Shown: positions 1 through 64,000 of the stretch, in pieces
Numbering within the stretch: the first letter of the stretch is position 1
Layout of the letters: every line of letters starts with the position of its first letter
IMG/VR virus record: IMGVR_UViG_3300029552_000001
Length of the DNA stretch: 64,000 bases
Source: a virus
Strand: one strand, 5' to 3'
Position numbers and translations under genes: made by a program
The notes under the pieces: model-generated
The model's input: the letters and a program-made list of their open reading frames with translations, nothing else
The model's database searches: none
What the model was told of the DNA's origin: nothing

Positions 1-919
1 TGAACACTACCTTCGTCTTACCTGACTTGAACCCCTCGACTATAGCCTCCCGCTGTTTCTTTGGCGTGCCTCCGTGAACCACTTCCGCCATGCCAGCGCA
101 TATCTTTGCGTTCATCCATTCGGCGGCGGTATTGCAGCTCTCAACAGAATCCATAAACACCAGTATAGATCTGCATACGTCTTTTAATACCATCAACCGA
201 CGTAAAATAAGGTTGTTTAAGCCGTTTTTTCTCACCGCCTCACTAATAGACTCGGCCGTATATTCGGAGCCGTTAGAATTAAGTTTAAGGGCATCTCCAT
301 TGAAATCCCATGTCTCATATTTAAGAGGTGTCCAAAATCCTTGCCTTATCATCTCCTCCACCTGTATGACATGGATTAGGTTCTTGAAATATACCGGTCT
401 CATACGAGTGATGAAATTAAGCTGGGAATATGACACCTGCCCTATCGACATCGTTTTAAGCCTGCATGGTGTAGCGGTAAACCCTATCACCTTTTTCGGT
501 TTCAGTTCATTCATGAATGTCATGAACTCACTGCCGTCCTCCGGGCTATACCCGGCATGAGCCTCATCTATCAACACGTTCCTGATCCCCATCTCCTTAA
601 GCTGACCAACAACCTTCTTGATAGACCCTAACGTGGCGTATATCATGTTAGACAGTTCTTTCTTTCCACAGGAAGCGGAGTAGATGGTAGCCGGTATGCC
701 ATACGACGTTATCTTGTTGTGGTTCTGTTGCAGCAATTCTTTTGATGGTTGTAAAATCAGCGTCTTATCTCCCATCAATCTAGCCGCCTCTGCTATCAGC
801 AGTGACTTACCGCAACCTACAGGACCTACGATCAATACCGGATCATGTCTATCAGAATTTATGTAATCGGAGATACTTTTAACACACTCCTCTTGATATG
901 GTCTTAATTTGTAAATCAT
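1..919 (-). CDS. SF2 (DEAH-box) helicase, N-terminal ~306 aa; C-terminus lies left of the window
   Basis: Absent from the ORF track because it is open at the window edge. Reverse translation from ATG 919-917 gives MIYKLRPYQEECV..IVGPVGCGKS (Walker A)..VLIDEAH (motif II)..GFTATP (motif III). ATGA overlap with the stop of ORF 916..1098. The + ORFs 90..560 and 684..866 are its antisense shadow. Confidence 0.8.
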   Translation of the reverse strand, partial: MIYKLRPYQEECVKSISDYINSDRHDPVLIVGPVGCGKSLLIAEAARLMGDKTLILQPSKELLQQNHNKITSYGIPATIYSASCGKKELSNMIYATLGSIKKVVGQLKEMGIRNVLIDEAHAGYSPEDGSEFMTFMNELKPKKVIGFTATPCRLKTMSIGQVSYSQLNFITRMRPVYFKNLIHVIQVEEMIRQGFWTPLKYETWDFNGDALKLNSNGSEYTAESISEAVRKNGLNNLILRRLMVLKDVCRSILVFMDSVESCNTAAEWMNAKICAGMAEVVHGGTPKKQREAIVEGFKSGKTKVVF

Positions 920-1098
920 TTGGATTTGTAGTTATCAAAAACGTCTTTTACGTACTCTAGTCTTATAGGGCATTCCCGACCATCATCCATCTTCACCATC
1001 AAAGTCTCTTTGGTCTTGCTTATGGCTATCACCTCTCCTACTCCTATCTGGGTATGGACTATATCGCCTAGCTTTATATTACATTTGATCATGGTCAA
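916..1098 (-). CDS. hypothetical small protein (60 aa)
   Basis: ORF track. Co-oriented, and its stop overlaps the helicase ATG (ATGA). No motif recognised. Confidence 0.45.
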   Translation of the reverse strand: MTMIKCNIKLGDIVHTQIGVGEVIAISKTKETLMVKMDDGRECPIRLEYVKDVFDNYKSK

Positions 1099-1681
1099 GC
1101 TTTTTATTAAATTCCTCTATCTTGCTCCTGTCTGTCTCCTTGGTCATCTTAGCCTCTTCCTTAAACATATCATACCCTTCCCGGATATTGTCGCCAACCA
1201 TATTCTCTATCATCTCCCTTAGCTCATCGCTTCTTACGGCAAAAGATATCTGGAATGATTTACTTGTGCCTTTCATCAGGTAATCAATCTCCTTCTTACA
1301 TTCTGTCATTAACCGATCCAGATTATCGAACTTAACGAACTTGGAGTTGCCATTGGCTTTTCTTACCCCATCCTTGAAATCCTCCAATATCCCGTTAAAT
1401 ACATCCGCCATACACATCATGGAATGTAGCCATACCAGCATATTGAATTTATATTCATTATCAGCATTATTCATCAAGCCTATCAAAGACTCACTTTTTG
1501 TCAACATGATTTTAGATTCTCGATCTACGATATCCTTTATCTCCTGCCGGCATTTCATGGCACCAACGAAATCCATTTTAGAATAACATTCATTTGATTT
1601 CTCTACCAATTTCCTAATATCCTTTCTAGACATCAGAAGATCCAATACCTGTTTTTCTCTTTCGTTTTTATCCATAATCAT
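1079..1681 (-). CDS. hypothetical protein (200 aa)
   Basis: ORF track. First gene after a hairpin plus a TAnnTTTG box. No motif recognised. Confidence 0.6.
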   Translation of the reverse strand: MIMDKNEREKQVLDLLMSRKDIRKLVEKSNECYSKMDFVGAMKCRQEIKDIVDRESKIMLTKSESLIGLMNNADNEYKFNMLVWLHSMMCMADVFNGILEDFKDGVRKANGNSKFVKFDNLDRLMTECKKEIDYLMKGTSKSFQISFAVRSDELREMIENMVGDNIREGYDMFKEEAKMTKETDRSKIEEFNKKLDHDQM

Positions 1682-1694
1682 TTATTTATTGACA

Positions 1695-1702
1695 CAAATA
1701 TA
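1695..1702 (-). promoter_or_regulatory. Bacteroidota-type -7 promoter box (TATATTTG on minus strand)
   Basis: Plus strand reads CAAATATA. It matches TAnnTTTG and lies 14 nt upstream of ATG 1681 and just downstream of hairpin 1706-1731. Confidence 0.35.
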
Positions 1703-1705
1703 ATT

Positions 1706-1731
1706 AAAGCCTAGATATTTACCTAGGCTTT
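1706..1731 (-). terminator. intrinsic terminator-like hairpin
   Basis: Perfect 9-bp stem AAAGCCTAG/CTAGGCTTT with an 8-nt loop, 10 nt past the stop of gene 1741..2769. A T-rich tail follows on the minus strand. Confidence 0.5.
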
Positions 1732-1740
1732 TTAATAAAG

Positions 1741-2769
1741 TTAATCTTTTTTATTCTTTCTTTTTGACTCATCCCAATCCGATGAGTACCTGCATGTCCC
1801 TTGTTTGTGGATCGAGAAATCGCACCAAAAACACAAGGGCTTGGGGCGGGGTTCAAGGCAGGCCGGCTGGCGTCCCATGAGGTAGCGCTTCTCGTACTTA
1901 TACCCCTGTTTGGCGTCGTCCCAAACGTGAGCTTGATAGCTATCTATTTTATTTGTCTCGAAATCATACATATCAAGGAGAATATCGTTAAGCTCCTTGA
2001 CCGACCTCTCTACTTTCTCCTTATCTACCTTCACGTTCTGATTGTCCAGCATGCGGGTAAAGAAATAGCTGCACATATCCGGTAATACCTTGTACTTTCT
2101 CAGTATGTAGAAGGCGTATATCGGATGCTGGAGATTATGAAGCAGCTTGTCTTCATCGAATAACTTTCTCCCGGACTTCCAGTCTATCGTATACATGGCT
2201 ATCCTGTCCTTTGTCTTATACTCTCCACGCCAGTCCACCGATCCTATGATATGCACCTTATCGTACGTCACGCCATCCAAGGTAAGTGGCTTGGGTAGCT
2301 TATAGGGCAGGACGAAGCTCTCCTCCACGCCGGCCGGTCTCGACCCCCGGACCACCTTCTCCATTGGCGTAAGATCAGACCATGCCTTCTTATAATTGCC
2401 AGCAGCATCCTTCTCAAACAACCCCACAATCCATCTTATTAACCTAGCCGCATGTTGCATGGACTCGATCTGAGATTTTACGCTATCAAAAGGTATCTTC
2501 TCTATATCGGCGTAATAGTTAAATGCCTTACTCATGTCCTCATAAGAAGGTCTGCATCCGTTCTTGAAGAAATACTCCATCGTCTGGTGGATAACCGTAC
2601 CATATGACGTAGCCTCATGCTTCTCCGTGGATCTGTGACCCTCCACGTAAGTCTTATACCACTTATACGGACACTGGACAAACGTGTCTATCTGCGAGTA
2701 AGAAGCGGCGAGAACCTTCTCTCCATTTATTATCTTACACAAGAGATGTGTCTCCGGGATAGTCATCAT
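1741..2769 (-). CDS. Cas4/RecB-like PD-(D/E)XK exonuclease with 4-Cys (Fe-S type) signature
   Basis: N-terminal Cys in FVQCPYKWY plus C-terminal CFWCDFSIHKQGTC. Nuclease motifs are IGSVDWRGE, TIDWKSG (DxK) and QHPIYAFY (QxxxY). Confidence 0.7.
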   Translation of the reverse strand: MMTIPETHLLCKIINGEKVLAASYSQIDTFVQCPYKWYKTYVEGHRSTEKHEATSYGTVIHQTMEYFFKNGCRPSYEDMSKAFNYYADIEKIPFDSVKSQIESMQHAARLIRWIVGLFEKDAAGNYKKAWSDLTPMEKVVRGSRPAGVEESFVLPYKLPKPLTLDGVTYDKVHIIGSVDWRGEYKTKDRIAMYTIDWKSGRKLFDEDKLLHNLQHPIYAFYILRKYKVLPDMCSYFFTRMLDNQNVKVDKEKVERSVKELNDILLDMYDFETNKIDSYQAHVWDDAKQGYKYEKRYLMGRQPACLEPRPKPLCFWCDFSIHKQGTCRYSSDWDESKRKNKKD

Positions 2770-3205
2770 CGAATATATTTAAATCAAGTGATGTTTCGTA
2801 TAAATCATATGCTATATTTTGAAGGTGATGGAATCCTTTGATATCAATTTTAACAACTGTGTTACCCCATAAACGTGTGATACTTAAAACGTAATCTTTT
2901 GTTATTGTCATATCCCCTTTATTGCGGTAATCATGATTATCATAATCGTTAAATCCAATCCAATCCAATATCCTCTCATTCAAGCTTATTGGATAAACAT
3001 CACATTCGGAAGTATACCACTTTATTGTGCTATTATCAATTCTGCGTTCGAGAATCAAACTCCCTTTGTCCTTATGCATACCGGTAATACATCCTATCCT
3101 CCATATATTACCATCCTTATCTTTCACAATATTGCCTATTCTTAACTCCTTAACTGAAATCATATTCTTCCTCCTCTTTATAATCGTCATCGCAATCATC
3201 AACAA
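2735..3205 (-). CDS. hypothetical protein (156 aa; start uncertain)
   Basis: ORF track. Co-oriented and tightly packed. No motif recognised. Confidence 0.55.
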   Translation of the reverse strand: MLMIAMTIIKRRKNMISVKELRIGNIVKDKDGNIWRIGCITGMHKDKGSLILERRIDNSTIKWYTSECDVYPISLNERILDWIGFNDYDNHDYRNKGDMTITKDYVLSITRLWGNTVVKIDIKGFHHLQNIAYDLYETSLDLNIFDDDYPGDTSLV

Positions 3206-3250
3206 GAGGGGTCTCTAACCCCTCTTCCCAATCATCATATCCGAAATCCA

Positions 3251-3535
3251 TTATTTACCCTTAACCCAATCATACAACATATCCACAAAAATCCCTACAG
3301 TTAGTTCATCGACAGATTTATCGCCAAAGACATCATCCGATATCCTTATATCCATCTTTTCTTCAATCCCCATCAATACCTCTAATAAATCAAATGGATC
3401 CATAGCTAGATCAGATGACAAATTACTTTCTTCTCTTACATCGTCAATTACCTCTATATTATTAATGTAATTGAACTTATGCATTTTCTCGAATATCTCT
3501 TTCCTCGCTATCTTCAATATTTCATCTCTTTTCAT
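3251..3535 (-). CDS. acyl-carrier-protein-like protein lacking the phosphopantetheine Ser (DPF instead of DSL)
   Basis: SSDLAMDPFDLLEVLMGIEEKMDIRISDD aligns with the AcpP helix II region ([20 protein letters not shown]). The Pro codon at 3395-3397 replaces the Ser. Confidence 0.6.
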   Translation of the reverse strand: MKRDEILKIARKEIFEKMHKFNYINNIEVIDDVREESNLSSDLAMDPFDLLEVLMGIEEKMDIRISDDVFGDKSVDELTVGIFVDMLYDWVKGK

Positions 3536-3806
3536 AATCCTCTAAATAATCATCCAACATATTTATAAGCTCTCCTACCGTCAATTCGTGATAAGGCTTG
3601 ACGCCAAGTGCCTCATCGGGTATACATTTACCCGTTTTCTTTTCCACTTCCATTATGACTTCTACAAAATCAAGGGAATCCATAGCCATATCCGTATCCA
3701 GCTTATCCTCGTTCATTATCTGAGCGGCATGATCAAGACCATTAAATTCACCCATCTTCTCGAATATCGCCTCCTTGACTACTTTTTCAACTTCTTTTCT
3801 TTCCAT
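3522..3806 (-). CDS. acyl carrier protein (canonical DSL serine present)
   Basis: LDTDMAMDSLDFVEVIMEVEKKTGKCIPDEA matches the ACP core motif. The Ser codon is at 3675-3677. 94 aa, acidic. Confidence 0.7.
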   Translation of the reverse strand: MERKEVEKVVKEAIFEKMGEFNGLDHAAQIMNEDKLDTDMAMDSLDFVEVIMEVEKKTGKCIPDEALGVKPYHELTVGELINMLDDYLEDYEKR

Positions 3807-3807
3807 A

Positions 3808-4506
3808 CTAAATCGACATTTTCAATCTTCTACCTAATTCTTTTTTTATATCCGATATCCTTTCGATATCCATCTTAACATCGCCCGTGATGGCGTATTC
3901 CTTATCCATTCTCTTGGGGGGATCCGGAAGCCGGCTTATGGCGAACAACCATGCCAGCTCCTTGTTCTTGTTCTCCCTAAGATACAAGTCAGACGTCATG
4001 CCATACATTTTTATGATCGTATCGAATAACGTTGATTCCGATAAACTCATATGCACGCTATACACATTTGATGGTTTCCAGATCAAGTTATCCAATCTCA
4101 TCGTATACTCACGTTTAAGATCTATGTGGGATATTACGGCCCTTACTATAGGTTCTTCCTTGAAGTTGGTGTTAGCCACAAACCAGATAAGCCTTTTTTC
4201 CACCTCCTTGATAGCTCCTGTATCCTTACCCGTATCGTTATATACCCCAACGATACGGTCCCGGATCCCCTCGACCTCCGGTGTCAGACCGGGTGTCTCT
4301 ATCAGCATCAGCAGCGATCCTCCCCTTGGCGTTATCTTCCACTTCCCATTCTTCTGAAGCTCAATATAACCAGATGCTTTATAACTATCTATTTTCTCCT
4401 TTGGAATGGTGTTAGCCATCTCTTCTTTTTGCCGGATCATCAAAAGATATCCAACATCAGACATCGTTAATCCTGATGTCATCATCTGTTCAAAATTTAT
4501 ATACAT
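3808..4506 (-). CDS. hypothetical protein (232 aa)
   Basis: ORF track. Sits in the replication module. No motif recognised. Confidence 0.6.
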   Translation of the reverse strand: MYINFEQMMTSGLTMSDVGYLLMIRQKEEMANTIPKEKIDSYKASGYIELQKNGKWKITPRGGSLLMLIETPGLTPEVEGIRDRIVGVYNDTGKDTGAIKEVEKRLIWFVANTNFKEEPIVRAVISHIDLKREYTMRLDNLIWKPSNVYSVHMSLSESTLFDTIIKMYGMTSDLYLRENKNKELAWLFAISRLPDPPKRMDKEYAITGDVKMDIERISDIKKELGRRLKMSI

Positions 4507-4517
4507 ATGTAAATAAG

Positions 4518-4856
4518 TTAAAATATTGACCTAATCTTTCTGGCTACCCTCTCGACTATATCGGGATGATCATTTCCGTTATATATATCTATTAGCGTAT
4601 CTATTATATGTAACCTTATGTTTTTCTTTGATGAATGAAACCAAAAATCTCCATTTTTTCTGTTTACAGGTTTGAACATCTTCAGTTCTGGTATAAGATA
4701 ACACGCCACACATGATCTTTCAGCAAGTGATAATTCAACCGCTGTCCTTTCTATTGCTATGCATATAAACGCATAATTATCATTCTTTATTAGATTGTAA
4801 GCTCTTCTCAACACCCTAAGGGCGTCTGCTTTCGATAATCTCTTTCCCTTTTTCAT
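4518..4856 (-). CDS. hypothetical protein (112 aa)
   Basis: ORF track. Co-oriented. Confidence 0.55.
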   Translation of the reverse strand: MKKGKRLSKADALRVLRRAYNLIKNDNYAFICIAIERTAVELSLAERSCVACYLIPELKMFKPVNRKNGDFWFHSSKKNIRLHIIDTLIDIYNGNDHPDIVERVARKIRSIF

Positions 4857-5457
4857 ATTGTTTTACTGTATAAGATTCATTAGCCATACCAACCCTACCA
4901 ACTGATATAGATTGATTTATAGATTGGTTAAGATGCCCTACAACCGACATCTTAGCCCTAACCGTATTGGCGCATCTTAGAAGGATTCGATAATCCTCTA
5001 ACGCCCTCTCGTATCTTACGTCCACCCTAGCCCTTTTATCGGCGTCAGTCATGCTCTTGCATGTCCCGTCCTCCCTCAAACTTATAGCTATCTTATCCCG
5101 TATGATCCTGATATCATCCTCGGCTATCACCAGCTCGGCGTCAAGAACGCCCTTGTAAGAGCTAAGAAGATCCTCTACCGCCACTACCTCCCGCTTCAAG
5201 TTCTCCAATTCCAATACCATTGAGTTATCGTTCATTCTTTTATACTCCTGTACTTTATTGGATACCTCATCACAGATGCTCATGATCTCCTTCTCCCTGT
5301 CCCGGTTTATGATATACCTGATACTGTATTCGGCCATTTCCTTTAATGAGGATATGATCTCTCGTATGCCCATCTTGTTTTCGGTGGAGAAATTGGCTTT
5401 TAATAACATCTCCATCCCTTTTATGATGACAAGCAAAAAATTTTTTCTCAATCTCAT
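4816..5457 (-). CDS. hypothetical protein, charged/helical-looking by composition (213 aa; start uncertain)
   Basis: ORF track. Charged, heptad-like composition. Confidence 0.55.
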   Translation of the reverse strand: MRLRKNFLLVIIKGMEMLLKANFSTENKMGIREIISSLKEMAEYSIRYIINRDREKEIMSICDEVSNKVQEYKRMNDNSMVLELENLKREVVAVEDLLSSYKGVLDAELVIAEDDIRIIRDKIAISLREDGTCKSMTDADKRARVDVRYERALEDYRILLRCANTVRAKMSVVGHLNQSINQSISVGRVGMANESYTVKQYEKGKEIIESRRP

Positions 5458-5459
5458 GC

Positions 5460-6602
5460 TTAATAAGGTGTTTCGTCATGTACTACATTGAAATCATCAC
5501 TGGGCGGTATATATTGTTGCTCCAACGGGATACTGGGAGGCGGGGGCGGTAGCGTCACCACAGTCGTGTCCGGCTTGCCGCTACCCACTGGGGCGTCCGA
5601 GCCTCCCGGTCTTTCTTGGCGCACCACCCCTCCATCAGGATAATATCGCTCATATCCTTTCATGATATCTACATGTATCGCATCAATCTCCTCTAATGAC
5701 CGTTGACGGACCTTTACGATATGATGGAACAATAATCCATCCACACGGAAGGATCGTCTTGACTCGCTCTTGAAACGTTCCAGATTAGGATACCATCCTT
5801 GCGGAAATTGCATGTATGAGGAGTACCCGTATCTTTTCGGTATATTTAACGCTACCATAGCCGTACATAACTGTCCCAATGTATCTGATTGATAAAAATC
5901 AGATTGCTTTGGCATATGATCCTTTGGATCCCGCCGTCCTTCGATATCACGATTGAGTTGGGATATTATAAGAAAGAAAATATTAGGAAAAGTTCTTTTA
6001 GCGATATTACACATGGTTATCAACGAGTCGATATTTCTTTTGGCGTCTCCTGAACCTTGTACTAGAGCCGTATGATCTATAGACACGAATACCATTTTCT
6101 TATCCTTGTTTATTGGCATATACTCATTCCATAGAAAGTTTTGAAGCTCATCTACGGTTGATGGTTTAGGGATGTATGTTATTCTGCTAGAGTTCTCTTC
6201 TCTAAGGCATCTCTGCATTTCTTTTACCTCATCTTCTGACATCTCGTTAAGGAGTATATCTTGTATGTCTTTCCCCATTTTTTTTGATAGTGAACGTAAC
6301 ATCAAATCTTCTGGGTTCATCTCAAACTCACATCTTAACCATACATAATCATCTGCCTGTGGATTGATATTGACATTCATCACATTGCTCATGATTTTTT
6401 GCGCCAGATAAGATTTGCCAACTCCGGGCCTAGCGCCTATAGCCACCGCATGTTGTGGGTAGAACCCGCCCAGTAACGCCTTGTCAAGATAAGCGTATCC
6501 AGTACGAGCCGGGAGAAGCTCTCCCGACTGATACTTTCTTATCCTCTCATAGGCATCCATGATAATCTCCTTGGATGACCTCCATATCCTATCCTCACTC
6601 AT
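5460..6602 (-). CDS. DnaB-family replicative helicase (RecA-like C-terminal domain) with Pro-rich tail
   Basis: Walker A is GARPGVGKS, Walker B is VFVSIDHTALV, and the DnaB H4-like motif is ISQLNRDIEGR. Confidence 0.8.
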   Translation of the reverse strand: MSEDRIWRSSKEIIMDAYERIRKYQSGELLPARTGYAYLDKALLGGFYPQHAVAIGARPGVGKSYLAQKIMSNVMNVNINPQADDYVWLRCEFEMNPEDLMLRSLSKKMGKDIQDILLNEMSEDEVKEMQRCLREENSSRITYIPKPSTVDELQNFLWNEYMPINKDKKMVFVSIDHTALVQGSGDAKRNIDSLITMCNIAKRTFPNIFFLIISQLNRDIEGRRDPKDHMPKQSDFYQSDTLGQLCTAMVALNIPKRYGYSSYMQFPQGWYPNLERFKSESRRSFRVDGLLFHHIVKVRQRSLEEIDAIHVDIMKGYERYYPDGGVVRQERPGGSDAPVGSGKPDTTVVTLPPPPPSIPLEQQYIPPSDDFNVVHDETPY

Positions 6603-6886
6603 CCTCTTGCGTTTCTATCGCCAGCCGTATCGGATTTAGATCCTCTGTTAGCTGATCTTGATTTATATTTTAACCCCTTAGCCGTATGGCATAGATCCTT
6701 CCCCTTCCGATAAGCCTTACCCTTTAGCTTATCGGTCTTGTAGTTCTTGCGACCCAACTCCCGTCTCTTGGCTTTCTGCTCAGGTCTGGCGTTGATCTTC
6801 TTATCCGTCTCAGCCTTCTTCTTTCTGGCTTCCGGATGTGTTCTGTAATATTCAGTCGATCTCCCCATCCTCGTCCTCCTCATCAT
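6599..6886 (-). CDS. small highly basic protein (95 aa)
   Basis: ORF track. Lys/Arg-rich. Overlaps neighbouring genes. Confidence 0.5.
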   Translation of the reverse strand: MMRRTRMGRSTEYYRTHPEARKKKAETDKKINARPEQKAKRRELGRKNYKTDKLKGKAYRKGKDLCHTAKGLKYKSRSANRGSKSDTAGDRNARG

Positions 6887-7157
6887 AATTATAATCCTCT
6901 ACGATAATATCCTCTCCATCTAAATATGAGGCTTTATCTCCGAGTCTGCTTCTCATGCTCTCGTAAGGATCATCCCCATCTTTTATTTCCCACACACATA
7001 AGTGCGGACCTATTATATCAATAAGCATGTTGGCCTTATCCTCGCTTATGCCTTTTTCTATCATCTTATCTCTGCATTTGTAAAAACCACATGTCTTGTT
7101 AAACACTGATCCTCCTACATAAAACCCTGTCTGTTTGTGAATGAAAATTACTTTCAT
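6852..7157 (-). CDS. hypothetical protein (101 aa), acidic C-terminus
   Basis: ORF track. Confidence 0.5.
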   Translation of the reverse strand: MKVIFIHKQTGFYVGGSVFNKTCGFYKCRDKMIEKGISEDKANMLIDIIGPHLCVWEIKDGDDPYESMRSRLGDKASYLDGEDIIVEDYNYDEEDEDGEID

Positions 7158-7180
7158 GTTCTGTCAATTTTTATTAATAA

Positions 7181-7726
7181 TTATTTTTTGTAATCACCGT
7201 AACTCATGTCAGCGTCACACACCACCAAGTCAGTTACCTTATCCACTACATGGAATAGATGCTCCGGACATCCGTGGCATGCGCTACCGCCTATCGCTAT
7301 CGCCTTATGCCTAGGGCAGTTATTCCCCCTCCCTCCATCATATATCTGTATCCGATTATCACTATATGTCTTGATATGTCTCATGATTTTAAGTAATGAT
7401 GGCAAAGACATCTTGTAAGGGGATATATGCTCCTCCGGTATCATAAGCTCACCGGATAGTTCTTTGTAAAGATCATGTCTATCATGTCCTGTTTTTATTA
7501 AGAATACGTTGATCTCGGTCATTACCATATCCATAGACCTAAGGAGATCCGGCTTGGCTAACCTACCTACAGGTTTACCCGTAGAATCGGATCTCATCCA
7601 AGCCCCACACTTCTCGCACCCAACTTGCTTTCCCTCCACCGTATTTATCATAGTGGATGGGGCCTTGCAATACGGGCATACGGATCCGTTTAACATAGCT
7701 TTCTGGGCTAAAGATAGCTCTCTCAT
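7181..7726 (-). CDS. hypothetical Cys-rich (zinc-ribbon-like) protein
   Basis: CPYC..CEKC near the N-terminus and CHGC near the C-terminus. Confidence 0.55.
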   Translation of the reverse strand: MRELSLAQKAMLNGSVCPYCKAPSTMINTVEGKQVGCEKCGAWMRSDSTGKPVGRLAKPDLLRSMDMVMTEINVFLIKTGHDRHDLYKELSGELMIPEEHISPYKMSLPSLLKIMRHIKTYSDNRIQIYDGGRGNNCPRHKAIAIGGSACHGCPEHLFHVVDKVTDLVVCDADMSYGDYKK

Positions 7727-8010
7727 GCCTTTTCTTGTATTTTGACATTAAATAGATCACAGAATCTATTAAAATTCCTGTTCTCTATTCTCATATCCTC
7801 CTCATACCTGTCAACTGATTTGATGAAATCATTATAACAGTCCTCGCACATCCATTGATTGATTACTGCTACATAATAGCCCACGGATGTAGGTCTGTTA
7901 CACATATCGCAAATACCTAAGCACCCATATCTGGTGAGCTTATCCATCATCTCCTGTCTTGTTATTTCAAGCACCTTGAATTTCTTGTAATTGTCAACTA
8001 CCTTTGCCAT
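7723..8010 (-). CDS. hypothetical zinc-finger-like protein (95 aa)
   Basis: CDMC..CEDC motif pairs. Confidence 0.5.
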   Translation of the reverse strand: MAKVVDNYKKFKVLEITRQEMMDKLTRYGCLGICDMCNRPTSVGYYVAVINQWMCEDCYNDFIKSVDRYEEDMRIENRNFNRFCDLFNVKIQEKA

Positions 8011-8950
8011 TGTAAATTTGTTTAATAATAAAATAATCCGCTATATCCATTCCCTCATTTATATTGGGTTTTGATTCTAGAAAATTACTTATCTCTATAT
8101 TCATCCCCCTCATATCCTTGTCTACCTTCTTTCTCCATTCGTTGAAAGCGTCGCCCTTATCCGGGTACAGGACTATCCGCCTCCTACCCAATGTCTCTAT
8201 CATCTCCCTTTTCAGCATATGGATACCGCCACAGGCCATAAACAACCTACTAGGGTACACGATGTTACAGATAACAGCCGTCTTCTCTGACTCTACTATA
8301 TACACCGGAGCGTCATTGGGATAGAAGTTGATAAGAAACTCCCCGAACAGGCATTGCCTAAGCAGGTAATCCTGACCGTCCAGTATATGCACCCAACATA
8401 CATGATCCATGGGAACCTTTACCCTCTTCCCGTCAGGCCCGTAGTCCATTATCTTCCCGGTCCGCACTACCCAATTCTTATCCAGTTGCCAGAACACACA
8501 GCACTTACCCCAGTCCCCGAATCTCATCATCCCCACCTTATACAAGCTAAATGCCCTATTGGTATGATACGATCCGAAGATATTGGATAGATAATCCTGA
8601 AGATCGGATGTCTCGAAAGGATTAAGCGTCTCAAACATCTTGCTTACCGGAATGCAGTTGGCTATATCCGGATCCATAGGAGGTCTGTACCTCCTTAATA
8701 CTTTGTTTGAATCGGTAAAAAGATCATTGTTCCCAAGTTCGCTCCCTGTTGGATATTTAAAGTAACCACATTTATTTTTATGATCACACACCCCAAACTG
8801 CTCTCCAACGATCTGACCGGTGGTTACGTCCACGTACGGCGTAAAACACTTATCCTTGCCGCATTGCGGGCACGTCAGCTTCCTCCTTGGTTTGCTATGA
8901 TCCAGCTCATACCGATGAACGCTCTTATTGAACTCCCTAAATTCCATCAC
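7994..8950 (-). CDS. DNA primase (zinc-binding N-terminus + Toprim domain)
   Basis: CPQCGKDKC..CDHKNKCGY zinc motif. Toprim Glu in VYIVESEKTA and the acidic motif VLYPDKGD. Confidence 0.7.
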   Translation of the reverse strand: MMEFREFNKSVHRYELDHSKPRRKLTCPQCGKDKCFTPYVDVTTGQIVGEQFGVCDHKNKCGYFKYPTGSELGNNDLFTDSNKVLRRYRPPMDPDIANCIPVSKMFETLNPFETSDLQDYLSNIFGSYHTNRAFSLYKVGMMRFGDWGKCCVFWQLDKNWVVRTGKIMDYGPDGKRVKVPMDHVCWVHILDGQDYLLRQCLFGEFLINFYPNDAPVYIVESEKTAVICNIVYPSRLFMACGGIHMLKREMIETLGRRRIVLYPDKGDAFNEWRKKVDKDMRGMNIEISNFLESKPNINEGMDIADYFIIKQIYNGKGS

Positions 8951-10392
8951 CCTCTCCTCTCATTCATGACTCTATATATATAGTCCCTCAGCGGCTCTTT
9001 CCTTACCAACTTATTAACATCAAACTCGCCTTCTATATCTAAGGATCCGATTCTTGATGTAACCGTATAATTAGTTTTCTCGAACTTATACTTTCCTTGA
9101 AGATATACTACGGTAGCCATATTCAATATAGGGTTGTCGGTCTGTCTTTTCAGCTTATATTGGCTGGTCTTTGCAGTAGGATCACCCGGAGCGAAGTTAT
9201 ATATCTCCTCTATCTCCAATATCTTTCCGTAGTTCTCCAGTATCATTCTTCTATATAGCTCAAGCTGGAAAGCGTACTCGTCATAGAAATTGCCCTTCCT
9301 GTTTGATTTGAAGTCCAATATAGCGAATATCCTCCTGCATCTCTTTATCTTCTTTTTCTCCGTCTTAGGCTGACCTTTCTTGGCTCCCGTCTTATAGAAC
9401 TCTCCTGTCTCGACCTCTATCTCCACTGTCTCCGGCTCGCTATCCATCTCCACCACGGCGTCCACCGAAGAAGCTACCTTTAACCTGCTTGACCTCAACA
9501 TCTTCTCGATCAATACAGGTTTTACATGTCTTTCCTTGCAGAATATGGCAAATGATATTAGATCCTCTATTAGCTCATCAATGTTATCCACTAATATCCG
9601 CTCCATCCTATACTTGTCTATTCTTAGCTTGGCTTCCTTGACCACCTTCCTGATCCATGTCGGGATCAGCTTTATGTTAACCCCGGTCAGATACAACCCA
9701 AATAGATAATGCATGATAGTACCTAAGTCAGCCCTATAGTTAGCGTAATCATCAGGGTCCTTGCCCTTGAGTCTCATCTCATTCTTCCATTTCTCCAAGG
9801 CTCCGGACGTATCACAATACCCATTGGCGATATTGTTAGTGGCTCCATCGTATATGATAGGATACCCATCAACATCCATCTCATAATACACGCGTTTGCC
9901 GGCGACAGTCATTCTATATAACACAGGTGTCGGGATATCCTTTATCCATTCAGCGGCATAATACTGTTGCTCTGTCTCCAGATCATACTCAACCTCCATC
10001 TCCTCATTAGGCTCGTTTTTAGGCTCTTCAACAGGCTTTTCCTCCTCGACCATATCTTTCTTCGGGACCGTTGATAAAACGTCTAATATGCCAAAGAAAG
10101 CGGTAAATTTAGGATCTGTATGATATGATCTTAATACTGGTAATGATGATCGCCAATAATATGACGACGCATTCTCGTCCTTTATCTTGCCTAAAATCTT
10201 GCCTAAAGCCGAACATCCTATCTCTCCATCATCCGCAATAGCCACATTGTGTCTCTCGGATAAACGAACTTTCATCTCATCAAACAATTCTTGATCGCTT
10301 ATGACTTCTATGATCGTCCCATAACTATATACTGTGTCACTTATAGCCTTATATCCTAGGTCTAAAAGTAATCTTTGTTTTCTTCTATCCAT
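8947..10392 (-). CDS. protein with C-terminal PD-(D/E)XK nuclease-like domain (481 aa)
   Basis: VDAVVEMD, AILDFKS (DxK) and YAFQLELY (QxxxY) occur in that order. Confidence 0.55.
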   Translation of the reverse strand: MDRRKQRLLLDLGYKAISDTVYSYGTIIEVISDQELFDEMKVRLSERHNVAIADDGEIGCSALGKILGKIKDENASSYYWRSSLPVLRSYHTDPKFTAFFGILDVLSTVPKKDMVEEEKPVEEPKNEPNEEMEVEYDLETEQQYYAAEWIKDIPTPVLYRMTVAGKRVYYEMDVDGYPIIYDGATNNIANGYCDTSGALEKWKNEMRLKGKDPDDYANYRADLGTIMHYLFGLYLTGVNIKLIPTWIRKVVKEAKLRIDKYRMERILVDNIDELIEDLISFAIFCKERHVKPVLIEKMLRSSRLKVASSVDAVVEMDSEPETVEIEVETGEFYKTGAKKGQPKTEKKKIKRCRRIFAILDFKSNRKGNFYDEYAFQLELYRRMILENYGKILEIEEIYNFAPGDPTAKTSQYKLKRQTDNPILNMATVVYLQGKYKFEKTNYTVTSRIGSLDIEGEFDVNKLVRKEPLRDYIYRVMNERRG

Positions 10393-10862
10393 GATAATAA
10401 TCTGGTTTTTAATTTACCATCCTCCTCGACTTTAGGTGCGAGATCCCTCATCCGTCTGGCTGCCAACAGCCATACGTTGCCAAACTCGTCCAAGAGCCGG
10501 CTGAAATCCATCGTATCTAACAGATAATCGAATTTTGCATGCTCATCAACCGTCAAGTAGATAATGTTATCATTATCCTCGGCAACTGATTTATATTTCC
10601 GTTTAGGGTATAAGTGGCATATGTTGCTTACCCCCGGGCATGGTATGTATGCGCCGGTAGCAGATCTCCTTGTCATACTCAATCTAGCCACATGGGCGCC
10701 AAAGAAAACGGCTAGGTTCTTCCCCTTTGGCTTGGCCTTCACCCGTATCGCCGCCCTTTCCTTTGGCGGTAGCTCCTTGGCTCTGCACGCGGGACACAAC
10801 CCCTTACTCCTTATGGTTACCATCCTCCCACATCTCTCACACGGTAACATCCTACCTCTCAT
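10362..10862 (-). CDS. Zn-ribbon protein, possibly HNH/NinG-like
   Basis: CERCG..CPAC at the N-terminus. ICHLYPKRKY..NDNIIYLTVDEH resembles an H-N-H spacing. The functional assignment is weak. Confidence 0.45.
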   Translation of the reverse strand: MRGRMLPCERCGRMVTIRSKGLCPACRAKELPPKERAAIRVKAKPKGKNLAVFFGAHVARLSMTRRSATGAYIPCPGVSNICHLYPKRKYKSVAEDNDNIIYLTVDEHAKFDYLLDTMDFSRLLDEFGNVWLLAARRMRDLAPKVEEDGKLKTRLLSWIEENKDYF

Positions 10863-11221
10863 GCCTTTTTCTTTTTATAACTTTTGTTGAACTCCATAAG
10901 GCTCATAGCCCTATACCTCTTAAGCCTATTAATCTTACCCTCAGTCCAATCTTGATCCTTGAAGTTGATGATCGTATCGAATATCTGAGCTAGTTCCCGG
11001 ATATTAAAACTCCTGTTTTGTATCTTCTTATAGAACCCCGATCTGCTATATCCTAATTTAGAAGCTAGATAAGTTTTGTTAGACAATGTGAGGATACGAT
11101 AAATCGTACCCTCCATTTTACTTATCTCCATCAACTTCTCGGCTATGGACGACGTGGTTTCGTAGCTAGCTTTACTGTCTACTATCCTCATTTTTCTCCG
11201 GATTCCTGATCTTACCATCAA
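10859..11221 (-). CDS. putative helix-turn-helix DNA-binding protein
   Basis: LASKLGYSRSGFYKKIQNRSFNIRELAQI is an HTH-like segment. Confidence 0.5.
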   Translation of the reverse strand: MMVRSGIRRKMRIVDSKASYETTSSIAEKLMEISKMEGTIYRILTLSNKTYLASKLGYSRSGFYKKIQNRSFNIRELAQIFDTIINFKDQDWTEGKINRLKRYRAMSLMEFNKSYKKKKA

Positions 11222-11636
11222 ACTCGTAGAAGTCCATCAGTTTCTTCTCTTCCTTGATACAAGTGACAACGAAATCTGATATGGTTCCTTTCATGCCTTC
11301 CTCGAAATTCTTTTTGGCATGATCAAGGTCATTGGCCCGAACGATGTAGTTAAACGCCTTGCGTTTCTCATTGTTCGATTTCTCGTCTATCGTAATATAA
11401 TCAGCCGTGACCTTATAGAACCGGTCTCCATCCATGGCAAACAATTCCGCTATCCTGAATCGTTTGATATCAACGCTAAACTCACCGGATATGAATGGCT
11501 TCATCTCCTCTATGATTCTAGCCTCACATTCGGTATAAGAAAAGGCATCTACTAAATACTCTTCCTTTACCTTCTTCTTCATGCCGTTCTCGGCATCGGT
11601 CTCATAAGAAACCGTACATTTAAACCAATTGTGCAT
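11172..11636 (-). CDS. DUF4494-like protein
   Basis: The N-terminus MHNWFKCTVSYETDAENGMKKKVKEEYLVDAFSYTECEARIIEEMKPFISGEF resembles, from memory, the Bacteroidota DUF4494 family. Not verified by a search. Confidence 0.5.
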   Translation of the reverse strand: MHNWFKCTVSYETDAENGMKKKVKEEYLVDAFSYTECEARIIEEMKPFISGEFSVDIKRFRIAELFAMDGDRFYKVTADYITIDEKSNNEKRKAFNYIVRANDLDHAKKNFEEGMKGTISDFVVTCIKEEKKLMDFYEFDGKIRNPEKNEDSRQ

Positions 11637-11637
11637 T

Positions 11638-12324
11638 TTAATCTATATTATTGTTAAACAAAGGATAATCTTTTATTCCTTCACGAATATATCTTTCCGT
11701 ATCATCATCCACGCCATAAGCCTTCTTGAAAAATATCATAGCCTTATCCGTATCATTATCCACCAGTGGTAGATATTCCCTTGCAAAAAGCGACCTAAGA
11801 TAGTTCATATTATCAATCCTATGTCTTATATCGGCTACTTTATCCCATATCTCGACCCGAATTTTACTCATTTTCTTCATATTTCTCTCATATCTCTCTA
11901 GCTGGTCTTTATATTCCGCCTCAATCTTATCGTTCTTATCCTTGATAGACTTATAGGTCTCCTCGTCTTTCGTATCAAACATCGGAGTATGTTTGATATT
12001 AATTATATCCAATTTGCTGTATAGCTTTTCATTGGATACGGTGAAATCATATCTAGTCCTGTACAGATCAAAGTCACTTAAGAACTTAGCTATTTTAATA
12101 GCATCATCCTGATCAAGAACGGCTATATTCAATCCTTCTAAATAGTAGAAGAAATGGGATGGAGAAATAGGTTTACAGTCATATGTCCTCATGATTGGAG
12201 GCTCATCCATAAACCTGACACCTTCCTCCGCACATCTTATTACGATCAATTTCTCTACCTGCTCATCAGTAAGATCATATATCTCCTGATCGGTCATCTT
12301 ATCAATTGTCTTCATCATCCTCAT
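11638..12324 (-). CDS. hypothetical protein (228 aa)
   Basis: ORF track. Confidence 0.6.
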   Translation of the reverse strand: MRMMKTIDKMTDQEIYDLTDEQVEKLIVIRCAEEGVRFMDEPPIMRTYDCKPISPSHFFYYLEGLNIAVLDQDDAIKIAKFLSDFDLYRTRYDFTVSNEKLYSKLDIINIKHTPMFDTKDEETYKSIKDKNDKIEAEYKDQLERYERNMKKMSKIRVEIWDKVADIRHRIDNMNYLRSLFAREYLPLVDNDTDKAMIFFKKAYGVDDDTERYIREGIKDYPLFNNNID

Positions 12325-12583
12325 CCTCCGATATCGTTACAGCCTTTGTAAACTTTTGTTTATAGACCTCACCCATAAGGCAGGCGAAATCCCTATCATC
12401 CATACTAGCCATAGTATTGGCCTCTACAATAAGACTCATCTCGATGTTCTTTACCAAGATTTCATAGTTATCATCATCTTCTTTATAGAAAATGACTTTA
12501 CCACCATACTCGAAACCATCATCCCCGGTCTTAACCATATCGATGATCCTCTCTAACTCCTTTACAAATTTACTCTTTTTCAT
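12302..12583 (-). CDS. hypothetical acidic protein (93 aa)
   Basis: ORF track. First gene after promoter box 12606-12613. Confidence 0.55.
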   Translation of the reverse strand: MKKSKFVKELERIIDMVKTGDDGFEYGGKVIFYKEDDDNYEILVKNIEMSLIVEANTMASMDDRDFACLMGEVYKQKFTKAVTISEDEDDEDN

Positions 12584-12605
12584 ATGTGTAATTTTTATGT
12601 GTCTA

Positions 12606-12613
12606 CAAAAGTA
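12606..12613 (-). promoter_or_regulatory. Bacteroidota-type -7 box (TACTTTTG on minus strand)
   Basis: Plus strand reads CAAAAGTA, 22 nt upstream of ATG 12583. Confidence 0.35.
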
Positions 12614-12667
12614 GGCATTTTGTTTTTGAATTAAATTAAATAAACATTATTAATAGTTAATACGCTT

Positions 12668-12720
12668 AGGTGATTATATACCATTTTACACTAAAATCGT
12701 AAAATGGTATATAATCACCT
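12668..12720. repeat. perfect 22-bp inverted repeat (hairpin, 9-nt loop); likely operon-end terminator
   Basis: AGGTGATTATATACCATTTTAC (12668-12689) pairs with GTAAAATGGTATATAATCACCT (12699-12720). A 19/21 copy of one arm occurs at 19986-20006. Confidence 0.6.
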
Positions 12721-12806
12721 TATCCTCCATATATCTTAAGCCCTTTTATATTGTATTTGCTTATATCCATACACAAATTACACCCTCCATGACAACAACA
12801 CCACGA

Positions 12807-12938
12807 GCAAAAGGCTAGTCGCTCCTGCTCCGGCCTACCTTGAAACTCCACTGCCGCCCTATACCATGCCGGGGATAATACCCTGACCTTCTCCGGTACG
12901 GGCGGTGTCATGAGCACCGATCGCCGCCTTCCTTTGGC
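12807..12938. repeat. GC-rich hairpin element (family member, ~132 bp)
   Basis: Base pairing of GCAAAAGGC (12807-12815) with CCTTTGGC (12931-12938). The interior is visibly GC-rich with nested stems (GGCGG..CCGCC). The minus-sense 5' edge reads GCCAAAGGAAGGCGGCG. Confidence 0.45.
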
Positions 12939-12945
12939 ATCCTCC

Positions 12946-13431
12946 CTACCTCTCATCTGGATTATCTTTTAACAGTTCAGCTATCTTCTCATCCTTCAAC
13001 ATATTTTGCTTTCTCATGCTATCTACAACAAAGGCAGCGAACGCCATATCATACCTTTTCCTTAACTCATTGACAAAAGATTTGGCTTTTGATTCTACCA
13101 TTGTCTCGATGTTGCTGTCTACAACTTTCTTCATCCTGCCTCTTATAAACTCGTCTACTGTCAACTCCTCATCCATATAATCTAACCTGAACCTATATTT
13201 CTTCTCGCTGGCGTTCTCGACAAGATCGTTCATTGATTCTCTCGCTATATCCTCAATCTTCTCTGATATCGGATTGGATATTTCTCTCATCAACTCATTC
13301 TTGAACTTTTCTTTAAGTTCATGTATTATAGCTAACCTGACCGAGCTGGTAAACCCCTCTTTCAACGTCGCTTCATTGTACATAGCTTCCTCGAATACAT
13401 CTTCCAAATTTAATTCTACTTGAATTTTCAT
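12946..13431 (-). CDS. hypothetical protein (161 aa)
   Basis: ORF track. Confidence 0.6.
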   Translation of the reverse strand: MKIQVELNLEDVFEEAMYNEATLKEGFTSSVRLAIIHELKEKFKNELMREISNPISEKIEDIARESMNDLVENASEKKYRFRLDYMDEELTVDEFIRGRMKKVVDSNIETMVESKAKSFVNELRKRYDMAFAAFVVDSMRKQNMLKDEKIAELLKDNPDER

Positions 13432-13483
13432 ATCATTATATTTTAATAAATTATAAATTTTTTAGGCATATAATTATCATGTA

Positions 13484-13852
13484 TTATTTCCCCTCATCTT
13501 TTAATATTAATTTCTTCCCGATCTTTTTAATTTTTGTCGGTCTTGATAATCGATAGTCTCTTTCTATCGGTCTATTAAGTACATCATCCTTGTGCCCCTT
13601 GTATCCTTTCTCGTAAGCACTAACCCTTGCGCAAAACTCAACCACATCGCCTGGCGATAAATCAGCACCACTAAATCCTTTTGTTAAATCGAACCACAAA
13701 TGATCTGATACTATTTTGCTATCAAGTGTCACATCTTGTAAAAGCATCGTTTTTACAGGTCCAATGTATCCATTCCTAAATCCCAATCTAACAAAGGTTG
13801 CTGTAAACACATGGCGTCCTTTTGATCCTATTGTTCTCAACTCTTCTCTCAT
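13484..13852 (-). CDS. hypothetical protein (122 aa)
   Basis: ORF track. Adjacent to the ABC-type ATPase. Confidence 0.55.
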   Translation of the reverse strand: MREELRTIGSKGRHVFTATFVRLGFRNGYIGPVKTMLLQDVTLDSKIVSDHLWFDLTKGFSGADLSPGDVVEFCARVSAYEKGYKGHKDDVLNRPIERDYRLSRPTKIKKIGKKLILKDEGK

Positions 13853-13860
13853 CTCCTTTC

Positions 13861-14658
13861 TTATTTTTTATTCATAAAACCAGTAATTTTCTTCAAATAC
13901 CCTTTTGTCATCTCAATAAAGTTCACGCAATCCAGCTTGCTCAACTTGTAAATCAAAGCCGGGTTATGAATTACGGCTATAATTTGTGTTTGCGGTTTAT
14001 GAAATGACAATACTTTGTACAGATCCATGATATTGTCAATATCTAAATTCCTGTCCGGCTCATCCATAATGATTGTATACTCAAAATCCTTCTCCATTAA
14101 TACCACATGATTGTCTTTGTAGTATTTTAAAAGATTGTCGATCCTGTTTGCCCAGAACTCATTTGACTTTTTCTTAAATTCCATAAGTTTCTGTATCGGA
14201 AACGCATACTCATCTTGGTTAAACACAAAATCAAAAAGCGAGTTCATGGCATGAAGGTTCTTCTCCCCAGAGGACCTAGATGCTCCATTCATATACAAAC
14301 TTAAATTATTGATATTATCCAATATATCATCCTTTCTCATTTCAGTTTGCTGTAGGAGATGGAATACCTTCCCGATATAATCCGACTTAATACTGATCCC
14401 GTCAAGCACCTTGTCATCATCAAATATATCCGGGAAATACAATGCTTCTGACGGTAATTCAGAACACATCTTTTTCTCGCACAACATGTACTTCGATATC
14501 ATATTCAGGAGGGTTGATTTCCCGCTCCCGTTCTTGCCTACAATCACATTCACGCCGGGCTTGAATATAAACTCAGAGCCATTTTTGAACGCTTTTATCT
14601 TTTGGATATATTTAAATGGAGTCTTCTTGTTGTCGTCTATCCTTATAGAAGTTATCAT
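13861..14658 (-). CDS. compact ABC/SMC-type ATPase (265 aa)
   Basis: Walker A GKNGSGKST, signature-like RSSGEK, Walker B IIMDEPDRNLD and H-loop VIHNP. Confidence 0.75.
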   Translation of the reverse strand: MITSIRIDDNKKTPFKYIQKIKAFKNGSEFIFKPGVNVIVGKNGSGKSTLLNMISKYMLCEKKMCSELPSEALYFPDIFDDDKVLDGISIKSDYIGKVFHLLQQTEMRKDDILDNINNLSLYMNGASRSSGEKNLHAMNSLFDFVFNQDEYAFPIQKLMEFKKKSNEFWANRIDNLLKYYKDNHVVLMEKDFEYTIIMDEPDRNLDIDNIMDLYKVLSFHKPQTQIIAVIHNPALIYKLSKLDCVNFIEMTKGYLKKITGFMNKK

Positions 14659-14679
14659 CTTATATGATTTTGTGTTGAA

Positions 14680-14919
14680 TTATTTAAGCCTTTCATTAAT
14701 TGCCAAATCAAATATCTTATCAAGACATTTCCTCATCTCCGCCGCCCCGATGATCGCCTTTCGATTCCCGAACGAGAGCCACGAAGTAATGAACCCACTG
14801 ACCTCCGCGTCCCGCCCGGAATACCGCCTTGGGAACTGGACGGGATCGCTGGCAATAAAGTCGGCGGTTTCGTATTTGTCCGCCATGCATTTCGGCATGT
14901 CTACAAATTTGTCATTCAT
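14680..14919 (-). CDS. short ORF resembling the N-terminus of TIGR02757/DUF2400-family proteins (possible captured gene fragment)
   Basis: DPVQFPRRYSGRDAEVSGFITSWLSFGNRKAII resembles the family N-terminus, from memory. It is only 79 aa and locally GC-richer than its flanks. Confidence 0.35.
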   Translation of the reverse strand: MNDKFVDMPKCMADKYETADFIASDPVQFPRRYSGRDAEVSGFITSWLSFGNRKAIIGAAEMRKCLDKIFDLAINERLK

Positions 14920-14922
14920 TGT

Positions 14923-15696
14923 TTATCCCTTCATTTGTTCGCATGCCAATCTTTCAAGTTCCGGTGTAACGTTGGTATTCATTATGCCTTTCAAGCAAGG
15001 GCATTGTCGCCAGACTATATCATAAATCTTTGACAATTCAATCAAAGCCTCATTGTTTGATTCAACTGTCATAATCCAATTGTCCGGCGATATCTCTATC
15101 TCCCTGCATGGTATTTCTTTCTTGCCTTTTGGCATATATCCGTTCTGATAGTCTTTTACATTACATCTACCAAAATATCTTCCAGTGAGTATTCCGTTTT
15201 CGTCCGTCTCAAACAACCCTCCTATCCATCCTATCTTATGGATGTTCTCCGTCCACGTTCGAGTGGCGAATAAAAACTTTTTTACAGGAACTTTTGAAAA
15301 TGCATCAACATCATGGATACTCCCGTCCGGCTCTTTGAATATCGATGATTTTCTTTTATTCTGGCAACTCCCGTCTAAGCCTATTTTTTCCCATTCGCCA
15401 TCGTCAAATCTCAAAGGAGAGATTATATCAAAACTGCAAAGTTTCTTGACGAGATTGATTTCAAATGGTGCCGAGAATCCGCTGTTACCATGAGAAGAGA
15501 ACAGCGCGACAGCTTCTATTACCTGTTCGCGCATCCATTTGTTAGGACCGTCCTCTTCTTTGCTATATCCGGCTAATTCCAATTCTCTTATCGCATGTTT
15601 ACATAAATTACTGTTTGCGATAATATACCGAAGAGCCTTCTTGTTGATAAGGCTCTTCTTGCTCATTTTCTTTACAATTCTTCTACTCTTTTTCAT
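14923..15696 (-). CDS. hypothetical protein (257 aa)
   Basis: ORF track. Confidence 0.6.
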   Translation of the reverse strand: MKKSRRIVKKMSKKSLINKKALRYIIANSNLCKHAIRELELAGYSKEEDGPNKWMREQVIEAVALFSSHGNSGFSAPFEINLVKKLCSFDIISPLRFDDGEWEKIGLDGSCQNKRKSSIFKEPDGSIHDVDAFSKVPVKKFLFATRTWTENIHKIGWIGGLFETDENGILTGRYFGRCNVKDYQNGYMPKGKKEIPCREIEISPDNWIMTVESNNEALIELSKIYDIVWRQCPCLKGIMNTNVTPELERLACEQMKG

Positions 15697-15904
15697 GTTT
15701 AATGTTATTTAATGTTTTAATCACCAATCTCCTCTATCATTCGTATTGTGCCATGACCATCTGTTTCGCGAAATCTTTGTACGCCACTATTTTTCGCAGG
15801 TTTGCTCGCATTCGTATTTCCCCGATACCGCCGACCGGAGACAAGGCGCCTGTATTAACACCTCTTCCCATGTTTATTCCTCCTTGTTATATAATTGCTT
15901 GTTT

Positions 15905-16321
15905 TTATATTCCAACATCCTTCCCATCCTCTTTAACCCAATTAACTGTATCGCAATACCAACAATACCCTGTCTTGGAATCCTTTTTATGAGAATGGGA
16001 TCCACATGTGGCGCACCAATAATTATCATCCATATTGTATGTATAACTTTCATCCTCATGCATTTTGGCTATTCTAGCTACCCTATCCTCCAGCAGATCC
16101 TTTAGATAATGGCATTCGTAAGGTCTATCCTCTTCCTTTAATATATAAATATCGATATCCATCATGCTCCCCATCCTGTCCGTACACATACACTCGGCGG
16201 CATGGCGCACGTTCCCTTCCGGCATCCCCGGAACTATCTCCCGGATCACCGCCTCCATCTTCTCTTGGTATTCGGTGTCTACCTTGACCACCAAATCCTC
16301 TAATTTATCTATTAAACTCAT
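15905..16321 (-). CDS. hypothetical protein with C-terminal zinc-ribbon-like CxxC pairs
   Basis: CATCG..CWYC. Confidence 0.55.
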   Translation of the reverse strand: MSLIDKLEDLVVKVDTEYQEKMEAVIREIVPGMPEGNVRHAAECMCTDRMGSMMDIDIYILKEEDRPYECHYLKDLLEDRVARIAKMHEDESYTYNMDDNYWCATCGSHSHKKDSKTGYCWYCDTVNWVKEDGKDVGI

Positions 16322-16758
16322 GATCTTTTTACTTCTTTGTATATGACATCTGTATTGTCTTCCCTATCTATATTGCAACAACAAGAATACATGCAGTAAT
16401 AACCCCTGTTATTAAATACACATCCATCACAACTGCTATCATCAATCTCTATTACCTCCAATTCTATTTTCTCCATGCCGGTATTATATTTAAATATACT
16501 ACCTATCTTATGATATCCTATATCCTTCAAATACCTTATATGATTATTTTCGTTAAATAATCGGTTGATAAATACATCCATTTTATCGTTTAGACCATTT
16601 TTATCTAATAACCCCTCGCACTCATTTTTATTAAATCCAAAGGATATCATAAAATATTTTGCCATATCAAACCTTTCCAGTTCCACCAATTTTTGTATGC
16701 ATAGCCATATTCCTTGTCTTATGCCTTCTTCTTTGGCTTCTTGCACTCTATCTCCCAT
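16318..16758 (-). CDS. hypothetical Cys-rich protein, paralog of 17065..17550
   Basis: Shares QGIWL..Q.L and YHKIG..F.Y..GM....L.V plus a C-terminal Cys cluster with the 161-aa paralog. Confidence 0.6.
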   Translation of the reverse strand: MGDRVQEAKEEGIRQGIWLCIQKLVELERFDMAKYFMISFGFNKNECEGLLDKNGLNDKMDVFINRLFNENNHIRYLKDIGYHKIGSIFKYNTGMEKIELEVIEIDDSSCDGCVFNNRGYYCMYSCCCNIDREDNTDVIYKEVKRS

Positions 16759-16769
16759 ATTATTTTGTA

Positions 16770-17051
16770 TTAATTAAGTAACAATATTTCTCTTCGCTCT
16801 ATTTTGATCATTGATGGATTATCGTCATGATCATACCAATATAGATACCATATACCTCCTCTATTGGCCTTCCACATCTTCCCTTCATATTCCCCCGATG
16901 GGATCGTTACTGAATATTCTCTAAGACCCTCAAAGGTTTGTTTGGTCATTAAAGCGTATTCCTCATCAATTTCTATGTATCTCCTATGGGGCTGTTTCCA
17001 TAACATCCCACGTTTGTCTGTTATCTTAGGTATTATATTCTCTCCATTCAT
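16770..17051 (-). CDS. hypothetical protein (93 aa)
   Basis: ORF track. Confidence 0.55.
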   Translation of the reverse strand: MNGENIIPKITDKRGMLWKQPHRRYIEIDEEYALMTKQTFEGLREYSVTIPSGEYEGKMWKANRGGIWYLYWYDHDDNPSMIKIERREILLLN

Positions 17052-17064
17052 GATGCTTTGTAAA

Positions 17065-17550
17065 TTATGTATTAACTATTGTATATCTAACACTCTCCCC
17101 ATCTTCCCTTTCGCATCCCAAGCAACCTGATTTTACGCAATCATATATATAATTTTCAAAAGCGCATCCCGAACATCTATCACACTTATCTACTCTTAAT
17201 GTCATTTCAGACATACCAACTTTATAGTTAAAGACTTCCCCTATTTTATGATACTTAATATTTATACATATAGTATCGTTTTCACTTATAGTACTGCCTT
17301 CACTTATCATATTCTCACGTCCAAACATATTGTCAATAAACTTAATCATCTCATCATTGAATGATTCGCTTTCTTCTTGCAGCTTCCTACATTCATCCTC
17401 GGTCAATCCACAAGAAGATACCAGCTCCTCTGCGGCTTGCGTCCATCGCCCGTCGTGAGCCAGCTCCTGAACCGACAGCCATACCCCTTGGTTCATGCCC
17501 TCCATTCTTGCCTTATCTAAAATACCCTTATCCTCCATATCCTCGATCAT
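17065..17550 (-). CDS. hypothetical Cys-rich protein, paralog of 16318..16758
   Basis: See 16318..16758. Motifs are NQGVWLSVQEL, YHKIGEVFNYKVGM and CDRCSGC..CLGC. Confidence 0.6.
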   Translation of the reverse strand: MIEDMEDKGILDKARMEGMNQGVWLSVQELAHDGRWTQAAEELVSSCGLTEDECRKLQEESESFNDEMIKFIDNMFGRENMISEGSTISENDTICINIKYHKIGEVFNYKVGMSEMTLRVDKCDRCSGCAFENYIYDCVKSGCLGCEREDGESVRYTIVNT

Positions 17551-17779
17551 TTAAATTCTTGTTTATTATAACAATCTCTATATCGTTTAACGTCTTATCT
17601 TTTAATATTTTTTCTACTGTTCTTGGAATGACATTAAAATCTTTATTGCTAAGCTTATTATCCACCATAATCTCAATCAACTGCTCTATGGTAAGCCCAA
17701 GCTCATTATGGATATAATTCTTTATCGCTTTATATTCCTTACTTCTGCTCATAATCAATCTCCTTTCTCTTAAATTCAC
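17528..17779 (-). CDS. hypothetical protein (83 aa; start uncertain)
   Basis: ORF track. Confidence 0.5.
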   Translation of the reverse strand: MNLRERRLIMSRSKEYKAIKNYIHNELGLTIEQLIEIMVDNKLSNKDFNVIPRTVEKILKDKTLNDIEIVIINKNLNDRGYGG

Positions 17780-18152
17780 CTATGTTTAATATCCCTCTAT
17801 CTCCTTCAAGTGCTAAAGAGATCGGAGGTATTGGCATATATAATTTAACTACCCCGTCATCGTAAAATGGATGCGGATATTTATGATACTTGGCAAATTT
17901 GCTCCAGCCTTTAAAGAAGTAAGCCATGGAAATACTTTCTCCATCAGTGACAAGATAATAATCATCTACATCCGGTAGCCCATCGCTTATTTTTATCCAC
18001 GGTGATTGCTTTGACCGCCATTCGGCACCGGATTTAAAACCAGAAGCAATCATCTCTTTAATGGCAGAAATGCCGTTCGGTACTCCATTTGTTCCAAACG
18101 AACTAATAACCGATCCTGCGTATTCAATCGCTACTTCTACTGTCTGTTTCAT
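17739..18152 (-). CDS. hypothetical protein (137 aa)
   Basis: ORF track. Confidence 0.55.
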   Translation of the reverse strand: MKQTVEVAIEYAGSVISSFGTNGVPNGISAIKEMIASGFKSGAEWRSKQSPWIKISDGLPDVDDYYLVTDGESISMAYFFKGWSKFAKYHKYPHPFYDDGVVKLYMPIPPISLALEGDRGILNIGEFKRKEIDYEQK

Positions 18153-18391
18153 AATTCCCCTCTTGCTTTAAGTCTTTTGATTGCATCTTTTCTTGAGTAT
18201 GCACAGATCTTTTTTCCTTTAATCGTGAATTCTTTCAACTCTCTAGAAGTCGATGGGCGTCGATAATCAGGATTGAATCTCATCCCTTCATTTGACAATC
18301 TCTGATTAGAATAAATATTTTTATCGGCAGTCATCGTACTTTCCATAGCTAACATTGCTAATGTTTTGAGCATACTTCTTTTTAAACTCAT
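18149..18391 (-). CDS. hypothetical protein (80 aa)
   Basis: ORF track. Confidence 0.5.
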   Translation of the reverse strand: MSLKRSMLKTLAMLAMESTMTADKNIYSNQRLSNEGMRFNPDYRRPSTSRELKEFTIKGKKICAYSRKDAIKRLKARGEL

Positions 18392-18498
18392 TTGATTTCT
18401 ATATTTTTAAATGTTATTAAATCTTTTCTTTTTTTGATCTTGAAGAAGTTCACATTTTTGATCTTACTACATTCTATGAACCTTTCTAAACCTTATTT

Positions 18499-18533
18499 AT
18501 TGTTTTGAGATTGTTTACCTTTCTCAAAACAAT
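18499..18533. terminator. perfect 12-bp stem hairpin
   Basis: ATTGTTTTGAGA (18499-18510) pairs with TCTCAAAACAAT (18522-18533) around an 11-nt loop. It lies 37 nt downstream (minus sense) of the mini-lipoprotein ORF. Confidence 0.5.
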
Positions 18534-18569
18534 TTCTTATCTTTCAATCTTCTTTTGCTTAGATCCCCT

Positions 18570-18686
18570 TTATATATTATAAGGTGATTGAGTCTCTTGA
18601 TAGACATAACCTGTTACCGGAGACTTTACCGCTGCGCAACTTGATAACAAGAATGCCGTACTGATAAATAAGAATGCTTTTTTCAT
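18570..18686 (-). CDS. mini-lipoprotein (38 aa), below the ORF-track size cutoff
   Basis: Minus-strand ATG 18686-18684 to TAA 18572-18570 gives MKKAFLFISTAFLLSSCAAVKSPVTGYVYQETQSPYNI. This is a classic signal peptide plus lipobox (LLSSC). The mature part resembles TRL-like Bacteroides lipoprotein N-termini, from memory. Confidence 0.45.
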   Translation of the reverse strand: MKKAFLFISTAFLLSSCAAVKSPVTGYVYQETQSPYNI

Positions 18687-18689
18687 TGT

Positions 18690-18980
18690 GTGTTTGTTTT
18701 TGCCCTCCCTGTCCCCTTCGTTCGGTGGTTTCTAAATATAAAGAAGCGTGGGGACTATTGGATGTTACCGTATCTGAGGCTCTGGACTGCCCACCACTCA
18801 ATAACAAACAACAGCCCCACGCCTTATGATTGTATATAGTTTGCCCCTAGAGGTATAAATATAACAACATAGGCGTAGGAGGCATCTTTGTCTATCATCC
18901 CGAGTGGTTGAAATTGTCCAGATTTCAAATACGAGATAATATCTTAACGCTTCTACGTCTTTATTCTAATACGTGGGGCA
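18690..18980 (-). other. structured GC-rich leader / possible cis-regulatory RNA upstream of the mini-lipoprotein
   Basis: Nested helices: 18781-18787 with 18916-18922, 18793-18799 with 18902-18908, and 18815-18828 with 18868-18882 (G.U pairs only in minus sense). Competing pairings of the CCCCACGC segment are possible with 18746-18753 and 18972-18979. Confidence 0.35.
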
Positions 18981-19137
18981 AAAATAGGTAAATTACATCT
19001 CTGTAATATATTAATATGCTTTAATATAAATGAATAAATAATAACTCAAATAGGCTTTTCGCCTATTATATCTCTACACTTGTCTACATTATGATAATAT
19101 TTGTTTATTTGCTACTTGATATATATCTGTTTTATCG

Positions 19138-19145
19138 TACTTTTG
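19138..19145 (+). promoter_or_regulatory. Bacteroidota-type -7 box (TACTTTTG)
   Basis: Lies 23 nt upstream of ATG 19169 of the plus-strand two-gene cassette. Confidence 0.4.
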
Positions 19146-19168
19146 TTTACTAATAAAAGACTATTGTT

Positions 19169-19330
19169 ATGGCTACATATACTAGACCTATCCCTACGTT
19201 AAGGGGGGAAGATGCTAAAATATTTAACAAAAAAGCGGACGAGGCATTAAAAAACAGGAAGAATGCCATTGTTTTTGATGAACATATAATAGAAATGAAG
19301 AAAATTCTAAAAAAAGCCAATATGATGTAA
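19169..19330 (+). CDS. small protein (53 aa), candidate antitoxin/partner of the GNAT gene
   Basis: Not in the ORF track (<60 aa). Sequence is MATYTRPIPTLRGEDAKIFNKKADEALKNRKNAIVFDEHIIEMKKILKKANMM. Its stop is 4 nt before the GNAT ATG. Confidence 0.45.
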   Translation: MATYTRPIPTLRGEDAKIFNKKADEALKNRKNAIVFDEHIIEMKKILKKANMM

Positions 19331-19334
19331 TACT

Positions 19335-19937
19335 ATGGGGTTCTTATCCGATAACTGTACTTTTAAGCCCCTCTCTAAAGCAATACTAACTAGTTGCTCA
19401 TCATTTTCTTGTGGGAATGTGGATTTAGATAACTTTTTTACTAACAAATCTATTAAGTACGAAGAAGAATTGTTAGGTAAAAGTTATTGTTTCGTATTAG
19501 ATGATAGTCCATGTGTTATCGTTTGTGCATTCACTATTTCTAATGATAGTATTGATACCTATATATTACCTAATAGTAGGAGCAAAAAAGTAAAAAATCC
19601 TATTCCACATGAAAAACATATGAGAAGATATCCTTCTGTTCTTATTGGAAAACTTGGAGTTAATATCCATTACTCAAATAAAGGGATTGGTACAGAACTC
19701 ATGAATTTTATAAAAAGTTGGTTTGTATCCCCTTCTAATAAAACAGGTTGCAGATATATAATTGTAGATGCTTACAATAATGATAAAACGCTTAATTATT
19801 ATATTAATAACGGATTTGAATTTCTATTTTCCACAGAAAGACAAGAGATCGAGTATGTTTATAAAAACGAAAATGAAAAGTTAAATACAAGGTTTATGTA
19901 TTTTGATCTCATAAAATGTATTAGCAACATCCTATGA
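19335..19937 (+). CDS. GNAT-family N-acetyltransferase of the TA-toxin type (TacT/AtaT/KacT-like)
   Basis: RRYPSVLIGKLGVNIHYSNKGIGTELMNFI matches the P-A/S-x-L-I-G-R/K-L-A/G-V..G-x-G-x-G acetyl-CoA pocket typical of GNAT toxins. It has a small upstream partner ORF and is on the opposite strand to all flanking genes. Confidence 0.7.
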   Translation: MGFLSDNCTFKPLSKAILTSCSSFSCGNVDLDNFFTNKSIKYEEELLGKSYCFVLDDSPCVIVCAFTISNDSIDTYILPNSRSKKVKNPIPHEKHMRRYPSVLIGKLGVNIHYSNKGIGTELMNFIKSWFVSPSNKTGCRYIIVDAYNNDKTLNYYINNGFEFLFSTERQEIEYVYKNENEKLNTRFMYFDLIKCISNIL

Positions 19938-20068
19938 GATCAAGTTAATTATTGCGATAGCTGATTACAATTTTCTGCCGATGGTGTAAACTGGTATATA
20001 ATTACCAAAAACATTTTCATTCTATTCATAATAAACTTTATTTAATGCGTTTATTCTTTCTACGTTTT

Positions 20069-20278
20069 TCATATCCACCCCCTTTGTATTACATCGTTAT
20101 ACGTTATTCCGTTATCTTGAATTAGTCTCATAAACTGATCTTCGGTATAAGCCAGAGATTCCCCTCTGTTAGCCCTCTCTATATTCTCACTCATCATCCC
20201 CATAGCCTCTATCAAGGCCGCTGAGGAGTTGGCTATCAATTTAGCCGCTTCCATTATCCTACTATCGTCCATAATCAT
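20069..20278 (-). CDS. hypothetical protein (69 aa)
   Basis: ORF track. Confidence 0.5.
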   Translation of the reverse strand: MIMDDSRIMEAAKLIANSSAALIEAMGMMSENIERANRGESLAYTEDQFMRLIQDNGITYNDVIQRGWI

Positions 20279-20457
20279 ATTACTTTAACTTCCTCGTTCC
20301 ACAAATGTCTTTCATATACCATGGTTGTTCCTATTAGGATTCCGGTATCTTCTCCCCAATATTCAAGTATTTGACTCCTGAATTTGTGACGCAATTTTTG
20401 TATTCCTCCCTTGTTTTTATCATAAGAAGAGTAATCCGATAATCTTACTGTCTCCAT
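20275..20457 (-). CDS. hypothetical protein (60 aa)
   Basis: ORF track. AGGAGG (20469-20464, minus) lies 6 nt upstream of the ATG. Confidence 0.5.
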   Translation of the reverse strand: METVRLSDYSSYDKNKGGIQKLRHKFRSQILEYWGEDTGILIGTTMVYERHLWNEEVKVI

Positions 20458-20521
20458 CGTTTACCTCCTTCATTTGTTCGTATGCCAATCTTTCAAGTTC
20501 CGGCATGGTGTTTGTTTCTTC

Positions 20522-20821
20522 TTATTTTCCCCCATACTTATTTCTCATTTCATTAATATAGCTCATATACCAATCTCTTATATCCTCTTCACTATCCATG
20601 CTATACTCTTTATTGAATGGATCGTATCTGATAAACTCCTCTGTTCTGCAGAATGGGCATGGGATCTCTTCCAATGGCTTGATTAGAACACCATCATCAC
20701 CTACATTATCCAGATCATACAATATGCCATCTATGCAAGTCGCGTCTGGATAATTCGCACCGAAAAGCGGGAATTCTGGACATGTGTTTCTCATACTTGT
20801 ACTATTCAAATTCGTTCTCAT
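20522..20821 (-). CDS. hypothetical protein (99 aa)
   Basis: ORF track. Contains a CPFC motif. Confidence 0.5.
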   Translation of the reverse strand: MRTNLNSTSMRNTCPEFPLFGANYPDATCIDGILYDLDNVGDDGVLIKPLEEIPCPFCRTEEFIRYDPFNKEYSMDSEEDIRDWYMSYINEMRNKYGGK

Positions 20822-21293
20822 ATTCCTTTCTCCTATCCACTTCCTTTAAATTCAAACCATCAGGTGTCAATATCTTCTTTTCCAACAAATCAAAGAGAAG
20901 CATCGCCCTTGACTCCACCTCTGTTTCCCCAAATCCGCTATATACTTCTGTTGGCGAATCGTAGGCATTGTAACGAACATAGGCAGCTTCGTAGTATTCG
21001 ATATCCTTATTCGGGAAATATTGTGTCAATTGCAACCAGTCATCCCATATTTTTGATTTACTGATATTTATCATACTTGGTAGTATCTCTCCAAGTTCAT
21101 GACTCATATAAGCCGGTATGAGGTCTCCTTCTTTTCTGTATGAATATCTCATTGTATTTTGTGCAATTGATTCTGTTTTGGATCCCCCTCCTTTCACCTC
21201 TTTCACAAAATAAAATTCCGACTCTGAATTTACACCCAACTCATGCAGCTTTAATGCAAGCTCATAAGGGCACATAAAATTTTGATATTTCAT
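20802..21293 (-). CDS. hypothetical protein (163 aa)
   Basis: ORF track. Confidence 0.55.
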   Translation of the reverse strand: MKYQNFMCPYELALKLHELGVNSESEFYFVKEVKGGGSKTESIAQNTMRYSYRKEGDLIPAYMSHELGEILPSMINISKSKIWDDWLQLTQYFPNKDIEYYEAAYVRYNAYDSPTEVYSGFGETEVESRAMLLFDLLEKKILTPDGLNLKEVDRRKEYENEFE

Positions 21294-21294
21294 G

Positions 21295-21606
21295 TTATTC
21301 TATATTTTCGTTTCTGTAATCTCCTGCATAGTCCAACCATACCCTGTAATCATTTCTGTACTTGGTCGCCTTTATTTTCATATTCCGGGATATACTCTTA
21401 TTCACATTTTCACCAAGTACACTCCTTAGCTCCTTCTGTAAGACCGCCCCGATAAGAGGATAGACGTCCAAATAATTGCCTTCACACTTCTCGAAATCTA
21501 TTACCTTGTTCCCTATTGCCCGTTCTAATGCCTTGTCTATTGCCTTCACGATGGATTCTTGCACATCTTTATATCGATTGATAAAATCCTGTTCTTTATT
21601 TTCCAT
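21295..21606 (-). CDS. hypothetical protein (103 aa)
   Basis: ORF track. Confidence 0.55.
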   Translation of the reverse strand: MENKEQDFINRYKDVQESIVKAIDKALERAIGNKVIDFEKCEGNYLDVYPLIGAVLQKELRSVLGENVNKSISRNMKIKATKYRNDYRVWLDYAGDYRNENIE

Positions 21607-21624
21607 TTTAATACATTTTTTATT

Positions 21625-22611
21625 CTATAAAAGATCCTCATTGCCCCCATAAGGGATACAATAAGTCCAAACCGTCCCATGTACACATTCATATCCATGA
21701 GAATTTACACCCGTTATTTCTCTAGCAAATAAACTAATATTCCATGCATCATCTTGGCTATTTCTTACCAATACTTTGTCAAATGGTTTTAACTTATACT
21801 CTGGCTCTATCTCAATACCAAAGAATTGTTTCAAACACATTTTGGCTTTAGGTTCTTCACTTGCCTTAAGATCGTTAATAAAATCTCGCTTTTCGTCCTC
21901 AGTGGCATATCTATATCTCTCAATATTATTTTGATTGGCAGCTCCATTGTCGAAATATAAATAACCCCCTTCTTGCCAAGAGGCATGATAAGACGTAAGG
22001 TATTCCCCGTTTGTATTCAATATGAATAAATAATCACCTTCTTCATTGCTCAATACATCCCCATCCTTAAATGCCGTATATTCCGGAATATTAATACAAA
22101 GCCTACATCCTCTTGCTCCTAGTCCATTATCAGAGAACCAGTCTGATGTTATACCATAATCAGAATAAATCACTCCTAGTGTATTAAACATCCCCCTATC
22201 TTTATTATAATACACTAACTCTACCTTATGATTATGTCCGACCGTTACAATCTCACCATCATATTCACCATTGCTAATTTTCTTTGCCAGTTCTAAGTCA
22301 AATGGTTTTGTTATCATTCTCTTTTCCATAATTTTACATGTATTTATATTGTTATTTTTCACTTTAGCTATATTATCATCTTGTAGCAATCTTGCTTTAA
22401 GGTCATCTATAGTCCTTAAATCCATATTATATGTGCATAGATGAGCGCTCCCGTAACCGGTTAAATTGTTTATTACAGCCACATGATATCCGCCACCTAT
22501 CTTATACACTTCCTTGACCTCCCATATATCCCTGCTATCATATTCATATCTATTGTTCCAGTCTATAAAATCTTGCTTTATAGATACCATATCTCCTTTT
22601 TTAATATTCAT
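21625..22611 (-). CDS. hypothetical protein (328 aa)
   Basis: ORF track. Confidence 0.6.
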   Translation of the reverse strand: MNIKKGDMVSIKQDFIDWNNRYEYDSRDIWEVKEVYKIGGGYHVAVINNLTGYGSAHLCTYNMDLRTIDDLKARLLQDDNIAKVKNNNINTCKIMEKRMITKPFDLELAKKISNGEYDGEIVTVGHNHKVELVYYNKDRGMFNTLGVIYSDYGITSDWFSDNGLGARGCRLCINIPEYTAFKDGDVLSNEEGDYLFILNTNGEYLTSYHASWQEGGYLYFDNGAANQNNIERYRYATEDEKRDFINDLKASEEPKAKMCLKQFFGIEIEPEYKLKPFDKVLVRNSQDDAWNISLFAREITGVNSHGYECVHGTVWTYCIPYGGNEDLL

Positions 22612-22652
22612 ATCTTCTTATGTGTTTATATATTATTTGCCTGTCCAGCCAA

Positions 22653-22744
22653 TCCAACGAACATGGGCGGACGCCTCGCTTCCCTCCGCACGTCTTACCT
22701 ATACACGCCGGCTCCACCGGCAACGCCATCCATGACATTTTGGA
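22653..22744. repeat. GC-rich hairpin element (weaker family member, ~92 bp)
   Basis: Arms are TCCAACGAACATGG (22653-22666) and CCATGACATTTTGGA (22730-22744). The interior has GCCGG..CCGGC and GCGGA..TCCGC stems. Confidence 0.35.
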
Positions 22745-22775
22745 TGCCTCCATACCTCTAGGTACGATCAATTCC

Positions 22776-23042
22776 TTATTCCGGGTCATGATTCTTTTTT
22801 TTAAAATTTATATCAAATTCCCGTATATTAAGTATCTCCTTGAAAACCATCTCTCTAATGAAACAACCCATTTTATGTATTTCATCTTCATTAGATATTC
22901 CCCACACTTCAACTGCTGCATGAATCGCATCTTTCATAGAGAAACAGATCTGAGTCCAATCACTATATTCTCTTTCATCGTTTAAAATATCTTGTATCTT
23001 TCTTTCGCAATGTTCTATATATTCTTTATTGAAATTACTCAT
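22776..23042 (-). CDS. hypothetical protein (88 aa)
   Basis: ORF track. A G9 tract lies 43 nt upstream. Confidence 0.55.
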   Translation of the reverse strand: MSNFNKEYIEHCERKIQDILNDEREYSDWTQICFSMKDAIHAAVEVWGISNEDEIHKMGCFIREMVFKEILNIREFDINFKKKNHDPE

Positions 23043-23084
23043 GACTTTTCAATGATTTTCATTATAAATTTTCTACTTAATTCA

Positions 23085-23093
23085 CCCCCCCCC
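23085..23093 (-). repeat. homopolymer tract (C9 on plus = G9 in the sense of gene 22776..23042)
   Basis: Read directly from the sequence: ttcaCCCCCCCCCagtgg. Confidence 0.95.
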
Positions 23094-23172
23094 AGTGGTT
23101 GATGCAGTGGTCGCAGCAATAAGATTCAGGCAATCATACGACTCTGCTGATGTCTAAATCTAATCCTTCGAA

Positions 23173-23199
23173 CGTTTCCAAAACATGCTATTGGAAACG
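23173..23199. other. 9-bp stem hairpin in a GC-richer intergenic region
   Basis: CGTTTCCAA pairs with TTGGAAACG around a 9-nt loop. Confidence 0.45.
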
Positions 23200-23247
23200 C
23201 CATCGCTAAATCTGATAGTGATCGCACCGCTATGATACAAGCGTCAC

Positions 23248-24309
23248 TTAATTCCATCCTAACTGTTTTGCAATACTTTCCATTTCATTATACGCAATCC
23301 TGTGACATCCAGCAACCAATAGGTCGTTCTCATAGCTATTGATCTTCCATTTGTGACCGGTTGTATCCAATACCATATCGTGTTGGAATTTACCGCCATT
23401 ATGGAAGAATTTTATCAATTCCCAAAGTCTTTCAGCTTCGGTTCGTTTTATCTTGATATTCCCGCTGGTCTCAATTATACCATTCTTAATGCGAAGCCAT
23501 ACGTTAGGCTGGTCATCCTCCAAATAATAATGTAGATATAATTCTGGAATCTCGCCAGACTTCCACATCTCGATCTGTTCTTCAAATTTTTTCTTGCGAG
23601 CCTCATTTTCTTTTCTTCTTTTTTCAAGAGTTAAAGCCTCTTTTTTCGCCTGACTGTCTTCCCATCTCTGACATCTGGCCACATACTCAGCCCACGTTCC
23701 TTCACCACAAATCTCATCTACTATTACATTGGTCGTTCCTAAAGTTTCTAACGCTTGATGATTTAGCAATACCTCAAACACACGCTTTAACTCATGGACA
23801 TATTCACTTTTAATCTTATCCGATTCATAAGATAACTCATGTTTAGTTCCGATCCAGGTGTTTGCACTCTTTTTAAGAAGGCTCTTGGGAGTACCCATAT
23901 TAAAGAACTCAATATAATCCATTAGACTTCTAAATACTCCCCAAACATCCCTATAAGACAGGCTTGTTCTAACCTTCTTGTATTTCTCGATAACCTCTTT
24001 GATAAGCTCCAATCGACTGGTGATAAAAGCCATGCTGCCATCATCAGACATATTATATCCAACAGAAAATACCTTTGAGCCAGTTGGTATTGCACTACGA
24101 ACACAACGTTGATGTTTACAGGTGGAAGAAGAATAATACTTATCGTTAAGCAAATACGCCTTTTCACCACACTTATTTCTTACGATTCTTCCAACCTCAA
24201 AATGATAACCATAAGAATAAATACTTCTACCTTCAAAGAAAAGATTACTACCTCTTGCGGATTCTTCCTTTTCGTTTGCCCACAAATGAGCGACCATAGA
24301 GTTGTTCAT
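23248..24309 (-). CDS. hypothetical protein (353 aa)
   Basis: ORF track. Confidence 0.6.
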   Translation of the reverse strand: MNNSMVAHLWANEKEESARGSNLFFEGRSIYSYGYHFEVGRIVRNKCGEKAYLLNDKYYSSSTCKHQRCVRSAIPTGSKVFSVGYNMSDDGSMAFITSRLELIKEVIEKYKKVRTSLSYRDVWGVFRSLMDYIEFFNMGTPKSLLKKSANTWIGTKHELSYESDKIKSEYVHELKRVFEVLLNHQALETLGTTNVIVDEICGEGTWAEYVARCQRWEDSQAKKEALTLEKRRKENEARKKKFEEQIEMWKSGEIPELYLHYYLEDDQPNVWLRIKNGIIETSGNIKIKRTEAERLWELIKFFHNGGKFQHDMVLDTTGHKWKINSYENDLLVAGCHRIAYNEMESIAKQLGWN

Positions 24310-24332
24310 ATCTATTAAGTTTTGAGTGTTAA

Positions 24333-24569
24333 CTATTGATTATACTTGCTAAAAATAACATCGACACAAGTTCCGCCAATAGCGTTTGCGTCATTATACG
24401 AATAAAAACCTTCTGTTCCCCAATCCACACCAACTGGACAACCATCTGCATGTTTTACAAAGTCATCAATTTCTTGCGCTTCCTCGTTAGATATTCCAGT
24501 GTAGTCACCATTAATCAAAGCCCCAATCCAATAAATCGGAAGCCTATATCTTATTATCTCTATATTCAT
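24333..24569 (-). CDS. hypothetical protein (78 aa)
   Basis: ORF track. Confidence 0.5.
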   Translation of the reverse strand: MNIEIIRYRLPIYWIGALINGDYTGISNEEAQEIDDFVKHADGCPVGVDWGTEGFYSYNDANAIGGTCVDVIFSKYNQ

Positions 24570-24958
24570 AATCTCATCAATTTACAATGTGAATTTTCAA
24601 ATACGGGAACCATTCCATGCGCCCTGAAATACTCGGTCGCTATTTTAAAAGCGTACAAGGCAGGTCTTTCATGGATATTTCGTGTTGTCTTATAAAGAGA
24701 TATTGGCTGGCAAACATAGAATTTCTCATTACCAAGACACCCAAAAACCCCATCCAAATAACTTTCATCACAATTAGTGCCTCCCAGTATCAACAAATCA
24801 CATCCTGTCTTTCGTGTTCCGAGAATAAATGTCTTGTTCTTGTTTTCCGGAAGCATGAATATTTCCTTATCAATCTTAAACCAGTCAATCTGGCAACTCT
24901 CTACATCACGGCGAACAATCTCGTCAATCTCACGGGCATATTCTTCTTGTGTTTTCAT
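24566..24958 (-). CDS. hypothetical protein (130 aa)
   Basis: ORF track. Confidence 0.55.
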   Translation of the reverse strand: MKTQEEYAREIDEIVRRDVESCQIDWFKIDKEIFMLPENKNKTFILGTRKTGCDLLILGGTNCDESYLDGVFGCLGNEKFYVCQPISLYKTTRNIHERPALYAFKIATEYFRAHGMVPVFENSHCKLMRL

Positions 24959-24968
24959 AAGATATGTT

Positions 24969-25715
24969 TTAAATAGTTCTTAATTTCTCTTCAATAAACG
25001 TATCTATCATCTTATAGTAACTTCCATCAAAAACGTAGTTGTTATATCTTTTTGTAAACTCTTTGGCCCAGTCTTGAATGATGTCGAATGCTTCTTCTCT
25101 GCTATAACATTTCAACTCCGTTAATCTCTCCACAGCTTCCGCTGACATCTCTTGAAGATTCCGGATGTAAGTTGGATTAACGCTATATGGAGGTTCTTCT
25201 TCATCCAGCATAACAATTCTTGGTTTGTTTGCCGACCGGCATTGCTCAGCGGTTTGGGTAAATCTCTGGAAATATTCGGCATCATACTTATTCCCATGAT
25301 AATCAATGAAAGCAATCTTATCTCTATATATCTCACAGGCATTTAAAGATTCTCGTGTCGATCTTTTTATTGGTCTTGATCCATCCCATAACCAGCCATA
25401 AAACTGTATACCATCCCAGATAAGACATGATAGATATCTTAGAGAAAAAGACTTTATATCTAATATCTTATGTTGTATAGGATTAACTTCCCGCTTAGCA
25501 TCTTCAAGAGTTTTGTATATAGACGTACTTGTCTCAATTTTACCCTCTCCCAATTTGCTTCCAAACCAAAAAATATATTCGACATACATATTTCTCCTAC
25601 AAATACCTGGATCTTTTACTATCATGCCACGATATTTCGCTTCACGGATTACCCCGTCCCTATGCATGAATACCCTTATTCCAAAGGGTATATCATAAAT
25701 CAATACATTACACAT
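24969..25715 (-). CDS. hypothetical protein (248 aa)
   Basis: ORF track. Confidence 0.6.
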   Translation of the reverse strand: MCNVLIYDIPFGIRVFMHRDGVIREAKYRGMIVKDPGICRRNMYVEYIFWFGSKLGEGKIETSTSIYKTLEDAKREVNPIQHKILDIKSFSLRYLSCLIWDGIQFYGWLWDGSRPIKRSTRESLNACEIYRDKIAFIDYHGNKYDAEYFQRFTQTAEQCRSANKPRIVMLDEEEPPYSVNPTYIRNLQEMSAEAVERLTELKCYSREEAFDIIQDWAKEFTKRYNNYVFDGSYYKMIDTFIEEKLRTI

Positions 25716-25722
25716 ATCTTAA

Positions 25723-26418
25723 TCAATTTACATGTTCATATATATCCCCATTCTCATAATAAAGTCGATCTTCATATTGATTATGATGAAGTTCCTCACG
25801 TATCGCATCTTCATTATCAGCCCAATACTCATACTCCTCATACCAGGACTTGAAGAAACTATCGTAACATCGCCCTATCAGATCCTCAAACGAGAAATCA
25901 TCCGGGTAAGTACACCATGCATTGTAATAATCAATTATAGGTTTCAGGAGATAATAATCATAACACATCCCTGTCAATGGGCAATTATCTCCATAGTCAA
26001 ACATCACCCTACTATACTTGTGCCTGTATTTGTATTTCCCATCAATATATTTACCTGACGTGGAGAAATACTTGCCCTTGATAATATATGGCATAATATT
26101 GTTGTTGATATATCTGAACAGTAATTTACCGCATAGATTCTCAGGGAATATATCACGATGATAATCTGTAGGGTGTTCATAAATAGGATCCTTGTATTTA
26201 AACTCATAACTAAAATCATATCTCTCGTATCCAACTTCCCAATTATAAACCCTAGTATCTGTCATATCCTCAAAGGCTTTCATTGACTTTTTATAGTCTA
26301 TGCCATAAGCATCCATACATTGCTCCATTACATTCCAGTGCTCACGCTCTATGATCCTTTCTTGTGAGTCTTTTGACAGCTCATCAAACTCATACAGTTT
26401 TAATACAATCTTTTTCAT
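25723..26418 (-). CDS. hypothetical protein (231 aa)
   Basis: ORF track. GAGGAGGG lies 3 nt upstream of the ATG. Confidence 0.6.
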   Translation of the reverse strand: MKKIVLKLYEFDELSKDSQERIIEREHWNVMEQCMDAYGIDYKKSMKAFEDMTDTRVYNWEVGYERYDFSYEFKYKDPIYEHPTDYHRDIFPENLCGKLLFRYINNNIMPYIIKGKYFSTSGKYIDGKYKYRHKYSRVMFDYGDNCPLTGMCYDYYLLKPIIDYYNAWCTYPDDFSFEDLIGRCYDSFFKSWYEEYEYWADNEDAIREELHHNQYEDRLYYENGDIYEHVN

Positions 26419-26440
26419 AATCCCTCCTCTTTTAATATAA

Positions 26441-26499
26441 TTAGATCCCTAACGTCAATCGAATGACATACGTACCTCCTTATGTTCACGCTTAGGGAT
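26441..26499 (-). other. tRNA-like minihelix / structured leader (8-bp acceptor-like stem, T-arm-like hairpin)
   Basis: Minus sense reads AUCCCUAA-GCGU(GAACAUAAGGAGGU)ACGU-AU-GUCA(UUCGAU)UGAC-G-UUAGGGAU. It begins 4 nt after the conserved-loop hairpin, exactly as tRNA-Arg does at 40907. It is not a canonical cloverleaf. Confidence 0.25.
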
Positions 26500-26503
26500 G
26501 ATC

Positions 26504-26527
26504 GTGGCTATTCTCACGAACCACCAC
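26504..26527 (-). repeat. conserved-loop hairpin, copy 1 (loop GGUUCGUGAGAAUA)
   Basis: Minus sense is GUGGU-[GGUUCGUGAGAAUA]-GCCAC. It shares a 15-nt identity (TATTCTCACGAACCA on plus) with 40917-40931, and the stems differ by compensatory changes. Confidence 0.6.
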
Positions 26528-26543
26528 AATCCAGATTCAGATA

Positions 26544-27281
26544 TCATTCATCCTTTATCTTTACGAATGGGTTTTCTACATAAAACTCCACTACATCCTT
26601 AGATTTTATAGATGTCACTATACCGGTGGTATCCACAAATCCATCTGTTTCATCCATTGTCAAATCTTCTATTTTATCTCCCGGCAGAAAACAAAGATTA
26701 TAGTCTTGATCAATATACATAATCATCTTTAACCTAACCATGTCATCAATGATGCCTTTCATTCTCTCCACGACATCCAATTGATCATTACTAAGCATTA
26801 ATCTACTTTTTGATGATTCCACTAACCTTATGTCTCCATTCCTGTCAACTACAGTTAAGCCATTGAATTTATACACATCTTCACGTGTTCTGTAATATGT
26901 TTCCTTACAATAAATTTTTCCTTTATCATCTATTTCAACATCAAAATATTCCAACTTATCCTTGACAGCTCTTCCGTTTTTGTATTTCCACACATCACCT
27001 ATTGGAATGAACCCATATAATGACTCAAAAACATCATATATTGATAGTCTTGTCTTAGGAATGCTCTCGCCCTTTTTAAAACATTCTTCGGACGAATAAA
27101 ATAATTTCCCATCTAATGTCTTCTCAGTCCTACATCCTCCCCATGTTCCTACATATCTAACTACTCCATATGTAAAACTGATCAAGATCTTATCAATCTC
27201 AAACCACTTTAATCTTCCTGACATATCGTCAAAAAGATATCCACTCTCTAGATAAACCGATAAACATTCTCTAATTTCCAT
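26544..27281 (-). CDS. hypothetical protein (245 aa)
   Basis: ORF track. Confidence 0.6.
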   Translation of the reverse strand: MEIRECLSVYLESGYLFDDMSGRLKWFEIDKILISFTYGVVRYVGTWGGCRTEKTLDGKLFYSSEECFKKGESIPKTRLSIYDVFESLYGFIPIGDVWKYKNGRAVKDKLEYFDVEIDDKGKIYCKETYYRTREDVYKFNGLTVVDRNGDIRLVESSKSRLMLSNDQLDVVERMKGIIDDMVRLKMIMYIDQDYNLCFLPGDKIEDLTMDETDGFVDTTGIVTSIKSKDVVEFYVENPFVKIKDE

Positions 27282-27310
27282 AACAATTTATTTTTTTTAA
27301 TTAAACAACA

Positions 27311-27649
27311 TCATTTGCCTTGATCACTATCCGTCTCAATATTATGAACAAGCTCATATAGATCATAATCACTACACTCTGCTAAACATAAAGAGAAGAC
27401 GCTCCTGTCGTTAATCAGGAAATAGCTATCTTCTAATATGAAGATAGATCTTCCTACCTCTAAAAAACAGTCCCATAACTCATTGCCTCTTTTATTGCCA
27501 AACACTTTCTGAAAAGTATGACGATCTGCCTTATTCTCGAATTTACGCATCCGTCTAATCCACTCATATCCGTGCCTCACTAAATCCAATCCGCCGGCTT
27601 CATCGAAGCTCCCGTTTTTATCAATCCATTTATTTACATCTATCAACAT
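27311..27649 (-). CDS. hypothetical protein (112 aa)
   Basis: ORF track. Confidence 0.55.
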   Translation of the reverse strand: MLIDVNKWIDKNGSFDEAGGLDLVRHGYEWIRRMRKFENKADRHTFQKVFGNKRGNELWDCFLEVGRSIFILEDSYFLINDRSVFSLCLAECSDYDLYELVHNIETDSDQGK

Positions 27650-27655
27650 ACTCCC

Positions 27656-28045
27656 TTATAATATTACATTAAACAACTCGTTTAACCTATCTATCTCACT
27701 TAGGTATTCATCTTCTTTATCAAATCTAATTTGCGTCCCTCCCTCCAATCCAAAGGACAGGGTAAAGGATATGACCCAGCCCGATCCGTCCACGGCCTTC
27801 CCCTTGGGAACCCAAGACATCACCGTCTTCTTGGATATCCACCATCTCCCTATCTCAACGAAATCAGGATAGTTGTTCATTAAATACACCATCTGACTAG
27901 CCATCTTATTGACATCATCAAAAGACACTATATGATACTTGTTTCTTATCCTGACCTTCAAGAAGGGGTTATCCATATTATATGCCGCAAATGCTGATAT
28001 TACGGAACTGGAATATCTAACCCCTTTTATTATTACCCATTTCAT
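27656..28045 (-). CDS. hypothetical protein (129 aa from ATG 28045; track start 28054 is GTG)
   Basis: AAGGAGG (28060-28054) lies 8 nt upstream of ATG 28045. Confidence 0.55.
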   Translation of the reverse strand: MKWVIIKGVRYSSSVISAFAAYNMDNPFLKVRIRNKYHIVSFDDVNKMASQMVYLMNNYPDFVEIGRWWISKKTVMSWVPKGKAVDGSGWVISFTLSFGLEGGTQIRFDKEDEYLSEIDRLNELFNVIL

Positions 28046-28058
28046 ATACAACACCTCC

Positions 28059-28346
28059 TTATATTAAACTATCTAATATAAATTCATCTTCCTCCGTTCT
28101 CTCATCTATAGGCTTGTTTTGTACCGTTTTGACAAGATCAAGCACCTCATCCCAAGTCCTTTCTGATAGCGACCCGATATTTATACCACAACATCTACAT
28201 CCACTAGAAAACACTGGTATTGTATTCCCATCATACATTCTAACGAATTTGTATCCTATATACTCATTACATAAAGAACATCTTCTTAACGGAATGAATC
28301 TTATCTTACCGCTATTGACCATACTTATCAGCACTTCTTTATTCAT
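28059..28346 (-). CDS. hypothetical zinc-ribbon-like protein (95 aa)
   Basis: CSLCNE..CRCCG. Confidence 0.5.
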   Translation of the reverse strand: MNKEVLISMVNSGKIRFIPLRRCSLCNEYIGYKFVRMYDGNTIPVFSSGCRCCGINIGSLSERTWDEVLDLVKTVQNKPIDERTEEDEFILDSLI

Positions 28347-28347
28347 A

Positions 28348-28773
28348 TCATTTCCTCAATTTGTTTTTAACCTCCTTAACATATTTGGGAGAATGTAATC
28401 CCCTATGCAATCTTATAGCCCGATCTATATCCTTGTTCGGATTATGATGAGATTGATATATCTCGAACATTTCCCTAGCCTTGATAGGATTTGTTCTATC
28501 ATCGTATCTATACCGCTTTTTCTCCCGTTTAAGACACAATATCCTATTAACCTCATCTACATACACCTTTTTCATCTGCCACCTCCCTAACGCCCCTGAA
28601 GTGGCGTTGTACGCCCGATCGTCATCCCTTGACTCCACGAAAGATAGGGCGGCCGCCAGCTTATCCCATACCCGTGCCTCGACCACTGCCGGCTTCGGGG
28701 CGAGGGGCATGCCTCCGTTCCCTTTTGGTGGTGTCAATATTATCATCGTCATCACAAGTAAGTATCTTATCAC
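28348..28773 (-). CDS. lytic transglycosylase (SLT-domain) with N-terminal hydrophobic anchor
   Basis: FVESRDDDRAYNATSGALGRWQM matches the SLT catalytic E-S..A..S..GA.G..Q motif. The N-terminus MIRYLLVMTMIIL is hydrophobic. Confidence 0.7.
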   Translation of the reverse strand: MIRYLLVMTMIILTPPKGNGGMPLAPKPAVVEARVWDKLAAALSFVESRDDDRAYNATSGALGRWQMKKVYVDEVNRILCLKREKKRYRYDDRTNPIKAREMFEIYQSHHNPNKDIDRAIRLHRGLHSPKYVKEVKNKLRK

Positions 28774-29327
28774 GTTCCCTTGTTTTTATAAAACTCCTCC
28801 CCGAATTTCACATTATCCACATAATCTTCCATACACTCATGAACAATTATATGAATATCCCCCTCCGTGTATGTTACCTCGGACATTAACCTCTCATTGG
28901 TCATCCACCAAGAATAACTATCAATATGCCGTATCTCAAATCCATGATCATGCAACGCATACATAACATTATATCTTAAATCCCTGTCCATCATCATACA
29001 CTCGTACACGATATAGCCATTGATACTTTCATGAGACCTACCGAACGTATAAACGTACCTACCCATCAACTTATACAACTCCCTTGCCATAGGATTCGGG
29101 ATCGCCTCATCCATATCAAAATCCCCATCTGGATCAATAACCCACTCTACATCCCGCTCATCAATACAAGCCCTAGGCATTCCTATTGTCCGTACATAAA
29201 GACGTGATCGGTGATCCTCGCTTAACACCGTCCCGATATACTTTTCCCCTTTGGCATATCCTATATTATGGTTGCCGGTTATATTAAATACAATTTCAGC
29301 TCCTATCTTAATTTCATCCATATTCAA
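28770..29327 (-). CDS. hypothetical protein (185 aa)
   Basis: ORF track. Confidence 0.6.
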   Translation of the reverse strand: MNMDEIKIGAEIVFNITGNHNIGYAKGEKYIGTVLSEDHRSRLYVRTIGMPRACIDERDVEWVIDPDGDFDMDEAIPNPMARELYKLMGRYVYTFGRSHESINGYIVYECMMMDRDLRYNVMYALHDHGFEIRHIDSYSWWMTNERLMSEVTYTEGDIHIIVHECMEDYVDNVKFGEEFYKNKGT

Positions 29328-29498
29328 GATGTTTGTATCATTTGTTATCTTTTTTATACAAAAAGAGGATATAATGGCATAATATTATGATATCAAGACA
29401 CGAATGCGTTATCTATCATATTATCATACATATCCTCTATACAACGTCATTTATGGCATTATATCGTATATGATGCCGCAGGCCATAAATACATCTAA

Positions 29499-29741
29499 TT
29501 AACCCTTTTTTAAGGGCTTATTGCCATTTAGGTAACTAGCTATGCCTAATATTTTCGAAATAAGGGCTTTTTTAGCCTTATACTCATCGTTTATCCCTAT
29601 TATCGCATATCTGTATACCATCCCATCCTTCGACACCTCCACGCCCACGTATTTAGGCGCAACGGCATCCCTATGTAATACGATAAACGGGCTTTTGCCG
29701 TCTAGCTCATTTATCAACTGATTAAACTGTCGCCTTGTCAT
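29499..29741 (-). CDS. hypothetical protein (80 aa)
   Basis: ORF track. Confidence 0.5.
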   Translation of the reverse strand: MTRRQFNQLINELDGKSPFIVLHRDAVAPKYVGVEVSKDGMVYRYAIIGINDEYKAKKALISKILGIASYLNGNKPLKKG

Positions 29742-30222
29742 CTGATAGTGATATTATTTCCATGTTATAAATACGATCTCTTTTTACCCTTATCTTCTCG
29801 CACAGCTCATCGAAGCACCCATCTTCTTCTAACCTACCAACATAATATGATACATTCGATTTAGAGCTTCCTTGAAGATATATATTTCCTCCTATATTCC
29901 TTGAGAAAAAATTAGGCAAGACCATCTTTTGCCTCTTATCCTTATTATCCATGTAAGATATAACGACAACCCATAATTCTGGCTTCCGTTCTTTTACAGA
30001 TAACATGAGATCAAGACTCGATTGACCATTGATATTCCTCCTGCCAGTTTCGTTATAACGAAGAATAATATAATCATTCGCGTTATCATCCTCAACCATC
30101 ACGACTATAGGGCGATCTCCCTTCCCATTATCACATAATACTCTTGGCTCTTTCCCGTTGCGGAGATACACCTTATCGTAATCTCCGTTTTTGTATATCT
30201 CAAAATCAAATTCTATCACCAT
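29722..30222 (-). CDS. hypothetical protein (166 aa)
   Basis: ORF track. Confidence 0.55.
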   Translation of the reverse strand: MVIEFDFEIYKNGDYDKVYLRNGKEPRVLCDNGKGDRPIVVMVEDDNANDYIILRYNETGRRNINGQSSLDLMLSVKERKPELWVVVISYMDNKDKRQKMVLPNFFSRNIGGNIYLQGSSKSNVSYYVGRLEEDGCFDELCEKIRVKRDRIYNMEIISLSDDKATV

Positions 30223-30223
30223 A

Positions 30224-30448
30224 TTATTTTCTCCTATTGATGTATTGTTGCGTACGTCCTTCCTCTATTTTTTCGAAATAAAACTTATTCCCATATAACC
30301 GAGTGAAGCAGATGTTATACCCGAAATGTTCCGCGCGTCTGATCTGCGCGTAACCTCTACTGATGTCATTATTATCAATCAGCGTAACAAAACAATGTGA
30401 TCCTACTTCTGTATTCAAAACCAGATTTTCCCAATCTTTTGCCTCCAT
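30224..30448 (-). CDS. hypothetical protein (74 aa from internal ATG; track start 30535)
   Basis: Starting at MEAKDWENL removes the 86-nt overlap with the upstream gene, whose stop is at 30450. Confidence 0.45.
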   Translation of the reverse strand: MEAKDWENLVLNTEVGSHCFVTLIDNNDISRGYAQIRRAEHFGYNICFTRLYGNKFYFEKIEEGRTQQYINRRK

Positions 30449-30449
30449 A

Positions 30450-30965
30450 TCAAATCTCCTTAAATAATTTTTTGTTATGATTATCGCTATTATACCATTT
30501 ATCAATATTATCGTACTGCTTTGGATAAACCCCATAAGACCTACACCACCTAGGTAACGGCCCGTTCAGCACGTCTAACGCCGCCTCAAGGTCAAACGTA
30601 GCTTCCTCCTTGACACAACACCCCGATCCACTTCCACAGCTCGGTATATAAGCTCTACTATACGCTACGCTCATCCCATATTCCCCATGACTCAGATACC
30701 CGATGTTGGGTGAATCAGGGAAGGCGTAATACAACATCGTATAATCACCCTTACTCCAACCTCTATTATAAGTATCATCCTGCCATGCGAAAACCCTGCA
30801 ACCGGTCTTCTTTAACTCATCAGCCGCTTTTCTTAAAATATTATCTCCCATATCATTTATATTTAAATTATGCCAAGGCGCCGGGAACCGACCCCGGGCC
30901 ATATCCGCACACGTACGATCATGGTATTCCTTCCGCCCCGCCAAGGCTTGGTTCAACATTAACAA
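30450..30965 (-). CDS. hypothetical protein (171 aa)
   Basis: ORF track. Confidence 0.55.
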   Translation of the reverse strand: MLMLNQALAGRKEYHDRTCADMARGRFPAPWHNLNINDMGDNILRKAADELKKTGCRVFAWQDDTYNRGWSKGDYTMLYYAFPDSPNIGYLSHGEYGMSVAYSRAYIPSCGSGSGCCVKEEATFDLEAALDVLNGPLPRWCRSYGVYPKQYDNIDKWYNSDNHNKKLFKEI

Positions 30966-31312
30966 ACTTTCATATCCTCACACATCTTAAAAAAGACCTC
31001 TCTTATGATCCTCTTATACAAGATGTATATCTCATCATCATCCTCATCGAACTCCACGCCCCATGAACGTAATAAATATCTAATGTCGCAATTCGCTATA
31101 TGAATCCTAAATATGGATGGAACGCTCATTATGTAATCCTCAAAAGCTTTCTTAATCCCATCCCTTTTGATATGTTCTTTATACTCATCCTTGAACACGT
31201 TAAGCATAAAAGATAGATATTCCCTATCATATTTAAACTGCTTACCATAATTATCTGTATCTATATGATCCAGTATATATATTTCTATAGCGTCTCTATC
31301 GTATTTTGACAT
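30959..31312 (-). CDS. hypothetical protein (117 aa)
   Basis: ORF track. Confidence 0.55.
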   Translation of the reverse strand: MSKYDRDAIEIYILDHIDTDNYGKQFKYDREYLSFMLNVFKDEYKEHIKRDGIKKAFEDYIMSVPSIFRIHIANCDIRYLLRSWGVEFDEDDDEIYILYKRIIREVFFKMCEDMKVC

Positions 31313-31572
31313 ACTTCTTCCTCCTCCTTTTGATATTTTATAACCTTTTTCTCCCCATACACTTTCGCTAACTGGATAAGTTGACCGGTAAACACCTTGG
31401 TACGGTGTTTTACGATCTTATCCACCAATTCCGGGCATCTGGTTCTCCACCTATAATTAACCTCACCTTTAGCTTTCTTCTTATAATACCTGTAGAATGT
31501 TACGGCTACTACCACTTCTCCATTCTGCTCAAAAGCAACCAAATCGTAATTGTTGTAAGTTATTTCGTTCAT
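31285..31572 (-). CDS. hypothetical protein (95 aa)
   Basis: ORF track. Confidence 0.5.
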   Translation of the reverse strand: MNEITYNNYDLVAFEQNGEVVVAVTFYRYYKKKAKGEVNYRWRTRCPELVDKIVKHRTKVFTGQLIQLAKVYGEKKVIKYQKEEEEVCQNTIETL

Positions 31573-31874
31573 CGTGTAATATATTTTATAAATTCAATCA
31601 CTTTCTTTGGCAGTGAATCTATATCCTTCACTCTTTTACCAAAATTGTACATATGACTTCTATGCGGATAATAATCTCCCGCATACATCCCCACTCCTAA
31701 TGGATGGAATGGATCCTCACTACATGAGAAAACAGGATAATACACCACCCCATAACCATCCTTTATATTTTTATTTACATATACTATGGTATATCTATCA
31801 GCCACTTCGTCGCCAAAATCATATACTCTTACTTTTACTTTCACGCCATCCACATTTGTTATAATATTATCCAT
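31569..31874 (-). CDS. hypothetical protein (101 aa)
   Basis: ORF track. AGGAGG (31885-31880) lies 5 nt upstream of the ATG. Confidence 0.55.
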   Translation of the reverse strand: MDNIITNVDGVKVKVRVYDFGDEVADRYTIVYVNKNIKDGYGVVYYPVFSCSEDPFHPLGVGMYAGDYYPHRSHMYNFGKRVKDIDSLPKKVIEFIKYITR

Positions 31875-31903
31875 ATATACCTCCTTTGTTGTTCACTATC
31901 CGA

Positions 31904-32128
31904 CTAATCTATTTTCCTTCCATATAAGGTGTATGTACCATACCATCCCCTATCCATATTTACCACCTCAATATGATGTATGTGATAACAACCATTAGCT
32001 ATTCTGCCGCAATCGGCTATCACCATAGCTATATTCCTATACCCAGAATCTATGAAAACACGAACCAACCTACCCCCGCTAAATATAGACACCTTGATAT
32101 CGTCTTTCTCTTTTATAATCCTTCTCAT
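31904..32128 (-). CDS. hypothetical protein, tandem paralog of 32148..32378 (start moved to ATG 32128)
   Basis: MRRIIKEKDDIKV..DSGYRN..RGWYGTYTLYGRKID compares with MRIRRTVKERDIVKV..DSGFRN..RGWCGSYTNYGKMID. AGGAGG lies 7 nt upstream of ATG 32128. The track start is TTG. Confidence 0.55.
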   Translation of the reverse strand: MRRIIKEKDDIKVSIFSGGRLVRVFIDSGYRNIAMVIADCGRIANGCYHIHHIEVVNMDRGWYGTYTLYGRKID

Positions 32129-32147
32129 ATCATATCCTCCTATCAAA

Positions 32148-32378
32148 CTAATCTATCATTTTACCATAATTAGTATATGATCCACACCACCCACGAGCCT
32201 CATTCGAAACCCTAATATGATCTACAGGCTTATCTCCTGCCATACAATTAGCGTAAGATAATACCTCCGACATGTTTCTGAACCCGGAATCCGCCGCCGA
32301 TTTTATAAGTTTCCGATCGTACCCGAATACCCATACCTTTACAATATCCCTTTCCTTTACAGTTCTTCTTATACGCAT
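32148..32378 (-). CDS. hypothetical protein, tandem paralog of 31904..32128
   Basis: See 31904..32128. The start is taken at the third codon (MRIRR) by analogy and is uncertain. Confidence 0.55.
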   Translation of the reverse strand: MRIRRTVKERDIVKVWVFGYDRKLIKSAADSGFRNMSEVLSYANCMAGDKPVDHIRVSNEARGWCGSYTNYGKMID

Positions 32379-32393
32379 AAACACTTATTTTTG

Positions 32394-32462
32394 CCAAGCA
32401 GAAAAGAACGGCTAACGACAAGACCTGCCCAGCCTCCCCGCAGCCGCCCGCATTTCCCTTGG
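32394..32462 (-). repeat. GC-rich hairpin element (family member, 69 bp)
   Basis: Minus sense CCAAGGGAAA pairs with UUUCU(G)CUUGG (10 bp, 1 bulge, G.U only in minus sense). This closes a GC-rich interior (GCGGGCGGCUGCGGGGAGGCUGGGC). Confidence 0.5.
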
Positions 32463-32467
32463 TGGTA

Positions 32468-32854
32468 TTAACTTCCTCCAATAATCTCATAATCGAATTT
32501 CACATTAATACTCTCATCAATGTTTAATTCTTTCTTCATCCCAAATACAGTCTCCCTTACCGTATCAAAACCCAATAATTGATCTTCGGGATTATTCACA
32601 AGCTCTCTCCGGTTATTCTTCCTAGGTTTTCTAGATGTAAGAATATATTCCGCACAACAGCTTCCTTCAAATGTCCTCACTCTGGAATACCATAGATCAC
32701 CGGTCCCGTACTCAACACATATATTCATGTTTATGATGGTATTATCCCACGCTTTTTCCGGTAAATGTTTGAAAATTCTGTTAACCCACCCCGTGTCAAT
32801 ATCTATATAAGGACAATCTAAATCCGATGTCCCCTTAATATCCAGATATAGCAT
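32468..32854 (-). CDS. hypothetical protein (128 aa)
   Basis: ORF track. Confidence 0.55.
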   Translation of the reverse strand: MLYLDIKGTSDLDCPYIDIDTGWVNRIFKHLPEKAWDNTIINMNICVEYGTGDLWYSRVRTFEGSCCAEYILTSRKPRKNNRRELVNNPEDQLLGFDTVRETVFGMKKELNIDESINVKFDYEIIGGS

Positions 32855-32916
32855 AACCTATCTATTATTCTTAAACATTCGAGCTTTCACATTCATTTTC
32901 TTCCGTCCCCATACCA

Positions 32917-33246
32917 CTATTCTATTATTTCCAACTTCCCGTAATAAGGATAAAAACAACCGTCTCGATAAACCGAATATCTGAGCGTTTTATCCTTTGC
33001 TTCATAGATGGAAACACAACCGCTGTTATAAGCGTTGGATAGTTCTTTTGCTACAAATCCACCTATTTGTTTATAGGTTTTAGGCGTATCCGCCAACGGC
33101 CTGCCTACATATATTTTTACCCTCTTGCACTTTTTGTCGCCTACGCATATATCCTTTCCTCTAAGCTCCGTTAAATACATGAATCTCATATCAGTCAATT
33201 TTAAATCCAACATTCCTCTACCTCTATCTCCATACGATCCTCCCAA
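32917..33246 (-). CDS. hypothetical protein (109 aa; start uncertain)
   Basis: ORF track. Confidence 0.5.
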   Translation of the reverse strand: MGGSYGDRGRGMLDLKLTDMRFMYLTELRGKDICVGDKKCKRVKIYVGRPLADTPKTYKQIGGFVAKELSNAYNSGCVSIYEAKDKTLRYSVYRDGCFYPYYGKLEIIE

Positions 33247-33443
33247 TTACATAAATCAGGATTCTCTCCTTCATAAAAGTAATAGTAAGCCCATACTTCA
33301 ATATCGCCCACTTTTATGCATCCATCACTGCACCATTCCACAATATCGTCATTCCTGCATACATTTGTCGGTTCAGCACCAAGCGACAATAGTTTGTTTA
33401 TTATATTGTCACCGAACCTTTCTTTCGCTTCCTCTTTCGTCAT
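33201..33443 (-). CDS. hypothetical protein (80 aa from ATG 33443; track start 33521 lies inside the GC-rich hairpin)
   Basis: MTKEEAKERFGDNI.. starts just past element 33475-33544. The 26-codon upstream extension is element sequence. Confidence 0.5.
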   Translation of the reverse strand: MTKEEAKERFGDNIINKLLSLGAEPTNVCRNDDIVEWCSDGCIKVGDIEVWAYYYFYEGENPDLCNWEDRMEIEVEECWI

Positions 33444-33474
33444 ATCGCTATCAGATTTTAATATTACACTAACG

Positions 33475-33544
33475 CCAAAGGGAAACAGGGACGGACGACC
33501 AGCGGACCTACCCCACGCCATCGCCGCCCCCCGTTCTCCCTTGG
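33475..33544 (-). repeat. GC-rich hairpin element (family member, 70 bp)
   Basis: Minus sense CCAAGGGAGAAC (33544-33533) pairs with GUUUCCCUUUGG (33486-33475), 11 of 12 including G.U. The same pairs are A-C mismatches in plus sense. Confidence 0.55.
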
Positions 33545-33706
33545 CTTCCTACACTCCCTCCATCACCCAAAGAAACACACACACCCATACATAAACATAC
33601 CTTCATACACATAAGATTCCCTTACTATAAAGATACCCTTGTTCCCCTTCCCTATTGTTTCCCGGGATCCCTTATTTCATCTCGTTTTTCCTCGGTTCAC
33701 ATTGAT

Positions 33707-33746
33707 CCCCTTGACTCCCCTTGACTCCTCTTGATTTCCCTTGTTT
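33707..33746. repeat. four tandem 10-bp repeats (CCCCTTGACT CCCCTTGACT CCTCTTGATT TCCCTTGTTT)
   Basis: Read directly from the sequence with exact 10-bp phasing. It sits in a 330-bp non-coding, strand-asymmetric tract (33545-33845) with at least 9 CCCTT motifs on the plus strand. Confidence 0.85.
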
Positions 33747-33845
33747 GGAGGTGTCCCCTCCCGCAAAACAAACCAACCCCACCAACTCCCAGCATAAAAC
33801 CCGAGACCTTCCTCCCGATTGTTCCACGTGGAACGCCCGTTCAGT

Positions 33846-34109
33846 CTAGGATATCGAGGTCTTTGCTCTTGATTGCCTTATATTTATGCAATGTATTGAT
33901 AATAAAGCCAATAAAAGAACTATGATTAAAGGCAGGGCGTCGCCCGTAGCTATAACATACCGCCCTAACTCAAACGCCATATACCCACAAAACAAAGTAA
34001 GCACGAAATATATAACTAATCCCATAAAATATACAATAAGTAACCACGATTTTAAAATTACGCCCAAATAATATAATAAATTGAGTATCAATAATATAAT
34101 ATATATCAA
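33846..34109 (-). CDS. small integral membrane protein (about 3 TM segments)
   Basis: IYIILLILNLLYYLGVIL, LLIVYFMGLVIYFVLTLFCGYMAF and LPLIIVLLLALLSI are hydrophobic stretches. Confidence 0.55.
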   Translation of the reverse strand: MIYIILLILNLLYYLGVILKSWLLIVYFMGLVIYFVLTLFCGYMAFELGRYVIATGDALPLIIVLLLALLSIHCINIRQSRAKTSIS

Positions 34110-34392
34110 CCCCTAGAGCTCCCTCTAAGGAAAGATAAGCCCAGATATAGATAAAAAATATACAATAAGTACCGCCTATTATATACCTTTTAGGATCGAT
34201 TCACGCACGAAACCATACATAAGGGCACAATATACCCGCCTGCATGGATATAAATATATACAGAATGATACATAATAAAGCATTTTACTTACACATTTTA
34301 GATCAGGGCTTAAAATTTACCACCTTAACACTTTTATGTGTAAGCAAAACATATGAATATGCTATCATTCTGTAAAATATAGGCACAAAAAA

Positions 34393-34428
34393 GCCCTTCC
34401 GTCTTATATCACTACAATACGGAAGGGC
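34393..34428 (-). terminator. rho-independent terminator
   Basis: 10-bp stem GCCCTTCCGT/ACGGAAGGGC with a 16-nt loop. On the minus strand it is followed by a T6 run (plus A6 34387-34392). It lies 31 nt past the stop of gene 34459..34677. Confidence 0.65.
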
Positions 34429-34458
34429 AAAACTTTAAAATCAAATAAAAACAAACGA

Positions 34459-34677
34459 CTACTGTCTCAATTTGTTTGCCATGTAACTAACACGCTTACG
34501 CCTGCACTTATCCGACTCCCTGCTACAATCTAATTTATTAGAATTGTATAGTTCTTTGGTAAGCTCAATATAAAACTCCATTTGAGACTTTCTAGCAGAT
34601 TCTAAAGCCTTTTCTTTTTGAATAGATAGTTTCCTATTCAAGTTACTAAATTTATTCTTGTACATAATCAATCGCAT
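34459..34677 (-). CDS. hypothetical basic protein (72 aa; may start at MYKNK, 34665)
   Basis: ORF track. Confidence 0.5.
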   Translation of the reverse strand: MRLIMYKNKFSNLNRKLSIQKEKALESARKSQMEFYIELTKELYNSNKLDCSRESDKCRRKRVSYMANKLRQ

Positions 34678-34686
34678 TTAATGAAG

Positions 34687-34775
34687 CCAATAAGAAACAG
34701 GCGACTAACAAGGCACAAGGCCGCCGTTATCAATACAGCTAGCCGGACGCACCACACCCGCCAGATTCCCTTTGG
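34687..34775 (-). repeat. GC-rich hairpin element (family member, ~89 bp)
   Basis: Minus sense CCAAAGGGAAUC (34775-34764) pairs with GUUUCUUAUUGG (34698-34687), about 10 of 12 with G.U. The interior is GC-rich. Confidence 0.4.
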
Positions 34776-34881
34776 TTTTTGTCCCTTTGCCCCGAACGAA
34801 CGAGACCAAATACGCACATACGTCACCCCGTGATACGTACCGACAAGGCGCACTTTGTCCGTCAATTTAACCGCACAAAAT

Positions 34882-34895
34882 ACCCTTGCAAGGGT
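34882..34895. promoter_or_regulatory. perfect 14-bp palindrome ACCCTTG.CAAGGGT (candidate dimeric protein operator)
   Basis: Read directly from the sequence. It is built from the same CCCTTG/CAAGGG core as the tandem array and the hairpin-element bases. Confidence 0.4.
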
Positions 34896-35299
34896 TGTTA
34901 TTTGCTATCCGTACACATGTTAGGTATTTAAGCTACCCTAACATACGTCGTATTGATATATTGGCACGGAAATAACGCCGTAATACACTCAATACGTGCT
35001 GCTCTCACAACGCACTAACATACGCCCTATACATGCGTATATACACCAATATACCCCGTGCTTTTACACGGCCTACTAGGTTAACCTAGCGTACTTACCG
35101 GATTGATATAAACCTAAAGATAATAGTACTACCCTGGACTAGGATAGTACCTAAACCACATTACTAAGCGGCGGCCTATCTACTGCAAGTTCTCGACACC
35201 CTAACAACCAGCAATATGTTTATATCAAAATATCAAATATCGTACCTATTTAGTCTAAATCAGTAGCGCGACGGGAACGCATAGGTGTGCTACCATAAC

Positions 35300-35325
35300 G
35301 CCCCCTATGTGATTAAATAGGGGGC
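35300..35325 (-). terminator. GC-rich 9-bp stem hairpin after gene 35334..35864
   Basis: GCCCCCTAT pairs with ATAGGGGGC around an 8-nt loop, 9 nt past the stop. There is no U-tract. Confidence 0.45.
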
Positions 35326-35333
35326 AAATCGTT

Positions 35334-35864
35334 TTATCTATCATTCCTAGGGTGCGTCAAATAGTAAGTGACACATTTTGCAATAAGATTAAACGTATAT
35401 CGTTTGATAGGTACAGCGCACTTTATGATACGTTTGTCTGCTCCGTTAAACGTTTCGTAATATATACCAAAATCAAACTCTATAGGCTCATTGTATCCAA
35501 AGCGTTTATGAGAAGAACCTAGTATTGCTATATCCTCTATTTCGTTCATTTTAAGCTTTTTGTTTTTATCCTGATCATTTTTATCATAGTATTCACGTTC
35601 TACTTCTTTGTATGCGCAAAATGTGTTATTTACACGTGGTAGTATTTCTTTACAAAGCTGTATTACTACTTCTTTGTCCTTTGCCAAATTGACTAAAGCG
35701 GGGACAATCGATTTGTCTACTTTGATCTCATTTTCCTTTAAAATCTCATTAACTTCTTTGCTGGATTTAAACAGCTGGCACCATGCTTTGATGGCACCTG
35801 TTAATGTCTTTTCGCTCGATTTTTTAATCTCATTCTGTACTTTATTAATCTCTTTACTTATCAT
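35334..35864 (-). CDS. hypothetical protein (176 aa)
   Basis: ORF track. Confidence 0.6.
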   Translation of the reverse strand: MISKEINKVQNEIKKSSEKTLTGAIKAWCQLFKSSKEVNEILKENEIKVDKSIVPALVNLAKDKEVVIQLCKEILPRVNNTFCAYKEVEREYYDKNDQDKNKKLKMNEIEDIAILGSSHKRFGYNEPIEFDFGIYYETFNGADKRIIKCAVPIKRYTFNLIAKCVTYYLTHPRNDR

Positions 35865-35940
35865 ATACTTTGCCTATACCTTTAGGACTTATAATGGCAC
35901 CTGGTACGCCTTGTTTGTTAATGCTGTTATCTTACAGGAG

Positions 35941-35948
35941 CAAATATA
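35941..35948 (-). promoter_or_regulatory. Bacteroidota-type -7 box (TATATTTG on minus strand)
   Basis: Plus strand reads CAAATATA, 76 nt upstream of ATG 35864. Confidence 0.3.
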
Positions 35949-36323
35949 CTACATGTTTTATTGTCCAACAAATATTTTGCAATAAAAATTCGACGATTAT
36001 ATGTAATAAATCTAATCAAATGTAAACATATATTAAAATATTGATTTATATGATTGACAATCAACAAGTTAAACACAAAATAATCATTCTTTTTTCGGCT
36101 CGCAGATCGTTTACCGTTCTTGTTTCCCGTCCTTTGTGGATTGGGGGGGCTGGTCCAAAAACGGCAGCCCGGCCGGGCCGATTTCGGGGAGGTGGTCCGT
36201 CCCGCATATCCCCCTCCCATCATACCCCACCTCATCCTTCCAATAACGTCCCGCATATCATCCTCTCCGAATATCCCTCATACTTCCTCACAACCATATC
36301 ACCTTCCATCTCATTTAATTTGT

Positions 36324-36331
36324 TATATTTG
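36324..36331 (+). promoter_or_regulatory. Bacteroidota-type -7 box (TATATTTG)
   Basis: Upstream of gene 36424..37179. The G11 tract starts 52 nt downstream of the box. Confidence 0.4.
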
Positions 36332-36382
36332 CGATATAATTAAAACATAATATATTATGAATAAAGAAGTTAAATACATGAT

Positions 36383-36393
36383 GGGGGGGGGGG
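36383..36393 (+). repeat. homopolymer G11 tract in the 5' leader of gene 36424..37179
   Basis: Read directly from the sequence. It is followed by TATTTATATCCTCC. Confidence 0.95.
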
Positions 36394-36423
36394 TATTTAT
36401 ATCCTCCGTAAAAATTTATTCTT

Positions 36424-37179
36424 ATGATAAGGAGGAGATTTTATTCAAGTTATAAATCCCCTGTTGATAATGGCGTTTATGCCGTTAAACAGGATGGTAG
36501 ATTAATACCTTTGTCAAAGGCGGATTATCAATGTATATCCGTAGCTATTGTACATGATGATCATAAGATCATGATTGAGAAGAATGAAGATTCTAATCAA
36601 AGCTACAAAACAGCCACGTCCGGTTTGCCCGATTCTTCTAACAAGACTTACTCTTTTTATTGGGGTGAATATGGTACGGATCAGACCGGCATTACAAATT
36701 ATGACAAAGTAGACGGGAGCAATGATTTTGGTTTCCTAAAACCGGAGTCGGGTTCATACAATGGTACTCCTAACCTTTCGGCAAATGTTACTGCCTGGAC
36801 AAGCGGGGCTTTATCTGATTGGGATGGGAAAGCGAATTCCAATGTATTAAAAGGGGTGACTACCGGTGGCGGTTCTTATACTTCCTATGCGACAATTGGT
36901 CATGTACTTAATACGTTCTTAGCTAGTGCTGACGCTAAAGGATATGATGATTGGTATATCCCATCATGTGGTCAGCTTTCATTGATATATATGTACTTGA
37001 TTAGCGTCAATAACGCGTTATTGGCTATTGGTGGACAGCCGTTAGATACCAGATATTATTGGTCTAGTTCAGAGCATAGCTCCAACTCCGGATGGATCGT
37101 ACTATTCAACAATGGGCGCACATTCACCCGATACAAGCGCCTAACCTCTTCTGTTCGATTTGTACGTGACATCGAGTGA
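36424..37179 (+). CDS. DUF1566 (Lcl C-terminal / lectin-fold-like) domain protein
   Basis: C-terminal DDWYIPSCGQLSLIY..YYWSSSEHSSNSGWIVLFNNG..SSVRFVRDI matches the W-x-L/I-P-S..EL, YWSS and VR.VR pattern of DUF1566, from memory. Confidence 0.6.
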   Translation: MIRRRFYSSYKSPVDNGVYAVKQDGRLIPLSKADYQCISVAIVHDDHKIMIEKNEDSNQSYKTATSGLPDSSNKTYSFYWGEYGTDQTGITNYDKVDGSNDFGFLKPESGSYNGTPNLSANVTAWTSGALSDWDGKANSNVLKGVTTGGGSYTSYATIGHVLNTFLASADAKGYDDWYIPSCGQLSLIYMYLISVNNALLAIGGQPLDTRYYWSSSEHSSNSGWIVLFNNGRTFTRYKRLTSSVRFVRDIE

Positions 37180-37196
37180 TCATACACCCTACTGAC

Positions 37197-37267
37197 CCAA
37201 TAGAACGGGGCTGGCTCCCATCCCTTATAGCCTTCCCGGCGGGTATGACGCCAGCCCCCTTCCTTGG
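37197..37267 (-). repeat. GC-rich hairpin element (family member, 71 bp)
   Basis: Perfect 9-bp GGGGCTGGC (37207-37215) pairs with GCCAGCCCC (37250-37258). The helix is extended by the CCAA..GGAA/UUCU..UUGG base (G.U only in minus sense). The loop is 34 nt. Confidence 0.55.
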
Positions 37268-37298
37268 TATCTTCCCTCCCCCATCTAATATAATTTAT

Positions 37299-37306
37299 TA
37301 TATTTG
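37299..37306 (+). promoter_or_regulatory. Bacteroidota-type -7 box (TATATTTG)
   Basis: Upstream of gene 37396..37947. The G9 tract starts 53 nt downstream of the box. Confidence 0.4.
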
Positions 37307-37358
37307 TACGTAACTTAAATTATTTAATCATGTATCAATATATTACAGATAACTTCGT

Positions 37359-37367
37359 GGGGGGGGG
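37359..37367 (+). repeat. homopolymer G9 tract in the 5' leader of gene 37396..37947
   Basis: Read directly from the sequence. It is followed by TATTTTAACCCTC. Confidence 0.95.
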
Positions 37368-37395
37368 TATTTTAACCCTCAGATAAGGAGGGGGT

Positions 37396-37947
37396 ATGTT
37401 TAGGCGCAGGACTTCTTCTACCGGTAAGATCCACTACCGTGTTAATATAAACAAGAATATGTGTCTTGGCGTTGTATATATATATATTGATGGGAAGCCA
37501 TATCAACCTGGTTTTAACGGATCTTATCTTGATATATATCGCGATAAGAAGATAAAAACTATAAGCATAAGTGGCAAGATATCATATCTAAATCCGAAAA
37601 ATGAGTACAATGTTATTTTGGGCATAAGTGGAGGTATTATAGAGGGAGCCCTTACGTATCAATATAATTCGGGTATGCATTGCGAGTTGGCTAATAAGGT
37701 GATATACGGGAATAGGATAACTAATTTTGTTCCTGTAACGGTGATAAAAGATCCTGGGAAGATCATTAATTTCACTTACAGATCTGAATTACAGACTCAG
37801 GTTTTAGATGAAAGTTATGTAAGTTGGGATGGTGATTATGTATTAAACGATAATTGTATAGTAACTGATCTTTGTTCGGGATGTGAATCTTATGCCTATG
37901 GGAAAAGTTCTCGTGGTAACTATCGAGTAACGGTAAGGATAGTGTAA
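37396..37947 (+). CDS. hypothetical protein (183 aa) sharing the MxRRR..SS N-terminus with 36424..37179
   Basis: MFRRRTSSTGK compares with MIRRRFYSSYK. AAGGAGGGGG lies immediately upstream. Confidence 0.6.
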   Translation: MFRRRTSSTGKIHYRVNINKNMCLGVVYIYIDGKPYQPGFNGSYLDIYRDKKIKTISISGKISYLNPKNEYNVILGISGGIIEGALTYQYNSGMHCELANKVIYGNRITNFVPVTVIKDPGKIINFTYRSELQTQVLDESYVSWDGDYVLNDNCIVTDLCSGCESYAYGKSSRGNYRVTVRIV

Positions 37948-37949
37948 TC

Positions 37950-38019
37950 CCAAGGGAAGGAGGGAGACCTCGTCCTTCCGGGCCTCCCCCGTCCTACCAC
38001 CGCCTCCCGTTCTTTTTGG
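37950..38019. repeat. GC-rich hairpin element (family member, 70 bp)
   Basis: CCAAGGGAAGG (37950-37960) and CGTTCTTTTTGG (38008-38019) form the base. Inner stems are GGAAGGA/TCCTTCC. It starts 3 nt after the stop of gene 37396..37947. For this copy the base pairs better in plus sense. Confidence 0.45.
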
Positions 38020-38083
38020 CTTCTCCATGTATTGTCTTTGACCGGATATCAAAAATTCATATCTTTGGAACAAAACTACAATC

Positions 38084-38338
38084 ATGTTTAGAGACACACT
38101 ACATAAAATCAAGATCTTCTTCTGCGATGACGATATCGAGAAGATATATGTAAGGGATAGTACGGTTATCCGCAACAACGAGATACATAAGATGTATGAC
38201 GAGATACTTAACGAGCTAGGTGATTTGGCTACGGTCGTATCAAGGAACTACGTATATGGTAAGATAAAGGACAGGACGGGGTTAAGTATCCGTCATATCA
38301 GTAGGATAATAAACCATACTAAAGTTGAGGAGATATGA
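38084..38338 (+). CDS. hypothetical protein (84 aa)
   Basis: ORF track. Confidence 0.5.
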   Translation: MFRDTLHKIKIFFCDDDIEKIYVRDSTVIRNNEIHKMYDEILNELGDLATVVSRNYVYGKIKDRTGLSIRHISRIINHTKVEEI

Positions 38339-38613
38339 TTAAGGATACGATGGAGCGGGATATGATAAATGAGATATCCACGTTGTTCGTAATGATATTC
38401 ACGTCAGGGTTGATGTTTGTCATGCCGATATTAGATGTAGGGTATAATGATATCATTGTCATAATAGGATTCGGGATAATACTATCTTTTATGTTAACCA
38501 TAATCCCGATCTTGCTTTCTTACGATATAAGGGATGAAATCATTGAGTTGATTGAGGATCTGGATAACCAGATCGTGGTAGACACTTCGGTATATAAAAC
38601 GAACCTGCCCTAA
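38335..38613 (+). CDS. small membrane protein (2-3 TM segments)
   Basis: ISTLFVMIFTSGLMFVMPIL and IIVIIGFGIILSFMLTIIPILL are hydrophobic stretches. Confidence 0.55.
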   Translation: MIKDTMERDMINEISTLFVMIFTSGLMFVMPILDVGYNDIIVIIGFGIILSFMLTIIPILLSYDIRDEIIELIEDLDNQIVVDTSVYKTNLP

Positions 38614-38629
38614 GTAATTCCTAGGGCAG
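38605..38629. terminator. bidirectional terminator-like hairpin between convergent genes
   Basis: CTGCCCTA pairs with TAGGGCAG (8 bp) around a 9-nt loop. It overlaps the stop of 38335..38613 and lies 11 nt from the stop of 38640..38945. Confidence 0.5.
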
Positions 38630-38639
38630 ATGTATAAAA

Positions 38640-38945
38640 CTAGATATTCCTTTTAATATATTTATCCATAAGGTCTATGGATAATTTAGTTCCCAGCTCC
38701 TCCTCCAACAGGTTAAGGTAGTTCTGGTGCAGGCATCCACCCCGCTCCACCTCCCTAAAGCCGGCCCCGTCCCGGATCCTGACCAGCCCTTTCCTTGGAT
38801 CCGTATCGATCAGATCCCGAAGCTCGTTCATGTTCTTAAACCGGCTCTCTATTACCTTAAATACATCGATCTTAGGTTTCTTATCCTTATCTTTGGACTT
38901 TATCTTAACTCTTCCGCTCATATCGATTATCCAGTAACCTTGCAT
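38640..38945 (-). CDS. hypothetical protein (101 aa)
   Basis: ORF track. Confidence 0.55.
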   Translation of the reverse strand: MQGYWIIDMSGRVKIKSKDKDKKPKIDVFKVIESRFKNMNELRDLIDTDPRKGLVRIRDGAGFREVERGGCLHQNYLNLLEEELGTKLSIDLMDKYIKRNI

Positions 38946-39112
38946 GTAATATGATTCATGTTATTATTGCCGCAATAAGCGCACATAGACGTGAAAGGTG
39001 AATATACCCTTCCACATACCGGACATTTCCATCCATACATAACAGGATTTGATTGTTTACCTGCTTCTCTCAAACTTTCATTAGTCGTAGTTGACGTATT
39101 CCTATCTTCCAT
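38927..39112 (-). CDS. small zinc-ribbon protein (61 aa)
   Basis: CPVCG..CAYCG. Confidence 0.5.
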   Translation of the reverse strand: MEDRNTSTTTNESLREAGKQSNPVMYGWKCPVCGRVYSPFTSMCAYCGNNNMNHITCKVTG

Positions 39113-39120
39113 ATCATCAA

Positions 39121-39651
39121 TTATTTACCCGTACTACCAAATCCATTACTTCCTCTATCAGCCGTTCCAAGATCTTCTAATGATTCCACCTCATCCCATA
39201 CGATCCGTTCCCGTCTATGGATAAGCAATTGAGCTACTCTATCTCCTTTAGAATAAGAAGGATCTCCATAACGATCTATACGTCTACATACTACCATAAT
39301 CTCCCCTCTGTATCCCTCATCCACAGTACCCGGAGAGTTTTGGATAATTGCCTTGGTTTTTGTGATACTACTACGTGGACGGATTTCCATCTCATAATCC
39401 TCAGGTAAAGCTACATGCACACCAGTATGGTATATAATCCTACCCCCGTCAAGTTCTATGTTTTTAACGAACAGATCCATGCAAGCGTCCTCCTTATGTG
39501 CGTACTTAGGCAATATCGCTCCTTCTTCCAGCCATATTTTGACCTTACATGTATCTATATCATTAAGTAACTCAATTGCCTCGTTATAGCTCATAGGCTG
39601 TTCTGAGGCCAACGAAATGGCTTTTGCCAATACATTTTTGATCTTGCTCAT
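39121..39651 (-). CDS. dut: dUTP diphosphatase (dUTPase)
   Basis: Motifs in order: EDACMDL, SPGTVDEGYRGEIMVV, GDRVAQLLI and RGSNGFGSTGK. Confidence 0.85.
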   Translation of the reverse strand: MSKIKNVLAKAISLASEQPMSYNEAIELLNDIDTCKVKIWLEEGAILPKYAHKEDACMDLFVKNIELDGGRIIYHTGVHVALPEDYEMEIRPRSSITKTKAIIQNSPGTVDEGYRGEIMVVCRRIDRYGDPSYSKGDRVAQLLIHRRERIVWDEVESLEDLGTADRGSNGFGSTGK

Positions 39652-40397
39652 CTTATCTTGTTTTTAAATTCCTTTCCTTTCGGACATTGTAATTTACATT
39701 CCTCGCCACAAGCGGAACAGTTGGGTCTCATTCCGGGCACCCCTCTTCCCCCATACGGCCAGTAGGCATAATCGCAGACGCTCCAGAACGCCTCCATCGC
39801 CCTGATCTTGGCATCGACGGTTATCTTCTCCTTCACCTTTTTCATGCTCTTCCTGAACTCATCTTTCATATCCTTCCCTTCTATCTGTCTGGCCTTACGT
39901 CTCTCGTTCCACCAATTGTAGTAGAATTTGTCTGCCATCTTATAAGCTTCGGGGTCAAATTTATCACGATGCAGGATAGGTGCGTCCTTGATCTTTCTCA
40001 AATTCCTGCCACAAACATAAGCAAGCCCGGCGTACGGAGGTATGTCCTTAGGATCAACCAACCCATCAGGAACGCAGTAGTAGAAGTAGTTGGGGCGGCC
40101 GTACCTGACCCAGTCCCCGGTCTCGTATAGGGCTTGCTTCCGGGCCTCGAACCAGCCTTGCATTACTTGGTGCTTACCCTCCTTCTCGAAATCCTTGTTA
40201 TAGTCAGCCAACGAGATCTTCACCTCAACCTCATAAGCGTACATGGATCTGGTTATAGCCAGATAATCGGACTCCCAGTTATAGACATACAAGTTGTTTA
40301 TAATCCATCTAGGAGATACCAAGAACTGTCTGTTAAGGATATCCAATATCCCTCTTTCAGTGTATTCAGCACCTTTATTTGATTGCCGTGTTCCCAT
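39648..40397 (-). CDS. PD-(D/E)XK nuclease-like protein with C-terminal Cys cluster
   Basis: WESDYLAITRSMYAYEVEVKIS fits the D..E-x-K pattern. CSACGEECKLQCPKG is at the C-terminus. Confidence 0.4.
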   Translation of the reverse strand: MGTRQSNKGAEYTERGILDILNRQFLVSPRWIINNLYVYNWESDYLAITRSMYAYEVEVKISLADYNKDFEKEGKHQVMQGWFEARKQALYETGDWVRYGRPNYFYYCVPDGLVDPKDIPPYAGLAYVCGRNLRKIKDAPILHRDKFDPEAYKMADKFYYNWWNERRKARQIEGKDMKDEFRKSMKKVKEKITVDAKIRAMEAFWSVCDYAYWPYGGRGVPGMRPNCSACGEECKLQCPKGKEFKNKIR

Positions 40398-40665
40398 CTC
40401 CTGTCAGAGGATTATTCCTTAACCCAACCGCCATTATAGCGTTCGATACCAATCTCCGTAATCCACCCATATCCTTATCATGGAACGAGAAAGTAGTTAA
40501 GTTATGTGATTCAGTAATCTTATCATAAGACTTTATCATCAACACAGCCACATACTCACCAATCATCTTCCCATTCATGATATCAAGATCGATTATGCCG
40601 TGATCTATTAGATCAACCACATCCCATCCTGATGGTAGATACGTTTTTATCTGATTAATGTCCAT
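40375..40665 (-). CDS. hypothetical protein (96 aa)
   Basis: ORF track. Confidence 0.55.
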   Translation of the reverse strand: MDINQIKTYLPSGWDVVDLIDHGIIDLDIMNGKMIGEYVAVLMIKSYDKITESHNLTTFSFHDKDMGGLRRLVSNAIMAVGLRNNPLTGDGNTAIK

Positions 40666-40681
40666 AGCAAATAGTATTTAT

Positions 40682-40707
40682 AAAAAGGAGGGTCGTGCTA
40701 CCCTCCT
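40682..40707 (-). terminator. rho-independent terminator downstream of the tRNA region
   Basis: AGGAGGGT pairs with ACCCTCCT (8 bp, 6-nt loop). A T-run follows on the minus strand (plus AAAAA 40682-40686). Confidence 0.6.
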
Positions 40708-40765
40708 ATAGATTACACACGAAAAATAGAACTGAAAGCGATCTTAAGCACGTAAGATTTTATTA

Positions 40766-40815
40766 ATTCCCGTAGGCTGTCTACCGGTTATCGTTAATTA
40801 CCGACCTACGGGAAT
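40766..40815 (-). other. long perfect-stem hairpin (11 bp + inner 4 bp) between tRNA and terminator
   Basis: ATTCCCGTAGG (40766-40776) pairs with CCTACGGGAAT (40805-40815), with an inner CGGT/ACCG stem. Confidence 0.4.
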
Positions 40816-40835
40816 ATGTTTAAGAAAACACCATG

Positions 40836-40907
40836 TACCCCAATCCGGAATCGAACCGAAATTTCATCGTTAGGACCGACGTGTTCTATCCATTGAACTA
40901 TTAGGGC
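40836..40907 (-). tRNA. tRNA-Arg (anticodon CCU), 72 nt, no encoded CCA
   Basis: Hand-folded cloverleaf: GCCCUAA-UA-GUUC(AAUGGAUA)GAAC-A-CGUCG(GUCCUAA)CGAUG-AAAU-UUCGG(UUCGAUU)CCGGA-UUGGGGU-A. The D-loop has GG and the T-loop is UUCGAUU. G32 is unusual. Confidence 0.7.
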
Positions 40908-40911
40908 ATAT

Positions 40912-40935
40912 GTCCTTATTCTCACGAACCAGGAC
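40912..40935 (-). repeat. conserved-loop hairpin, copy 2 (loop GGUUCGUGAGAAUA), 4 nt upstream of tRNA-Arg
   Basis: Minus sense is GUCCU-[GGUUCGUGAGAAUA]-AGGAC. Compare copy 1 at 26504-26527. Confidence 0.6.
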
Positions 40936-41008
40936 ATCAAACGTCTAAACTTTAAAAAAAACCTAATGACAAAACTCTATGCTAGTTTTTCCCCAAAAAA
41001 CAACGTAG

Positions 41009-41085
41009 TCCTGGCGGAGGGGCTTGAACCCACGTGCGACCAACTACCCTTTCTACAAGGTATAAGCTTGAGGGGATACGCCAGG
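41009..41085 (-). ncRNA. tRNA-like element (perfect acceptor stem and T-arm, aberrant D/anticodon region); degenerate or unusual tRNA
   Basis: Minus sense CCUGGCG..GUGGG(UUCAAGC)CCCUC-CGCCAGG-A gives a 7-bp acceptor stem and a GGUUCAAGCC T-loop. The middle 43 nt did not fold into a canonical D arm and 7-nt anticodon loop by hand. Confidence 0.3.
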
Positions 41086-41151
41086 ATGGTTTCCACATCG
41101 GCTTTCACAAGAGGATGCGGATCGGAATTTCTCGAAGTTTATATAGTAATA

Positions 41152-41751
41152 TCATGAAACTACGGTCCAACATTCTAGCATATAACACCAATCCTCAAAC
41201 GGGAACGTCTCCACGCCAGACCTACCCCATCCCGTCCCCCAGCTGTTCTGTAGGACGAAGCCGGCCTTGTCCCAGCCGGTGAGGATAACGGCATGACCTC
41301 CCAAGTTCTGCCCTTGGCCTTGCCAGAATCGATTACCATAATTATAGCAATACAGACCTATAACCAGAGGCCCATTCAGCATCAAAGCCACCTTAGCTGA
41401 TACCGGATCTATGATCCTAGCGTAACTGTTTATTTTCTCCCCATCTACGCCTATGTTCTTGATAGACTTGATAGCGTCACGAAGAACCATCCCGTCTTGA
41501 TCCTTATCCTCTCTCAGATCATATATATCGTAGGGAGAGATCTTAGCCGGTCTTTTAATAGCCCTTATACTCTTTCTCCAGTTAAGTATCTCAGCTAAGC
41601 TTACCGCAGCGCAAATAGGAGAAGATCCTTGATCCACTACGCTATCAACGTTGTTGACCTTATACTCATCAGGGACAGCCTCATGCTGCATATTCATGAT
41701 AGCGTCTCTGTCATCCACAGGGGATGGTATATATCCTAACCCGTAACTCAT
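41152..41751 (-). CDS. papain-like (C1 family) cysteine peptidase
   Basis: DQGSSPICAAVSLAE holds the Q and catalytic C region. GGHAVILTGWD holds the His. NSWGTGWGRSG is the C1 NSWG..WG motif. Confidence 0.65.
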   Translation of the reverse strand: MSYGLGYIPSPVDDRDAIMNMQHEAVPDEYKVNNVDSVVDQGSSPICAAVSLAEILNWRKSIRAIKRPAKISPYDIYDLREDKDQDGMVLRDAIKSIKNIGVDGEKINSYARIIDPVSAKVALMLNGPLVIGLYCYNYGNRFWQGQGQNLGGHAVILTGWDKAGFVLQNSWGTGWGRSGVETFPFEDWCYMLECWTVVS

Positions 41752-42122
41752 TTTTTATCCTTTTTATGGTAATCAATTATCTTGATATTAAACGTATCGG
41801 ATCTTTGCCTTACCTGTATAGACCCTCTAGCCTTTCCCTTGGCGTCGTACAGGGCGGTGAAGCCAAAGTTATCGACCCGGCCGTCGTCCAGCGTAAACCG
41901 CCACTCCTTCCATTGGCCCATCACGGTCCCGGAAGACACTATGGAATCCACCACATAAGATATATCAGTAGTATCATATTCCGTATAGTAGGTTCTTGAC
42001 GTACTGCATCCGACAACCGCTAAGGTAAATAACGTTAACAAGAAAAACAAGATCTTATTCACTTTTCTTAGATTTTTTACGTTTCTTAGATTTCTTCTTA
42101 TCCTCCACCTTATTCTCGACAT
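41748..42122 (-). CDS. lipoprotein (start uncertain)
   Basis: ILFFLLTLFTLAVVGCSTS is a signal peptide plus lipobox. It overlaps the peptidase start. Confidence 0.55.
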   Translation of the reverse strand: MSRIRWRIRRNLRNVKNLRKVNKILFFLLTLFTLAVVGCSTSRTYYTEYDTTDISYVVDSIVSSGTVMGQWKEWRFTLDDGRVDNFGFTALYDAKGKARGSIQVRQRSDTFNIKIIDYHKKDKK

Positions 42123-42669
42123 TTACATCATTACCGGCATCGGCATCAGTAACCTCAGGAGCGTTATTTTCAGGTATATCAATATGACCGGAATTAGGAT
42201 CCATCTTATCCTCATCAACAACAACCTCATCAGGTACATCGCTATCTAAAAGCTCTGCCTCAAGATATTTGATACGATCTGACATAGCCTTATTCTGACC
42301 CTCAAGTTCCTTATATCTTCTTCTAGCCTCATCGAGTAATTTAGATGATAACTTATGTTTCTTCTCGATATCCATATAAGCCCGTTTAAGAGTTTCTTTC
42401 TCTTTTACCGACTCATTATATAGCTCTCTTGATTTACTAAGCTCATTCCCCATCTTAACTATATGAGAATCCTTGGAATCTATATCCATATTAAGAGAAT
42501 CGACAAGCGTATCAAGATACTTTATTTTCTCTTCCAATTCAGTTATCTTATTACGGGCATCCTCATAATCCCTTTTTAATCTGCTTGAATAGCTAATAGC
42601 TTCATCAAGATCCTGTTTTAGAGTATCTATATAACTACTCTTTACTATCTTCAATCCGAACATCTTCAT
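42055..42669 (-). CDS. hypothetical protein (204 aa), charged heptad-like composition, acidic/basic tail
   Basis: ORF track. Heptad-rich charged sequence. Confidence 0.55.
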   Translation of the reverse strand: MKMFGLKIVKSSYIDTLKQDLDEAISYSSRLKRDYEDARNKITELEEKIKYLDTLVDSLNMDIDSKDSHIVKMGNELSKSRELYNESVKEKETLKRAYMDIEKKHKLSSKLLDEARRRYKELEGQNKAMSDRIKYLEAELLDSDVPDEVVVDEDKMDPNSGHIDIPENNAPEVTDADAGNDVNVENKVEDKKKSKKRKKSKKSE

Positions 42670-43183
42670 TACTTTTATAAGTTCTAAAAATATCGGCTTT
42701 TATCTTGCCGACTATAATTAACTCAGCTATATGTTTGTCTTTCTCGACTATAGCTATATCCTTACGGACATTAGTGACCCTGATCATGATATTCCCGTTA
42801 TTAGACGACACGAATGGTGATCCTACCAAAGTAAGTCCCGTATCGCCGATAAACGACGGCAGCATCATCAACACCCCTATGGTATTGTCCGGGAACGATG
42901 CCCATACCCCTGTGTCTATATCAAGGACATCACCCTGTCCTAATGGGAAGGCATTACCCTGTTTAATAGGAATATCCTTACCCAACGAGTTCCATGCTTT
43001 CGAGAATCTTACGGAGTTAAGGAAGATCTTTCCCTCTTTCTCCACCATCCCTACCATAGGTTCGCAATTCAGTCTAACCTCGTTTTGTTTATCATCCGGC
43101 TTCTCCTCAAACTCGTCAAGGTCTCTAGCTGATGTAAACGACTTACTCTCCAGAAGTTTTTTAATATCCTCAATACTGGTCAT
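42635..43183 (-). CDS. hypothetical protein, possibly a degenerate dUTPase-fold
   Basis: DIDTGV, a Gly-rich beta-like segment and KHIAELIIV (compare RIAQLI) are present. It lacks the D..Y.G and C-terminal GFGSTG motifs. Confidence 0.3.
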   Translation of the reverse strand: MTSIEDIKKLLESKSFTSARDLDEFEEKPDDKQNEVRLNCEPMVGMVEKEGKIFLNSVRFSKAWNSLGKDIPIKQGNAFPLGQGDVLDIDTGVWASFPDNTIGVLMMLPSFIGDTGLTLVGSPFVSSNNGNIMIRVTNVRKDIAIVEKDKHIAELIIVGKIKADIFRTYKSNEDVRIEDSKE

Positions 43184-43443
43184 TATAATTTGATTATTAA
43201 ATAAACGATCTTCAATCCTAACTTCAAATCAGATGTCTTTTCGAACATCTCCCTAAGAGGTAAGATAGTAGCGTCAAGATCTGACGCTACCCATTCTCCA
43301 TCCTTATAATACATATCCTTTTCCTCGGAATACGCTACACAAGGTCGATGCCCTAAGTTCTTCATAACCGTATCTACCTTATTTTGGGTAGGCATCGAGA
43401 CACGGTTCACTTTAGTAGATATATTAAAATTACTTTCCATCAA
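43183..43443 (-). CDS. hypothetical protein (86 aa)
   Basis: ORF track. Confidence 0.5.
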   Translation of the reverse strand: MMESNFNISTKVNRVSMPTQNKVDTVMKNLGHRPCVAYSEEKDMYYKDGEWVASDLDATILPLREMFEKTSDLKLGLKIVYLIIKL

Positions 43444-43466
43444 CTTTCTGATTTTTAATTAGTTAA

Positions 43467-44246
43467 TTAAAATGGAAGATCATCGTCATCTCCAAAAGGA
43501 GGATATTGAGGAGGTTGCTGGTATGATGGAGGAGGTGTCTGCTGCTGGGCCTGCGCCTGATATGACGGTGGGGGCGTTTGCGTTGTAGCCTCACCATCAT
43601 TGTTTTGGATTGCCGACTGAGCAGGTTTCACACCATCTGTTTTAATGCTTTGAATATACTTATTAAGTACCTGATAGGCGAAAGCGTCTTGGGCGGTATA
43701 ATCAAACTTCTTGTTACCCATAATATCCGTGCTCTCAACCCTGTCAGGCCATCCATTCTGTCCATTCTTATAATATTGCTGGATAAGCTCATCTTTTCCG
43801 TCTGGAGTCTCCCTAGCGTATGAGATAAAGAAATTACCAGGAGCGTATTGCTCTCCTTTTTTAGTATGCGCAGGATTGATAACAATCTTCCGTTTTAGGT
43901 CGATATTAGGCAAGTATCTTACAAGAGACTTAACATAGCTGTTAATACCGCCTCTTGAGGTCATCAACGGAACTTTTATAACATAATTACCTTCCTCATC
44001 GCTTATCTTTATAAATAAGAAATTTGTCTTAGCGCCATTCATCTCCTGCTCTAATACAAAAATATCGGAAAGATATCCTTCTATACCGTTCCAGAAAACC
44101 CTCCAGTAGGATACGGCTCCTGTCTTCTCATTTATATGTTCCTCGAAACCTTCCTTAGGATCTCTTGACGATTGATATAATACGCCACCTCCACTTATAT
44201 TAAAGTATTGTGTATTAGATGATAATTGATTTTCACGAACTCCCAT
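43467..44246 (-). CDS. ssb: single-stranded DNA-binding protein
   Basis: A Q/P-rich linker (PPPSYQAQAQQQTPPPSYQQPPQYPP) ends in the acidic tip GDDDDLPF, the hallmark SSB C-terminal tail. It sits in the replication and recombination cluster. Confidence 0.7.
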   Translation of the reverse strand: MGVRENQLSSNTQYFNISGGGVLYQSSRDPKEGFEEHINEKTGAVSYWRVFWNGIEGYLSDIFVLEQEMNGAKTNFLFIKISDEEGNYVIKVPLMTSRGGINSYVKSLVRYLPNIDLKRKIVINPAHTKKGEQYAPGNFFISYARETPDGKDELIQQYYKNGQNGWPDRVESTDIMGNKKFDYTAQDAFAYQVLNKYIQSIKTDGVKPAQSAIQNNDGEATTQTPPPSYQAQAQQQTPPPSYQQPPQYPPFGDDDDLPF

Positions 44247-44264
44247 ATTATATATATTTAAACG

Positions 44265-45365
44265 TTAAACAATAATTGATGATGACAAGAAATACTCGTT
44301 CTTATTATCCTCCCCATAAACCTTATTGAAATGAGATTTATGATCATGCTCGATAACTATCCTATTACACGATATGCTTTTTATGATACCCAGATATCTT
44401 CCACATAACACGTTGCATACAATATCTTCACCATAATGAGACAAAGGGGTAAGTCTTTCCTTACATGATTTACCTGAAGACGGGTTCTCTGACATAATAT
44501 CGCATCCTTTATCGGTAAATATCAACTTGCAATGATCGAATTCATTTACCTTAAGATTGTTTTGGAGGGCTTGGACGAGTAGATCCTTATCAAAGACATA
44601 GGTACTTGTTTTGACAAAATGCTCGTCCACGAACCTCCAATTTGGATAATTACCCTCAAAATGGGTCTCATACATATCCATATCAGGCGTAGAGAAATAA
44701 GTCTTAGTATCGTCCACTTTTATAGACAACATATCCGATGACTTATTGATATGCTTATCAAGCAATATCGCAGATTCGTTCGATACCGGGATAAACATCT
44801 TCTCTACCTTATCCTGATTAGGGACAAAATACCTGTAAATAGTATTTCTATCCGTACTTACTATATTGATATTAATATCATCAATATCAATTACCACATT
44901 CTCGATGCATGGATAAAAGTCATCTACCTCCGTATAATCGCTGGCTTTGTTAAGAACCGAAACATAATCGCTCATCTTAACCTTAATTCCTCCATCAAGT
45001 ATCTTATGTACCTGCGGGAATGTATTGATATCAAAAGCCGGACAACTATACTCACCAGAAGCATAGCAGATCGTTATCTGATCTTTTTTATCTGAAAGCA
45101 GTATCGTAATCTCGCAATTCTTCTGTTTTTTCATGAACTTAATAAAAGAGCTTGCCTCTACCAAGAAAGAGAAGTTAGAGTCAGCCTCGACCTCCAATCG
45201 CTCTATAACACATACCTTGGCATTTACGGAAGTGATATAAGCCAGATTATTGACAACATCTATCTTAAGATCCTTATAAAGGGAGTTGGAACCGGCGTTC
45301 TTAACCACCGTCTCCAGTTTACCCAACTTCTCATTTAATGACTTCGACAAGCATCTTATAAGCAT
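44265..45365 (-). CDS. DNA polymerase sliding clamp (DnaN-like), start moved to ATG 45365
   Basis: Its ~366 aa size and N-terminal layout (LETVVKNAGSNSLYKDLKIDV..LAYITSVNAKV..CPAFDINTFPQ) resemble beta-clamps. It lies next to SSB and RuvC. The track start is a TTG inside the promoter box. Confidence 0.5.
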   Translation of the reverse strand: MLIRCLSKSLNEKLGKLETVVKNAGSNSLYKDLKIDVVNNLAYITSVNAKVCVIERLEVEADSNFSFLVEASSFIKFMKKQKNCEITILLSDKKDQITICYASGEYSCPAFDINTFPQVHKILDGGIKVKMSDYVSVLNKASDYTEVDDFYPCIENVVIDIDDININIVSTDRNTIYRYFVPNQDKVEKMFIPVSNESAILLDKHINKSSDMLSIKVDDTKTYFSTPDMDMYETHFEGNYPNWRFVDEHFVKTSTYVFDKDLLVQALQNNLKVNEFDHCKLIFTDKGCDIMSENPSSGKSCKERLTPLSHYGEDIVCNVLCGRYLGIIKSISCNRIVIEHDHKSHFNKVYGEDNKNEYFLSSSIIV

Positions 45366-45389
45366 AACGAACAACTTTTTATTACATCG

Positions 45390-45397
45390 CAAATGTA
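45390..45397 (-). promoter_or_regulatory. Bacteroidota-type -7 box (TACATTTG on minus strand)
   Basis: Plus strand reads CAAATGTA, 25 nt upstream of ATG 45365. Confidence 0.35.
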
Positions 45398-45440
45398 ATC
45401 ATAATTATATTAATACAAATACAATAAATACTTAATAGTA

Positions 45441-46025
45441 TTAAAATAGTTTAAACTTACGTCTAATATACTCGGCTATAAGCGTGGCATCACACATTCC
45501 GTCTTGTATCTTAGTAGGTTGCACTCCTTTCCCTGACCATGGTTTCACGAAAGAGACCAAAGGGAAAAGGCGCATGGCGCATCGGATGGAGGTAGCCTTC
45601 GTGTCTAACTTCGCCGCCGTATACACCCGATCGGATGTCGTATGAAGCTCCTTCTGCCAGGTCTTTGGTTGCACCTCCTCGAACATGAACCTAACATCCG
45701 GGTGAGATCCGTATCGCTCCATCATCTCCACCATCATAGCGAATAGGGCGTTCGGTTCCCGGCGTCTCCCGCCAAAGGTGAAGTTGCTGGCTGCCGAGCT
45801 GTTGTGGATGCTATGGACGTCCTCGACGGCGATCGCCAGCGTCCCGCCTCCCTTTTCTTGGATCTTGTCAGCGGCATCGAGGAAGAAGCTTGATATAGCC
45901 CTAAGATCTATATCCCCCTTAGCCGATATCCTTGGAGTCATGATTACCTTAACCTCGCCATTCTCAGGGATCATCGCCAATCCTCCGGTATCTATACCCG
46001 GATCTATTCCTATCGCTATATTCAT
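45441..46025 (-). CDS. RuvC-like Holliday junction resolvase
   Basis: MNIAIGIDPGIDTGGLAMI holds the first catalytic Asp and LAIAVEDVH holds the Glu. It is 194 aa. Confidence 0.7.
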   Translation of the reverse strand: MNIAIGIDPGIDTGGLAMIPENGEVKVIMTPRISAKGDIDLRAISSFFLDAADKIQEKGGGTLAIAVEDVHSIHNSSAASNFTFGGRRREPNALFAMMVEMMERYGSHPDVRFMFEEVQPKTWQKELHTTSDRVYTAAKLDTKATSIRCAMRLFPLVSFVKPWSGKGVQPTKIQDGMCDATLIAEYIRRKFKLF

Positions 46026-47209
46026 AAAGAGCAGTATTGAATTATTAATCTATTCTCGGTAATATCTTTAATCATATCCATAACATCATCCACAGATATA
46101 TTGTCATATGATTTATATAAATCCATTACCCCATTAAGTCTTGATCTTACAAAAGATATATAGGCATCGTGGTAATCCTCAATATTCATTATATTCAATC
46201 TATCATTTAATTTAATCATTCTTATAGCATATTCTATGTTGTCATTATTTGCTATAAGCTTAAAGTTATTAATATAATCAATCACATAATCTTTTGTGAT
46301 CTCACATTTATCTGGGCTTACGTCAATTATCAAGTTGGCTACTATTCTATTCGTGCATTCTATATATCTCCTATTTACTGAATAACATAATCCGTTAGAT
46401 CTAAGATAATTAAACATAGAGAAATTATAATTATCACACATCATAGATAATATGATAAGCAACACGCACAATTTATTAAAATCATAATTATCTAATACAA
46501 ATGATACATATAACTGTTTGGGATTTTTAGTATATTTATAAACACCATATTTAGGACCATGAACATGGAAATATTTAAGACTATTACGATAGTATGTATT
46601 AATATCAACTTCATTTGATAATTCCGTTATATCTGATACATATTTATTCATAAAATCATCACATCCATATAAATGAAATACCATTTCTGACTTATTCAAT
46701 ATCGTATCTCGGCACATATAAAGATCATCCCTTGTTATTTTGCTGACATACCTTTTAGTACCTAATGTGTTTATAAAACAACGTTTATCTATTCCAGATA
46801 GTTTTATAAGTCTATCTATATTAATACATGATTCATCATTATCAATTTCAGTCAATATAACATTCCTCTCACTTTCTATAAGATCTTCACTTATGTCTGG
46901 ATATACGATAAAATTATAAGAAAAATCAATACACTTCTTGGTATCAACATCAGGCAATGTAAATCCTTTAAATACTAATGATCTAGGATCTGTATATCCA
47001 TTAAAATCAAAGAATAACTTATCACTAATATCATCATTGCATTTTATTATCATATGTTCATAAAAATGAGATAATCCATTCTTTGATGATAATATAGAAC
47101 TAATATCAGGTATCTCAGCGCATACGAACCCAATAGGTATATTCATACCGCTATTGTAATAAAAACATCTACATCCTAGATCTTTTATCAGTCCAGTGTA
47201 TATTTTCAT
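46022..47209 (-). CDS. M16 (insulinase/pitrilysin)-like metallopeptidase
   Basis: GLSHFYEHMIIKC carries the inverted zincin HxxEH motif in the usual N-terminal position. The gene is very AT-rich. Confidence 0.5.
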   Translation of the reverse strand: MKIYTGLIKDLGCRCFYYNSGMNIPIGFVCAEIPDISSILSSKNGLSHFYEHMIIKCNDDISDKLFFDFNGYTDPRSLVFKGFTLPDVDTKKCIDFSYNFIVYPDISEDLIESERNVILTEIDNDESCINIDRLIKLSGIDKRCFINTLGTKRYVSKITRDDLYMCRDTILNKSEMVFHLYGCDDFMNKYVSDITELSNEVDINTYYRNSLKYFHVHGPKYGVYKYTKNPKQLYVSFVLDNYDFNKLCVLLIILSMMCDNYNFSMFNYLRSNGLCYSVNRRYIECTNRIVANLIIDVSPDKCEITKDYVIDYINNFKLIANNDNIEYAIRMIKLNDRLNIMNIEDYHDAYISFVRSRLNGVMDLYKSYDNISVDDVMDMIKDITENRLIIQYCSL

Positions 47210-47472
47210 ATTTTAATCGTATATAATGAATGAAAATCCTCCGGTCTAAACACCTGTATCGATTTATCTGGGTACATACCTATATAATAACCGTAAAAAG
47301 CCCGTAGAATACCATTTTCTAGCCTTATATCCAATGCCTTTACCTTATTCCCTTCAACCATAACATCAACCTCATCAGTCTTGTTAGATATCTTATCGAA
47401 CCATTCAGGTACAGGATCAATACCGTACCTGAATGCGTTTACCGTTGATTTTATTGAGATATATGTTCCCAT
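47206..47472 (-). CDS. hypothetical protein (88 aa from ATG 47472; track start 47520)
   Basis: The internal ATG removes the 47-nt overlap with the upstream gene. Confidence 0.45.
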   Translation of the reverse strand: MGTYISIKSTVNAFRYGIDPVPEWFDKISNKTDEVDVMVEGNKVKALDIRLENGILRAFYGYYIGMYPDKSIQVFRPEDFHSLYTIKI

Positions 47473-47473
47473 A

Positions 47474-47833
47474 TTAGATAAGATTACAATCGTCTCGTTT
47501 AACAACCTTAAAATCGCCATTTCTAAGTAATATCGCTACATCAGATCTCGTATATGTGAGAGGCGTATACGATACCAAATGATAAGAAGCCTGTCCTGTC
47601 GCTGGTCGAACCGGTCTTAATACGGCTATGGCTATATCGCCGCCAAGTTCCGTACCACCGGTGACACCCTGTAGGCACATGTATATGAATCCCTCATACT
47701 CATATTTCTTCCCGATAAATTCACTCATGGGAATACCTACGAACAGATAGTTCTTTACATCCCCCTTCTTAACCTCGACAGCGTTCTCTACGCTGGATGG
47801 TATTACGTCTACAAATTTTACTCCTATTGCCAT
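47474..47833 (-). CDS. hypothetical protein (119 aa)
   Basis: ORF track. Confidence 0.55.
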   Translation of the reverse strand: MAIGVKFVDVIPSSVENAVEVKKGDVKNYLFVGIPMSEFIGKKYEYEGFIYMCLQGVTGGTELGGDIAIAVLRPVRPATGQASYHLVSYTPLTYTRSDVAILLRNGDFKVVKRDDCNLI

Positions 47834-47835
47834 GA

Positions 47836-48822
47836 TTACAAATTCAATTTAGTTCTTAACTCTTGACACAATTCTTGATTATCTCTCATGATAATTAACG
47901 TATTATCCACCCCATTCCCTACCCGGACATCCCCGTACCAGTACCATGATCCCTTACGGGTAAAGATACCTGTTTCCTCGCATAACTTCAAAAGTTCAAG
48001 TTCCTTGTCAAACCCAACTCCATAATATAAGGCTGTCTCGGCTATCTGGAACGGTACGGCGGTCTTATTCTTCAGCACCTTTATCCTGACCTCATGACCT
48101 ACTGAAGATCCGTCCTCACCTAATATAACCTTCTTTCTCGCCATCTCCATACGGATAGAGGCATAGAACTTAAGAGCGTTACCTCCGGTCGTTACCTTAG
48201 GATCTCCGTATATAACACCGATCTTCTCCCGATACTGATTGATGAATACCAGAACACAGTCGCTTTTGTTTACGATCCCTGTAAGAACTCTCATAGCCTT
48301 TGACATCAATCGAGCTTGCAATCCCATGTTACTATCCTCCATATCACCCTCGATCTCCTTCTTCGGGACTAGATTTGCCACGGAATCCACGACAATAAAT
48401 CCTACCCTGCCGGACTCCACCAGCTTAGCCGTGATGTCAATAGCCAGCTCACCGTAGCTTGGCTGGGAGATCAAAAACCGGTTTATATCCAATCCCATTT
48501 TCCTAGCGTACTCAATATCAAAAGCGTTCTCCACGTCTATTATAGCTACCAGCTTATCGGGATGTTTTTTCTGGAACTCGATCATACTTAACGTACACAT
48601 CATGGTCTTGCCACAAGATTCCATGCCGACCAGCTCATGGATCCGGCCTACCGCCCATCCGCCGCCGAGGGCCTTGTCCACCACCAGCGAACCAGTGCTT
48701 TCCCTTGGTATGGATATTATAGGCTTATCATCGCCGAAGTTCATTATCGAGCCTTCTCCAAGCTCTTTATTTAAAGATGATACTAATTCATCTACGTCTG
48801 AAAAAAGTTCTTTCTTAGCCAT
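47836..48822 (-). CDS. recA: RecA-family recombinase
   Basis: GRIHELVGMESCGKTMMCTL is Walker A in RecA context. FIVVDSVANLVPK is Walker B and LVFINQYREKIG is the L2 region. Confidence 0.85.
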   Translation of the reverse strand: MAKKELFSDVDELVSSLNKELGEGSIMNFGDDKPIISIPRESTGSLVVDKALGGGWAVGRIHELVGMESCGKTMMCTLSMIEFQKKHPDKLVAIIDVENAFDIEYARKMGLDINRFLISQPSYGELAIDITAKLVESGRVGFIVVDSVANLVPKKEIEGDMEDSNMGLQARLMSKAMRVLTGIVNKSDCVLVFINQYREKIGVIYGDPKVTTGGNALKFYASIRMEMARKKVILGEDGSSVGHEVRIKVLKNKTAVPFQIAETALYYGVGFDKELELLKLCEETGIFTRKGSWYWYGDVRVGNGVDNTLIIMRDNQELCQELRTKLNL

Positions 48823-50231
48823 TATAATCCAAATTCCTCAAAGTTAAATAAATCCTGTTGCTTCTTTATCATACCCTTACCGATATCAGATATTTTCTCC
48901 GGCAGGAACACTCCATCGTTATCATCCACCTTCTCCATGAAATTTGATACATTCTCACTTAACAATATCGCGTTATCATTAGGTACTGATTTTAGATAAA
49001 GACCATCAATTGATCTACACCTTGAAAGAGCGGTATATATCTGACCGGTCTCAAAAGCCCTACTCATATCAACGAATATATTGTCTAATGTCATCCCCTG
49101 AACTTTATGAGAAGTGATAGCGTATCCTAATCTTAACGGATATTGGATGATATAACCACAAGACGTTCCTTCTAAAGATCCATCTACTTGCCTATATTTC
49201 ATTTTATCCCATTTTCCCTTAGTTATATAAACCTCACTTCCATCGGAAAGCTGAACCGATATAGCGTCATCACATGGGTCTATATCTGTTACTACACCCA
49301 TAGAACCATTCACATATCCATTACCGTTCCTCGTTATTATAACCTTAGCTCCTACTTTTATTATAAGTTCATCCTCACATGGAGCCGCAGGTTTTTCACC
49401 GAATATCTTAGCCTCGAATTTAAATACCTTATTCTCTATCTTATCAAGATTAGATTTGTTTATCTCATAAGCCTCCTTATTGGTTGAGCATATTACTATA
49501 GTATCATTCATATTCTCAGGGTATATCACCCTTGATTTTAGGATAGATCTAGATTCCTCTGTAATAACCCCACATCTTATATCCTCCAATACAGACAAAA
49601 GTTGTGGGTCTTTTTGACGGAATACCTTATCGAAGGTAATTACCGAGAATCCTGAGGCTCTTAATGCCTTTGACGAGAAAAAGAATCGGCTTTCATAATA
49701 CTTATCAATAAAATCATCAACGGTCACTACAGGAGGTAATTGTGACAGATCGCCGAACATAATCAGCCTAACTCCACCAAAAGGTTCCCTGCTTCGTTTG
49801 CATTGTCTAAGTATATCGGCAACCTCATCAAGCAAATCGGGTCTTACCATACTAATCTCATCGATAACGATAGTATCAAGATTCTTGACCTTGCTTTTCA
49901 TGAACGGACTTACATCAACCTTATTTGATAACATATTCCTCTCTACTGAGGGGATGTAAGGATCGTTTTTTATAGCGAAGAAAGAGTGAATGGTTTGTCC
50001 TCCGGCGTTCAGGGCCGCAACACCAGTGGGGGCTACTATAACACATTTACCCAAGAACTTTACGATACGTCTCATGAACGTACTTTTACCACTACCAGCT
50101 CTACCGGTAATAAATAGATTCTCCCTAGTGGTGAAAATCTTTTTCAAGGCACGACCTTGCTCCACGTTTTTATCCACCGTCATAATATGACGAAGGAGGT
50201 CGTTTTCATTTTTAAAATCTTCTTTTACCAC
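48822..50231 (-). CDS. Pif1/RecD-like SF1 DNA helicase (GTG start)
   Basis: ITGRAGSGKSTFM is Walker A and TIVIDEISMV is Walker B. ITSHKVQGMTLD is the C-terminal SF1B motif. Confidence 0.8.
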   Translation of the reverse strand: MVKEDFKNENDLLRHIMTVDKNVEQGRALKKIFTTRENLFITGRAGSGKSTFMRRIVKFLGKCVIVAPTGVAALNAGGQTIHSFFAIKNDPYIPSVERNMLSNKVDVSPFMKSKVKNLDTIVIDEISMVRPDLLDEVADILRQCKRSREPFGGVRLIMFGDLSQLPPVVTVDDFIDKYYESRFFFSSKALRASGFSVITFDKVFRQKDPQLLSVLEDIRCGVITEESRSILKSRVIYPENMNDTIVICSTNKEAYEINKSNLDKIENKVFKFEAKIFGEKPAAPCEDELIIKVGAKVIITRNGNGYVNGSMGVVTDIDPCDDAISVQLSDGSEVYITKGKWDKMKYRQVDGSLEGTSCGYIIQYPLRLGYAITSHKVQGMTLDNIFVDMSRAFETGQIYTALSRCRSIDGLYLKSVPNDNAILLSENVSNFMEKVDDNDGVFLPEKISDIGKGMIKKQQDLFNFEEFGL

Positions 50232-50251
50232 ATCTTTTTATGTTTATGGTA

Positions 50252-50259
50252 CAAAGATA
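50252..50259 (-). promoter_or_regulatory. Bacteroidota-type -7 box (TATCTTTG on minus strand)
   Basis: Plus strand reads CAAAGATA, 21 nt upstream of the helicase start. Confidence 0.35.
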
Positions 50260-50334
50260 CGAATAGTTATAATTAACTATTAAAAATAAATGTGAATAAT
50301 ATATAAATATTAAATTTTATATCTGATACTCAAA

Positions 50335-51423
50335 TCATCCAGCTTTACTCATCTCGGACCCTTTTACCCCTAAAAAGACGTCTTTTATAAAATCTTCGGC
50401 GATGATTATATGCATTATCTTTCCTCTGTATGATAGTCTTAGGTGTCCGATAGTTACGTTCTTCCTATCTTTGGTATTAACTATTCCGTTGTTTTTCTTT
50501 ACCTCATCATATAAATCGGATATAGTCTTACAGCACATACTAAGAACTTCTTTTATCATCCGATATACCGTTCTTTGGGATATTAGCATCATACCTTCTT
50601 TTGATAACTTTATATTCAATCTATCCATAAGATATGACACATTGAATTTGACAGTTCTTTTTTTAGTTACCTTATATATCTTATTTATATTTCTGTTTCT
50701 AGCTGAGAATATTATTTTTGATAACATCTTGACTCTATTTAATTTACGACTTTTGTTAGCCATCCATCTTCTGGTATTCGAATCAAGATTTTTATCAAGG
50801 CAGGTATATACAGATTCTCCTTTCTTTACAAACATATCCTTTATCCTTGGGGTCTTACTAGCCCTATGCTTGTATTTTATGATATCCGATAAAGCTATCA
50901 TAATCTCTCCTTCAGCCCAAGCCTTTAAGCTTATAAGCTGGTAGTTCATATCCTCATGAGAATCCCTTAACACATGACGGTAGCAGAAATAAGCACATCC
51001 ATCTGATAGGATATCAATAAAATCATTGGTATTGATCTCTATCTGATCTCTATTCCCGCCATGCATCCTATTTCTTAGAAACACATGTTTGAATACGTTT
51101 ATGATAATAAGATATATCATTGCCATCTTACATTCATCACTGATCTGAATACCTGATCCATGATACTCCTCATGTTTCAATGAATATTTTATAGCTGTCA
51201 CTTTTTTGCCTTCCTTATTGGTAACAGGTTTAAAATCGACTGGACATATAAGTGACCCGGCTGGAAGTTTTACGCATCCTAGCTCATCTTTTTTGGCCTG
51301 AATATTACGTGGAGTATATCTTTCGGTAAGAATCTTATCGAAATTTGATTTCATTATATGTAAAATTCCTATCTTTGTTCCCATAGTAGATTTTATTTTC
51401 TGCGAATATACAAGTTTCATCAA
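50335..51423 (-). CDS. hypothetical protein (362 aa), first gene of the minus-strand block
   Basis: ORF track. Confidence 0.6.
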   Translation of the reverse strand: MMKLVYSQKIKSTMGTKIGILHIMKSNFDKILTERYTPRNIQAKKDELGCVKLPAGSLICPVDFKPVTNKEGKKVTAIKYSLKHEEYHGSGIQISDECKMAMIYLIIINVFKHVFLRNRMHGGNRDQIEINTNDFIDILSDGCAYFCYRHVLRDSHEDMNYQLISLKAWAEGEIMIALSDIIKYKHRASKTPRIKDMFVKKGESVYTCLDKNLDSNTRRWMANKSRKLNRVKMLSKIIFSARNRNINKIYKVTKKRTVKFNVSYLMDRLNIKLSKEGMMLISQRTVYRMIKEVLSMCCKTISDLYDEVKKNNGIVNTKDRKNVTIGHLRLSYRGKIMHIIIAEDFIKDVFLGVKGSEMSKAG

Positions 51424-51952
51424 TACGAAACAAGTTATTCAGATGGATGGGTAGCCTGTGAAGGTCACCCATTTGTTGTTTATACGAAATTATCGTAATA
51501 AATTAGAGAGGGTAAATCACTGTGTTTGTGAAAGATCATTTTTGACACAACACTTGTTACGCGTGCGTTAATAGGTATATTTATTAAATATAATTAACTC
51601 TATAAACATATACTACTTTCTAATATCTCTATCCGTACACAGAACCTCTCCTGACGTCGAGTTCCTGTGTACTCCACTTAAAGTCTCTATTTAATAAAAC
51701 ATTGCTTTTTACCGCCAAGATATGGCGCCGTCATGCAGGATACCGCAGGCTAAACCTGATAGAAGCCGTATCCTATACCGGAAGCCGGTACCCCGGTAGA
51801 GAGATCGGGTGGAGCATAAGCCAAAGAAGAAAAAGCGAGGTCTTGTACGATCGCTCGCGCTCCGGCCGTCCGTATCTTCTACGGCAGGCTCCATCGCCCA
51901 AGGCTTCCCATTTCCCCTTGGCTTTATATCCCATATCATGGCATGAAGGAAT

Positions 51953-52113
51953 CCAAAGGGAAAAGGTGTGGTCATGTCCCGTGAGGCAGGATAGGGCTGT
52001 CCACCGCCGCTCGGAGGCATGTATGGTCTGTGCTCCACTGGCCTCGTTGCCGTGGCTTACGGTGGACTTATCTGGCTTTCCTCCGCCACTTCCACCGCCT
52101 TTTCCCATTTGGA
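51953..52113. repeat. large GC-rich inverted-repeat element (~161 bp) with CCAAAGGGAAAAGG arms
   Basis: CCAAAGGGAAAAGGTG (51953-51968) compares with the reverse complement of 52094-52113 (CCAAATGGGAAAAGGCGGTG). A mini-hairpin CCAAGG/CCTTGG lies at 51898-51921. Confidence 0.45.
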
Positions 52114-52190
52114 TGTTCTTAAATACATGTTAATCAGCATATATTATGTTGATTATGGCATAATTTCTTGACAACGATATTTTTTTTAAG

Positions 52191-52198
52191 TAGTTTTG
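52191..52198 (+). promoter_or_regulatory. Bacteroidota-type -7 box (TAGTTTTG)
   Basis: Lies 18 nt upstream of ATG 52216, at the head of the plus-strand late block. Confidence 0.4.
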
Positions 52199-52215
52199 CT
52201 GAAAACTAATTTTAT

Positions 52216-52629
52216 ATGGCTGAGCAAAGGAAAGCTTTCGTATTTGCGTTGCCTTATGATACTAGACTGGATATGATCCAGCAATTCTTAAGGATATACA
52301 ACGGCTATCTGGATTCTAAGGGTAAGAGCTTGATTACCGAAAGGACGATAAACTTACTTTCTTTCTACATCAATTACGGATACTCGGATGATACCAGAGC
52401 CAAGTACATGGATTGTTATGGACAAAAGGAATCTTATATCGCTGTCCTTAACAATGAGCTAAAGCGTGGCGGTTTTTTAGTAGATAAAAAGAACGGAAAT
52501 TTCCGTACCCGTGAGCTGTCTATTGAGATGAGAAGCCTACGTAATTATTTTGTTCTTGACGGGGAGGGTGATGACACCCGTGTAATGGGATTCGTATTCA
52601 AGAGAAACAAACTTAATATTGATGGATAG
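52216..52629 (+). CDS. hypothetical protein (137 aa)
   Basis: ORF track. Confidence 0.6.
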   Translation: MAEQRKAFVFALPYDTRLDMIQQFLRIYNGYLDSKGKSLITERTINLLSFYINYGYSDDTRAKYMDCYGQKESYIAVLNNELKRGGFLVDKKNGNFRTRELSIEMRSLRNYFVLDGEGDDTRVMGFVFKRNKLNIDG

Positions 52630-53062
52630 GAGTCTTATTTCGTTCGACAGGGATATTGTCGATGAGGTGGTGAGAAGATCTGGAGGAAAATATACCAAGC
52701 AACAGGTCGAGTGGTGCATGAAAGCATCCGTATCTTATATCCATCATCTCGCCAGATATACCGATAATATATCTATCAGGATCCCGTTTATCGGATACGT
52801 TATCTGCAATCTCCGTGAGATGCGTGTAAGACGTGATAAGATACGTAGGATATTTGTCAAGGAGGGTAATCGTTATCCAGACGAAAGGATGCCTATTGAG
52901 CTTGATTGTTTGGATAAGAAGATAAAGGTGATAGAAGGTATGGAGGGATTGAAGAACGGAGATCCCCTTATACGTGACAATCATGAGGCTATGTACCAAT
53001 GCCGGTATGGCATGACATGGGAACAGTTACAGGATTTTCAACAACAACAATTTAAAAAATAA
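52619..53062 (+). CDS. hypothetical protein (147 aa)
   Basis: ORF track. ISIRIPFIGYV is faintly HU/IHF-like but not convincing. Confidence 0.55.
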   Translation: MMDRSLISFDRDIVDEVVRRSGGKYTKQQVEWCMKASVSYIHHLARYTDNISIRIPFIGYVICNLREMRVRRDKIRRIFVKEGNRYPDERMPIELDCLDKKIKVIEGMEGLKNGDPLIRDNHEAMYQCRYGMTWEQLQDFQQQQFKK

Positions 53063-53067
53063 TTATC

Positions 53068-53766
53068 GTGCAAACAATTGGTAAAGCCCAAGTAATAGCC
53101 CAAGCTTGGGAAGACAGTTTATTGGGCAGGATTCCTAAGGATGAGAAGGATTATCCGGAGTGGTACAAGAATCGTCTTGATTTATGCAAGAAATGTCCTA
53201 AGAACTCTTCTAATATTTTTTTCTTTAAGTTACCAGCTAAGGTATTGCTGCAAAGATTGATGGGAAGACAGGCGTGCTCGTTGTGCGGTTGCTTTATCAA
53301 GGAAAAGGCTTGGATGAAGACAGAGGTATGCCCGTTAAAGTTCGTGGAGGGGGAGAAAGCCAAATGGAATGCTATGGAGGTCATAACCGCCGATCATAAC
53401 GATTTTAATATCGAGAGTCCTAATGATAATTTCGACGTGGGACTATCGGATGATGAAAGTGAGTTTTATATAAATCTTTTCGATCAGAAGATAGGAGATA
53501 AGATCGAGATCGTTCTGTTTATAACTCATAAGGATGGATTCCATGTTAAGGATAAACATTTTTCATGCGGATGTATAGGTGACGTATCATACAACAATCA
53601 TCCTGATAACGAGAATAGAACCATATTTCGTATGACGTTGGATACATCAAAATACCCGGAAGGTCATTTTGAGAAACATCTATCTCTTACCGGTTATGTG
53701 AAGGATGATCCTGAACGTAATTTCAAACATTTCCCGCTACGTATTATAGGGGAAGCTTATAAATAA
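53068..53766 (+). CDS. hypothetical Cys-cluster protein (232 aa, GTG start)
   Basis: CKKCPKNS..CSLCGC..VCP. Confidence 0.55.
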   Translation: MQTIGKAQVIAQAWEDSLLGRIPKDEKDYPEWYKNRLDLCKKCPKNSSNIFFFKLPAKVLLQRLMGRQACSLCGCFIKEKAWMKTEVCPLKFVEGEKAKWNAMEVITADHNDFNIESPNDNFDVGLSDDESEFYINLFDQKIGDKIEIVLFITHKDGFHVKDKHFSCGCIGDVSYNNHPDNENRTIFRMTLDTSKYPEGHFEKHLSLTGYVKDDPERNFKHFPLRIIGEAYK

Positions 53767-53770
53767 TGCT

Positions 53771-54019
53771 ATGAGAAATCTCGTAAGAAGCAAGATAGAT
53801 GACCGTATCCATGCCCTTATTGTCATGGAAGTCGGATGCCGTGAGTTACCTGAATATTCATTGGGTGATATACTTTACTCCGCTTTAAGGAGGATAGCTA
53901 GGGCTAATGGTGGTAATGTCCGCTTCTTGCGGGATGTTAGTACCAGGGATTTATTGAGGTCTATAGACCAAAGCATCAGTGATGAGATCGAATTAAATAA
54001 TAATGATTTTAACGTGTGA
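53771..54019 (+). CDS. hypothetical protein (82 aa)
   Basis: ORF track. Confidence 0.5.
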   Translation: MRNLVRSKIDDRIHALIVMEVGCRELPEYSLGDILYSALRRIARANGGNVRFLRDVSTRDLLRSIDQSISDEIELNNNDFNV

Positions 54020-54558
54020 TTATGATGGAAGAGGATAAGGATATCAAGAAAGAGATCAGGGATTATCTTAAAGAAGAGGCGGATACCCATATAAGGCATT
54101 GGATAGCCATAAAACGTGAGAGCAAGCGTCTGTATAGCGATATTGAGGATAGGACTAAGAAGATAGCCCTTAAATCATCTTCGTTGATAAAAGAGGAGGA
54201 TTTTGTCGTTCTTCATGAGATGACCCATAAGATACAGATGTTGAATATAGAGGCTGTAAAAGTCAATTCTAGGTTGATGTTCATAATCCAGTTGGCTACC
54301 AGCTTCGGTATGGATCTGGATTTAGATACGACATATGCGTCCACCGCCAAGAGCATTATAGAAGACAGAACGTCTGGATTCGTGTTTTATGATGATAAGG
54401 AACGTCTGAGATATGCTGACAAGGAGCTTGAGGATATGTTCCATGACATGAGCGTGACGGAAGTAAGTAAGATCGGGGTTGTTCAGTCTTATGAGCTTCT
54501 TATGAAACAGTATAACGAGTTTAAGGACATAATCAAAAATAATATTAATTCCATATAA
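54016..54558 (+). CDS. hypothetical protein (180 aa)
   Basis: ORF track. Confidence 0.55.
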   Translation: MIMMEEDKDIKKEIRDYLKEEADTHIRHWIAIKRESKRLYSDIEDRTKKIALKSSSLIKEEDFVVLHEMTHKIQMLNIEAVKVNSRLMFIIQLATSFGMDLDLDTTYASTAKSIIEDRTSGFVFYDDKERLRYADKELEDMFHDMSVTEVSKIGVVQSYELLMKQYNEFKDIIKNNINSI

Positions 54559-54569
54559 TTTCATTATAG

Positions 54570-54815
54570 GGTTTTAATATATCTATAAGGATCTGATTAT
54601 TAGCCTAAGTCTTGAAACAGAGGCTACGTTATTGGAGAATATATAGTTACCTACGGATGTTTATCCAAGTCTGTAGCTCTAAGGTAGGTGATTAAACAGG
54701 GATTGTATTTGGGTTTCGGTGTTGCCTGTACAAAACCTTCAATAACATTGGCGATGGGTACTAACAGGGTTTTTACCCTGACTTATGTTGAATAAACATT
54801 TTATTAAATTATTTA
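54570..54815 (+). ncRNA. candidate omega-RNA (HEARO-type guide RNA scaffold) of IscB
   Basis: Its position immediately 5' of iscB is as in known IscB loci. Stems seen: TAGCCT/AGGCTA, ACCTAC/GTAGGT, GGTTT/AAACC and CAGGGT-tttt-ACCCTG. The ends are not determined. Confidence 0.5.
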
Positions 54816-54821
54816 TTGTAA

Positions 54822-56042
54822 ATGGTTTATGTACAGGACATAGATGGTAAACCGATGATGCCTACGACAAGGCATGGTAAGGTTAGGAGGTTGCTTAAGG
54901 CAAATAAAGCAACCGTAGTGAATCTTTGTCCGTTTACGATTCAGTTAACTTACAAATCAACCGATCATAAACAGCCGGTTACTCTGGGCATTGATGCAGG
55001 AGCTAAACATATCGGTTTTTCTGCAACAACTGAAAAAGAAGAGTTATTTGCTTGTGAAACAATCTTAAGAACAGATATCGTAGATTTACTTTCAACGAGA
55101 TCTCAAAACAGAAGGACAAGAAGATCAAGGCTCAGATATAGGAAGCCTAAATTTAACAACAGAGTTTTCTCTAAAAAGAAAGGCTGGGTAGCCCCTTCTG
55201 TAAAACAAAGAATTGATTCCCATTTAAACGAAGTGAATGAAATTCATAAAATCCTTCCGATTACTAAAATAGTAATTGAGGCCGCTCAGTTCGATACTCA
55301 TAAAATGAAAAATCCTAATATTTCAGGAATTGATTATCAAAACGGAGAACAACTTGGATTTTGGAATGTCAGAGAGTACGTTTTGTTCAGAGACGGACAT
55401 AAATGTAGTTATTGTAAAGGGAAATCAAAAGATCTGATCCTGAATATTCATCATATCGAGTCTCGAAAAACAGGAGGTGATTCCCCTTCCAATCTCATTA
55501 CCTTGTGTGAAACTTGTCATAAGGAATATCACAAAGGCAATATTGATTTAAAGGTAAGGCGAGGCAAGTCGCTTTGCGGCGCAGCCATAATGGGAATCAT
55601 GAAATGAAGATTATACGATGAGTTGAAGTCAAGATATTCAAACGTTTCAATGACGTTCGGTTACATTACAAAATATAATCGGATTAAATACGGAATAGAA
55701 AAATCACATACATCCGATGCGTTTGTAATTTCTAAGAACTTCAATGCGAAACGAATTGAGTATCAATACTTGAAACGTTTAGTTCGTAGGCATAACAGGC
55801 AAATACATAAAATGAAAATTTTAAAAGGAGGGAAGAAGAAAAATAATCAAGCTCCTTTTGAGGTTTTCGGATTTAGATTGTTTGATAAAGTATTGTATAA
55901 CAATGAAATAAATTTTATTTATGGAAGAAGAAAATCGGGAAATTTCAATATCAGGGATTTCAATGGAGAAAATCCAAAGGATGTTTCATACAAAAAGCTT
56001 AAACTCATTAGAGGAAAGAGGCATCCGATTATATTAAAGTAA
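54822..56042 (+). CDS. iscB: IscB RNA-guided nuclease (RuvC + HNH), 406 codons with one in-frame TGA at 55605-55607 (track ORFs 54822..55607 and 55623..56042 share a frame)
   Basis: The PLMP-type N-terminus is GKPMMPTTRHGKVRRLL and RuvC-I is LGIDAGAKHIGFS. The Arg-rich bridge is RRTRRSRLRYRKP and RuvC-II is IVIEAAQFD. HNH is CSYCKG..IHHIESRKTGGDSPSNLITLCETCHKEYH and RuvC-III is SHTSDAF. The C-terminal segment is GFRLFDKV..GRRKSGNF. Confidence 0.85.
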
Positions 56043-56089
56043 ATAAATGTATATAAACATGTTTAATATATTTTTAAATATGAAAGCCA

Positions 56090-56410
56090 ATGCCACAGGG
56101 AAGACGAAAGCCGACGAGTAAGGACGTCGATCGGGTAAACGATAATCTTGAGGTCATATCCAAGGCCGTGGATGACGCCAAGACGTATATCGCCAAGCAT
56201 CCATGGGATAAGGAGAAGCCTGAGGATATGGCTAGGGCGTTCGATTTCATATCCAAGCTGATCGATAAGATCAACGTATGGAATGACTCGTATATGGAGA
56301 AGAGTGGAATCATGGATGTATACAGGAGTGTCAGCAATGTCCAGAAGAAGGAACGTAAGGGACAGGTTTCCGGTGGTATAGAATCCGTATTAAAAAATAT
56401 GCGATCATGA
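56090..56410 (+). CDS. hypothetical protein; positional candidate for small terminase subunit
   Basis: 106 aa with a basic N-terminus. Its stop overlaps the TerL ATG (ATGA). Confidence 0.5.
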   Translation: MPQGRRKPTSKDVDRVNDNLEVISKAVDDAKTYIAKHPWDKEKPEDMARAFDFISKLIDKINVWNDSYMEKSGIMDVYRSVSNVQKKERKGQVSGGIESVLKNMRS

Positions 56411-59196
56411 GTTTAAGCACGAGTCCAGAATTTTATGTAAACATGAAGAATCCCCCTATATGGAACGATCTGTTCGGATGGGAGGATCAGGATGATGATG
56501 TTAAGCAGTTCTTCACGGAGGAGGCTTATAAGGTCAAGAACGGGGTGACTATCAACGGTACGTTCATCCCGCCATGGCTTTATTGGCATGTTAATTTCTT
56601 TCCCGTATTTCAAGACCTTCCAAATGGAGAGCGTGTTCCGGCTATCAGCCGGTTACGTGATAATGAATGGTTTTTCGCCGAGATGTACCAACGTGCCCGT
56701 CAGGAGAAGAAAGGGCTGGGGATGTTCGGTACCCGTCGTTTTGGGAAGGCCCTTCTGGACTCGGAGCTGATATATACTCCTTATGGACCTAAGAAGATAG
56801 GGTTCGCTGATATCGGTGATATCATATATGGCGATGATGGTAAGCTTACGACTGTAGTAGGCGTATATCCTCAAGGGTTCGTTGATATGTATAAGGTTAC
56901 GTTTGAGGACGGGCGCAGTATAGTATGTTGCGGTCAACATCAGTGGAAGGTTAAATATCATGGTGATTATAAAGTCATGAGCACTATGGGTATCATCCAC
57001 TCTGACTTCCAGAAGATGACTATAGACATAGGGGAGGCCGTGGATTTCCCCGAGCGGCGGTGGCTGATGTCGCCCCAGCTCCTTGGGTCTCTGACCGCCT
57101 CTTTCCTTTGTGGATCTACCGACAGGATCTTCGAGTTAAGCAATAAGGAGATGGATGATATTATTTATTCATCCAAAAAACAGAAGGAGTTGTTTATAAG
57201 CTCATTCATGAAGATATCTTGCGGTATAAGTACCGGTGATGATTGTTTTAAGGTCGTTTACAAAAGTGAGTATATTATATCCTTCGTAAGAAGAATATTC
57301 TGGTCTATGGGATATTATTGCGTCATGGATGGTGATGATATGTATATATCCAAGACTCATAACAGGCTTAGGATATCCGATATAGATTATTACGGGAAGT
57401 ATAAGGCTACTTGTATTGAGGTCGATAATAAGTCCCATCAGTTCCTTGCCACTAATTTTGTCGTATCCCATAATACGACTATCATGTCATCACTTCTCCA
57501 GATGAACGCTACCATGACGATCGGGCTTAGTCATTCCGTGGTAGGTTTCAGCGATAGCGATTTATCTAATATAGGTGAGTATTGTGAGTATGGTCTTGAT
57601 CATGTGCATCCTTTTTTCAGGATTAACAGGACCAAGACCGATTGGAGTTCTGGTGTCACCTTAGGCAAGCGTATGTCCAACGGGGTTCGTGATGTTCATG
57701 CCATAATATCCATAGCCAACATCAACATGGGTAGGAAGACATCCACACAGAAGACTGCCGGTCTGACCCCCGCCACGGCTATTTTCGACGAGGTAGGTAA
57801 GGGACCTATCAAGAAGCCGTACACTGCCGCCATGCCGTCATACGACACTCCTTACGGCTGGCGTCTCAGTCCGATCTTGGCTGGTACCGGTGGTGAGGTG
57901 GAACTATCCAAGGACGCTCAGGAGATGTTCTCTGATCCTGATACATACAATCTTCTGGTCATGGACTGGGATATTTTAAATCGGAGAGCCATGAAAGGGA
58001 AAACATGGAAAGAACGGAAATGGGCGATGTTTGTTCCTGGTCAGATGGCTAACTCCGGTGTCAAGAGAACTATAGGTCTGGGTGATTATTTGGGGAAACC
58101 TGATGATAAGAAGCTTAATAAGATCAAGATTGACGCCACGGATTTCGAGGCTAGTACCAATAAGCTTAACGAGGAACGGAAGAAGCTATCTACGAAAGAT
58201 AGGGTAGCTTATACCTCTCATACCATGTTCTATCCATTTACGATTGACGACTGTTTTTTAAGCTCATCCCAGAACCTATTTCCGGTCGAGTACGCTATCA
58301 AGCATAAGAATGATCTTCTTGAGTCGGGGCAATATAGCGGCATGCTGTGTGATGTTTTCCTTGAATCGGGGAATAAACTTGGTACTACTAAATCGAATAA
58401 GCAATTGGCTGGTTTTCCGTTTAGCGGTGGTGTTATTGACGCTCCTGTCCAGATATTTGAGATGCCTCAATCCAATAGGTTTGATGACTTTATATATGTG
58501 AGTGGTAGCGACCCCTACAAACAGGCTAAGTCGGATACGCCCTCATTAGGTGCTTTTTATGTATTCAAGAGACGTGTTGGTATTCGAGATCCTTATGCCT
58601 ATAGAATAGTTGCCTCTTACGTATCTCGTCCATCATCCATAGATCAGTTTTGCCGTACGTGTGAGGTGCTTCAGAAGGGATATGGGGCTATATGTCTTAT
58701 GGAGAACGCTGACCAGATGTATGAGCAGTACCTCAACCGGAAGAGTGGTATGCCCGCTTCTTTCTTCCTGTTCGCTGGTGAGGCTATAGCCAATAAGTAC
58801 GTGAAGGCCGGCTCCCGGCAGAACAGCAAGCTGGGGCTATACCCTACCCCCGGCAACCAGAACCTGCTCTTCTCCTGCGTGGTGGATTACTGCTGGCAGG
58901 ATTTCGTTATCGGTTATGATGATCAGACTGGTCTTGATATAACTGTCAAGGGTATTGAGCTGATCGATGATATAGCCCTACTGGATGAGATAATACAGTA
59001 TAAGCCCGGATTGAACGTCGATAGGATAATAGCGTTCGGGCATGCGTTGGTTCTCGCCAGATATTTTGACGATAACAATTACATGCCTAAATCGAAGATC
59101 GAGGAGATGAATAATGCCCGCAAGGAAGACGCTTATAAACACCATGAGGTATATGCATCTGCATTTGGATCGGTATCTATAGGAGCTTTTAGGTAA
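56407..59196 (+). CDS. terL: terminase large subunit, interrupted by an intein (929-aa precursor, ~687-aa spliced)
   Basis: Removing residues 115-356 restores Walker A GTRRFGK|TTIMSS. Walker B-like AIFDEVGK and the nuclease region VSGSDPY are present. It is followed by the portal gene. Confidence 0.85.
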   Translation: MSLSTSPEFYVNMKNPPIWNDLFGWEDQDDDVKQFFTEEAYKVKNGVTINGTFIPPWLYWHVNFFPVFQDLPNGERVPAISRLRDNEWFFAEMYQRARQEKKGLGMFGTRRFGKALLDSELIYTPYGPKKIGFADIGDIIYGDDGKLTTVVGVYPQGFVDMYKVTFEDGRSIVCCGQHQWKVKYHGDYKVMSTMGIIHSDFQKMTIDIGEAVDFPERRWLMSPQLLGSLTASFLCGSTDRIFELSNKEMDDIIYSSKKQKELFISSFMKISCGISTGDDCFKVVYKSEYIISFVRRIFWSMGYYCVMDGDDMYISKTHNRLRISDIDYYGKYKATCIEVDNKSHQFLATNFVVSHNTTIMSSLLQMNATMTIGLSHSVVGFSDSDLSNIGEYCEYGLDHVHPFFRINRTKTDWSSGVTLGKRMSNGVRDVHAIISIANINMGRKTSTQKTAGLTPATAIFDEVGKGPIKKPYTAAMPSYDTPYGWRLSPILAGTGGEVELSKDAQEMFSDPDTYNLLVMDWDILNRRAMKGKTWKERKWAMFVPGQMANSGVKRTIGLGDYLGKPDDKKLNKIKIDATDFEASTNKLNEERKKLSTKDRVAYTSHTMFYPFTIDDCFLSSSQNLFPVEYAIKHKNDLLESGQYSGMLCDVFLESGNKLGTTKSNKQLAGFPFSGGVIDAPVQIFEMPQSNRFDDFIYVSGSDPYKQAKSDTPSLGAFYVFKRRVGIRDPYAYRIVASYVSRPSSIDQFCRTCEVLQKGYGAICLMENADQMYEQYLNRKSGMPASFFLFAGEAIANKYVKAGSRQNSKLGLYPTPGNQNLLFSCVVDYCWQDFVIGYDDQTGLDITVKGIELIDDIALLDEIIQYKPGLNVDRIIAFGHALVLARYFDDNNYMPKSKIEEMNNARKEDAYKHHEVYASAFGSVSIGAFR
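56749..57474 (+). mobile_element. intein (242 aa) in the TerL P-loop; Ala1, class-3-like
   Basis: Block A is ALLDSELIYTPYG and block B is CCGQHQW. Block F is KATCIEVDNKSHQF and block G is FVVSHN followed by +1 Thr. The A115 codon is 56749-56751 and the N356 codon is 57472-57474. Confidence 0.8.
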
Positions 59197-59246
59197 ATGA
59201 ATGTCAATTAAACGCCTATCTTTGTTGTAAATAAAATTGAATAATC

Positions 59247-62009
59247 ATGGAAGTGTTTAATAGAGATCATTCGTTTCCAGCAAAAGGAGCGTTATTAGGA
59301 TTACCTCCTCAGGCTATTTCCACGAAGAAAAAGAACAGGAAATGGAAGGAGGATTGTATGGATGCTCTTGAGACGATAGGGTTGAAACAGTATGATCGTA
59401 ACCAGATGTACCGTGACTATTATCTGATGGCGGATGGTAAGTTATCTTTTATGGAGATGGCGGATGTTATCCCTCAGTTAAGGGACGTGCAGAAGTTAAG
59501 GAGCGATATAAGGATACCTTCTTTCTTGAAGCATTATGATATAATAGGTGGTATCGTAAATGCCTTTGAGGGATGGCTGACAAACCTACAGGATAAGTAT
59601 ACGGTTAACGAGGTAGGGGATATGGCTATAAGTGAGTATGAGGATACGATGTCAAACTTACTTCATCGTCATATACAAGAACAGTGGGATATTATCGTTA
59701 ATCAGCGTCTTGTGGAGGCCGGTCTTGATCCTACATACAATGAGTTTAATTCCGAGGAGGAACGTCAGGCTTATGTTCAGCAAATCCAACAGGCCAAGGC
59801 GTCTATGACCCCTGATGATATCCAGAGGTTCATGAGTACAAGATGGAAGACGCAGGCGGCGGTATGGGGGGATCATACGATCGAGGCTGACCGTAGCCGG
59901 TTTTATATGGATGAGCTTGACAGGGAGAATTTCCGGGATCGTCTTCTTAGCGGAAAGATGTTCCGGAATCATTTCGTTGGCTTCGACTACTATCGTCCGG
60001 AGGTATGGAGTCCGAGGGAGGTTTTCCATCCTGATGTGAAATACCCGCAATATGGGTCTTATGTGGGTCGTCTTCATTATTACGAGGGTGTTGAGTTGAT
60101 ATCAAAATACGGTCATAAGATGACGGCAAAGGACAAGCGTCGTATTATGGGCGGTGACGATGATTATGAGGGATGGGTATCTAATGACGGTACTAGGTAT
60201 GACTGGAAGAAAAAGAAGCCGTCTATTACCGGTATGTATGAGAATGAGGTTATTCCATGGAAAGGATACCATGACTATGAGTCTATAGTTGCCGCTGAGG
60301 ACTATTATGGTGTTCCGATGGGCGAGTACCACACCTTCGGGCCGGACGGGGAGGAACACACCCAGCCCCGCTTCTTGCCCCGCTTCCATCCATTTGGCTA
60401 TTTTAACTCTGACATGTCCAATGGCAAGAGATATGAGATAGACTCTCGCCTTTTTAGGGTAATGGAAGGATATTGGGTATCCATGAAACCGGTATTCTTA
60501 ATAACTTACATGACGGAGACCGGGATGGTGGATCAGGAGCTTGTTACCGATGAGCTTCTCCCGGAGTTCTTGGAGAAGAACGGGATAAAGAAGGTGAAGA
60601 GGGTGATGGCAGAAGCCGTTGGTGATCCTGAGGTGAACACCTACATCTTGGAGTATGTTCCTGAGGTTAGGTTTGGAGTTAAGATCACCGGAGGTAATTT
60701 AATGGATAAGCCTATATATATTGGTGGGGATCCAATACCTCATCAGATACATGGTGACAGCAGTCTGTATGATTATGTCATTCCGGTTTCGGGATTTATA
60801 GGGGCCAGTCTCGCTGATCGCATACAACCGTTCCAGATGATGTATAACCTTGCTATGAATCAGCTATACAATAACGCCGAGAAGGAGATCGGTAAGTTTT
60901 TCTTAGGTGACTTGGGATTCCTGCCTACTGAATATAAGGATATGATGGACAAGAAGGGCGCTTTGGCTACCTTCATGCAGATCGTGAAGTCCGTCTCGTT
61001 TATGGGCGTAGGTGGTAACGATACGAACAATCCTTACCAGAACCCACAGATGAGTAGCATATATAACCAGTTCGGTGTATATGATCTTACTAATACGGAT
61101 CAGATAAGATCCCGTATGGAAATGGCTTCTTACGCCTATATGATGGCTTATAGGATGATAGGTATATCTGAGCAGGCTATGGGTCAGTCAACTAGATACG
61201 AGAGTTCTACGGGCGTAAAACAGGGAGTTAACGCTACTATGCTACAGACTCAGACTTACTTTAATGATTTCGATGACTTCAAGAAACGGACATTGGATAT
61301 TCATCTAGCCGTGGCTCAAGTATGTCAGAAGGAAGGATACGATTGGACCGTGATGTACAGAAACAGCGATCTTTCCTTGGCTTACATCAGTCTTACGGAT
61401 AATAGCTTGTCGTTACGTCATCTTAATGTTATGGCTGTCTCTAATTCCAAGAAACGTCTGGAATTGGAGAATTTGAAACAATATATATTACAGACAAATA
61501 CGTTAGGTAATGACTTACTTGATATCACTAGGATGATGAGCGCCAACTCAACGGCTGAGATGAATCAGATCGGAAGGGATGCTAGATCTTACGCCGATCG
61601 TGTAAGGCAAGAAGAATACCAGAATCAACAGCGACTTGTCCAGCAGCAAGCCGAGGCCGAGCAACAGGCACGTAATGATGAGCATGAGAAGGATAAGGAG
61701 CTGGCTTATATCAAGGGCAACTTCGACTTAAGGGGTAAGAGCATAATGGCCGCCGGTCAAGCGGCTAGGACCGAGAACAACTCTGAAGGCATGGATTATG
61801 TCGAGGCTATGGCTGATAGGGCTTTAAGGGAAAGAGATCTTGATATCAAGGAAGAGGATATGAGAACCAGACAGGCTAACGCCGAGGCTGAGCGAAGATC
61901 TCGTGAGGAGATAGAGAAAAGGAAGTTGGAATTAAAAGAAAAGGAGATAGACGCTAGAAACAAACGTTCTGATACAGATAGGTTTACGTCAATAATAAAC
62001 AAGAATTGA
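59247..62009 (+). CDS. portal protein (920 aa) with charged C-terminal tail
   Basis: A large ORF directly after TerL. Its size and position are typical for portals of crAss-like phages. No motif-level proof. Confidence 0.6.
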   Translation: MEVFNRDHSFPAKGALLGLPPQAISTKKKNRKWKEDCMDALETIGLKQYDRNQMYRDYYLMADGKLSFMEMADVIPQLRDVQKLRSDIRIPSFLKHYDIIGGIVNAFEGWLTNLQDKYTVNEVGDMAISEYEDTMSNLLHRHIQEQWDIIVNQRLVEAGLDPTYNEFNSEEERQAYVQQIQQAKASMTPDDIQRFMSTRWKTQAAVWGDHTIEADRSRFYMDELDRENFRDRLLSGKMFRNHFVGFDYYRPEVWSPREVFHPDVKYPQYGSYVGRLHYYEGVELISKYGHKMTAKDKRRIMGGDDDYEGWVSNDGTRYDWKKKKPSITGMYENEVIPWKGYHDYESIVAAEDYYGVPMGEYHTFGPDGEEHTQPRFLPRFHPFGYFNSDMSNGKRYEIDSRLFRVMEGYWVSMKPVFLITYMTETGMVDQELVTDELLPEFLEKNGIKKVKRVMAEAVGDPEVNTYILEYVPEVRFGVKITGGNLMDKPIYIGGDPIPHQIHGDSSLYDYVIPVSGFIGASLADRIQPFQMMYNLAMNQLYNNAEKEIGKFFLGDLGFLPTEYKDMMDKKGALATFMQIVKSVSFMGVGGNDTNNPYQNPQMSSIYNQFGVYDLTNTDQIRSRMEMASYAYMMAYRMIGISEQAMGQSTRYESSTGVKQGVNATMLQTQTYFNDFDDFKKRTLDIHLAVAQVCQKEGYDWTVMYRNSDLSLAYISLTDNSLSLRHLNVMAVSNSKKRLELENLKQYILQTNTLGNDLLDITRMMSANSTAEMNQIGRDARSYADRVRQEEYQNQQRLVQQQAEAEQQARNDEHEKDKELAYIKGNFDLRGKSIMAAGQAARTENNSEGMDYVEAMADRALRERDLDIKEEDMRTRQANAEAERRSREEIEKRKLELKEKEIDARNKRSDTDRFTSIINKN

Positions 62010-62143
62010 TTACAAGTTTTGTAAATATTTTTACAAAATCTGTAATCATTTTGGCGTAAAATTCTGTCATATACTATAATGGGTTTGATTTAATTGGTAA
62101 TTGGATTAATAATACTTTTGTAAAAAGCAAAAAAGGAAATTGT

Positions 62144-63301
62144 ATGAATGACATGGGTGATTTCGCTAAGGGTTTTAAGACCATGAGTGTCGAGGAACTT
62201 TTTTACCGTGGTGACGGTGATGGCGATAAGAATAATATCGAGGGTAAATATGATAAGGATGGTAATCCTATAGGTGATACCAAGGAAGAGCCTGCCGACG
62301 GCGGAGCGGCTGAAGGTGGCGGGGATAAGGGCGGCGACGCTACCAACCCAGACCCGGATTCCTTTGGCGAAGGCGGTACTGATAATAATAACGTGGTATC
62401 AGGTTTTAACGGGAAATCTTTCTTGGAGAAGATGGCCGCCAGAGGTATCATCGACAGTATCGATAACCTTGATATTATGGTAGATGATAAGCCAGTCGAT
62501 CTTTCTACTATCACAAAAGAAGATGATCTACTTGATATAGTGGAGGGATTGATCAAGGATAAGGCCGATGAGTTGTTGAAGGATAAGGTTGATACCGGTT
62601 CTATGTCTGACTTCATGAAGAAGATGATAGAGGTGGATAAGGCTGGAGGTAACGTAGGTCAGCTTCTAAACCAATATCAGAACATTCAGGCGCCGTTGGA
62701 CAACCTTGATATGAGCAACAAGAATGATCAGCTTGCGGTCATCCAGCATTATTATAAGATGTTGGGTATGCCGGAAGACGAGATAAAGGATAATATGGAG
62801 ATGATGATTGGTAAGGGCGATGAGTTCATTGAGTCCAAGGCCAATAAGTTCCATGATATTCTGAAAAAGGAGATGGATAACCTTATCGAGGAGGAGAAGA
62901 AAAAATCCGAGAAAAGGAAACAGGAGTTGATTGAGCAGATGAAGATCTATAAGAAAGGTCTTAAGACATCTATAAGCTCAGGATTCCAGTTGACTGAAAC
63001 GATGATAGGTAAGGCTGTCGATTTCGTTACCAAGCCGATAGACAATCAAGGTCATACGGCTATAGATAAAGCTTATTCGGAGGCTATCAAGAATCCGGAC
63101 ATGGCCGCTGATCTGGCTTTGTTCTTGATGAATAAGGACGAGTTCCTTAAACAGAAGACTAACAAGGCTAAGATGGAGGTCAATAAGAAGACCATCACTC
63201 TTCTTTCTGGCAATAAGGGAGGAAAGCAAAATAAGAATAATATCGATAATGATACTATAGAGGCTAACTTCCTTGATCTAAGTGGATCAAAGAGTGTATA
63301 A
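62144..63301 (+). CDS. acidic protein with charged helical-looking composition; candidate scaffolding/head-assembly protein
   Basis: It lies between the portal and the putative capsid gene. It has a Gly/Asp-rich N-terminal region and a Lys/Glu-rich helical region. Confidence 0.45.
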   Translation: MNDMGDFAKGFKTMSVEELFYRGDGDGDKNNIEGKYDKDGNPIGDTKEEPADGGAAEGGGDKGGDATNPDPDSFGEGGTDNNNVVSGFNGKSFLEKMAARGIIDSIDNLDIMVDDKPVDLSTITKEDDLLDIVEGLIKDKADELLKDKVDTGSMSDFMKKMIEVDKAGGNVGQLLNQYQNIQAPLDNLDMSNKNDQLAVIQHYYKMLGMPEDEIKDNMEMMIGKGDEFIESKANKFHDILKKEMDNLIEEEKKKSEKRKQELIEQMKIYKKGLKTSISSGFQLTETMIGKAVDFVTKPIDNQGHTAIDKAYSEAIKNPDMAADLALFLMNKDEFLKQKTNKAKMEVNKKTITLLSGNKGGKQNKNNIDNDTIEANFLDLSGSKSV

Positions 63302-63320
63302 CATTAAAAGATAGATAATT

Positions 63321-64000
63321 ATGAACCCTTTTTTGACAAAAAGTTTTCCGGCTACCGTGAATGGCGATAACGTTATTGCCTTCACCGATGCCAAGAACTA
63401 TAAGACTTCGCTCGTAGAGCATAACTTAGGCTCATTGGCGAGCTGGTATTATGAGGATCCGGACAAGAATCATTTGGGTCTGTTGAATCTGTTCTCTAAT
63501 ATCGCTAATTACCCCGTTCCGATGTATATGGGTATGATTAATAACGGCGCTACGATCTCCGTTAACGGTATTGGAGCTTCTTTCCGTTATGATCTTCCCG
63601 TTACAAAGACATTCGCTGTAGTTACGGCGGAGGATACTTCGACTCATCATCTGAAACCGGGTATTGATGGAAGTTTGTTTGATATCGTTTTGAATACATC
63701 TGAGTTTACGGCTTATGATGTCATCACCTATGACGCCGCTAACGGCTGTAATATCCTTATCTCAGGTGAGATACCGTCTAAGACAGAAGGTGATTTGACA
63801 CGTTATTGGGGTCGTGTTATCGGCGGAAAGGCTAAATACTTCCCTAAAGAGAAATTACGTCCGGGTATCCGTTACTGGAAGATCGGTCATGCTCTTGGTG
63901 AGTACAGTACCCAGTTCTCTAAGGTATCTGTAGCTGACAAGGCCGGTTCTATGACTTGTGAATTCCGTTTAGGAAACCACCGTGGCGTTGAGGGTGAGAC
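63321..64000 (+). CDS. putative major capsid protein, N-terminal 226 aa (runs off the window)
   Basis: Not in the ORF track because it is open-ended. ATG 63321 gives MNPFLTKSFPATVNGDNVIAFTDAKNYK.. with no stop to position 64000. The assignment rests on synteny (TerL-portal-scaffold-MCP) only. Confidence 0.5.
   Translation, partial: MNPFLTKSFPATVNGDNVIAFTDAKNYKTSLVEHNLGSLASWYYEDPDKNHLGLLNLFSNIANYPVPMYMGMINNGATISVNGIGASFRYDLPVTKTFAVVTAEDTSTHHLKPGIDGSLFDIVLNTSEFTAYDVITYDAANGCNILISGEIPSKTEGDLTRYWGRVIGGKAKYFPKEKLRPGIRYWKIGHALGEYSTQFSKVSVADKAGSMTCEFRLGNHRGVEGE

Follow-up and report, generated by a model that had tools for sequence, protein, structure and literature searches.

Hairpin Elements and Their Gene Context

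The DNA analysed here (the window, 64,000 nucleotides in full) contains a small class of five intergenic elements of 69-89 nt, all on the minus strand: el1 (32394-32462, 69 nt), el2 (33475-33544, 70 nt), el5 (34687-34775, 89 nt, with a longer upper stem), el3 (37197-37267, 71 nt), and el4 (37950-38019, 70 nt). Each has an A/G-rich 5' arm (CCAARGGRAA..GGCGG; 48% A, 42% G), a GC stem of ~20-30 bp rich in G.U pairs, and a U/C-rich 3' arm (..UUYCCYUUGG; 53% U, 36% C). The hairpin el1 separates two minus-strand cistrons, with a stop codon 5 nt upstream and the next ATG ~15 nt downstream; el2, the best-conserved copy, is followed after 31 nt by the ATG of the next minus-strand gene, and el5 after 9 nt by that of gene 34459-34677. 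Two of the five, el3 and el4, are antisense to their neighbouring genes, el3 as a near-perfect hairpin within a plus-strand gene island, 17 nt past the stop of plus-strand ORF 36424-37179, and el4 2 nt past the stop of plus-strand ORF 37396-37947. The location at gene boundaries proposed in an earlier sequence-only reading was confirmed, as was its observation that minus is the G-rich strand throughout, including the two copies in the plus-strand island; orientation is uniform whatever the direction of the genes. Among relatives, a same-sense ATG lies 16-40 nt downstream in 87 of 142 distinct contexts, and in several families the preceding stop lies 2-12 nt upstream of the element.

The closing arms of the small elements recur in at least two larger modules, also stem-closed. 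Big-A (51953-52112, minus strand, 160 nt) heads the minus-strand gene block and lies in the divergent intergenic region before recA; it has the family's closing arms (UCCAAAUGGGAAAAGG...CCUUUUCCCUUUGGA), a conserved closing helix of ~18 bp, and an invariant internal TATCCTGCCTCACGG; 48 distinct variants were found in 80 loci (mean identity 0.78). It belongs to a larger sub-family of 159-171 nt that is tandem in relatives, where a second module, Big-B (168-171 nt), follows Big-A in ~25 of 80, and the number of tandem large copies differs between genomes. Big-C (51821-51921, minus strand, 101 nt), 31 nt downstream of Big-A, has arms CCAAGGGGAAAUGGG...CUUUUUCUUCUUUGG, an MFE of -34.4, and a conserved closing stem; its 75 instances comprise 43 distinct variants, and it has the motif GCCGGAGCG.GAGCGA in common with Big-B. 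What had been read as a "mini copy" at 51898-51921 is really the 5' end of Big-C. Long (101-171 nt) and short (69-89 nt) versions have the same ends, with diverged paralogues and variable interiors. The divergent intergenic region of the tandem large copies adjoins replication genes and is the site of the GC skew switch.

GC-rich imperfect inverted repeats based on CCAA...TTGG were confirmed at the five small copies and at 51953-52113. Two further loci from the sequence-only reading are weak or possible members, with fold z scores of -0.21 (12807-12938) and -0.43 (22653-22744). The former (minus strand, 132 nt), which follows the stop of ORF 12946-13431 at a distance of 7 nt, is not separable from shuffles by its fold; its 5' arm, GCCAAAGGAAGGCGGCG, and its internal motif GCCGGAGCAGGAGCGA resemble those of Big-B and Big-C, but its 3' arm is degenerate, and all that it shares with the large sub-family is the closing arms plus the internal motif GCCGGAGC.GGAGCGA. 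The region directly downstream of it is variable in relatives. The latter (minus strand, 92 nt) is closed by UCCAA...UUGGA and lies at the junction of ORFs 22776-23042 and 21625-22611; this non-coding module is conserved, with length variants of 88, 90, and 95 nt and, beyond the CCAA/TTGG closure, little family resemblance; one relative (L031) keeps it at 85% identity with both flanks deleted or replaced. All ORF-internal candidates were ordinary conserved coding sequence: look-alikes at 10699-10766, 27750-27807, 5522-5619, 2277-2367, and 38704-38797 were rejected on this ground, and the motif at 28711-28731, previously listed as motif-bearing, lies within an ORF, has no partner arm, and was ruled out as a chance occurrence.

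Homology and Distribution of the Copies

The suggestion that these elements form a family was upheld both by a covariance model and by a comparison of hairpin frequencies. The model was trained on orthologues of el2 only and run against the whole window, where its top non-self matches were three other copies, at 32399-32462 (E 1.7e-7), 37950-38019 (E 1.6e-6), and 37197-37267 (E 0.1); these matches indicate that the copies are homologous. When GC-rich stable hairpins of the real sequence were sorted into 512 classes of 4-mer closure and strand, CCAA/minus ranked first with 6 loci, and 434 classes had none. The family had no match in Rfam 15; its 5' arm was absent from the genomes of 185,579 bacterial and archaeal species (one genome each), save one phage-like contaminant contig; and it was missing from one syntenic relative. 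On these three absences the family is lineage-specific, and the last implies that it is dispensable for this type of phage.

RNA Folding and Conservation of the Stems

The proposal that G.U pairs favour minus-sense RNA was borne out by the predicted folds, which reached -34.1 kcal/mol (z -3.43) in the minus sense vs. -11.6 (z +0.2) in the plus sense for el1, -41.1 (z -4.0) vs. -26.2 for el2, and -33.3 (z -2.57) vs. -18.1 (z -1.2) for el5. Minus-sense z scores were therefore -3.4, -4.0, -4.5, and -2.6, against ~0 to -2.5 in the plus sense, with the exception of el3, which folds in either sense (minus -41.4, z -4.5; plus -33.8, z -3.9). The fold of el4 is no better than shuffles (z -0.43), because this copy is a recombinant of the 5' half of one element and the 3' half of another, as described below. 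Across 178 distinct sequences, the sense folds of operon copies averaged -31 to -43 kcal/mol, 10-19 better than antisense, and in the main clusters the G-rich strand held 6.7-9.7 G.T appositions per copy vs. 0.1-2.0 A.C. Under DNA energy parameters no strand preference was seen for el1 (-7.8 vs. -6.5 kcal/mol on the two strands), el2 (-15.1 vs. -14.1), or el5 (-9.4 vs. -5.8); these folds were no better than shuffles for el1 and el5 and borderline for el2 (z -1.9 and -2.6). The hairpin structure is RNA-specific and sense-specific, the near-symmetric el3 excepted.

Sequence comparison shows that the stems have kept their pairing across hundreds of related genomes. In 40 distinct orthologues of el2 (85 distinct variants in all), 95.7% of stem cells were paired, a value matched by none of 500 shuffles and compared with 55-76% in slid controls. 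Substitutions in the el2 stem were mainly interchanges of GC, GU, and AU, with double changes at 4 pairs; the count of pairs changed on both sides did not exceed shuffle expectation (231 of 500 shuffles) in this sample of closely related sequences, which hold few independent double changes. At many stem pairs G.U occupied a third to half of cells, which in DNA would be mismatches. The el5 locus (48 variants in 71 loci) kept its hairpin across 4 diverged copies with 3 compensatory pairs, and an el1 orthologue (L018) differed mostly by C/U changes in the 3' arm.

Recombination at the Elements

The elements are preferred mosaic breakpoints, with crossovers inside them, which supports the earlier suggestion of recombination boundaries for cassette shuffling. 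Gene boundaries with an element had a median of 56 breakpoints vs. 12 for those without (p 0.001), clustered at element edges or centres: 82 within 20 nt of the 3' edge of el1, 66 at the 5' edge of el2, 52 in the centre of el4, and 32 at the 5' edge of the weak member 22653-22744; el5 was spanned intact by 94 loci. Two cassette indels had junctions inside elements, joining two element halves. At the position of el4, one relative (L002) has a 957-bp cassette of promoter and gene with an element on each side (3402-3472 and 2428-2497), and el4 of the window consists of the 5' half of the first and the 3' half of the second; in another (L155), the 3' half of el3 is fused to the 5' half of el4. One 5' half occurs with five different 3' halves, although this re-assortment is partly an effect of indels splitting clusters. 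The observed crossovers fall mid-element within shared microhomology, at no fixed site, and a RecA gene is present in the window.

Proposed Role and Alternatives

We give about even odds to a reading in which the elements are cis-acting RNA stem-loops of early polycistronic transcripts, serving in processing and stability or as attenuators, and also provide homology for cassette shuffling. Long minus-sense polycistronic transcripts of the early and accessory gene block would be punctuated by the stem-loops, whose ~25-30 bp duplex could, by analogy with phage T7 sites, be cut by a double-strand-specific RNase (host RNase III), and/or which may act as partial terminators or attenuators. Neighbouring cistrons would be cleaved apart or insulated, a 3' stem staying on the upstream message as protection and a defined short leader being left on the downstream one. 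The window yielded neither an RNase nor an RNA-binding partner. The option of RNA stability or terminator modules in the sequence-only reading stands in so far as the structure is RNA- and sense-specific and its pairing maintained. A minus-sense RNA role is inapplicable to el3 and el4 unless the island is also transcribed on the minus strand, and these copies, as hybrids or symmetric hairpins, are probably relics or weak bidirectional terminators. Moreover, a purely RNA-level role does not predict constant orientation, which descent and recombination must explain.

That the elements are instead intrinsic, partly bidirectional terminators or attenuators between cassettes, read through by phage antitermination, seems to us unlikely, if worth considering. 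The U-rich 3' arm after a GC stem (e.g., UGUUUUCCUUU, UUUUUUCUUUUU), its pairing with an A-rich 5' arm in a bidirectional-terminator layout, the position of copies right after the stops of genes in both directions (at 2 and 17 nt for the pair in the plus-strand island and at 2-12 nt within operons), and the effective termination by stem-loops of T4-type phages (PMC2839356) are all consistent with it. However, most copies lie so close before a same-sense ATG that there is no room for a promoter, and the window has only 7 matches to the full Bacteroidota-type promoter pattern, of which just one adjoins an element (38037-38067, plus strand, immediately past el4 and ahead of gene 38084); if termination were efficient, the genes that follow would therefore be silenced. 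The stems are also two to three times the typical terminator length, C interrupts the U tracts, and a consensus terminator scan of the window picked out none of the elements, only other hairpins of shorter length; the elements are distinct from the ordinary terminators also present. A smaller chance is left to selfish miniature mobile elements (MITE-, REP-, or Correia-like), spread by insertion with incidental RNA effects, whose arms would be terminal inverted repeats for a transposase encoded elsewhere in phage or host. The diverged paralogues with conserved termini in long and short versions, the lineage-specific expansion, the intergenic positions, and the varying tandem number would fit such an origin, but the flanks have no target-site duplication, and ~400 loci included no element-only empty site between collinear flanks, the polymorphisms being insertions or deletions of cassettes or units whose junctions fall in or at elements. 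Mobility of this kind, raised in the sequence-only reading, is further opposed by the lack of any transposase, RAYT, or recombinase domain in the 64-kb window (or annotated in the two 50-kb csAssE-Sib parts examined), by the near-complete absence of the 5' arm from bacterial and archaeal genomes, by the single orientation of all copies, and by a maintained strand- and RNA-specific G.U pattern unexpected for a DNA transposon end.

Slighter still is the likelihood of DNA-level sites, that is, single-stranded or cruciform hairpins for an attC-like recombinase, for replication (priming or origin), or for a structure-specific nuclease. Like integron attC sites, the elements are imperfect inverted repeats of variable length (57-170 nt) with conserved ends, a variable centre, and one orientation irrespective of genes, located at the boundaries of small accessory-gene cassettes, including reverse-oriented cassettes with their own promoters; breakpoints at element edges and the tandem large copies beside replication genes at the skew switch also agree with a DNA-level function. 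Unlike attC, which folds and recombines as single-stranded DNA, the copies el1, el2, and el5 show no strand preference as DNA and, beyond the borderline case of el2, no DNA fold, and the frequent G.U pairs of the elements would be mismatches. The arms of the elements differ from the attC core (RYYYAAC/GTTRRRY), crossover position is not fixed, and no integrase or other tyrosine or serine recombinase was found in the window or the csAssE-Sib parts examined. The analysis found nothing to indicate transposition or an integron-like system.

Relation to Known Systems

The statement that these are not a described element holds against Rfam 15, but the concept has close precedents in PeSLs, REP/Correia elements, and T7 RNase III sites. 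In T4-type phages, PeSLs (promoter-early stem-loops; Arbiol et al., 2010, PMC2839356; Comeau et al., 2014, PMC4122927) likewise form a dispersed set of small, conserved motifs between genes, each with a G/C-rich stem-loop that includes G-T pairs. They cluster in a hyperplastic, ORFan-rich early region, usually just upstream of an ORFan, and recombination between copies yields the indels and replacements that separate close relatives. A PeSL, however, combines a sigma70 promoter with a short stem-loop, whereas the present repeat lacks a promoter, lies 16-40 nt from the ATG, and has much longer stems (20-30 bp, in elements of 69-171 nt); conservation is in its closing A/G and U/C arms, and its family includes larger tandem stem-closed modules. 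The hosts also differ (Bacteroidota here vs. Proteobacteria).

REP/BIME, ERIC, and Neisseria Correia (NEMIS) elements are families of 35-160 nt imperfect palindromes with conserved ends that lie between the genes of operons, are co-transcribed with them, and fold in the mRNA; some stabilise upstream mRNA or are cut by RNase III or RNase E. The elements described here lack the GTAG/CGTC head and RAYT of REP, and the TA target duplication and long perfect TIRs of Correia, and they differ from all three in being phage-borne rather than chromosomal, in one orientation, and without a bacterial-genome match. Phage T7 has about ten homologous intergenic RNase III sites, sense-oriented hairpins of 50-60 nt not far ahead of start codons; cutting there parts the cistrons, and the 3' hairpin left behind is stabilising. 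The intergenic sense hairpins of the window, shortly before start codons, resemble these, but there is no sequence similarity, and no conserved bubble like the characteristic internal loop at the single T7 cut was identified. Yeast mitochondrial GC clusters and Rickettsia palindromic elements (RPEs) are diverged palindromic families and recombination hot spots. The present elements are similarly GC-rich palindromic islands dispersed in an AT-rich genome, but the others occur in both orientations, and RPEs and byp elements occur in coding sequence. In this abundant, uncultured human-gut phage, the copies, being homologous and all in one orientation, act as portable homology through which recombination deletes, inserts, and swaps cassettes between related phages, leaving hybrid elements behind.

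Phage and genomic setting

The window is part of the ~150-kb genome of an uncultured phage found very commonly in human-gut viromes. With each of four protein anchors, between 214 and 341 IMG/VR stretches were recruited; amino-acid identity was mostly 92-100%, and most of the contigs measured 80-160 kb. Genes from 1 to 51.4 kb lie almost all on the minus strand and encode proteins of replication and recombination (DnaB-like and Dda-like helicases, exonucleases, a sliding clamp, and RecA) as well as a large ORFan block, and genes from 52.2 kb lie on the plus strand and include terminase and portal. The portal protein shares 48.5% identity with its counterpart in csAssE-Sib, a syntenic gut phage relative of 151 kb, and ~30% with those of Cellulophaga phages; a literature search for csAssE as a phage name returned nothing relevant. 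The host is very probably a member of the Bacteroidota, as judged from the lack of Shine-Dalgarno sequences at the start codons of window genes and the over-representation of the Bacteroidota promoter pattern TTTG-N17-23-TAnnTTTG in the window (7 matches vs 1.7 expected). A sigma70 promoter scan gave matches at chance level (36 vs 36.1).

The ORFan-rich early region of ~40 kb is highly mosaic. One ORF within 1-19 kb matched Pfam Tad3, a type I Thoeris inhibitor (E 3e-34), and other ORFs there matched DUF4494, DUF6371, and an SbcC-like SMC_N/AAA_23 ATPase, which together are consistent with anti-defence cargo in the early region. A tRNA-Arg(CCU) gene (40835-40907, minus) lies within the early block, with mosaic breakpoints on either side, at 40820 and 41080. 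A 49-bp direct repeat with 92% identity (14917-14964 and 20455-20503) is located at two gene boundaries and was the sole other intra-window repeat detected by self-BLAST. In the late region, a full-length HEARO/omega-RNA match (54544-54765, plus; 92 bits, above the Rfam gathering threshold) is followed on its 3′ side by an ORF of 261 aa (54822-55607, plus) with RRXRR (E 1e-61) and HNH domains; typical IscB proteins are much longer, and 54544-55607 resembles an RNA-guided nuclease module of a short IscB-like type that was inserted immediately 5′ of the terminase genes.

A family of homologous inverted repeats

The sequence-only reading had proposed a dispersed family of GC-rich hairpins with conserved ends, and imperfect inverted repeats of 55-69% GC, compared with 39% for the window, were found where it had placed them, starting with CCAA(R)GG and ending with YYTTGG on the minus strand. 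The small elements are located at 32394-32462, 33475-33544, 34687-34775, 37197-37267, and 37950-38019, all in the minus orientation. Their excess over chance was assessed on the real sequence by listing, for both strands, all GC-rich stable hairpins whose closure is a 4-mer with its complement; the largest class, with 6 loci, was minus-strand CCAA, and 434 of the 512 classes were empty. Other routes were less informative: strict motif pairs (CCAARRG...CYYTTGG) were too narrow, with 3 pairs found, GC islands were not specific by themselves (42 in the window, most of them coding), and a sequence-only MAFFT alignment of the paralogues gave no usable consensus structure.

A covariance model built solely from 40 orthologues of 33475-33544, and used to search the whole window with filters off, gave its best non-self matches at 32399-32462 (E 1.7e-7), 37950-38019 (E 1.6e-6), and 37197-37267 (E 0.1), all on the minus strand, and zero matches in the late region, 52-64 kb. 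Because a model of orthologues of one copy recovered three other window copies, the copies are homologous rather than convergent. The paralogues share a well-conserved 5′ arm sequence (consensus CCAAGGGRAACGGGCGGCGG) and a complementary, C/U-rich 3′ arm, and their closing arms are conserved over 10-18 nt at both ends, so that terminal inverted repeats are present. Every copy falls within the ORFan-rich block at 12-52 kb.

Several proposed or candidate members proved weak or were rejected. The repeats at 12807-12938 and 22653-22744 fold no better than their shuffles (z -0.2 and -0.4) and are only loosely related to the family, and the stretch at 28711-28731, initially read as bearing the motif, is coding sequence. 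Candidates for in-frame insertion into genes, in the manner of RPE or byp elements, were all ordinary coding sequence. The most convincing look-alike, 10699-10766 (covariance model E 0.024), encodes 23 aa that are conserved in homologues down to 45% identity, and those at 27750, 5522, 2277, and 38704-38797 were likewise ordinary coding sequence. The GC-rich segment 5522-5619 encodes a C-terminal extension (residues ~328-360) of the DnaB-like helicase (ORF 5460-6602) that lies outside the helicase domain match; this segment is conserved in relatives, and its potential hairpin is very stable in the plus sense (-47.9 kcal/mol) and weaker in the minus sense.

Sense-specific RNA folding and conservation of pairing

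Folding of the small elements is specific to sense and to RNA. Minus-sense RNA folds of 32394-32462, 33475-33544, 37197-37267, and 34687-34775 reached -34, -41, -41, and -33 kcal/mol, respectively (z -3.4, -4.0, -4.5, and -2.6), and the minus-sense MFE structures of the copies at 32394, 33475, and 34687 contain 25-30 pairs. The earlier suggestion that G.U pairs favour minus-sense RNA was borne out, the plus sense being 12-22 kcal/mol weaker and mostly shuffle-like, except in the near-perfect copy at 37197. Across 178 distinct small-element sequences from relatives, minus-sense operon copies had mean energies of -31 to -43 kcal/mol in sense, 10-19 better than antisense, and a pairing-neutral arm alignment of the three main clusters yielded 6.7-9.7 G.T vs 0.1-2.0 A.C appositions per copy. 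With DNA parameters, the minus strand gave no signal in 32394-32462 (z +0.44) or 34687-34775 (z -0.38), 33475-33544 was borderline on both strands (z -1.9 and -2.6), and no strand asymmetry was detected in any of the three. Since the RNA-parameter signal lies in the minus sense and the strands are equivalent with DNA parameters, the hairpin is a property of the minus-sense RNA, which counts against cruciform or single-stranded DNA models, an attC-like one included.

Pairing is also maintained in relatives. Standard pairs occupy 95.7% of stem cells across 40 distinct 33475-type orthologues, a value equalled in 0 of 500 shuffles and reduced to 55-76% by sliding the 3′ partner; variation is almost wholly among GC, GU, and AU pairs, with changes on both sides in four pairs. 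The 34687 type retains a 28-pair hairpin in 4 diverged copies, with 3 compensatory pairs. Conservation of the stems, on which the sequence-only reading had staked its proposal, was thereby found, and because the sequences are closely related it is taken as supportive rather than conclusive.

Gene context

The elements are intercistronic, with the next start codon a short way off. In relatives, 142 distinct flank contexts were compared: the first ATG of a same-sense ORF is 16-40 nt downstream of the element in 87 (61%), a same-sense stop is within 15 nt upstream in 19, and the stop of an opposite-sense ORF is within 15 nt downstream in 14. The typical order is a stop codon, 2-12 nt, the element, an AT-rich spacer of 18-32 nt, and the ATG, a spacer too short to hold a promoter; of the seven full matches to the Bacteroidota-type promoter in the window, none falls between an element and the following same-sense ATG, and none lies within an element. 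One match (38037-38067, plus) is just downstream of the element at 37950-38019, before a plus-strand gene at 38084. A repeated promoter-like cassette was observed before cassette genes in either orientation, at 36303-36406 and 37284-37395 (plus) and, in the related locus L002, at 3330-3400 (minus); it consists of TATATTTG (the Bacteroidota -7 motif), an AT-rich stretch, and 9-11 G then TATTT right before the start codon.

Terminator function, one of the roles initially envisaged, was considered in light of arm composition: A makes up 48% and G 42% of the 5′ arm, and U 53% and C 36% of the 3′ arm, giving a layout of A-tract, GC stem, and U-rich tract. What forms the U-rich tract is the 3′ arm, which contains interrupting C residues and pairs with the 5′ arm. 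A consensus terminator scan of the window did not call the elements, and shorter canonical terminators are present elsewhere (e.g., 38603-38631 and 35300-35325). An intrinsic terminator marks the end of a transcription unit, whereas in 61% of contexts these elements are followed by an ATG 16-40 nt on, across a promoterless gap.

Large modules upstream of recA

The copy proposed at 51953-52113 (161 nt) is real, but it belongs to a sub-family of larger stem-closed modules, recovered at 80 related loci, and the supposed mini copy at 51898-51921 is in fact the 5′ end of a 101-nt element, 51821-51921. These modules are arranged in tandem upstream of recA with a spacing of ~31 nt and comprise Big-A (159-162 nt, represented by 51953-52113), Big-C (101 nt, 51821-51921), and Big-B (168-171 nt), an extra unit in ~25 of the 80 relatives. 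The tandem 100-171 nt modules carry an invariant UAUCCUGCCUCACGG hairpin, and beyond this hairpin and the closing helices no consistent internal fold was found in them. Big-A contains an invariant internal TATCCTGCCTCACGG; its invariant 15-mer is restricted to this phage group, and three matches on other contigs that were checked were coding coincidences. Between Big-C and the recA start, ~400 nt are non-coding (51424-51820, minus), GC-rich at 51700-51820 and then very AT-rich at 51540-51700; the cumulative GC skew turns here, for which reason the segment could be an origin or a long leader.

Mosaicism and recombination

The relatives are highly mosaic, and the idea that the elements mark recombination boundaries was upheld: similarity breakpoints had a median of 56 at element-bearing gene boundaries vs 12 at boundaries without an element (one-sided Mann-Whitney, p 0.001). 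They pile up at the 3′ edge of 32394-32462 (82), the 5′ edge of 33475-33544 (66), the centre of 37950-38019 (52), and the 5′ edge of 22653-22744 (32). Two cassette indels with hybrid elements were resolved to the nucleotide level. In L002, two elements flank a 957-bp promoter and gene cassette, and the single element of the window at that site consists of the 5′ half of the first and the 3′ half of the second. Conversely, the window segment 37220-37970 is missing from the related locus L155 and six other loci, where the hybrid joins the 5′ half of 37950 to the 3′ half of 37197 in a common AAGGA(U)G stretch. The 5′ half CCAAAAAGAACGGGAGGCGG was paired with five different 3′ halves in a re-assortment table that overstates recombination where indels split clusters, and weight is placed only on its combinations that include a CCAAAAAGAACGGG 5′ half and on the two aligned indels. 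Hybrids fold poorly (37950-38019, z -0.43), and copies in the plus-strand island are generally weak, as expected if recombination, not RNA function, shaped those copies. The phage encodes RecA. L155 also contains a full small element followed at once by a partial second copy (16086-16198; model positions 14-57), a tandem partial duplication in one relative.

Distribution and comparison with known elements

At gathering thresholds, Rfam 15 matched only HEARO and tRNA, both elsewhere in the window, in keeping with the initial view that this is not a described element; in E-value mode, 32300-38100 and 51400-52300 gave only two sub-threshold matches to miRNA models. A host-derived repeat was rejected after scanning for the 5′ arm in 185,579 prokaryotic species, each represented by a single genome, which returned 18 random high-GC matches; the remaining match was an exact phage copy on a low-GC 16-kb contig of a Vibrio olivae assembly. 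That contig (NZ_JBHMEP010000020.1, strain CECT 8064, 38% GC) carries an exact small-element variant with phage-type flanks and is probably contamination of the Vibrio assembly by this gut phage. A palindromic-arm scan of IMG/VR yielded 34 loci, of which 4 were real, all from this phage group, and no copies were found in the 100 kb of csAssE-Sib examined, which includes the whole early region. The absence of matches in Rfam, of the 5′ arm in prokaryotes, and of copies in csAssE-Sib identifies the family as a lineage-specific expansion.

REP, ERIC, and Correia repeats are bacterial counterparts, and judged by their defining features the elements do not belong among them. REPs are 20-40 bp palindromes with a GTAG or CGTC head and a cognate RAYT (Y1 transposase), whereas the present elements measure 69-171 nt and begin with CCAA(R)GG; no RAYT Pfam domain was found among the 109 ORFs of the window, ~90 kb of the phage genome lying outside it. 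MITEs, including Correia/NEMIS, have terminal inverted repeats, target-site duplications, and filled vs empty sites. Only the first is matched here: the proposed MITE/REP-like mobility would predict presence/absence of single elements, but no filled/empty pair was found among ~160 loci compared with the window, nor any element-only difference among 80 loci at the recA-proximal array, flanking direct repeats were absent both from the window copies and from 28 distinct contexts, and the 64-kb window yielded no domain of a transposase or recombinase. Integron attC sites have an R''/R' core (RYYYAAC/GTTRRRY), fold as bottom-strand single-stranded DNA, and have an adjacent gene for the tyrosine recombinase IntI; the ends here are CCAARGGRA/UYCCYUUGG, folding of the minus strand as DNA (z +0.44, -1.9, and -0.38) shows no asymmetry against the plus strand, and no IntI was found in the window or the annotated 100 kb of csAssE-Sib.

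RNase III processing sites of the T7 type consist of at least ~20 bp of double-stranded RNA in the transcribed sense at intercistronic positions. With 25-30 pairs in minus-sense RNA and an intercistronic location, the present arrangement mirrors the intergenic RNase III sites of phage T7, which likewise form a homologous family. The closest precedent is the PeSL of T4-type phages, a small stem-loop motif of hyperplastic regions, located just upstream of ORFans, that mediates modular shuffling (PMC2839356, PMC4122927); it is joined to an early promoter (-35/-10) in one conserved motif and terminates transcription (PMC2839356). The likeness lies in the ORFan-rich setting, the enrichment of breakpoints, and the hybrids at two cassette indels. 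Unlike PeSLs, the elements lack a promoter component, have much longer G.U-rich stems and conserved closing arms, include large tandem modules, and occur in an unrelated Bacteroidota phage.

Interpretation

Folding that is specific to sense and to RNA, maintained pairing, an intercistronic position shortly before a start codon, homology among the copies, and crossovers located at them are best fitted by cis-acting RNA stem-loops co-transcribed with early polycistronic messages. By analogy, we infer a function in RNase III processing or attenuation: a 25-30 bp duplex is a natural RNase III substrate and would be cut in T7 fashion, and the layout of A-tract, stem, and U-tract would also permit attenuation. 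The constant orientation, even within the plus-strand island, is most simply accounted for by descent, because homologous recombination between directly oriented copies keeps orientation whatever the cassette carries. A phage-specific system is also conceivable, though we regard it as very unlikely, in which a dedicated putative protein recognises the CCAARGGRAA/UUYCCYUUGG closing helix, especially in the recA-proximal tandem modules that carry the invariant UAUCCUGCCUCACGG hairpin, and either excises small RNAs from early transcripts as decoys or regulators or catalyses the exchange of promoter and gene cassettes between co-infecting phages; the latter version would be a phage-borne, RNA-marked analogue of the integron.

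The repeats form a genuine family of RNA hairpins, specific to this lineage and not catalogued before, that does not amount to a new category; the mechanism proposed for them is plausible. If they are RNA processing or attenuation sites, they would provide an entry point to the organisation of gene expression in a large Bacteroidota phage that has no Shine-Dalgarno sequences and few recognisable promoters. If they are preferred crossover points, they would account for the shuffling of accessory, probably anti-defence, genes among co-circulating strains, and would carry the PeSL idea over from T4-type coliphages to a gut phage lineage unrelated to them. Cassette boundaries are marked by the covariance model and the conserved arms, which could serve for cataloguing the accessory gene pool of these phages.

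Follow-up and report, generated by a model that had tools for sequence, protein, structure and literature searches.

Within the window, i.e., the whole 64,000-nucleotide stretch of viral DNA analysed here (IMG/VR record IMGVR_UViG_3300029552_000001), positions 54529-56079 of the plus strand hold a 1,551-bp inserted element whose sharp ends are defined by comparison with empty sites. It comprises an omega-RNA scaffold of the HEARO type with a spacer leading to the iscB start (54529-54821; Rfam match and minimum-free-energy [MFE] fold), an IscB-type open reading frame (ORF; 54822-56042, plus strand), and a 37-nt AT-rich stretch (56043-56079) that forms the left end in transposase orientation; its G+C content is 33%, versus 41-45% in the flanks. 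The locus is thus an IscB and omega-RNA element, a non-autonomous OMEGA system of IS200/IS605 ancestry. The initial annotation had proposed a compact IscB with its omega-RNA directly upstream of the terminase genes, and profile searches, a covariance model, and empty sites all bear this out; its start coordinate of 54565 was wrong, lying approximately 36 nt too far to the right, with the true start falling inside the upstream ORF.

That upstream gene, a late gene of the phage (54016-54558, plus strand), shares its orientation with iscB, an arrangement typical of IscB elements (Meers et al. 2023). Compared with the empty site in the related genome L001, its last 12 codons have been replaced through the insertion, the product changing from an ending of EFKD-MKANATGKTKADE to one of EFKD-IIKNNINSI. 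Downstream, the large terminase that had been named alongside a putative small terminase is upheld (TerL, 56407-59196), and a portal gene lies downstream as well; the small terminase is not upheld, as the 106-aa ORF given this name has no family match and owes its label to position. The window further encodes RecA (47836-48822, minus strand), a PIF1/RecD-like helicase, and a PD-(D/E)XK nuclease. Its portal protein shares 48.5% identity with the portal of phage csAssE-Sib (151 kb, human gut), related gut phages being approximately 150 kb in size, and approximately 30% identical to portals of Cellulophaga phages, a likeness that suggests a host among the Bacteroidota.

The limits of the element follow from relatives without it, as the initial annotation had expected of such alignments. 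GenBank entry MT839152.1 (L001) lacks the element and is 95-98% identical on either side, and the exact empty junction recurs in more than 110 IMG/VR contigs besides. The L001 empty site reads GAGTTTAAGGAC/ATGAAAGCC, while the occupied site in the window reads GGAC-ATAATCAAAA...TTTTTAAAT-ATGAAAGCC; in brief, GGAC/ATGAAAG versus GGAC-(ATAATC...TAAAT)-ATGAAAG. A two-base AT ambiguity at the junction is settled in three ways that place the left limit at 54529: resemblance to a relative from Vibrio olivae (L044) begins exactly at ATAATC, a second insertion site with another flank is joined to the same ATAATC, and RNAfold pairs the ATAATCA beginning at 54529 with the TGATTAT beginning at 54593 while leaving the preceding 16 nt free. 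With the empty junction, these observations also replaced position 54544, where the Rfam match starts, as the candidate 5' end of the scaffold. The insertion lies 3' of a short AT-rich motif (TTTCAT/left end on the minus strand), and no target-site duplication is needed to explain the junctions. Meaningful terminal repeats were not found, nor was a CRISPR repeat array within 53500-57000; with no adjacent array in that interval and a protein of only 406 aa, the locus does not belong to the CRISPR-Cas9 systems.

Every IscB hallmark had been reported to lie in one reading frame. The hallmarks are all present, but the single frame is not: a TGA at 55605-55607 splits it, and ORF calling yields two same-frame pieces at 54822-55607 (261 aa) and 55623-56042 (139 aa). 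The 5' part (54822-55607; 261 codons plus TGA) covers the PLMP-like GKPMMPT, RuvC-I GIDAG, the Arg-rich bridge helix, RuvC-II IEAAQF, and an HNH insert with HH and CxxC motifs; the 3' part (55608-56042) covers RuvC-III SDAF and the C-terminal TAM-interaction region, to which the GFRLFDKV..GRRKSGNF stretch belongs. Translation through the stop gives a 406-aa protein that matches Pfam RRXRR (PF14239) with E=1e-61 over residues 2-175 and all 174 profile positions, and HNH (PF01844) with E=1.9e-9 at residues 195-238, between RuvC-II and RuvC-III, such that the profile search put forward to check for IscB came out clearly positive. It also aligns with the OgeuIscB structures 7UTN and 7XHT (E=3.3e-45) and with other IscB chains in the PDB (E as low as 2.6e-48), the Cas9 chain YnpsCas9 being a much weaker match (1.4e-14); GKPMMPT, GIDAG, IEAAQF, HH, and SDAF line up with the solved IscB structures.

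Except at codon 262, this read-through protein is the intact protein P0001 (406 aa), which is found in at least 698 contigs and whose frame is also open in the related loci L002-L011. The dN/dS ratio of IscB is 0.14-0.16 against both a paralogue at a second site and L044, a value (approximately 0.15) that points to purifying selection on nuclease function. P0001 is named "NinG recombination protein" by one source and hypothetical by another. Homologues with at most 51% identity occur in 36 GenBank phage records, and wherever these carry an annotation it is HNH endonuclease, hypothetical protein, or a comparable term. The wrong labels on an intact IscB suggest that OMEGA elements are under-recognised in phage genomes.

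The premature stop (55605-55607) arises through one G-to-A change at 55607, turning TGG (Trp262) into TGA. Stop-codon recoding occurs in some gut phages, and full-length IscB would be made from the window copy if TGA were read here as Trp. The stop does sit precisely at a conserved Trp codon. Against such recoding or suppression, which we consider very improbable and have ruled out as the cause of the TGA, this codon ends 24 of the 74 long ORFs in the window, overlapping ATGA junctions included; the sole tRNA in the window is Arg(CCT); codon 262 is TGG in 10 of 10 related loci (L002-L011, a biased sample, picked by exact protein identity); and numerous further truncated products, of varied lengths, belong to this protein cluster. 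A sequencing error was likewise rejected, since W262* recurs in L038, an IMG/VR contig with another omega-RNA haplotype, and since 14 contigs encode precisely the 261-aa product. As TGA is an ordinary stop, relatives carry TGG, and other contigs share the allele, the window copy is, on sequence grounds, a real null allele. The 3' part lies downstream of the stop and is thus not made within IscB, leaving the product without RuvC-III and the TAM-interaction region, and the copy should yield no functional nuclease.

Other forms of decay are seen among relatives, including a frameshifted copy (L155) and an internally deleted one (L039), and null alleles persist on full-length genomes of approximately 150 kb. 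Relative to its nearest relative, L007, the window differs at eight positions in 9.2 kb, seven of which fall within the element (binomial p of approximately 3e-5). The window copy is a decaying allele of an otherwise conserved and widespread element.

Upstream of iscB, the initial annotation had described about 260 nt of non-coding sequence likely to encode the guide RNA; the interval is 263 nt long (54559-54821) and Rfam identifies a genuine HEARO/omega-RNA. The covariance model, likewise named there as a check, gives RF02033 at 54544-54765 (plus strand) with 92.0 bits (E=2e-17) against a gathering score of 83. In the MFE fold, stem P1 pairs 54529-54535 with 54593-54599, hairpins follow, and a terminal hairpin occupies 54765-54780. 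A HEARO RNA also lies upstream of iscB in eight bacterial relatives. In L044, compensatory changes are seen (CUACGGA/UCUGUAG versus CAAGGAA/UUCCUUG), and the last pair of P1 has changed from A-U to U-G. The omega-RNAs of relatives score 96.6-102.2 bits, the RNA in the window scoring 4.6-10 bits lower. Five transitions are private to it (54672, 54716, 54718, 54728, and 54731), of which three convert Watson-Crick pairs to G-U pairs and one alters a conserved unpaired A. Gene conversion from the second-site paralogue was considered as their source; just two of the five are shared, and these with a single second-site allele (L158). A scan for sigma-70 promoters gave scores not above those of shuffled sequences; the upstream gene probably supplies a read-through transcript along with the guide.

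The predicted guide is the 16-nt segment TAACGAGTTTAAGGAC at 54513-54528 (plus strand), phage DNA that lies directly 5' of the scaffold and forms the final codons of the upstream gene. RNAfold leaves precisely these 16 nt unpaired. At the second phage site the flank differs while the scaffold is identical, and different 5' flanks abut the scaffold at the two phage sites and in L044, as would be expected of a guide drawn from flanking DNA. Elsewhere in the window, no second match to the guide with up to two mismatches was found. The predicted TAM is ATGAAA (56080-56085, plus strand; TTTCAT on the minus strand), which in empty sites directly follows the guide-matching sequence (GGAC/ATGAAAGCC). 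The elements of L044, L048, L049, L051, and L052 are likewise followed by ATGAAA, and that at the second phage site by ATGATA, giving ATGAAA or ATGATA in six independent contexts. Both agree with the NWRRNA reported for OgeuIscB, and the motif, conserved across relatives, also matches the TTCAT published for Geobacillus. Where the element is present, ATAATC takes the place of ATGAAA behind the guide match, such that target and TAM are held apart by the insertion. The next gene at the second phage site begins with the ATG of the TAM as its start codon, and by reading this apparently holds for L044 too; the element thus sits between co-directional genes. From these alignments we infer the 5' end of the omega-RNA and guide, the TAM, and cleavage of the empty site.

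The second phage site carries a paralogue with 91% identity, which encodes an intact 406-aa IscB and was found in nine IMG/VR contigs belonging to this phage lineage. Three genomes have this site occupied and the first one empty. Copies at more than one genomic site are a trait of IS200/IS605 elements, and the paralogue shows, by sequence comparison, at least one move of the family inside the phage lineage. The predicted empty junction of the second site has no match in IMG/VR; its right-flank 27-mer is confined to contigs with the second-site element, L165 aside.

The absence of TnpA noted in the initial annotation is confirmed: none of the 97 ORFs in the window that reach 70 aa gives a Y1_Tnp match for a Y1 (HUH) TnpA, nor was a Y1 TnpA found in ten relatives within the 9-kb loci that surround the element. 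In the Firmicute relatives (L052, L049, and L048), the left end contains a conserved GC-rich hairpin of 8-9 bp. The left end of the phage element has no stable hairpin (DNA fold of -1.7 kcal/mol, not above shuffles), and the phage element, its paralogue, and L044 share a 37-nt AT-rich left end that folds no better than shuffled sequence. The right end has hairpins, which are helices of the omega-RNA. A bacterial source or host was sought and the candidates set aside; the best GTDB relative, and the closest in bacteria, is that of V. olivae at 79% protein identity, and gut bacteria reach only 42-59%.

Across the phage population, the element is polymorphic at one exact site. Among the IMG/VR matches listed in a scan with the right-flank 31-mer, 111 are empty and 10 occupied, i.e., approximately 10% of these genomes carry the element; scans limited to the GGAC allele gave 23 empty and 9 occupied. 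Occupied genomes fall into at least six flank haplotype clusters, 4-12% apart, and empty genomes occur in the same clusters. Mean pairwise divergence is 0.96% in the element (0.67% in the ORF) versus 5.7-9.3% in the flanks, and copies with as much as 100% identity occur in phages that differ by approximately 18% in the genes next to the element. L002 and L003, for instance, show no difference over 1,551 bp and 18-20 differences per 100 bp from approximately 50 bp to the right of it, and in several independent pairs divergence rises from 0 to approximately 18% within approximately 50 bp of both ends. The element has thus spread horizontally, and since TnpA picks just a 4-5-nt motif, its presence at one exact site in such diverged backgrounds implies transfer by homologous recombination. 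The suggestion in the initial annotation of a selfish insertion gains support from this exact-site polymorphism, from near-identity across diverged backgrounds, and from recurring decayed alleles.

We regard a selfish OMEGA element that spreads among co-infecting phages by RNA-guided homing as the best reading of these comparisons, and as a reasonably probable one. For intact alleles, read-through from the upstream gene would produce an omega-RNA whose 5' 16 nt, TAACGAGTTTAAGGAC, come from the phage flank. The IscB-omega-RNA complex would then recognise TAACGAGTTTAAGGAC where ATGAAA follows, a combination present only in element-free genomes. During co-infection, the empty genome would be cut, and its repair by homologous recombination, with the occupied genome as template, would copy the element in; the phage's own RecA would be available for this repair, and the same cut would also bring the element back after excision. 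The copy in the window could not carry out this mechanism itself. Purifying selection, the at least 698 contigs with P0001, the presence of RecA, nuclease, and helicase genes, and the lack of both TnpA and a left-end hairpin favour homing.

The main rival to homing is passive shuffling, in which the element arrived once via TnpA in trans and was then moved about by the ordinary homologous recombination of the lineage, IscB at most restoring the element after excision, with no drive between phages. Plain recombination could indeed move the element without a nuclease: empty genomes, too, show strong mosaicism in the genes beside the site (divergence among empty genomes being similar to that among occupied ones), occupancy of approximately 10% among the matches listed is modest for an efficient drive, and alleles with truncations, frameshifts, or internal deletions turn up repeatedly. 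Low divergence in the left flank (54016-54530) was examined as a trace of co-conversion and discarded, as it is found equally in empty genomes (1.3% among these); comparison of occupied with empty genomes detected no co-conversion gradient at the flanks of the element, which also counts against homing. Passive carriage is nonetheless unlikely in our estimation. The switch from 0 to approximately 18% divergence within some 50 bp of both ends would demand many breakpoints exactly at the element, the dN/dS value indicates that nuclease function has been selected, and restoration after excision needs a TnpA, not found in the window ORFs or in the loci of the ten relatives, and a left-end hairpin, not found in the phage element.

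The empty sites themselves vary in ways that bear on homing. Among the matches listed, 70 carry TAACGAGTTTAAGGAT, 23 carry TAACGAGTTTAAGGAC, the perfect guide match, 10 carry TAACGAATTTAAGGAT, and 10 carry other variants. Approximately 75% of these listed empty sites have GAT, not GAC, at the TAM-proximal guide base and mismatch the common guide there, a point against homing; the change is synonymous (Asp). Occupied sites are mostly GAC (L073 has GAT, and L071 and L096 have AAAGAC), and occupancy is associated with GAC (Fisher p=0.002). This association fits a resistance allele, and tight linkage alone would give the same pattern. A stronger form of the homing reading, that of a natural, TnpA-independent, RNA-guided gene drive in a virus population with GAT as the resistance allele and a degenerate left end, is one that we advance tentatively, the case for it falling somewhat short of an even one. 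Were it true, the GAT and AAAGAC guides of L073, L071, and L096 would represent a counter-move to resistance.

Two further roles would have the element serve its carrier. As an inter-phage weapon, IscB would cut the empty sites of competitors near the terminase genes, amounting to marker exclusion from which the carrier phage benefits. The target does belong to a conserved stretch just ahead of the essential packaging genes, intact alleles are common (at least 698 contigs), and phage homing endonucleases are known to act by marker exclusion, according to a review. We nevertheless hold this role to be improbable, with the element missing from most related genomes, the guide mismatched at most empty sites among the matches listed, and null alleles persisting on full-length genomes of approximately 150 kb; the same empty-site cleavage is predicted under homing, from which sequence data give no separation. 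The other role, a domesticated packaging factor as the initial annotation had also entertained, would have the HNH/RuvC enzyme help the terminase in the manner of HK97-type HNH proteins such as gp74. Position beside the terminase genes and shared orientation speak for it, and nothing else does. Approximately 90% of sampled relatives (111 of approximately 121 listed with the same terminase flank) lack the element, the window and 14 other contigs carry a nonsense allele, a 91% identical paralogue occupies an unrelated second site, and a full omega-RNA and a transposon-type junction are kept; we find a packaging role scarcely conceivable.

Ultimately, the anatomy of the element is canonical, and its value is that of a natural test case for OMEGA spread between viral genomes. 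OMEGA nucleases are known to maintain transposons in bacterial chromosomes, and TnpB has been shown to drive an insertion sequence through plasmids, while passage from one viral genome to another is, in the literature consulted, a proposal; a 2026 review treats phage-to-phage OMEGA homing as theoretical and cites the TnpB plasmid drive. In a single, widespread phage of the human gut, the locus brings together occupied alleles and their exact empty counterparts, a predicted guide with its TAM, putative resistance alleles, a paralogue at a second site, and copies in various states of decay. It also provides a compact 406-aa IscB that has a predicted TAM of ATGAAA.

Among known systems, OgeuIscB (7UTN and 7XHT) shares with the phage protein its domain order and catalytic motifs (E=3e-45), as well as a HEARO-type omega-RNA that lies upstream and carries its guide at the 5' end, and its reported NWRRNA accommodates the candidate phage TAMs ATGAAA and ATGATA. 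It differs in length (496 aa versus 406 aa for the phage IscB, a predicted nuclease), in lacking the approximately 15 extra nt that the phage omega-RNA has between P1 and the first hairpin, and in genomic setting, the present IscB being in a phage genome and its window copy truncated at codon 262. In Geobacillus stearothermophilus, one AT-rich motif beside the left end serves both TnpA and the nuclease, with a TAM of TTCAT (Meers et al. 2023). ISGst IscB from this organism resembles the phage element in having its TAM flank the left end, in carrying no tnpA in cis, and in matching the orientation of the upstream gene (Meers et al. 2023). Unlike the phage element, with its hairpin-free 37-nt left end and no TnpA seen, the Gst copies retain TnpA-type end hairpins and are moved by a genomic TnpA; moreover, the Gst nuclease acts on the sister chromosome, where it brings the element back, whereas the inferred target of the phage element is another phage genome.

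Closer parallels in population behaviour come from phage homing endonuclease genes (T4 Seg/Mob and I-TevI), which likewise show presence or absence at a fixed site between conserved genes, are far younger than their flanks, and pass through cycles of invasion and decay; spread in co-infection by double-strand-break repair, as proposed here, would be a further likeness. In contrast to those enzymes, the phage element would read its target through a 16-nt RNA guide and a TAM instead of protein contacts, and self would be told from non-self by the insertion splitting the target off its TAM. The TnpB-driven IS605 plasmid drive (PMC11870625) is similar in being a TnpA-independent, nuclease-dependent copying into empty homologous sites ("non-restorative homing"). 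That drive is experimental and involves TnpB on multicopy plasmids, whereas the system described here involves IscB in natural phages and draws on comparative evidence.

Several kinds of selfish element gather in the packaging module of this phage lineage. On the basis of PDB intein matches, TerL of the window contains an intein (window 56749-57474, TerL residues 115-356) that resembles the gp41-1 and DnaB inteins (E=1.7e-9) and interrupts the Walker A motif of the terminase (GTRRFGK/ALLDSE...VVSHN/TT, with slashes marking the intein boundaries). A Pfam search with the whole 929-aa TerL returned no match, and PHROG terminase matches left residues 186-400 uncovered. Three of the related loci with the IscB element at site 1 (L003, L004, and L006) carry an extra 1,440-bp insertion in TerL, for which Intein_splicing and LAGLIDADG_3 matches were found in Pfam; the gene starts at position 5586 in each, and its product is 1,310 aa long. 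The empty-site relative MT839152.1, a contig otherwise 97-99% identical to the window, is without 91 bp (window 57747-57837) and 78 bp (window 58341-58418) within the TerL ORF. Neither the 91-bp gap alone nor the two gaps together (91+78 bp) amount to a multiple of three; these gaps may reflect misassembly of this "UNVERIFIED" record or, alternatively, a real variable segment. The phage also encodes a tRNA-Arg(CCT) (window 40835-40907, minus strand) and its own RecA (window 47836-48822, minus strand; Pfam E=3e-90). A further phage protein shows a match to the Tad3 anti-Thoeris family (E=3e-34).

In one relative (L004), a 395-aa TnpB (OrfB_IS605/Cas12f1-like_TNB; L004 1016-2203) is inserted between a 146-aa gene and a 232-aa gene, with the IscB site lying approximately 2 kb further downstream. 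At the second insertion site of this phage lineage, an IscB/omega-RNA element ~91% identical to that of site 1 is present in IMG/VR contigs of 52-159 kb (L155, L156, and L158-L163) and absent from the window. Its flank meets the element at GTTAATAAGTTACTGGC/ATAATC; the right junction, TAAT/ATGATAAAAC, coincides with the start codon of the following gene. The first ~80 residues of the site-2 IscB are identical to those of the site-1 protein and, in the site-2 carrier L161, the IscB C-terminus agrees with site 1; these shared segments hint at gene conversion between the two paralogues. Near site 2 of L161, we also observed an opposite-strand 431-aa ORF, the N-terminus of which appears TnpB-like by eye.

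In one relative, L002, 67 bp (3070-3136) situated ~570 bp upstream of the element exactly duplicate window 54598-54664, a segment of the omega-RNA; there, an 82-aa gene is cut to 78 aa. Site 1 of locus L039 holds an internally deleted derivative, with 878 bp between unchanged ends. The element itself contains two direct copies of a 16-nt sequence, TTTAATATAT(C/T)T(A/T)TAA (88% identical), one ~45 nt from its right end (54573-54588) and the other 2 nt from its left end (56062-56077); this repeat may be due to chance in AT-rich DNA.

Relative to the consensus, the iscB allele of L040 and L042 carries 24 codon changes. According to the codon table, 9 of its 10 amino-acid changes (L24S, L35P, K45E, Q51R, L205P, C229R, N240D, V245A, and V321A) fit A-to-G or T-to-C substitution, M12L being the exception. 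Many singletons among the single-residue variants in the IscB protein set P0001-P0120 are K-to-E, S-to-P, or T-to-A. The transition bias among these IscB variants runs one way and may stem from a mutational process or be an artefact of sequencing. Within a set of 15 site-1 copies, the window omega-RNA has five private transitions (54672, 54716, 54718, 54728, and 54731), of which two (54728 and 54731) also occur in one site-2 allele (L158). The window flanks are identical to those of L007 across ~8 kb.

In the closest bacterial relative, the Vibrio olivae locus L044, the left flank of the element (i.e., its predicted guide) is repeated as a 15-17-nt copy at the right end, immediately before ATGAAAG. 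The flank (L044 2694-2708) and its copy (4241-4257), TAACGCAAAAA(AA)GGAA, differ by two additional A residues in the latter, and the copy restores an AGGA ribosome-binding site to the downstream gene. We know of no step in IS200/IS605 transposition that makes such a flank duplication.

Follow-up and report, generated by a model that had tools for sequence, protein, structure and literature searches.

The large terminase subunit (TerL) encoded in the window, the whole 64,000-nucleotide stretch of IMG/VR record IMGVR_UViG_3300029552_000001 analyzed here, very probably harbors a resident class-3 (Trp-Cys-Thr) intein in its Walker A motif, which would splice via the class-3 route, contains a remnant of a LAGLIDADG half-domain, and is fixed and vertically inherited. 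All features described below lie on the plus strand unless noted.

The TerL precursor and its phage

The precursor ORF (56407-59196; 929 residues plus stop) encodes a large terminase subunit with one intein. Profile search matched it to phrog_6681, terminase large subunit, with an E-value of 4.4e-70, and tblastn matched it to TerL as annotated in csAssE-Sib, Cellulophaga phi17:2 and crAss-like phages. It is followed by a 920-residue ORF, the position of which corresponds to that of the portal annotated in csAssE-Sib; a terminase profile match, Walker A and B motifs and a portal-adjacent position, as expected for TerL, are all found. The N-extein (56407-56748, 114 residues) terminates in GTRRFGK of the Walker A motif, and the C-extein (57475-59193, 573 residues) opens with the Walker A Thr. 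The segment IFDEVG (57781-57798), in which Asp461 and Glu462 of the precursor are invariant in the TerL alignment, is a putative Walker B motif according to its hhhhDE pattern. Among the four aligned TerL orthologs, the RR..K preceding the insertion point is invariant as well. Search of the spliced product against PDB sequences and Pfam revealed no TerL match, and a weak match to AAA_14 (E=0.13) at the restored P-loop. The identical 929-residue protein is found on 202 contigs of the protein collection, in addition to more than 400 related stretches in IMG/VR. The phage is an Epsilon-group crAss-like gut phage of ~150 kb, which is very abundant in the human gut.

An insertion that splits the P-loop at Lys/Thr

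The intein (56749-57474; precursor codons 115-356) comprises 242 residues from Ala1 to Asn242, and in frame separates the Lys of Walker A from its Thr (GTRRFGK/T, the slash marking the junction); its flanks are GTRRFGK and TTIMSS. An earlier sequence-only reading had placed an intein at this site; translation of 56749-57474 exactly reproduced its 242-residue peptide ALLDSELIY...FVVSHN, the excision of which rebuilds a GxxxxGKT P-loop (GTRRFGKT). The comparison with intein-less TerL orthologs that it called for agrees with this placement: in a four-way alignment, Cellulophaga phi17:2 and Leptolyngbya Lbo-JY46 have a gap of exactly residues 115-356, and their TerL is contiguous across the site (RRLFK/S and RRLAK/T). 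Orthologous inteins at the same site of TerLs that are 35-53% identical read VTHN followed by Thr or Ser.

Searching with the intein alone yielded 7,867 protein matches with E<=1e-3 among 1.84 billion 50%-cluster representatives. Among PDB sequences, it matched solved inteins with E-values of 1.7e-9 to 4e-6, both the N- and C-terminal regions being aligned. Structural similarity search using Foldseek with the AlphaFold2 model of the whole intein (pLDDT 95.5, pTM 0.91) revealed 57 PDB matches at E<=1e-3, the best 50 of which comprise inteins together with Hedgehog autoprocessing and BIL domains; the top matches are PI-SceI, class-3 DnaB1 inteins and gp41-1, each with a probability of 1.00. Blocks A, B, F and G are present in order, together with His64, His241-Asn242 and Thr+1, and the residues His64, His241 and Asn242 are invariant in a family alignment of 23 sequences. 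Comparison with curated profiles, also proposed by the sequence-only reading, gave a divided answer. The window intein stays below the Pfam threshold (19.8 bits for Hom_end_hint, which requires 32.1) and has no match among NCBIfam profiles, whereas 12 of its 23 relatives match Hom_end_hint and 7 match Intein_splicing at E<=0.1, with best E-values of 3.8e-6 and 5.8e-8, respectively. The missing match is due to the sensitivity of the models and is not a biological criterion. Altogether, alignments and the predicted fold make it well supported that the 242-residue segment is a real intein, which is predicted to splice.

Conservation and inheritance of the intein

All 78 full-length alleles examined contain the intein, and each keeps Ala1, Cys61, His64, Trp66, Cys222, Ser240, His241, Asn242 and Thr+1. 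The dN/dS ratio (Nei-Gojobori, NG86) is 0.064 for the intein against 0.022 for the exteins; within the intein it is 0.047 in the N-terminal part, 0.096 in the middle and 0.020 in the C-terminal part with blocks F and G, which is as low as in the exteins. Synonymous divergence is similar, with a dS of 0.28 for the intein and 0.35 for the exteins. Pattern search for the empty-site allele (GTRRFGKTTIM) gave no hit in IMG/VR or in 241 million JGI metagenome records, compared to at least 120 IMG/VR contigs for the matched pattern of the occupied N-terminal junction, and no intein-free allele occurs among the 80 best related loci. Across orthologs with 35-46% identity, the catalytic residues are invariant, and the identity of the intein tracks that of the exteins. 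Because divergent orthologs carry the same intein, the divergence of which follows the exteins, the intein is, on these comparisons, an old and fixed element with vertical inheritance, as opposed to an actively homing one.

A recent horizontal acquisition was also considered and found no support, given the similar dS of intein and exteins, the parallel course of their identities, and a GC content of 41.6% for the intein, 46-47% for the exteins and 39.3% for the window.

The middle domain resembles a LAGLIDADG remnant

Residues 79-205 (56983-57363) form a middle domain of ~127 residues, which in the AlphaFold2 model consists of two helices (residues 109-120 and 143-158) followed by a single β-α-β-β unit. 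The segment LLGSLTASFLCGSTD (57079-57123, residues 111-125) covers a helix plus loop, the modeled helix spanning 109-120; from its position alone, it is possibly the remnant of the first LAGLIDADG helix. The segment FISSFMKISCGIS (57193-57231, residues 149-161) appears to be a degenerate second LAGLIDADG motif. Against the PDB, a middle-domain profile gave weak matches to the region of the second LAGLIDADG motif in PI-PfuI (E=0.0031) and PI-SceI (E=0.012). In the weak alignment at E=0.012, the profile stretch lldgllksskgiv is set against FLAGLIDSDGYV, with Met and Ile at the places of the two Asp residues in LIDSDG of PI-SceI. Pfam Hom_end or LAGLIDADG_3 was matched by three of the 23 relatives and not by the window intein. 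The whole-intein model superimposes on PI-SceI with a TMq of 0.73, compared to 0.44 on mini-inteins. In contrast, the isolated middle domain has no significant Foldseek match (best E-value 0.13; intein endonucleases 0.6-1). The earlier suggestion of a decayed LAGLIDADG endonuclease thus gains from the weak profile matches and the three relatives, but not from the fold of the isolated domain. Overall, going by sequence and model, the middle domain seems to be what is left of a single LAGLIDADG half-domain, apparently devoid of the canonical acidic residues.

We consider it unlikely that this domain still acts as a homing endonuclease, for instance as a single-motif LAGLIDADG dimer, and that the intein is mobile today. 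Activity would fit the purifying selection on the domain (dN/dS 0.096), the match of relatives to Hom_end and LAGLIDADG_3, the Asp that some distant relatives retain in a GL(I/F)xxD motif of the family alignment, and the acidic pair TGDD, conserved as TG[DEY][DE] in the TerL clade, 4-5 residues downstream of the motif helix. However, LAGLIDADG enzymes have two half-domains (α-β-β-α-β-β-α, twice), or one that acts as a dimer, and the ~127 residues, about one half-domain, are modeled as two helices plus a single β-α-β-β unit; the weak HMM alignment has Met and Ile where PI-SceI has catalytic Asp; intein-free target alleles were not found in IMG/VR, the metagenome records or the 80 best related loci; and an intein that diverges along with its exteins at a similar dS displays the pattern of vertical descent, not of homing. 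We thus favor the remnant, which has probably lost its nuclease activity and is most likely kept by selection for a need in folding.

For some actinophage inteins, a homing endonuclease has been described in antisense or out of frame. Neither of the two minus-strand ORFs in the intein region, at 56653-57000 and 57202-57471, matched a Pfam or PHROG profile, and this candidate was rejected.

Splicing blocks and class-3 signature

The block A region (ALLDSELIYTPYG, 56749-56787) starts with Ala as residue 1, and the intein therefore lacks an N-terminal nucleophile. Block B (GRSIVCCGQHQWKV, 56911-56952) contains CCGQHQW, in which Cys61, His64 and Trp66 occupy B:7, B:10 and B:12, respectively; it aligns to QHQW of the class-3 Msm DnaB1 intein (PDB 6bs8), and its His and Trp are invariant in the 23-sequence alignment. 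Block F (KATCIEVDNKSHQFLA, 57403-57450) contains KATCIEV with Cys222 at F:4, the predicted initiating nucleophile, which is invariant among the relatives. Residues Ile223, Asp226, His230 and Phe232 are spaced from this Cys in the same way as residues tested by mutation in the MP-Be DnaB intein (PMC2807308). Block G (NFVVSHN) plus Thr+1 (57454-57477) has Ser240, His241 and Asn242 at G:5, G:6 and G:7. In the alignment to 6bs8, His64/Trp66 correspond to His65/Trp67, Cys222 to Cys118 (F:4), and Ser240-His241-Asn242 to Thr137-His138-Asn139. This alignment agrees with the blocks assigned by the sequence-only reading, and each motif that it had quoted, including VVSHN/T, is present.

The same signature recurs in the relatives, as counted in the 150 closest cluster representatives of the intein: the N-terminal junction is K/A in 113 of 140 scored, B:10-B:12 reads H-x-W in 207 of 216 blocks, and among 206 C-terminal blocks F:4 is invariably Cys (206/206) and T-H-N is followed by Thr, Ser or Cys in 199. 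The window intein differs at G:5, which is Thr in 203 of the 206 relative blocks and in the orthologous TerL inteins. Ser is found in two of the 206, one being the window's own 97% twin, and the window and all 78 alleles have Ser at position 240; the literal G:5 Thr of class 3 is thus absent, whereas Ala1, Trp66 at B:12, Cys222 at F:4, Thr+1 and the insertion in the P-loop at GK/T are all in place.

Class-3 inteins are defined by the Trp-Cys-Thr triplet (WCT), typically with Ser or Thr, rarely Cys, at +1 and frequently inserted in ATPase P-loops; the F:4 Cys of MP-Be DnaB is essential, and mutants of its G:5 Thr show a mild effect, with splicing persisting at 15 °C (PMC2807308). The MchDnaB1 structure displays a Cys-His-Thr triad in which the Thr hydroxyl pairs with the block B His (PMC7664689). 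Ser240 retains the hydroxyl that makes this pairing in MchDnaB1. As WCT grafted onto a class-1 intein did not result in class-3 splicing (PMC7664689), the triplet alone is no proof of mechanism. Owing to its G:5 Ser, the intein is classed by homology as a W-C-S variant of the class-3 clade, not by the literal triplet. Membership in this clade, one of the rarer intein types, as first read from the sequence, is supported by the alignments.

It is quite improbable that the intein splices instead by the class-2 route, as in KlbA, with the Thr+1 hydroxyl attacking the N-terminal junction directly and Cys222 in a structural or assisting role. Ala1 also occurs in class-2 KlbA inteins (PMC2807308), G:5 is Ser rather than Thr, and the graft experiment indicates that WCT does not suffice to convert an intein of class 1 to class-3 splicing. 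However, class-2 inteins have Asp at F:4, Cys at +1 and no Trp at B:12, unlike the Cys, Thr and Trp of the window intein; its closest relatives, solved and unsolved, are class-3, and the F:4 Cys is absolutely required in MP-Be DnaB (PMC2807308).

Proposed splicing pathway and TerL maturation

By homology to class-3 inteins, we propose that Cys222 attacks the peptide bond between Lys(-1) and Ala1, since residue 1 is Ala, forming a thioester branched intermediate. His64 would assist this step, packing against Trp66 and forming a hydrogen bond with the Ser240 hydroxyl (relatives have Thr). The N-extein would then be transferred to the hydroxyl of Thr+1, after which Asn242 would cyclize with the help of His241 to release the intein, and an O-to-N shift would create the peptide bond that completes GTRRFGKT.

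That the intein is dead or domesticated, a permanent insertion that never splices in a TerL that works with the insert or is a pseudogene, is very improbable: the decayed endonuclease, the fixed insertion with no empty allele found and the sub-threshold scores of all curated profiles would suit it, but the catalytic residues are invariant in 78 alleles despite a dS of ~0.3 and in orthologs of 35-46% identity, blocks F and G evolve as slowly as the exteins (dN/dS 0.020), the P-loop Lys and Thr would sit 242 residues apart if unspliced, and the purifying selection on TerL, in a very abundant phage, is strong.

With a splicing class-3 intein, TerL lacks an intact P-loop before splicing, and the mature packaging ATPase would therefore arise only afterwards. 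The idea that splicing gates packaging, raised in the sequence-only reading, accordingly holds as a structural necessity of the split P-loop, but not as demonstrated regulation. Reportedly, Msm DnaBi1 has a redox- or temperature-sensitive splicing switch. The half-LAGLIDADG domain, the conserved Cys-Cys pair (B:6-7, beside the predicted catalytic Cys222), or both might have acquired a new role, such as the binding of DNA or of a partner, or a similar switch that senses redox state or temperature, and thereby make TerL maturation and DNA packaging conditional; we regard this as conceivable, yet doubtful.

Class-3 inteins in TerL and other ATPase P-loops, as well as inteins in crAss-like TerL, have already been described, and the TerL intein leaves the understanding of inteins and packaging unchanged. 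It does add Epsilon-group crAss-like phages to the actinobacteria and actinobacterial phages that carry class-3 inteins, and corrects the TerL annotation of an abundant ~150-kb gut phage, the predicted mature enzyme having 687 residues rather than 929. Both as a natural W-C-S variant and as a compact class-3 intein of 242 residues with a folded half-endonuclease, it is of possible use in intein engineering. If a switch through the half-LAGLIDADG domain or the Cys-Cys pair were true, DNA packaging would be conditional in a very abundant gut phage.

Comparison with known inteins

The best superposition of the whole-intein model is on PI-SceI (TMq 0.73); however, PI-SceI and PI-PfuI possess a pair of LAGLIDADG half-domains, regions for DNA recognition and catalytic Asp. 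In the PDB, the N-terminal splicing region is matched best in sequence by the cyanophage-like gp41-1 (PDB 6qaz and 6riz), with E-values of 1.7e-9 for a WCT-engineered variant and 1.8e-7 for the wild type. In contrast to the window intein, gp41-1 is a naturally split class-1 mini-intein (Cys1), in which F:4 is Asp and B:12 is Phe.

Inteins in the ATPase domain of TerL, as in the window, are known from mycobacteriophages and actinobacteriophages (Kelley et al. 2016, PMC5050341; Gosselin et al., preprint 10.1101/2025.01.02.630785). Phage TerL commonly carries class-3 inteins; in the passages considered, those named for mycobacteriophages occupy the sites c, d and e. The mycobacteriophage site TerL1-a lies between the invariant Walker A Lys and Thr, the same position as in the window; GK/T is the "classic" P-loop insertion site (PMC5050341). 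The window TerL belongs to another family (crAss-like, phrog_6681) and another host phylum, and most actinophage inteins retain a full LAGLIDADG endonuclease, compared to the putative remnant here. Within the same phage assemblage, Yutin et al. 2021 (PMC7886860) describe the Delta-group crAss-like TerL as typically intein-bearing and the Epsilon group as ~150-kb phages including Cellulophaga phi17:2, and in the passages considered give no intein class or site for Epsilon-group TerL. Unlike the window TerL, that of phi17:2 is free of an intein.

Like the window intein, the class-3 DnaB inteins of mycobacteria (Msm DnaBi1, 6bs8; Mch DnaB1, 6rix) and of mycobacteriophage Bethlehem (MP-Be DnaB) begin with a residue that is no nucleophile, sit behind the GK of the P-loop, carry QHQW in block B and a Cys at F:4 within C(I/V)EVDN, end in His-Asn and are followed by Thr or Ser at +1; the similarity is direct in sequence (E-values of 6e-7 to 4e-6) and in fold (TMt of about 0.8). 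They differ in the host protein, DnaB instead of TerL, in Thr instead of Ser at G:5, and at B:7, where they have Asp or Ser and the window intein has Cys preceded by another Cys. They also differ in the middle, which is a short linker in Msm DnaBi1 and a full endonuclease in MP-Be DnaB, compared to the putative LAGLIDADG remnant of ~127 residues in the window intein.

Interrupted P-loop of the terminase large subunit

The 242-residue insert lies in frame within a 929-residue ORF (nt 56407-59196, plus strand), and the peptide quoted in the sequence-only reading is the exact translation of nt 56749-57474 (+). The ORF matches phrog_6681 "terminase large subunit" (E=4.4e-70) in two separate stretches, and tblastn revealed the annotated TerL of phage csAssE-Sib (48.5% identity), those of Cellulophaga phages phi17:2 and phi4:1 (35%) and that of Leptolyngbya phage Lbo-JY46 (34%), in addition to many crAss-like phages. 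A 920-residue ORF on the 3' side lies where csAssE-Sib has its annotated portal gene. As the TerL spliced in silico has no TerL match among PDB sequences and Pfam, with a weak AAA_14 match over the restored P-loop (E=0.13), it is PHROGs, synteny and the annotated homologs that support the assignment. The phage size of ~150 kb (related contigs, 140-160 kb) and the grouping of its TerL with that of phi17:2 fit the crAss-like Epsilon group of Yutin et al. (2021; PMC7886860). On the 5' side, a 106-residue ORF (nt 56090-56410, +) without a Pfam match ends 4 nt inside TerL; the csAssE-Sib gene at the counterpart position is annotated "putative terminase small subunit".

Alignment of four TerL proteins (window, csAssE-Sib, phi17:2 and Lbo-JY46) showed that the intein-less orthologs phi17:2 (ATRRLFK/STGLAS, the slash marking the site) and Lbo-JY46 (GARRLAK/TQFIAS) are contiguous and gap-free, whereas ~241-242 additional residues sit precisely between Lys and Thr/Ser in the window and csAssE-Sib. 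Removal of the insert yields GTRRFGKT (GxxxxGKT), the P-loop rebuilt in the sequence-only reading. In the spliced TerL, the segment IFDEVG lies ~105 residues further on, with D461/E462 invariant in the four-way alignment, consistent with a Walker B motif. Three TerL orthologs with the same P-loop intein, P0122 (1317 residues), P0124 (1086 residues) and P0140 (1062 residues), have exteins exceeding the 687 residues of the window by 130-390 residues, which are probably further inteins or other insertions elsewhere in TerL.

Sequence and fold of the insert

A phmmer search of the insert against PDB sequences revealed gp41-1 (6riz, 1.7e-9; 6qaz, 1.8e-7) together with two mycobacterial DnaB1 inteins, the class-3 one of Mycobacterium smegmatis (6bs8, 6.1e-7) and that of M. 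chimaera (6rix and 6riy, 2-4e-6). The 6bs8 alignment spans the N-terminal region (QHQW in both) as well as blocks F/G (katCIEVDN against vrCVEVDN; vvSHN against vpTHN). The AlphaFold2 model, with 23 family members as input, has a mean pLDDT of 95.5 and a pTM of 0.91, and its top Foldseek matches in the PDB are inteins, including PI-SceI (TMq 0.73), the Tli/Pho VMA inteins, gp41-1 and the class-3 DnaB1 inteins at TMt ~0.8. The insert also matches PHROG families containing intein-bearing TerL, DnaB-loader and primase proteins. Against Pfam it gave only Hom_end_hint (19.8 bits), and against NCBIfam nothing; the curated profiles are insensitive to this intein. The PDB matches and the intein fold bear out the proposal of an intein, and the insert is very probably a splicing-competent intein of class-3 type.

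Splicing motifs and class-3 relatives

Class-3 inteins lack the N-terminal nucleophile and carry Trp B:12, Cys F:4 and Thr G:5, the WCT triplet (PMC2807308; PMC5050341). The window intein has Ala1, His64, Trp66, Cys222, Ser240, His241, Asn242 and Thr+1, departing from the triplet solely by Ser at G:5. Searching 1.84 billion cluster representatives with the insert gave 7,867 proteins at E<=1e-3, of which the top 150 were re-aligned. Among these, the -1/1 junction is mostly K/A (113; next K/D 6, K/C 4 and K/S 4), His B:10 and Trp B:12 occur in 207 of 216 N-terminal blocks, and Cys F:4 in all 206 C-terminal blocks. Block G reads T-H-N followed by Thr (132), Ser (60) or Cys (7), and Ser at G:5 occurs twice, once in the window's own 97% twin. 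The class-3-like signature noted earlier is thus present and shared by the relatives.

Moreover, Ile223, Asp226, His230 and Phe232 are spaced from Cys222 like I321, D324, H328 and F330 of MP-Be DnaB, in which I321A and F330A abolish splicing and D324A reduces it (PMC2807308). Mutation of the G:5 Thr in MP-Be DnaB leaves only temperature-dependent splicing (PMC2807308), and structures of MchDnaB1 show the Thr hydroxyl completing a Cys-His-Thr triad (PMC7664689), a hydroxyl that Ser240 keeps. Since the orthologous inteins of csAssE-Sib and eight further TerLs, 39-53% identical, all have VTHN followed by Thr or Ser, we read the window intein from its motifs as a W-C-S variant within the class-3 lineage.

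Just before the block B His lies a Cys60-Cys61 pair (nt 56926-56931, B:6-B:7). B:7 is Thr in class-1 inteins and Asp in Msm DnaBi1, whereas it is Cys here and in 100 of the 216 N-terminal blocks. Being close to the predicted catalytic Cys222, the pair could permit disulfide control.

By class-3 chemistry, splicing would proceed via a thioester branch on Cys222, transfer onto Thr+1, cyclisation of Asn242 and an acyl shift. The proposal that splicing gates packaging holds only trivially, the P-loop being interrupted until splicing; its regulatory sense found no support. A redox or temperature switch, as in Msm DnaBi1 (PMC6195587), is speculative by analogy.

The middle domain

Residues ~79-205 are modeled as three helices (109-120, 132-139 and 143-158) leading into a strand-helix-strand-strand unit, about one half-domain only. 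A profile from 22 relatives matches PI-PfuI (E=0.0031), PI-SceI (E=0.012) and PI-PkoII (E=0.13), aligning with the second LAGLIDADG motif of these enzymes and the "SLG" strand after it, and three of 23 relatives match Pfam Hom_end or LAGLIDADG_3 at E<=0.1. The whole-intein model superposes ~70 more residues on PI-SceI than on mini-inteins (TMq 0.73 versus 0.44). By contrast, the isolated domain gave nothing significant in a fold search (best E 0.13), matching intein endonucleases at E=0.6-1 with an rmsd of 3-5 Å over 66-78 columns. FMKIS lies opposite LIDSD of PI-SceI in the HMM alignment, which suggests that the canonical acidic residues are absent. With moderate confidence, a decayed LAGLIDADG domain, as suggested previously, therefore accounts best for these data. 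A search for endonuclease ORFs within the intein, antisense or in another frame, found none.

Selection and inheritance

Among 403 related IMG/VR stretches, the best 80 (98-100% protein identity) included 78 loci uncut by a contig end, all with the complete 2,787-nt ORF. These alleles represent 76 distinct nucleotide sequences, in which every key residue, Ser240 and Cys60/Cys61 included, is invariant. By Nei-Gojobori estimates from 600 pairs drawn at random among 77 distinct alleles, dN/dS is 0.022 for both exteins and 0.064 for the whole intein; within the intein it is 0.047 in the N-terminal part, 0.096 in the middle domain and 0.020 in blocks F/G. Intein and exteins have dS values of 0.28 and 0.35, respectively. 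Strong purifying selection thus acts on the intein, endonuclease remnant included, and the intein shares its history with TerL. The empty junction GTRRFGKTTIM, searched as a degenerate 33-nt pattern, gave no match in IMG/VR or in 241 million metagenome records; the equivalent pattern for the occupied GTRRFGKALLD junction occurs in at least 120 IMG/VR contigs. Among divergent TerL orthologs, intein identity, at 35-46%, varies in step with that of the exteins, at 39-53%. Together, these data point to an old, fixed and vertically inherited intein that is not actively homing.

An upstream IscB element

Just 5' of the small ORF preceding TerL lies an IscB/omega-RNA (OMEGA, HEARO) element (nt 54528-56079, +), in which a HEARO RNA (nt 54544-54765, +; Rfam, 92 bits) is followed by RRXRR (E=1.2e-61) and HNH coding sequence in ORFs at nt 54822-55607 and 55623-56042 (+). 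This ~1.55-kb element is absent with contiguous flanks from 70 of the 78 related IMG/VR loci matched by blastn, colinear in seven (L012, L020, L024, L041, L054 and L065, plus one other) and present in rearranged form in L078; it is accordingly a polymorphic mobile insertion. L078 (IMGVR_UViG_3300045988_075307) carries at ~625-2017 a divergent copy, 70-74% identical and at another position 5' of TerL, which suggests independent insertions. A single in-frame TGA (nt 55605-55607) breaks the IscB-like ORF in the window; the codon is Trp, presumably TGG, in the six named colinear loci, with an unbroken ORF of 406 residues. The TGA is either a fresh nonsense mutation, making a pseudogene in this genome, or hints at TGA being read as Trp. 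ARAGORN and Rfam alike found a single tRNA gene (nt 40835-40907, minus strand), for tRNA-Arg(CCT), which is not a suppressor.

Comparison with known inteins

The finding is real, and the sequence-only reading was essentially right. Remoter homologs of the whole intein sit as GK/A...HN/T in P-loops of other ATPases, in agreement with what Kelley et al. (PMC5050341) call the "classic P-loop insertion" and with ATPase P-loops, terminases included, as the seat of most class-3 inteins (Tori et al., PMC2807308). Already published are class-3 inteins (PMC2807308), the GK/T P-loop insertion site (PMC5050341), phage TerL with class-3 inteins (PMC5050341; preprint 10.1101/2025.01.02.630785) and crAss-like phage TerL with inteins (PMC7886860). 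Four features are particular to the window intein: its host is an Epsilon-type crAss-like gut phage, its triplet is W-C-S, it has a Cys-Cys pair at B:6-B:7, and it retains a compact, probable half-LAGLIDADG remnant still maintained by selection.
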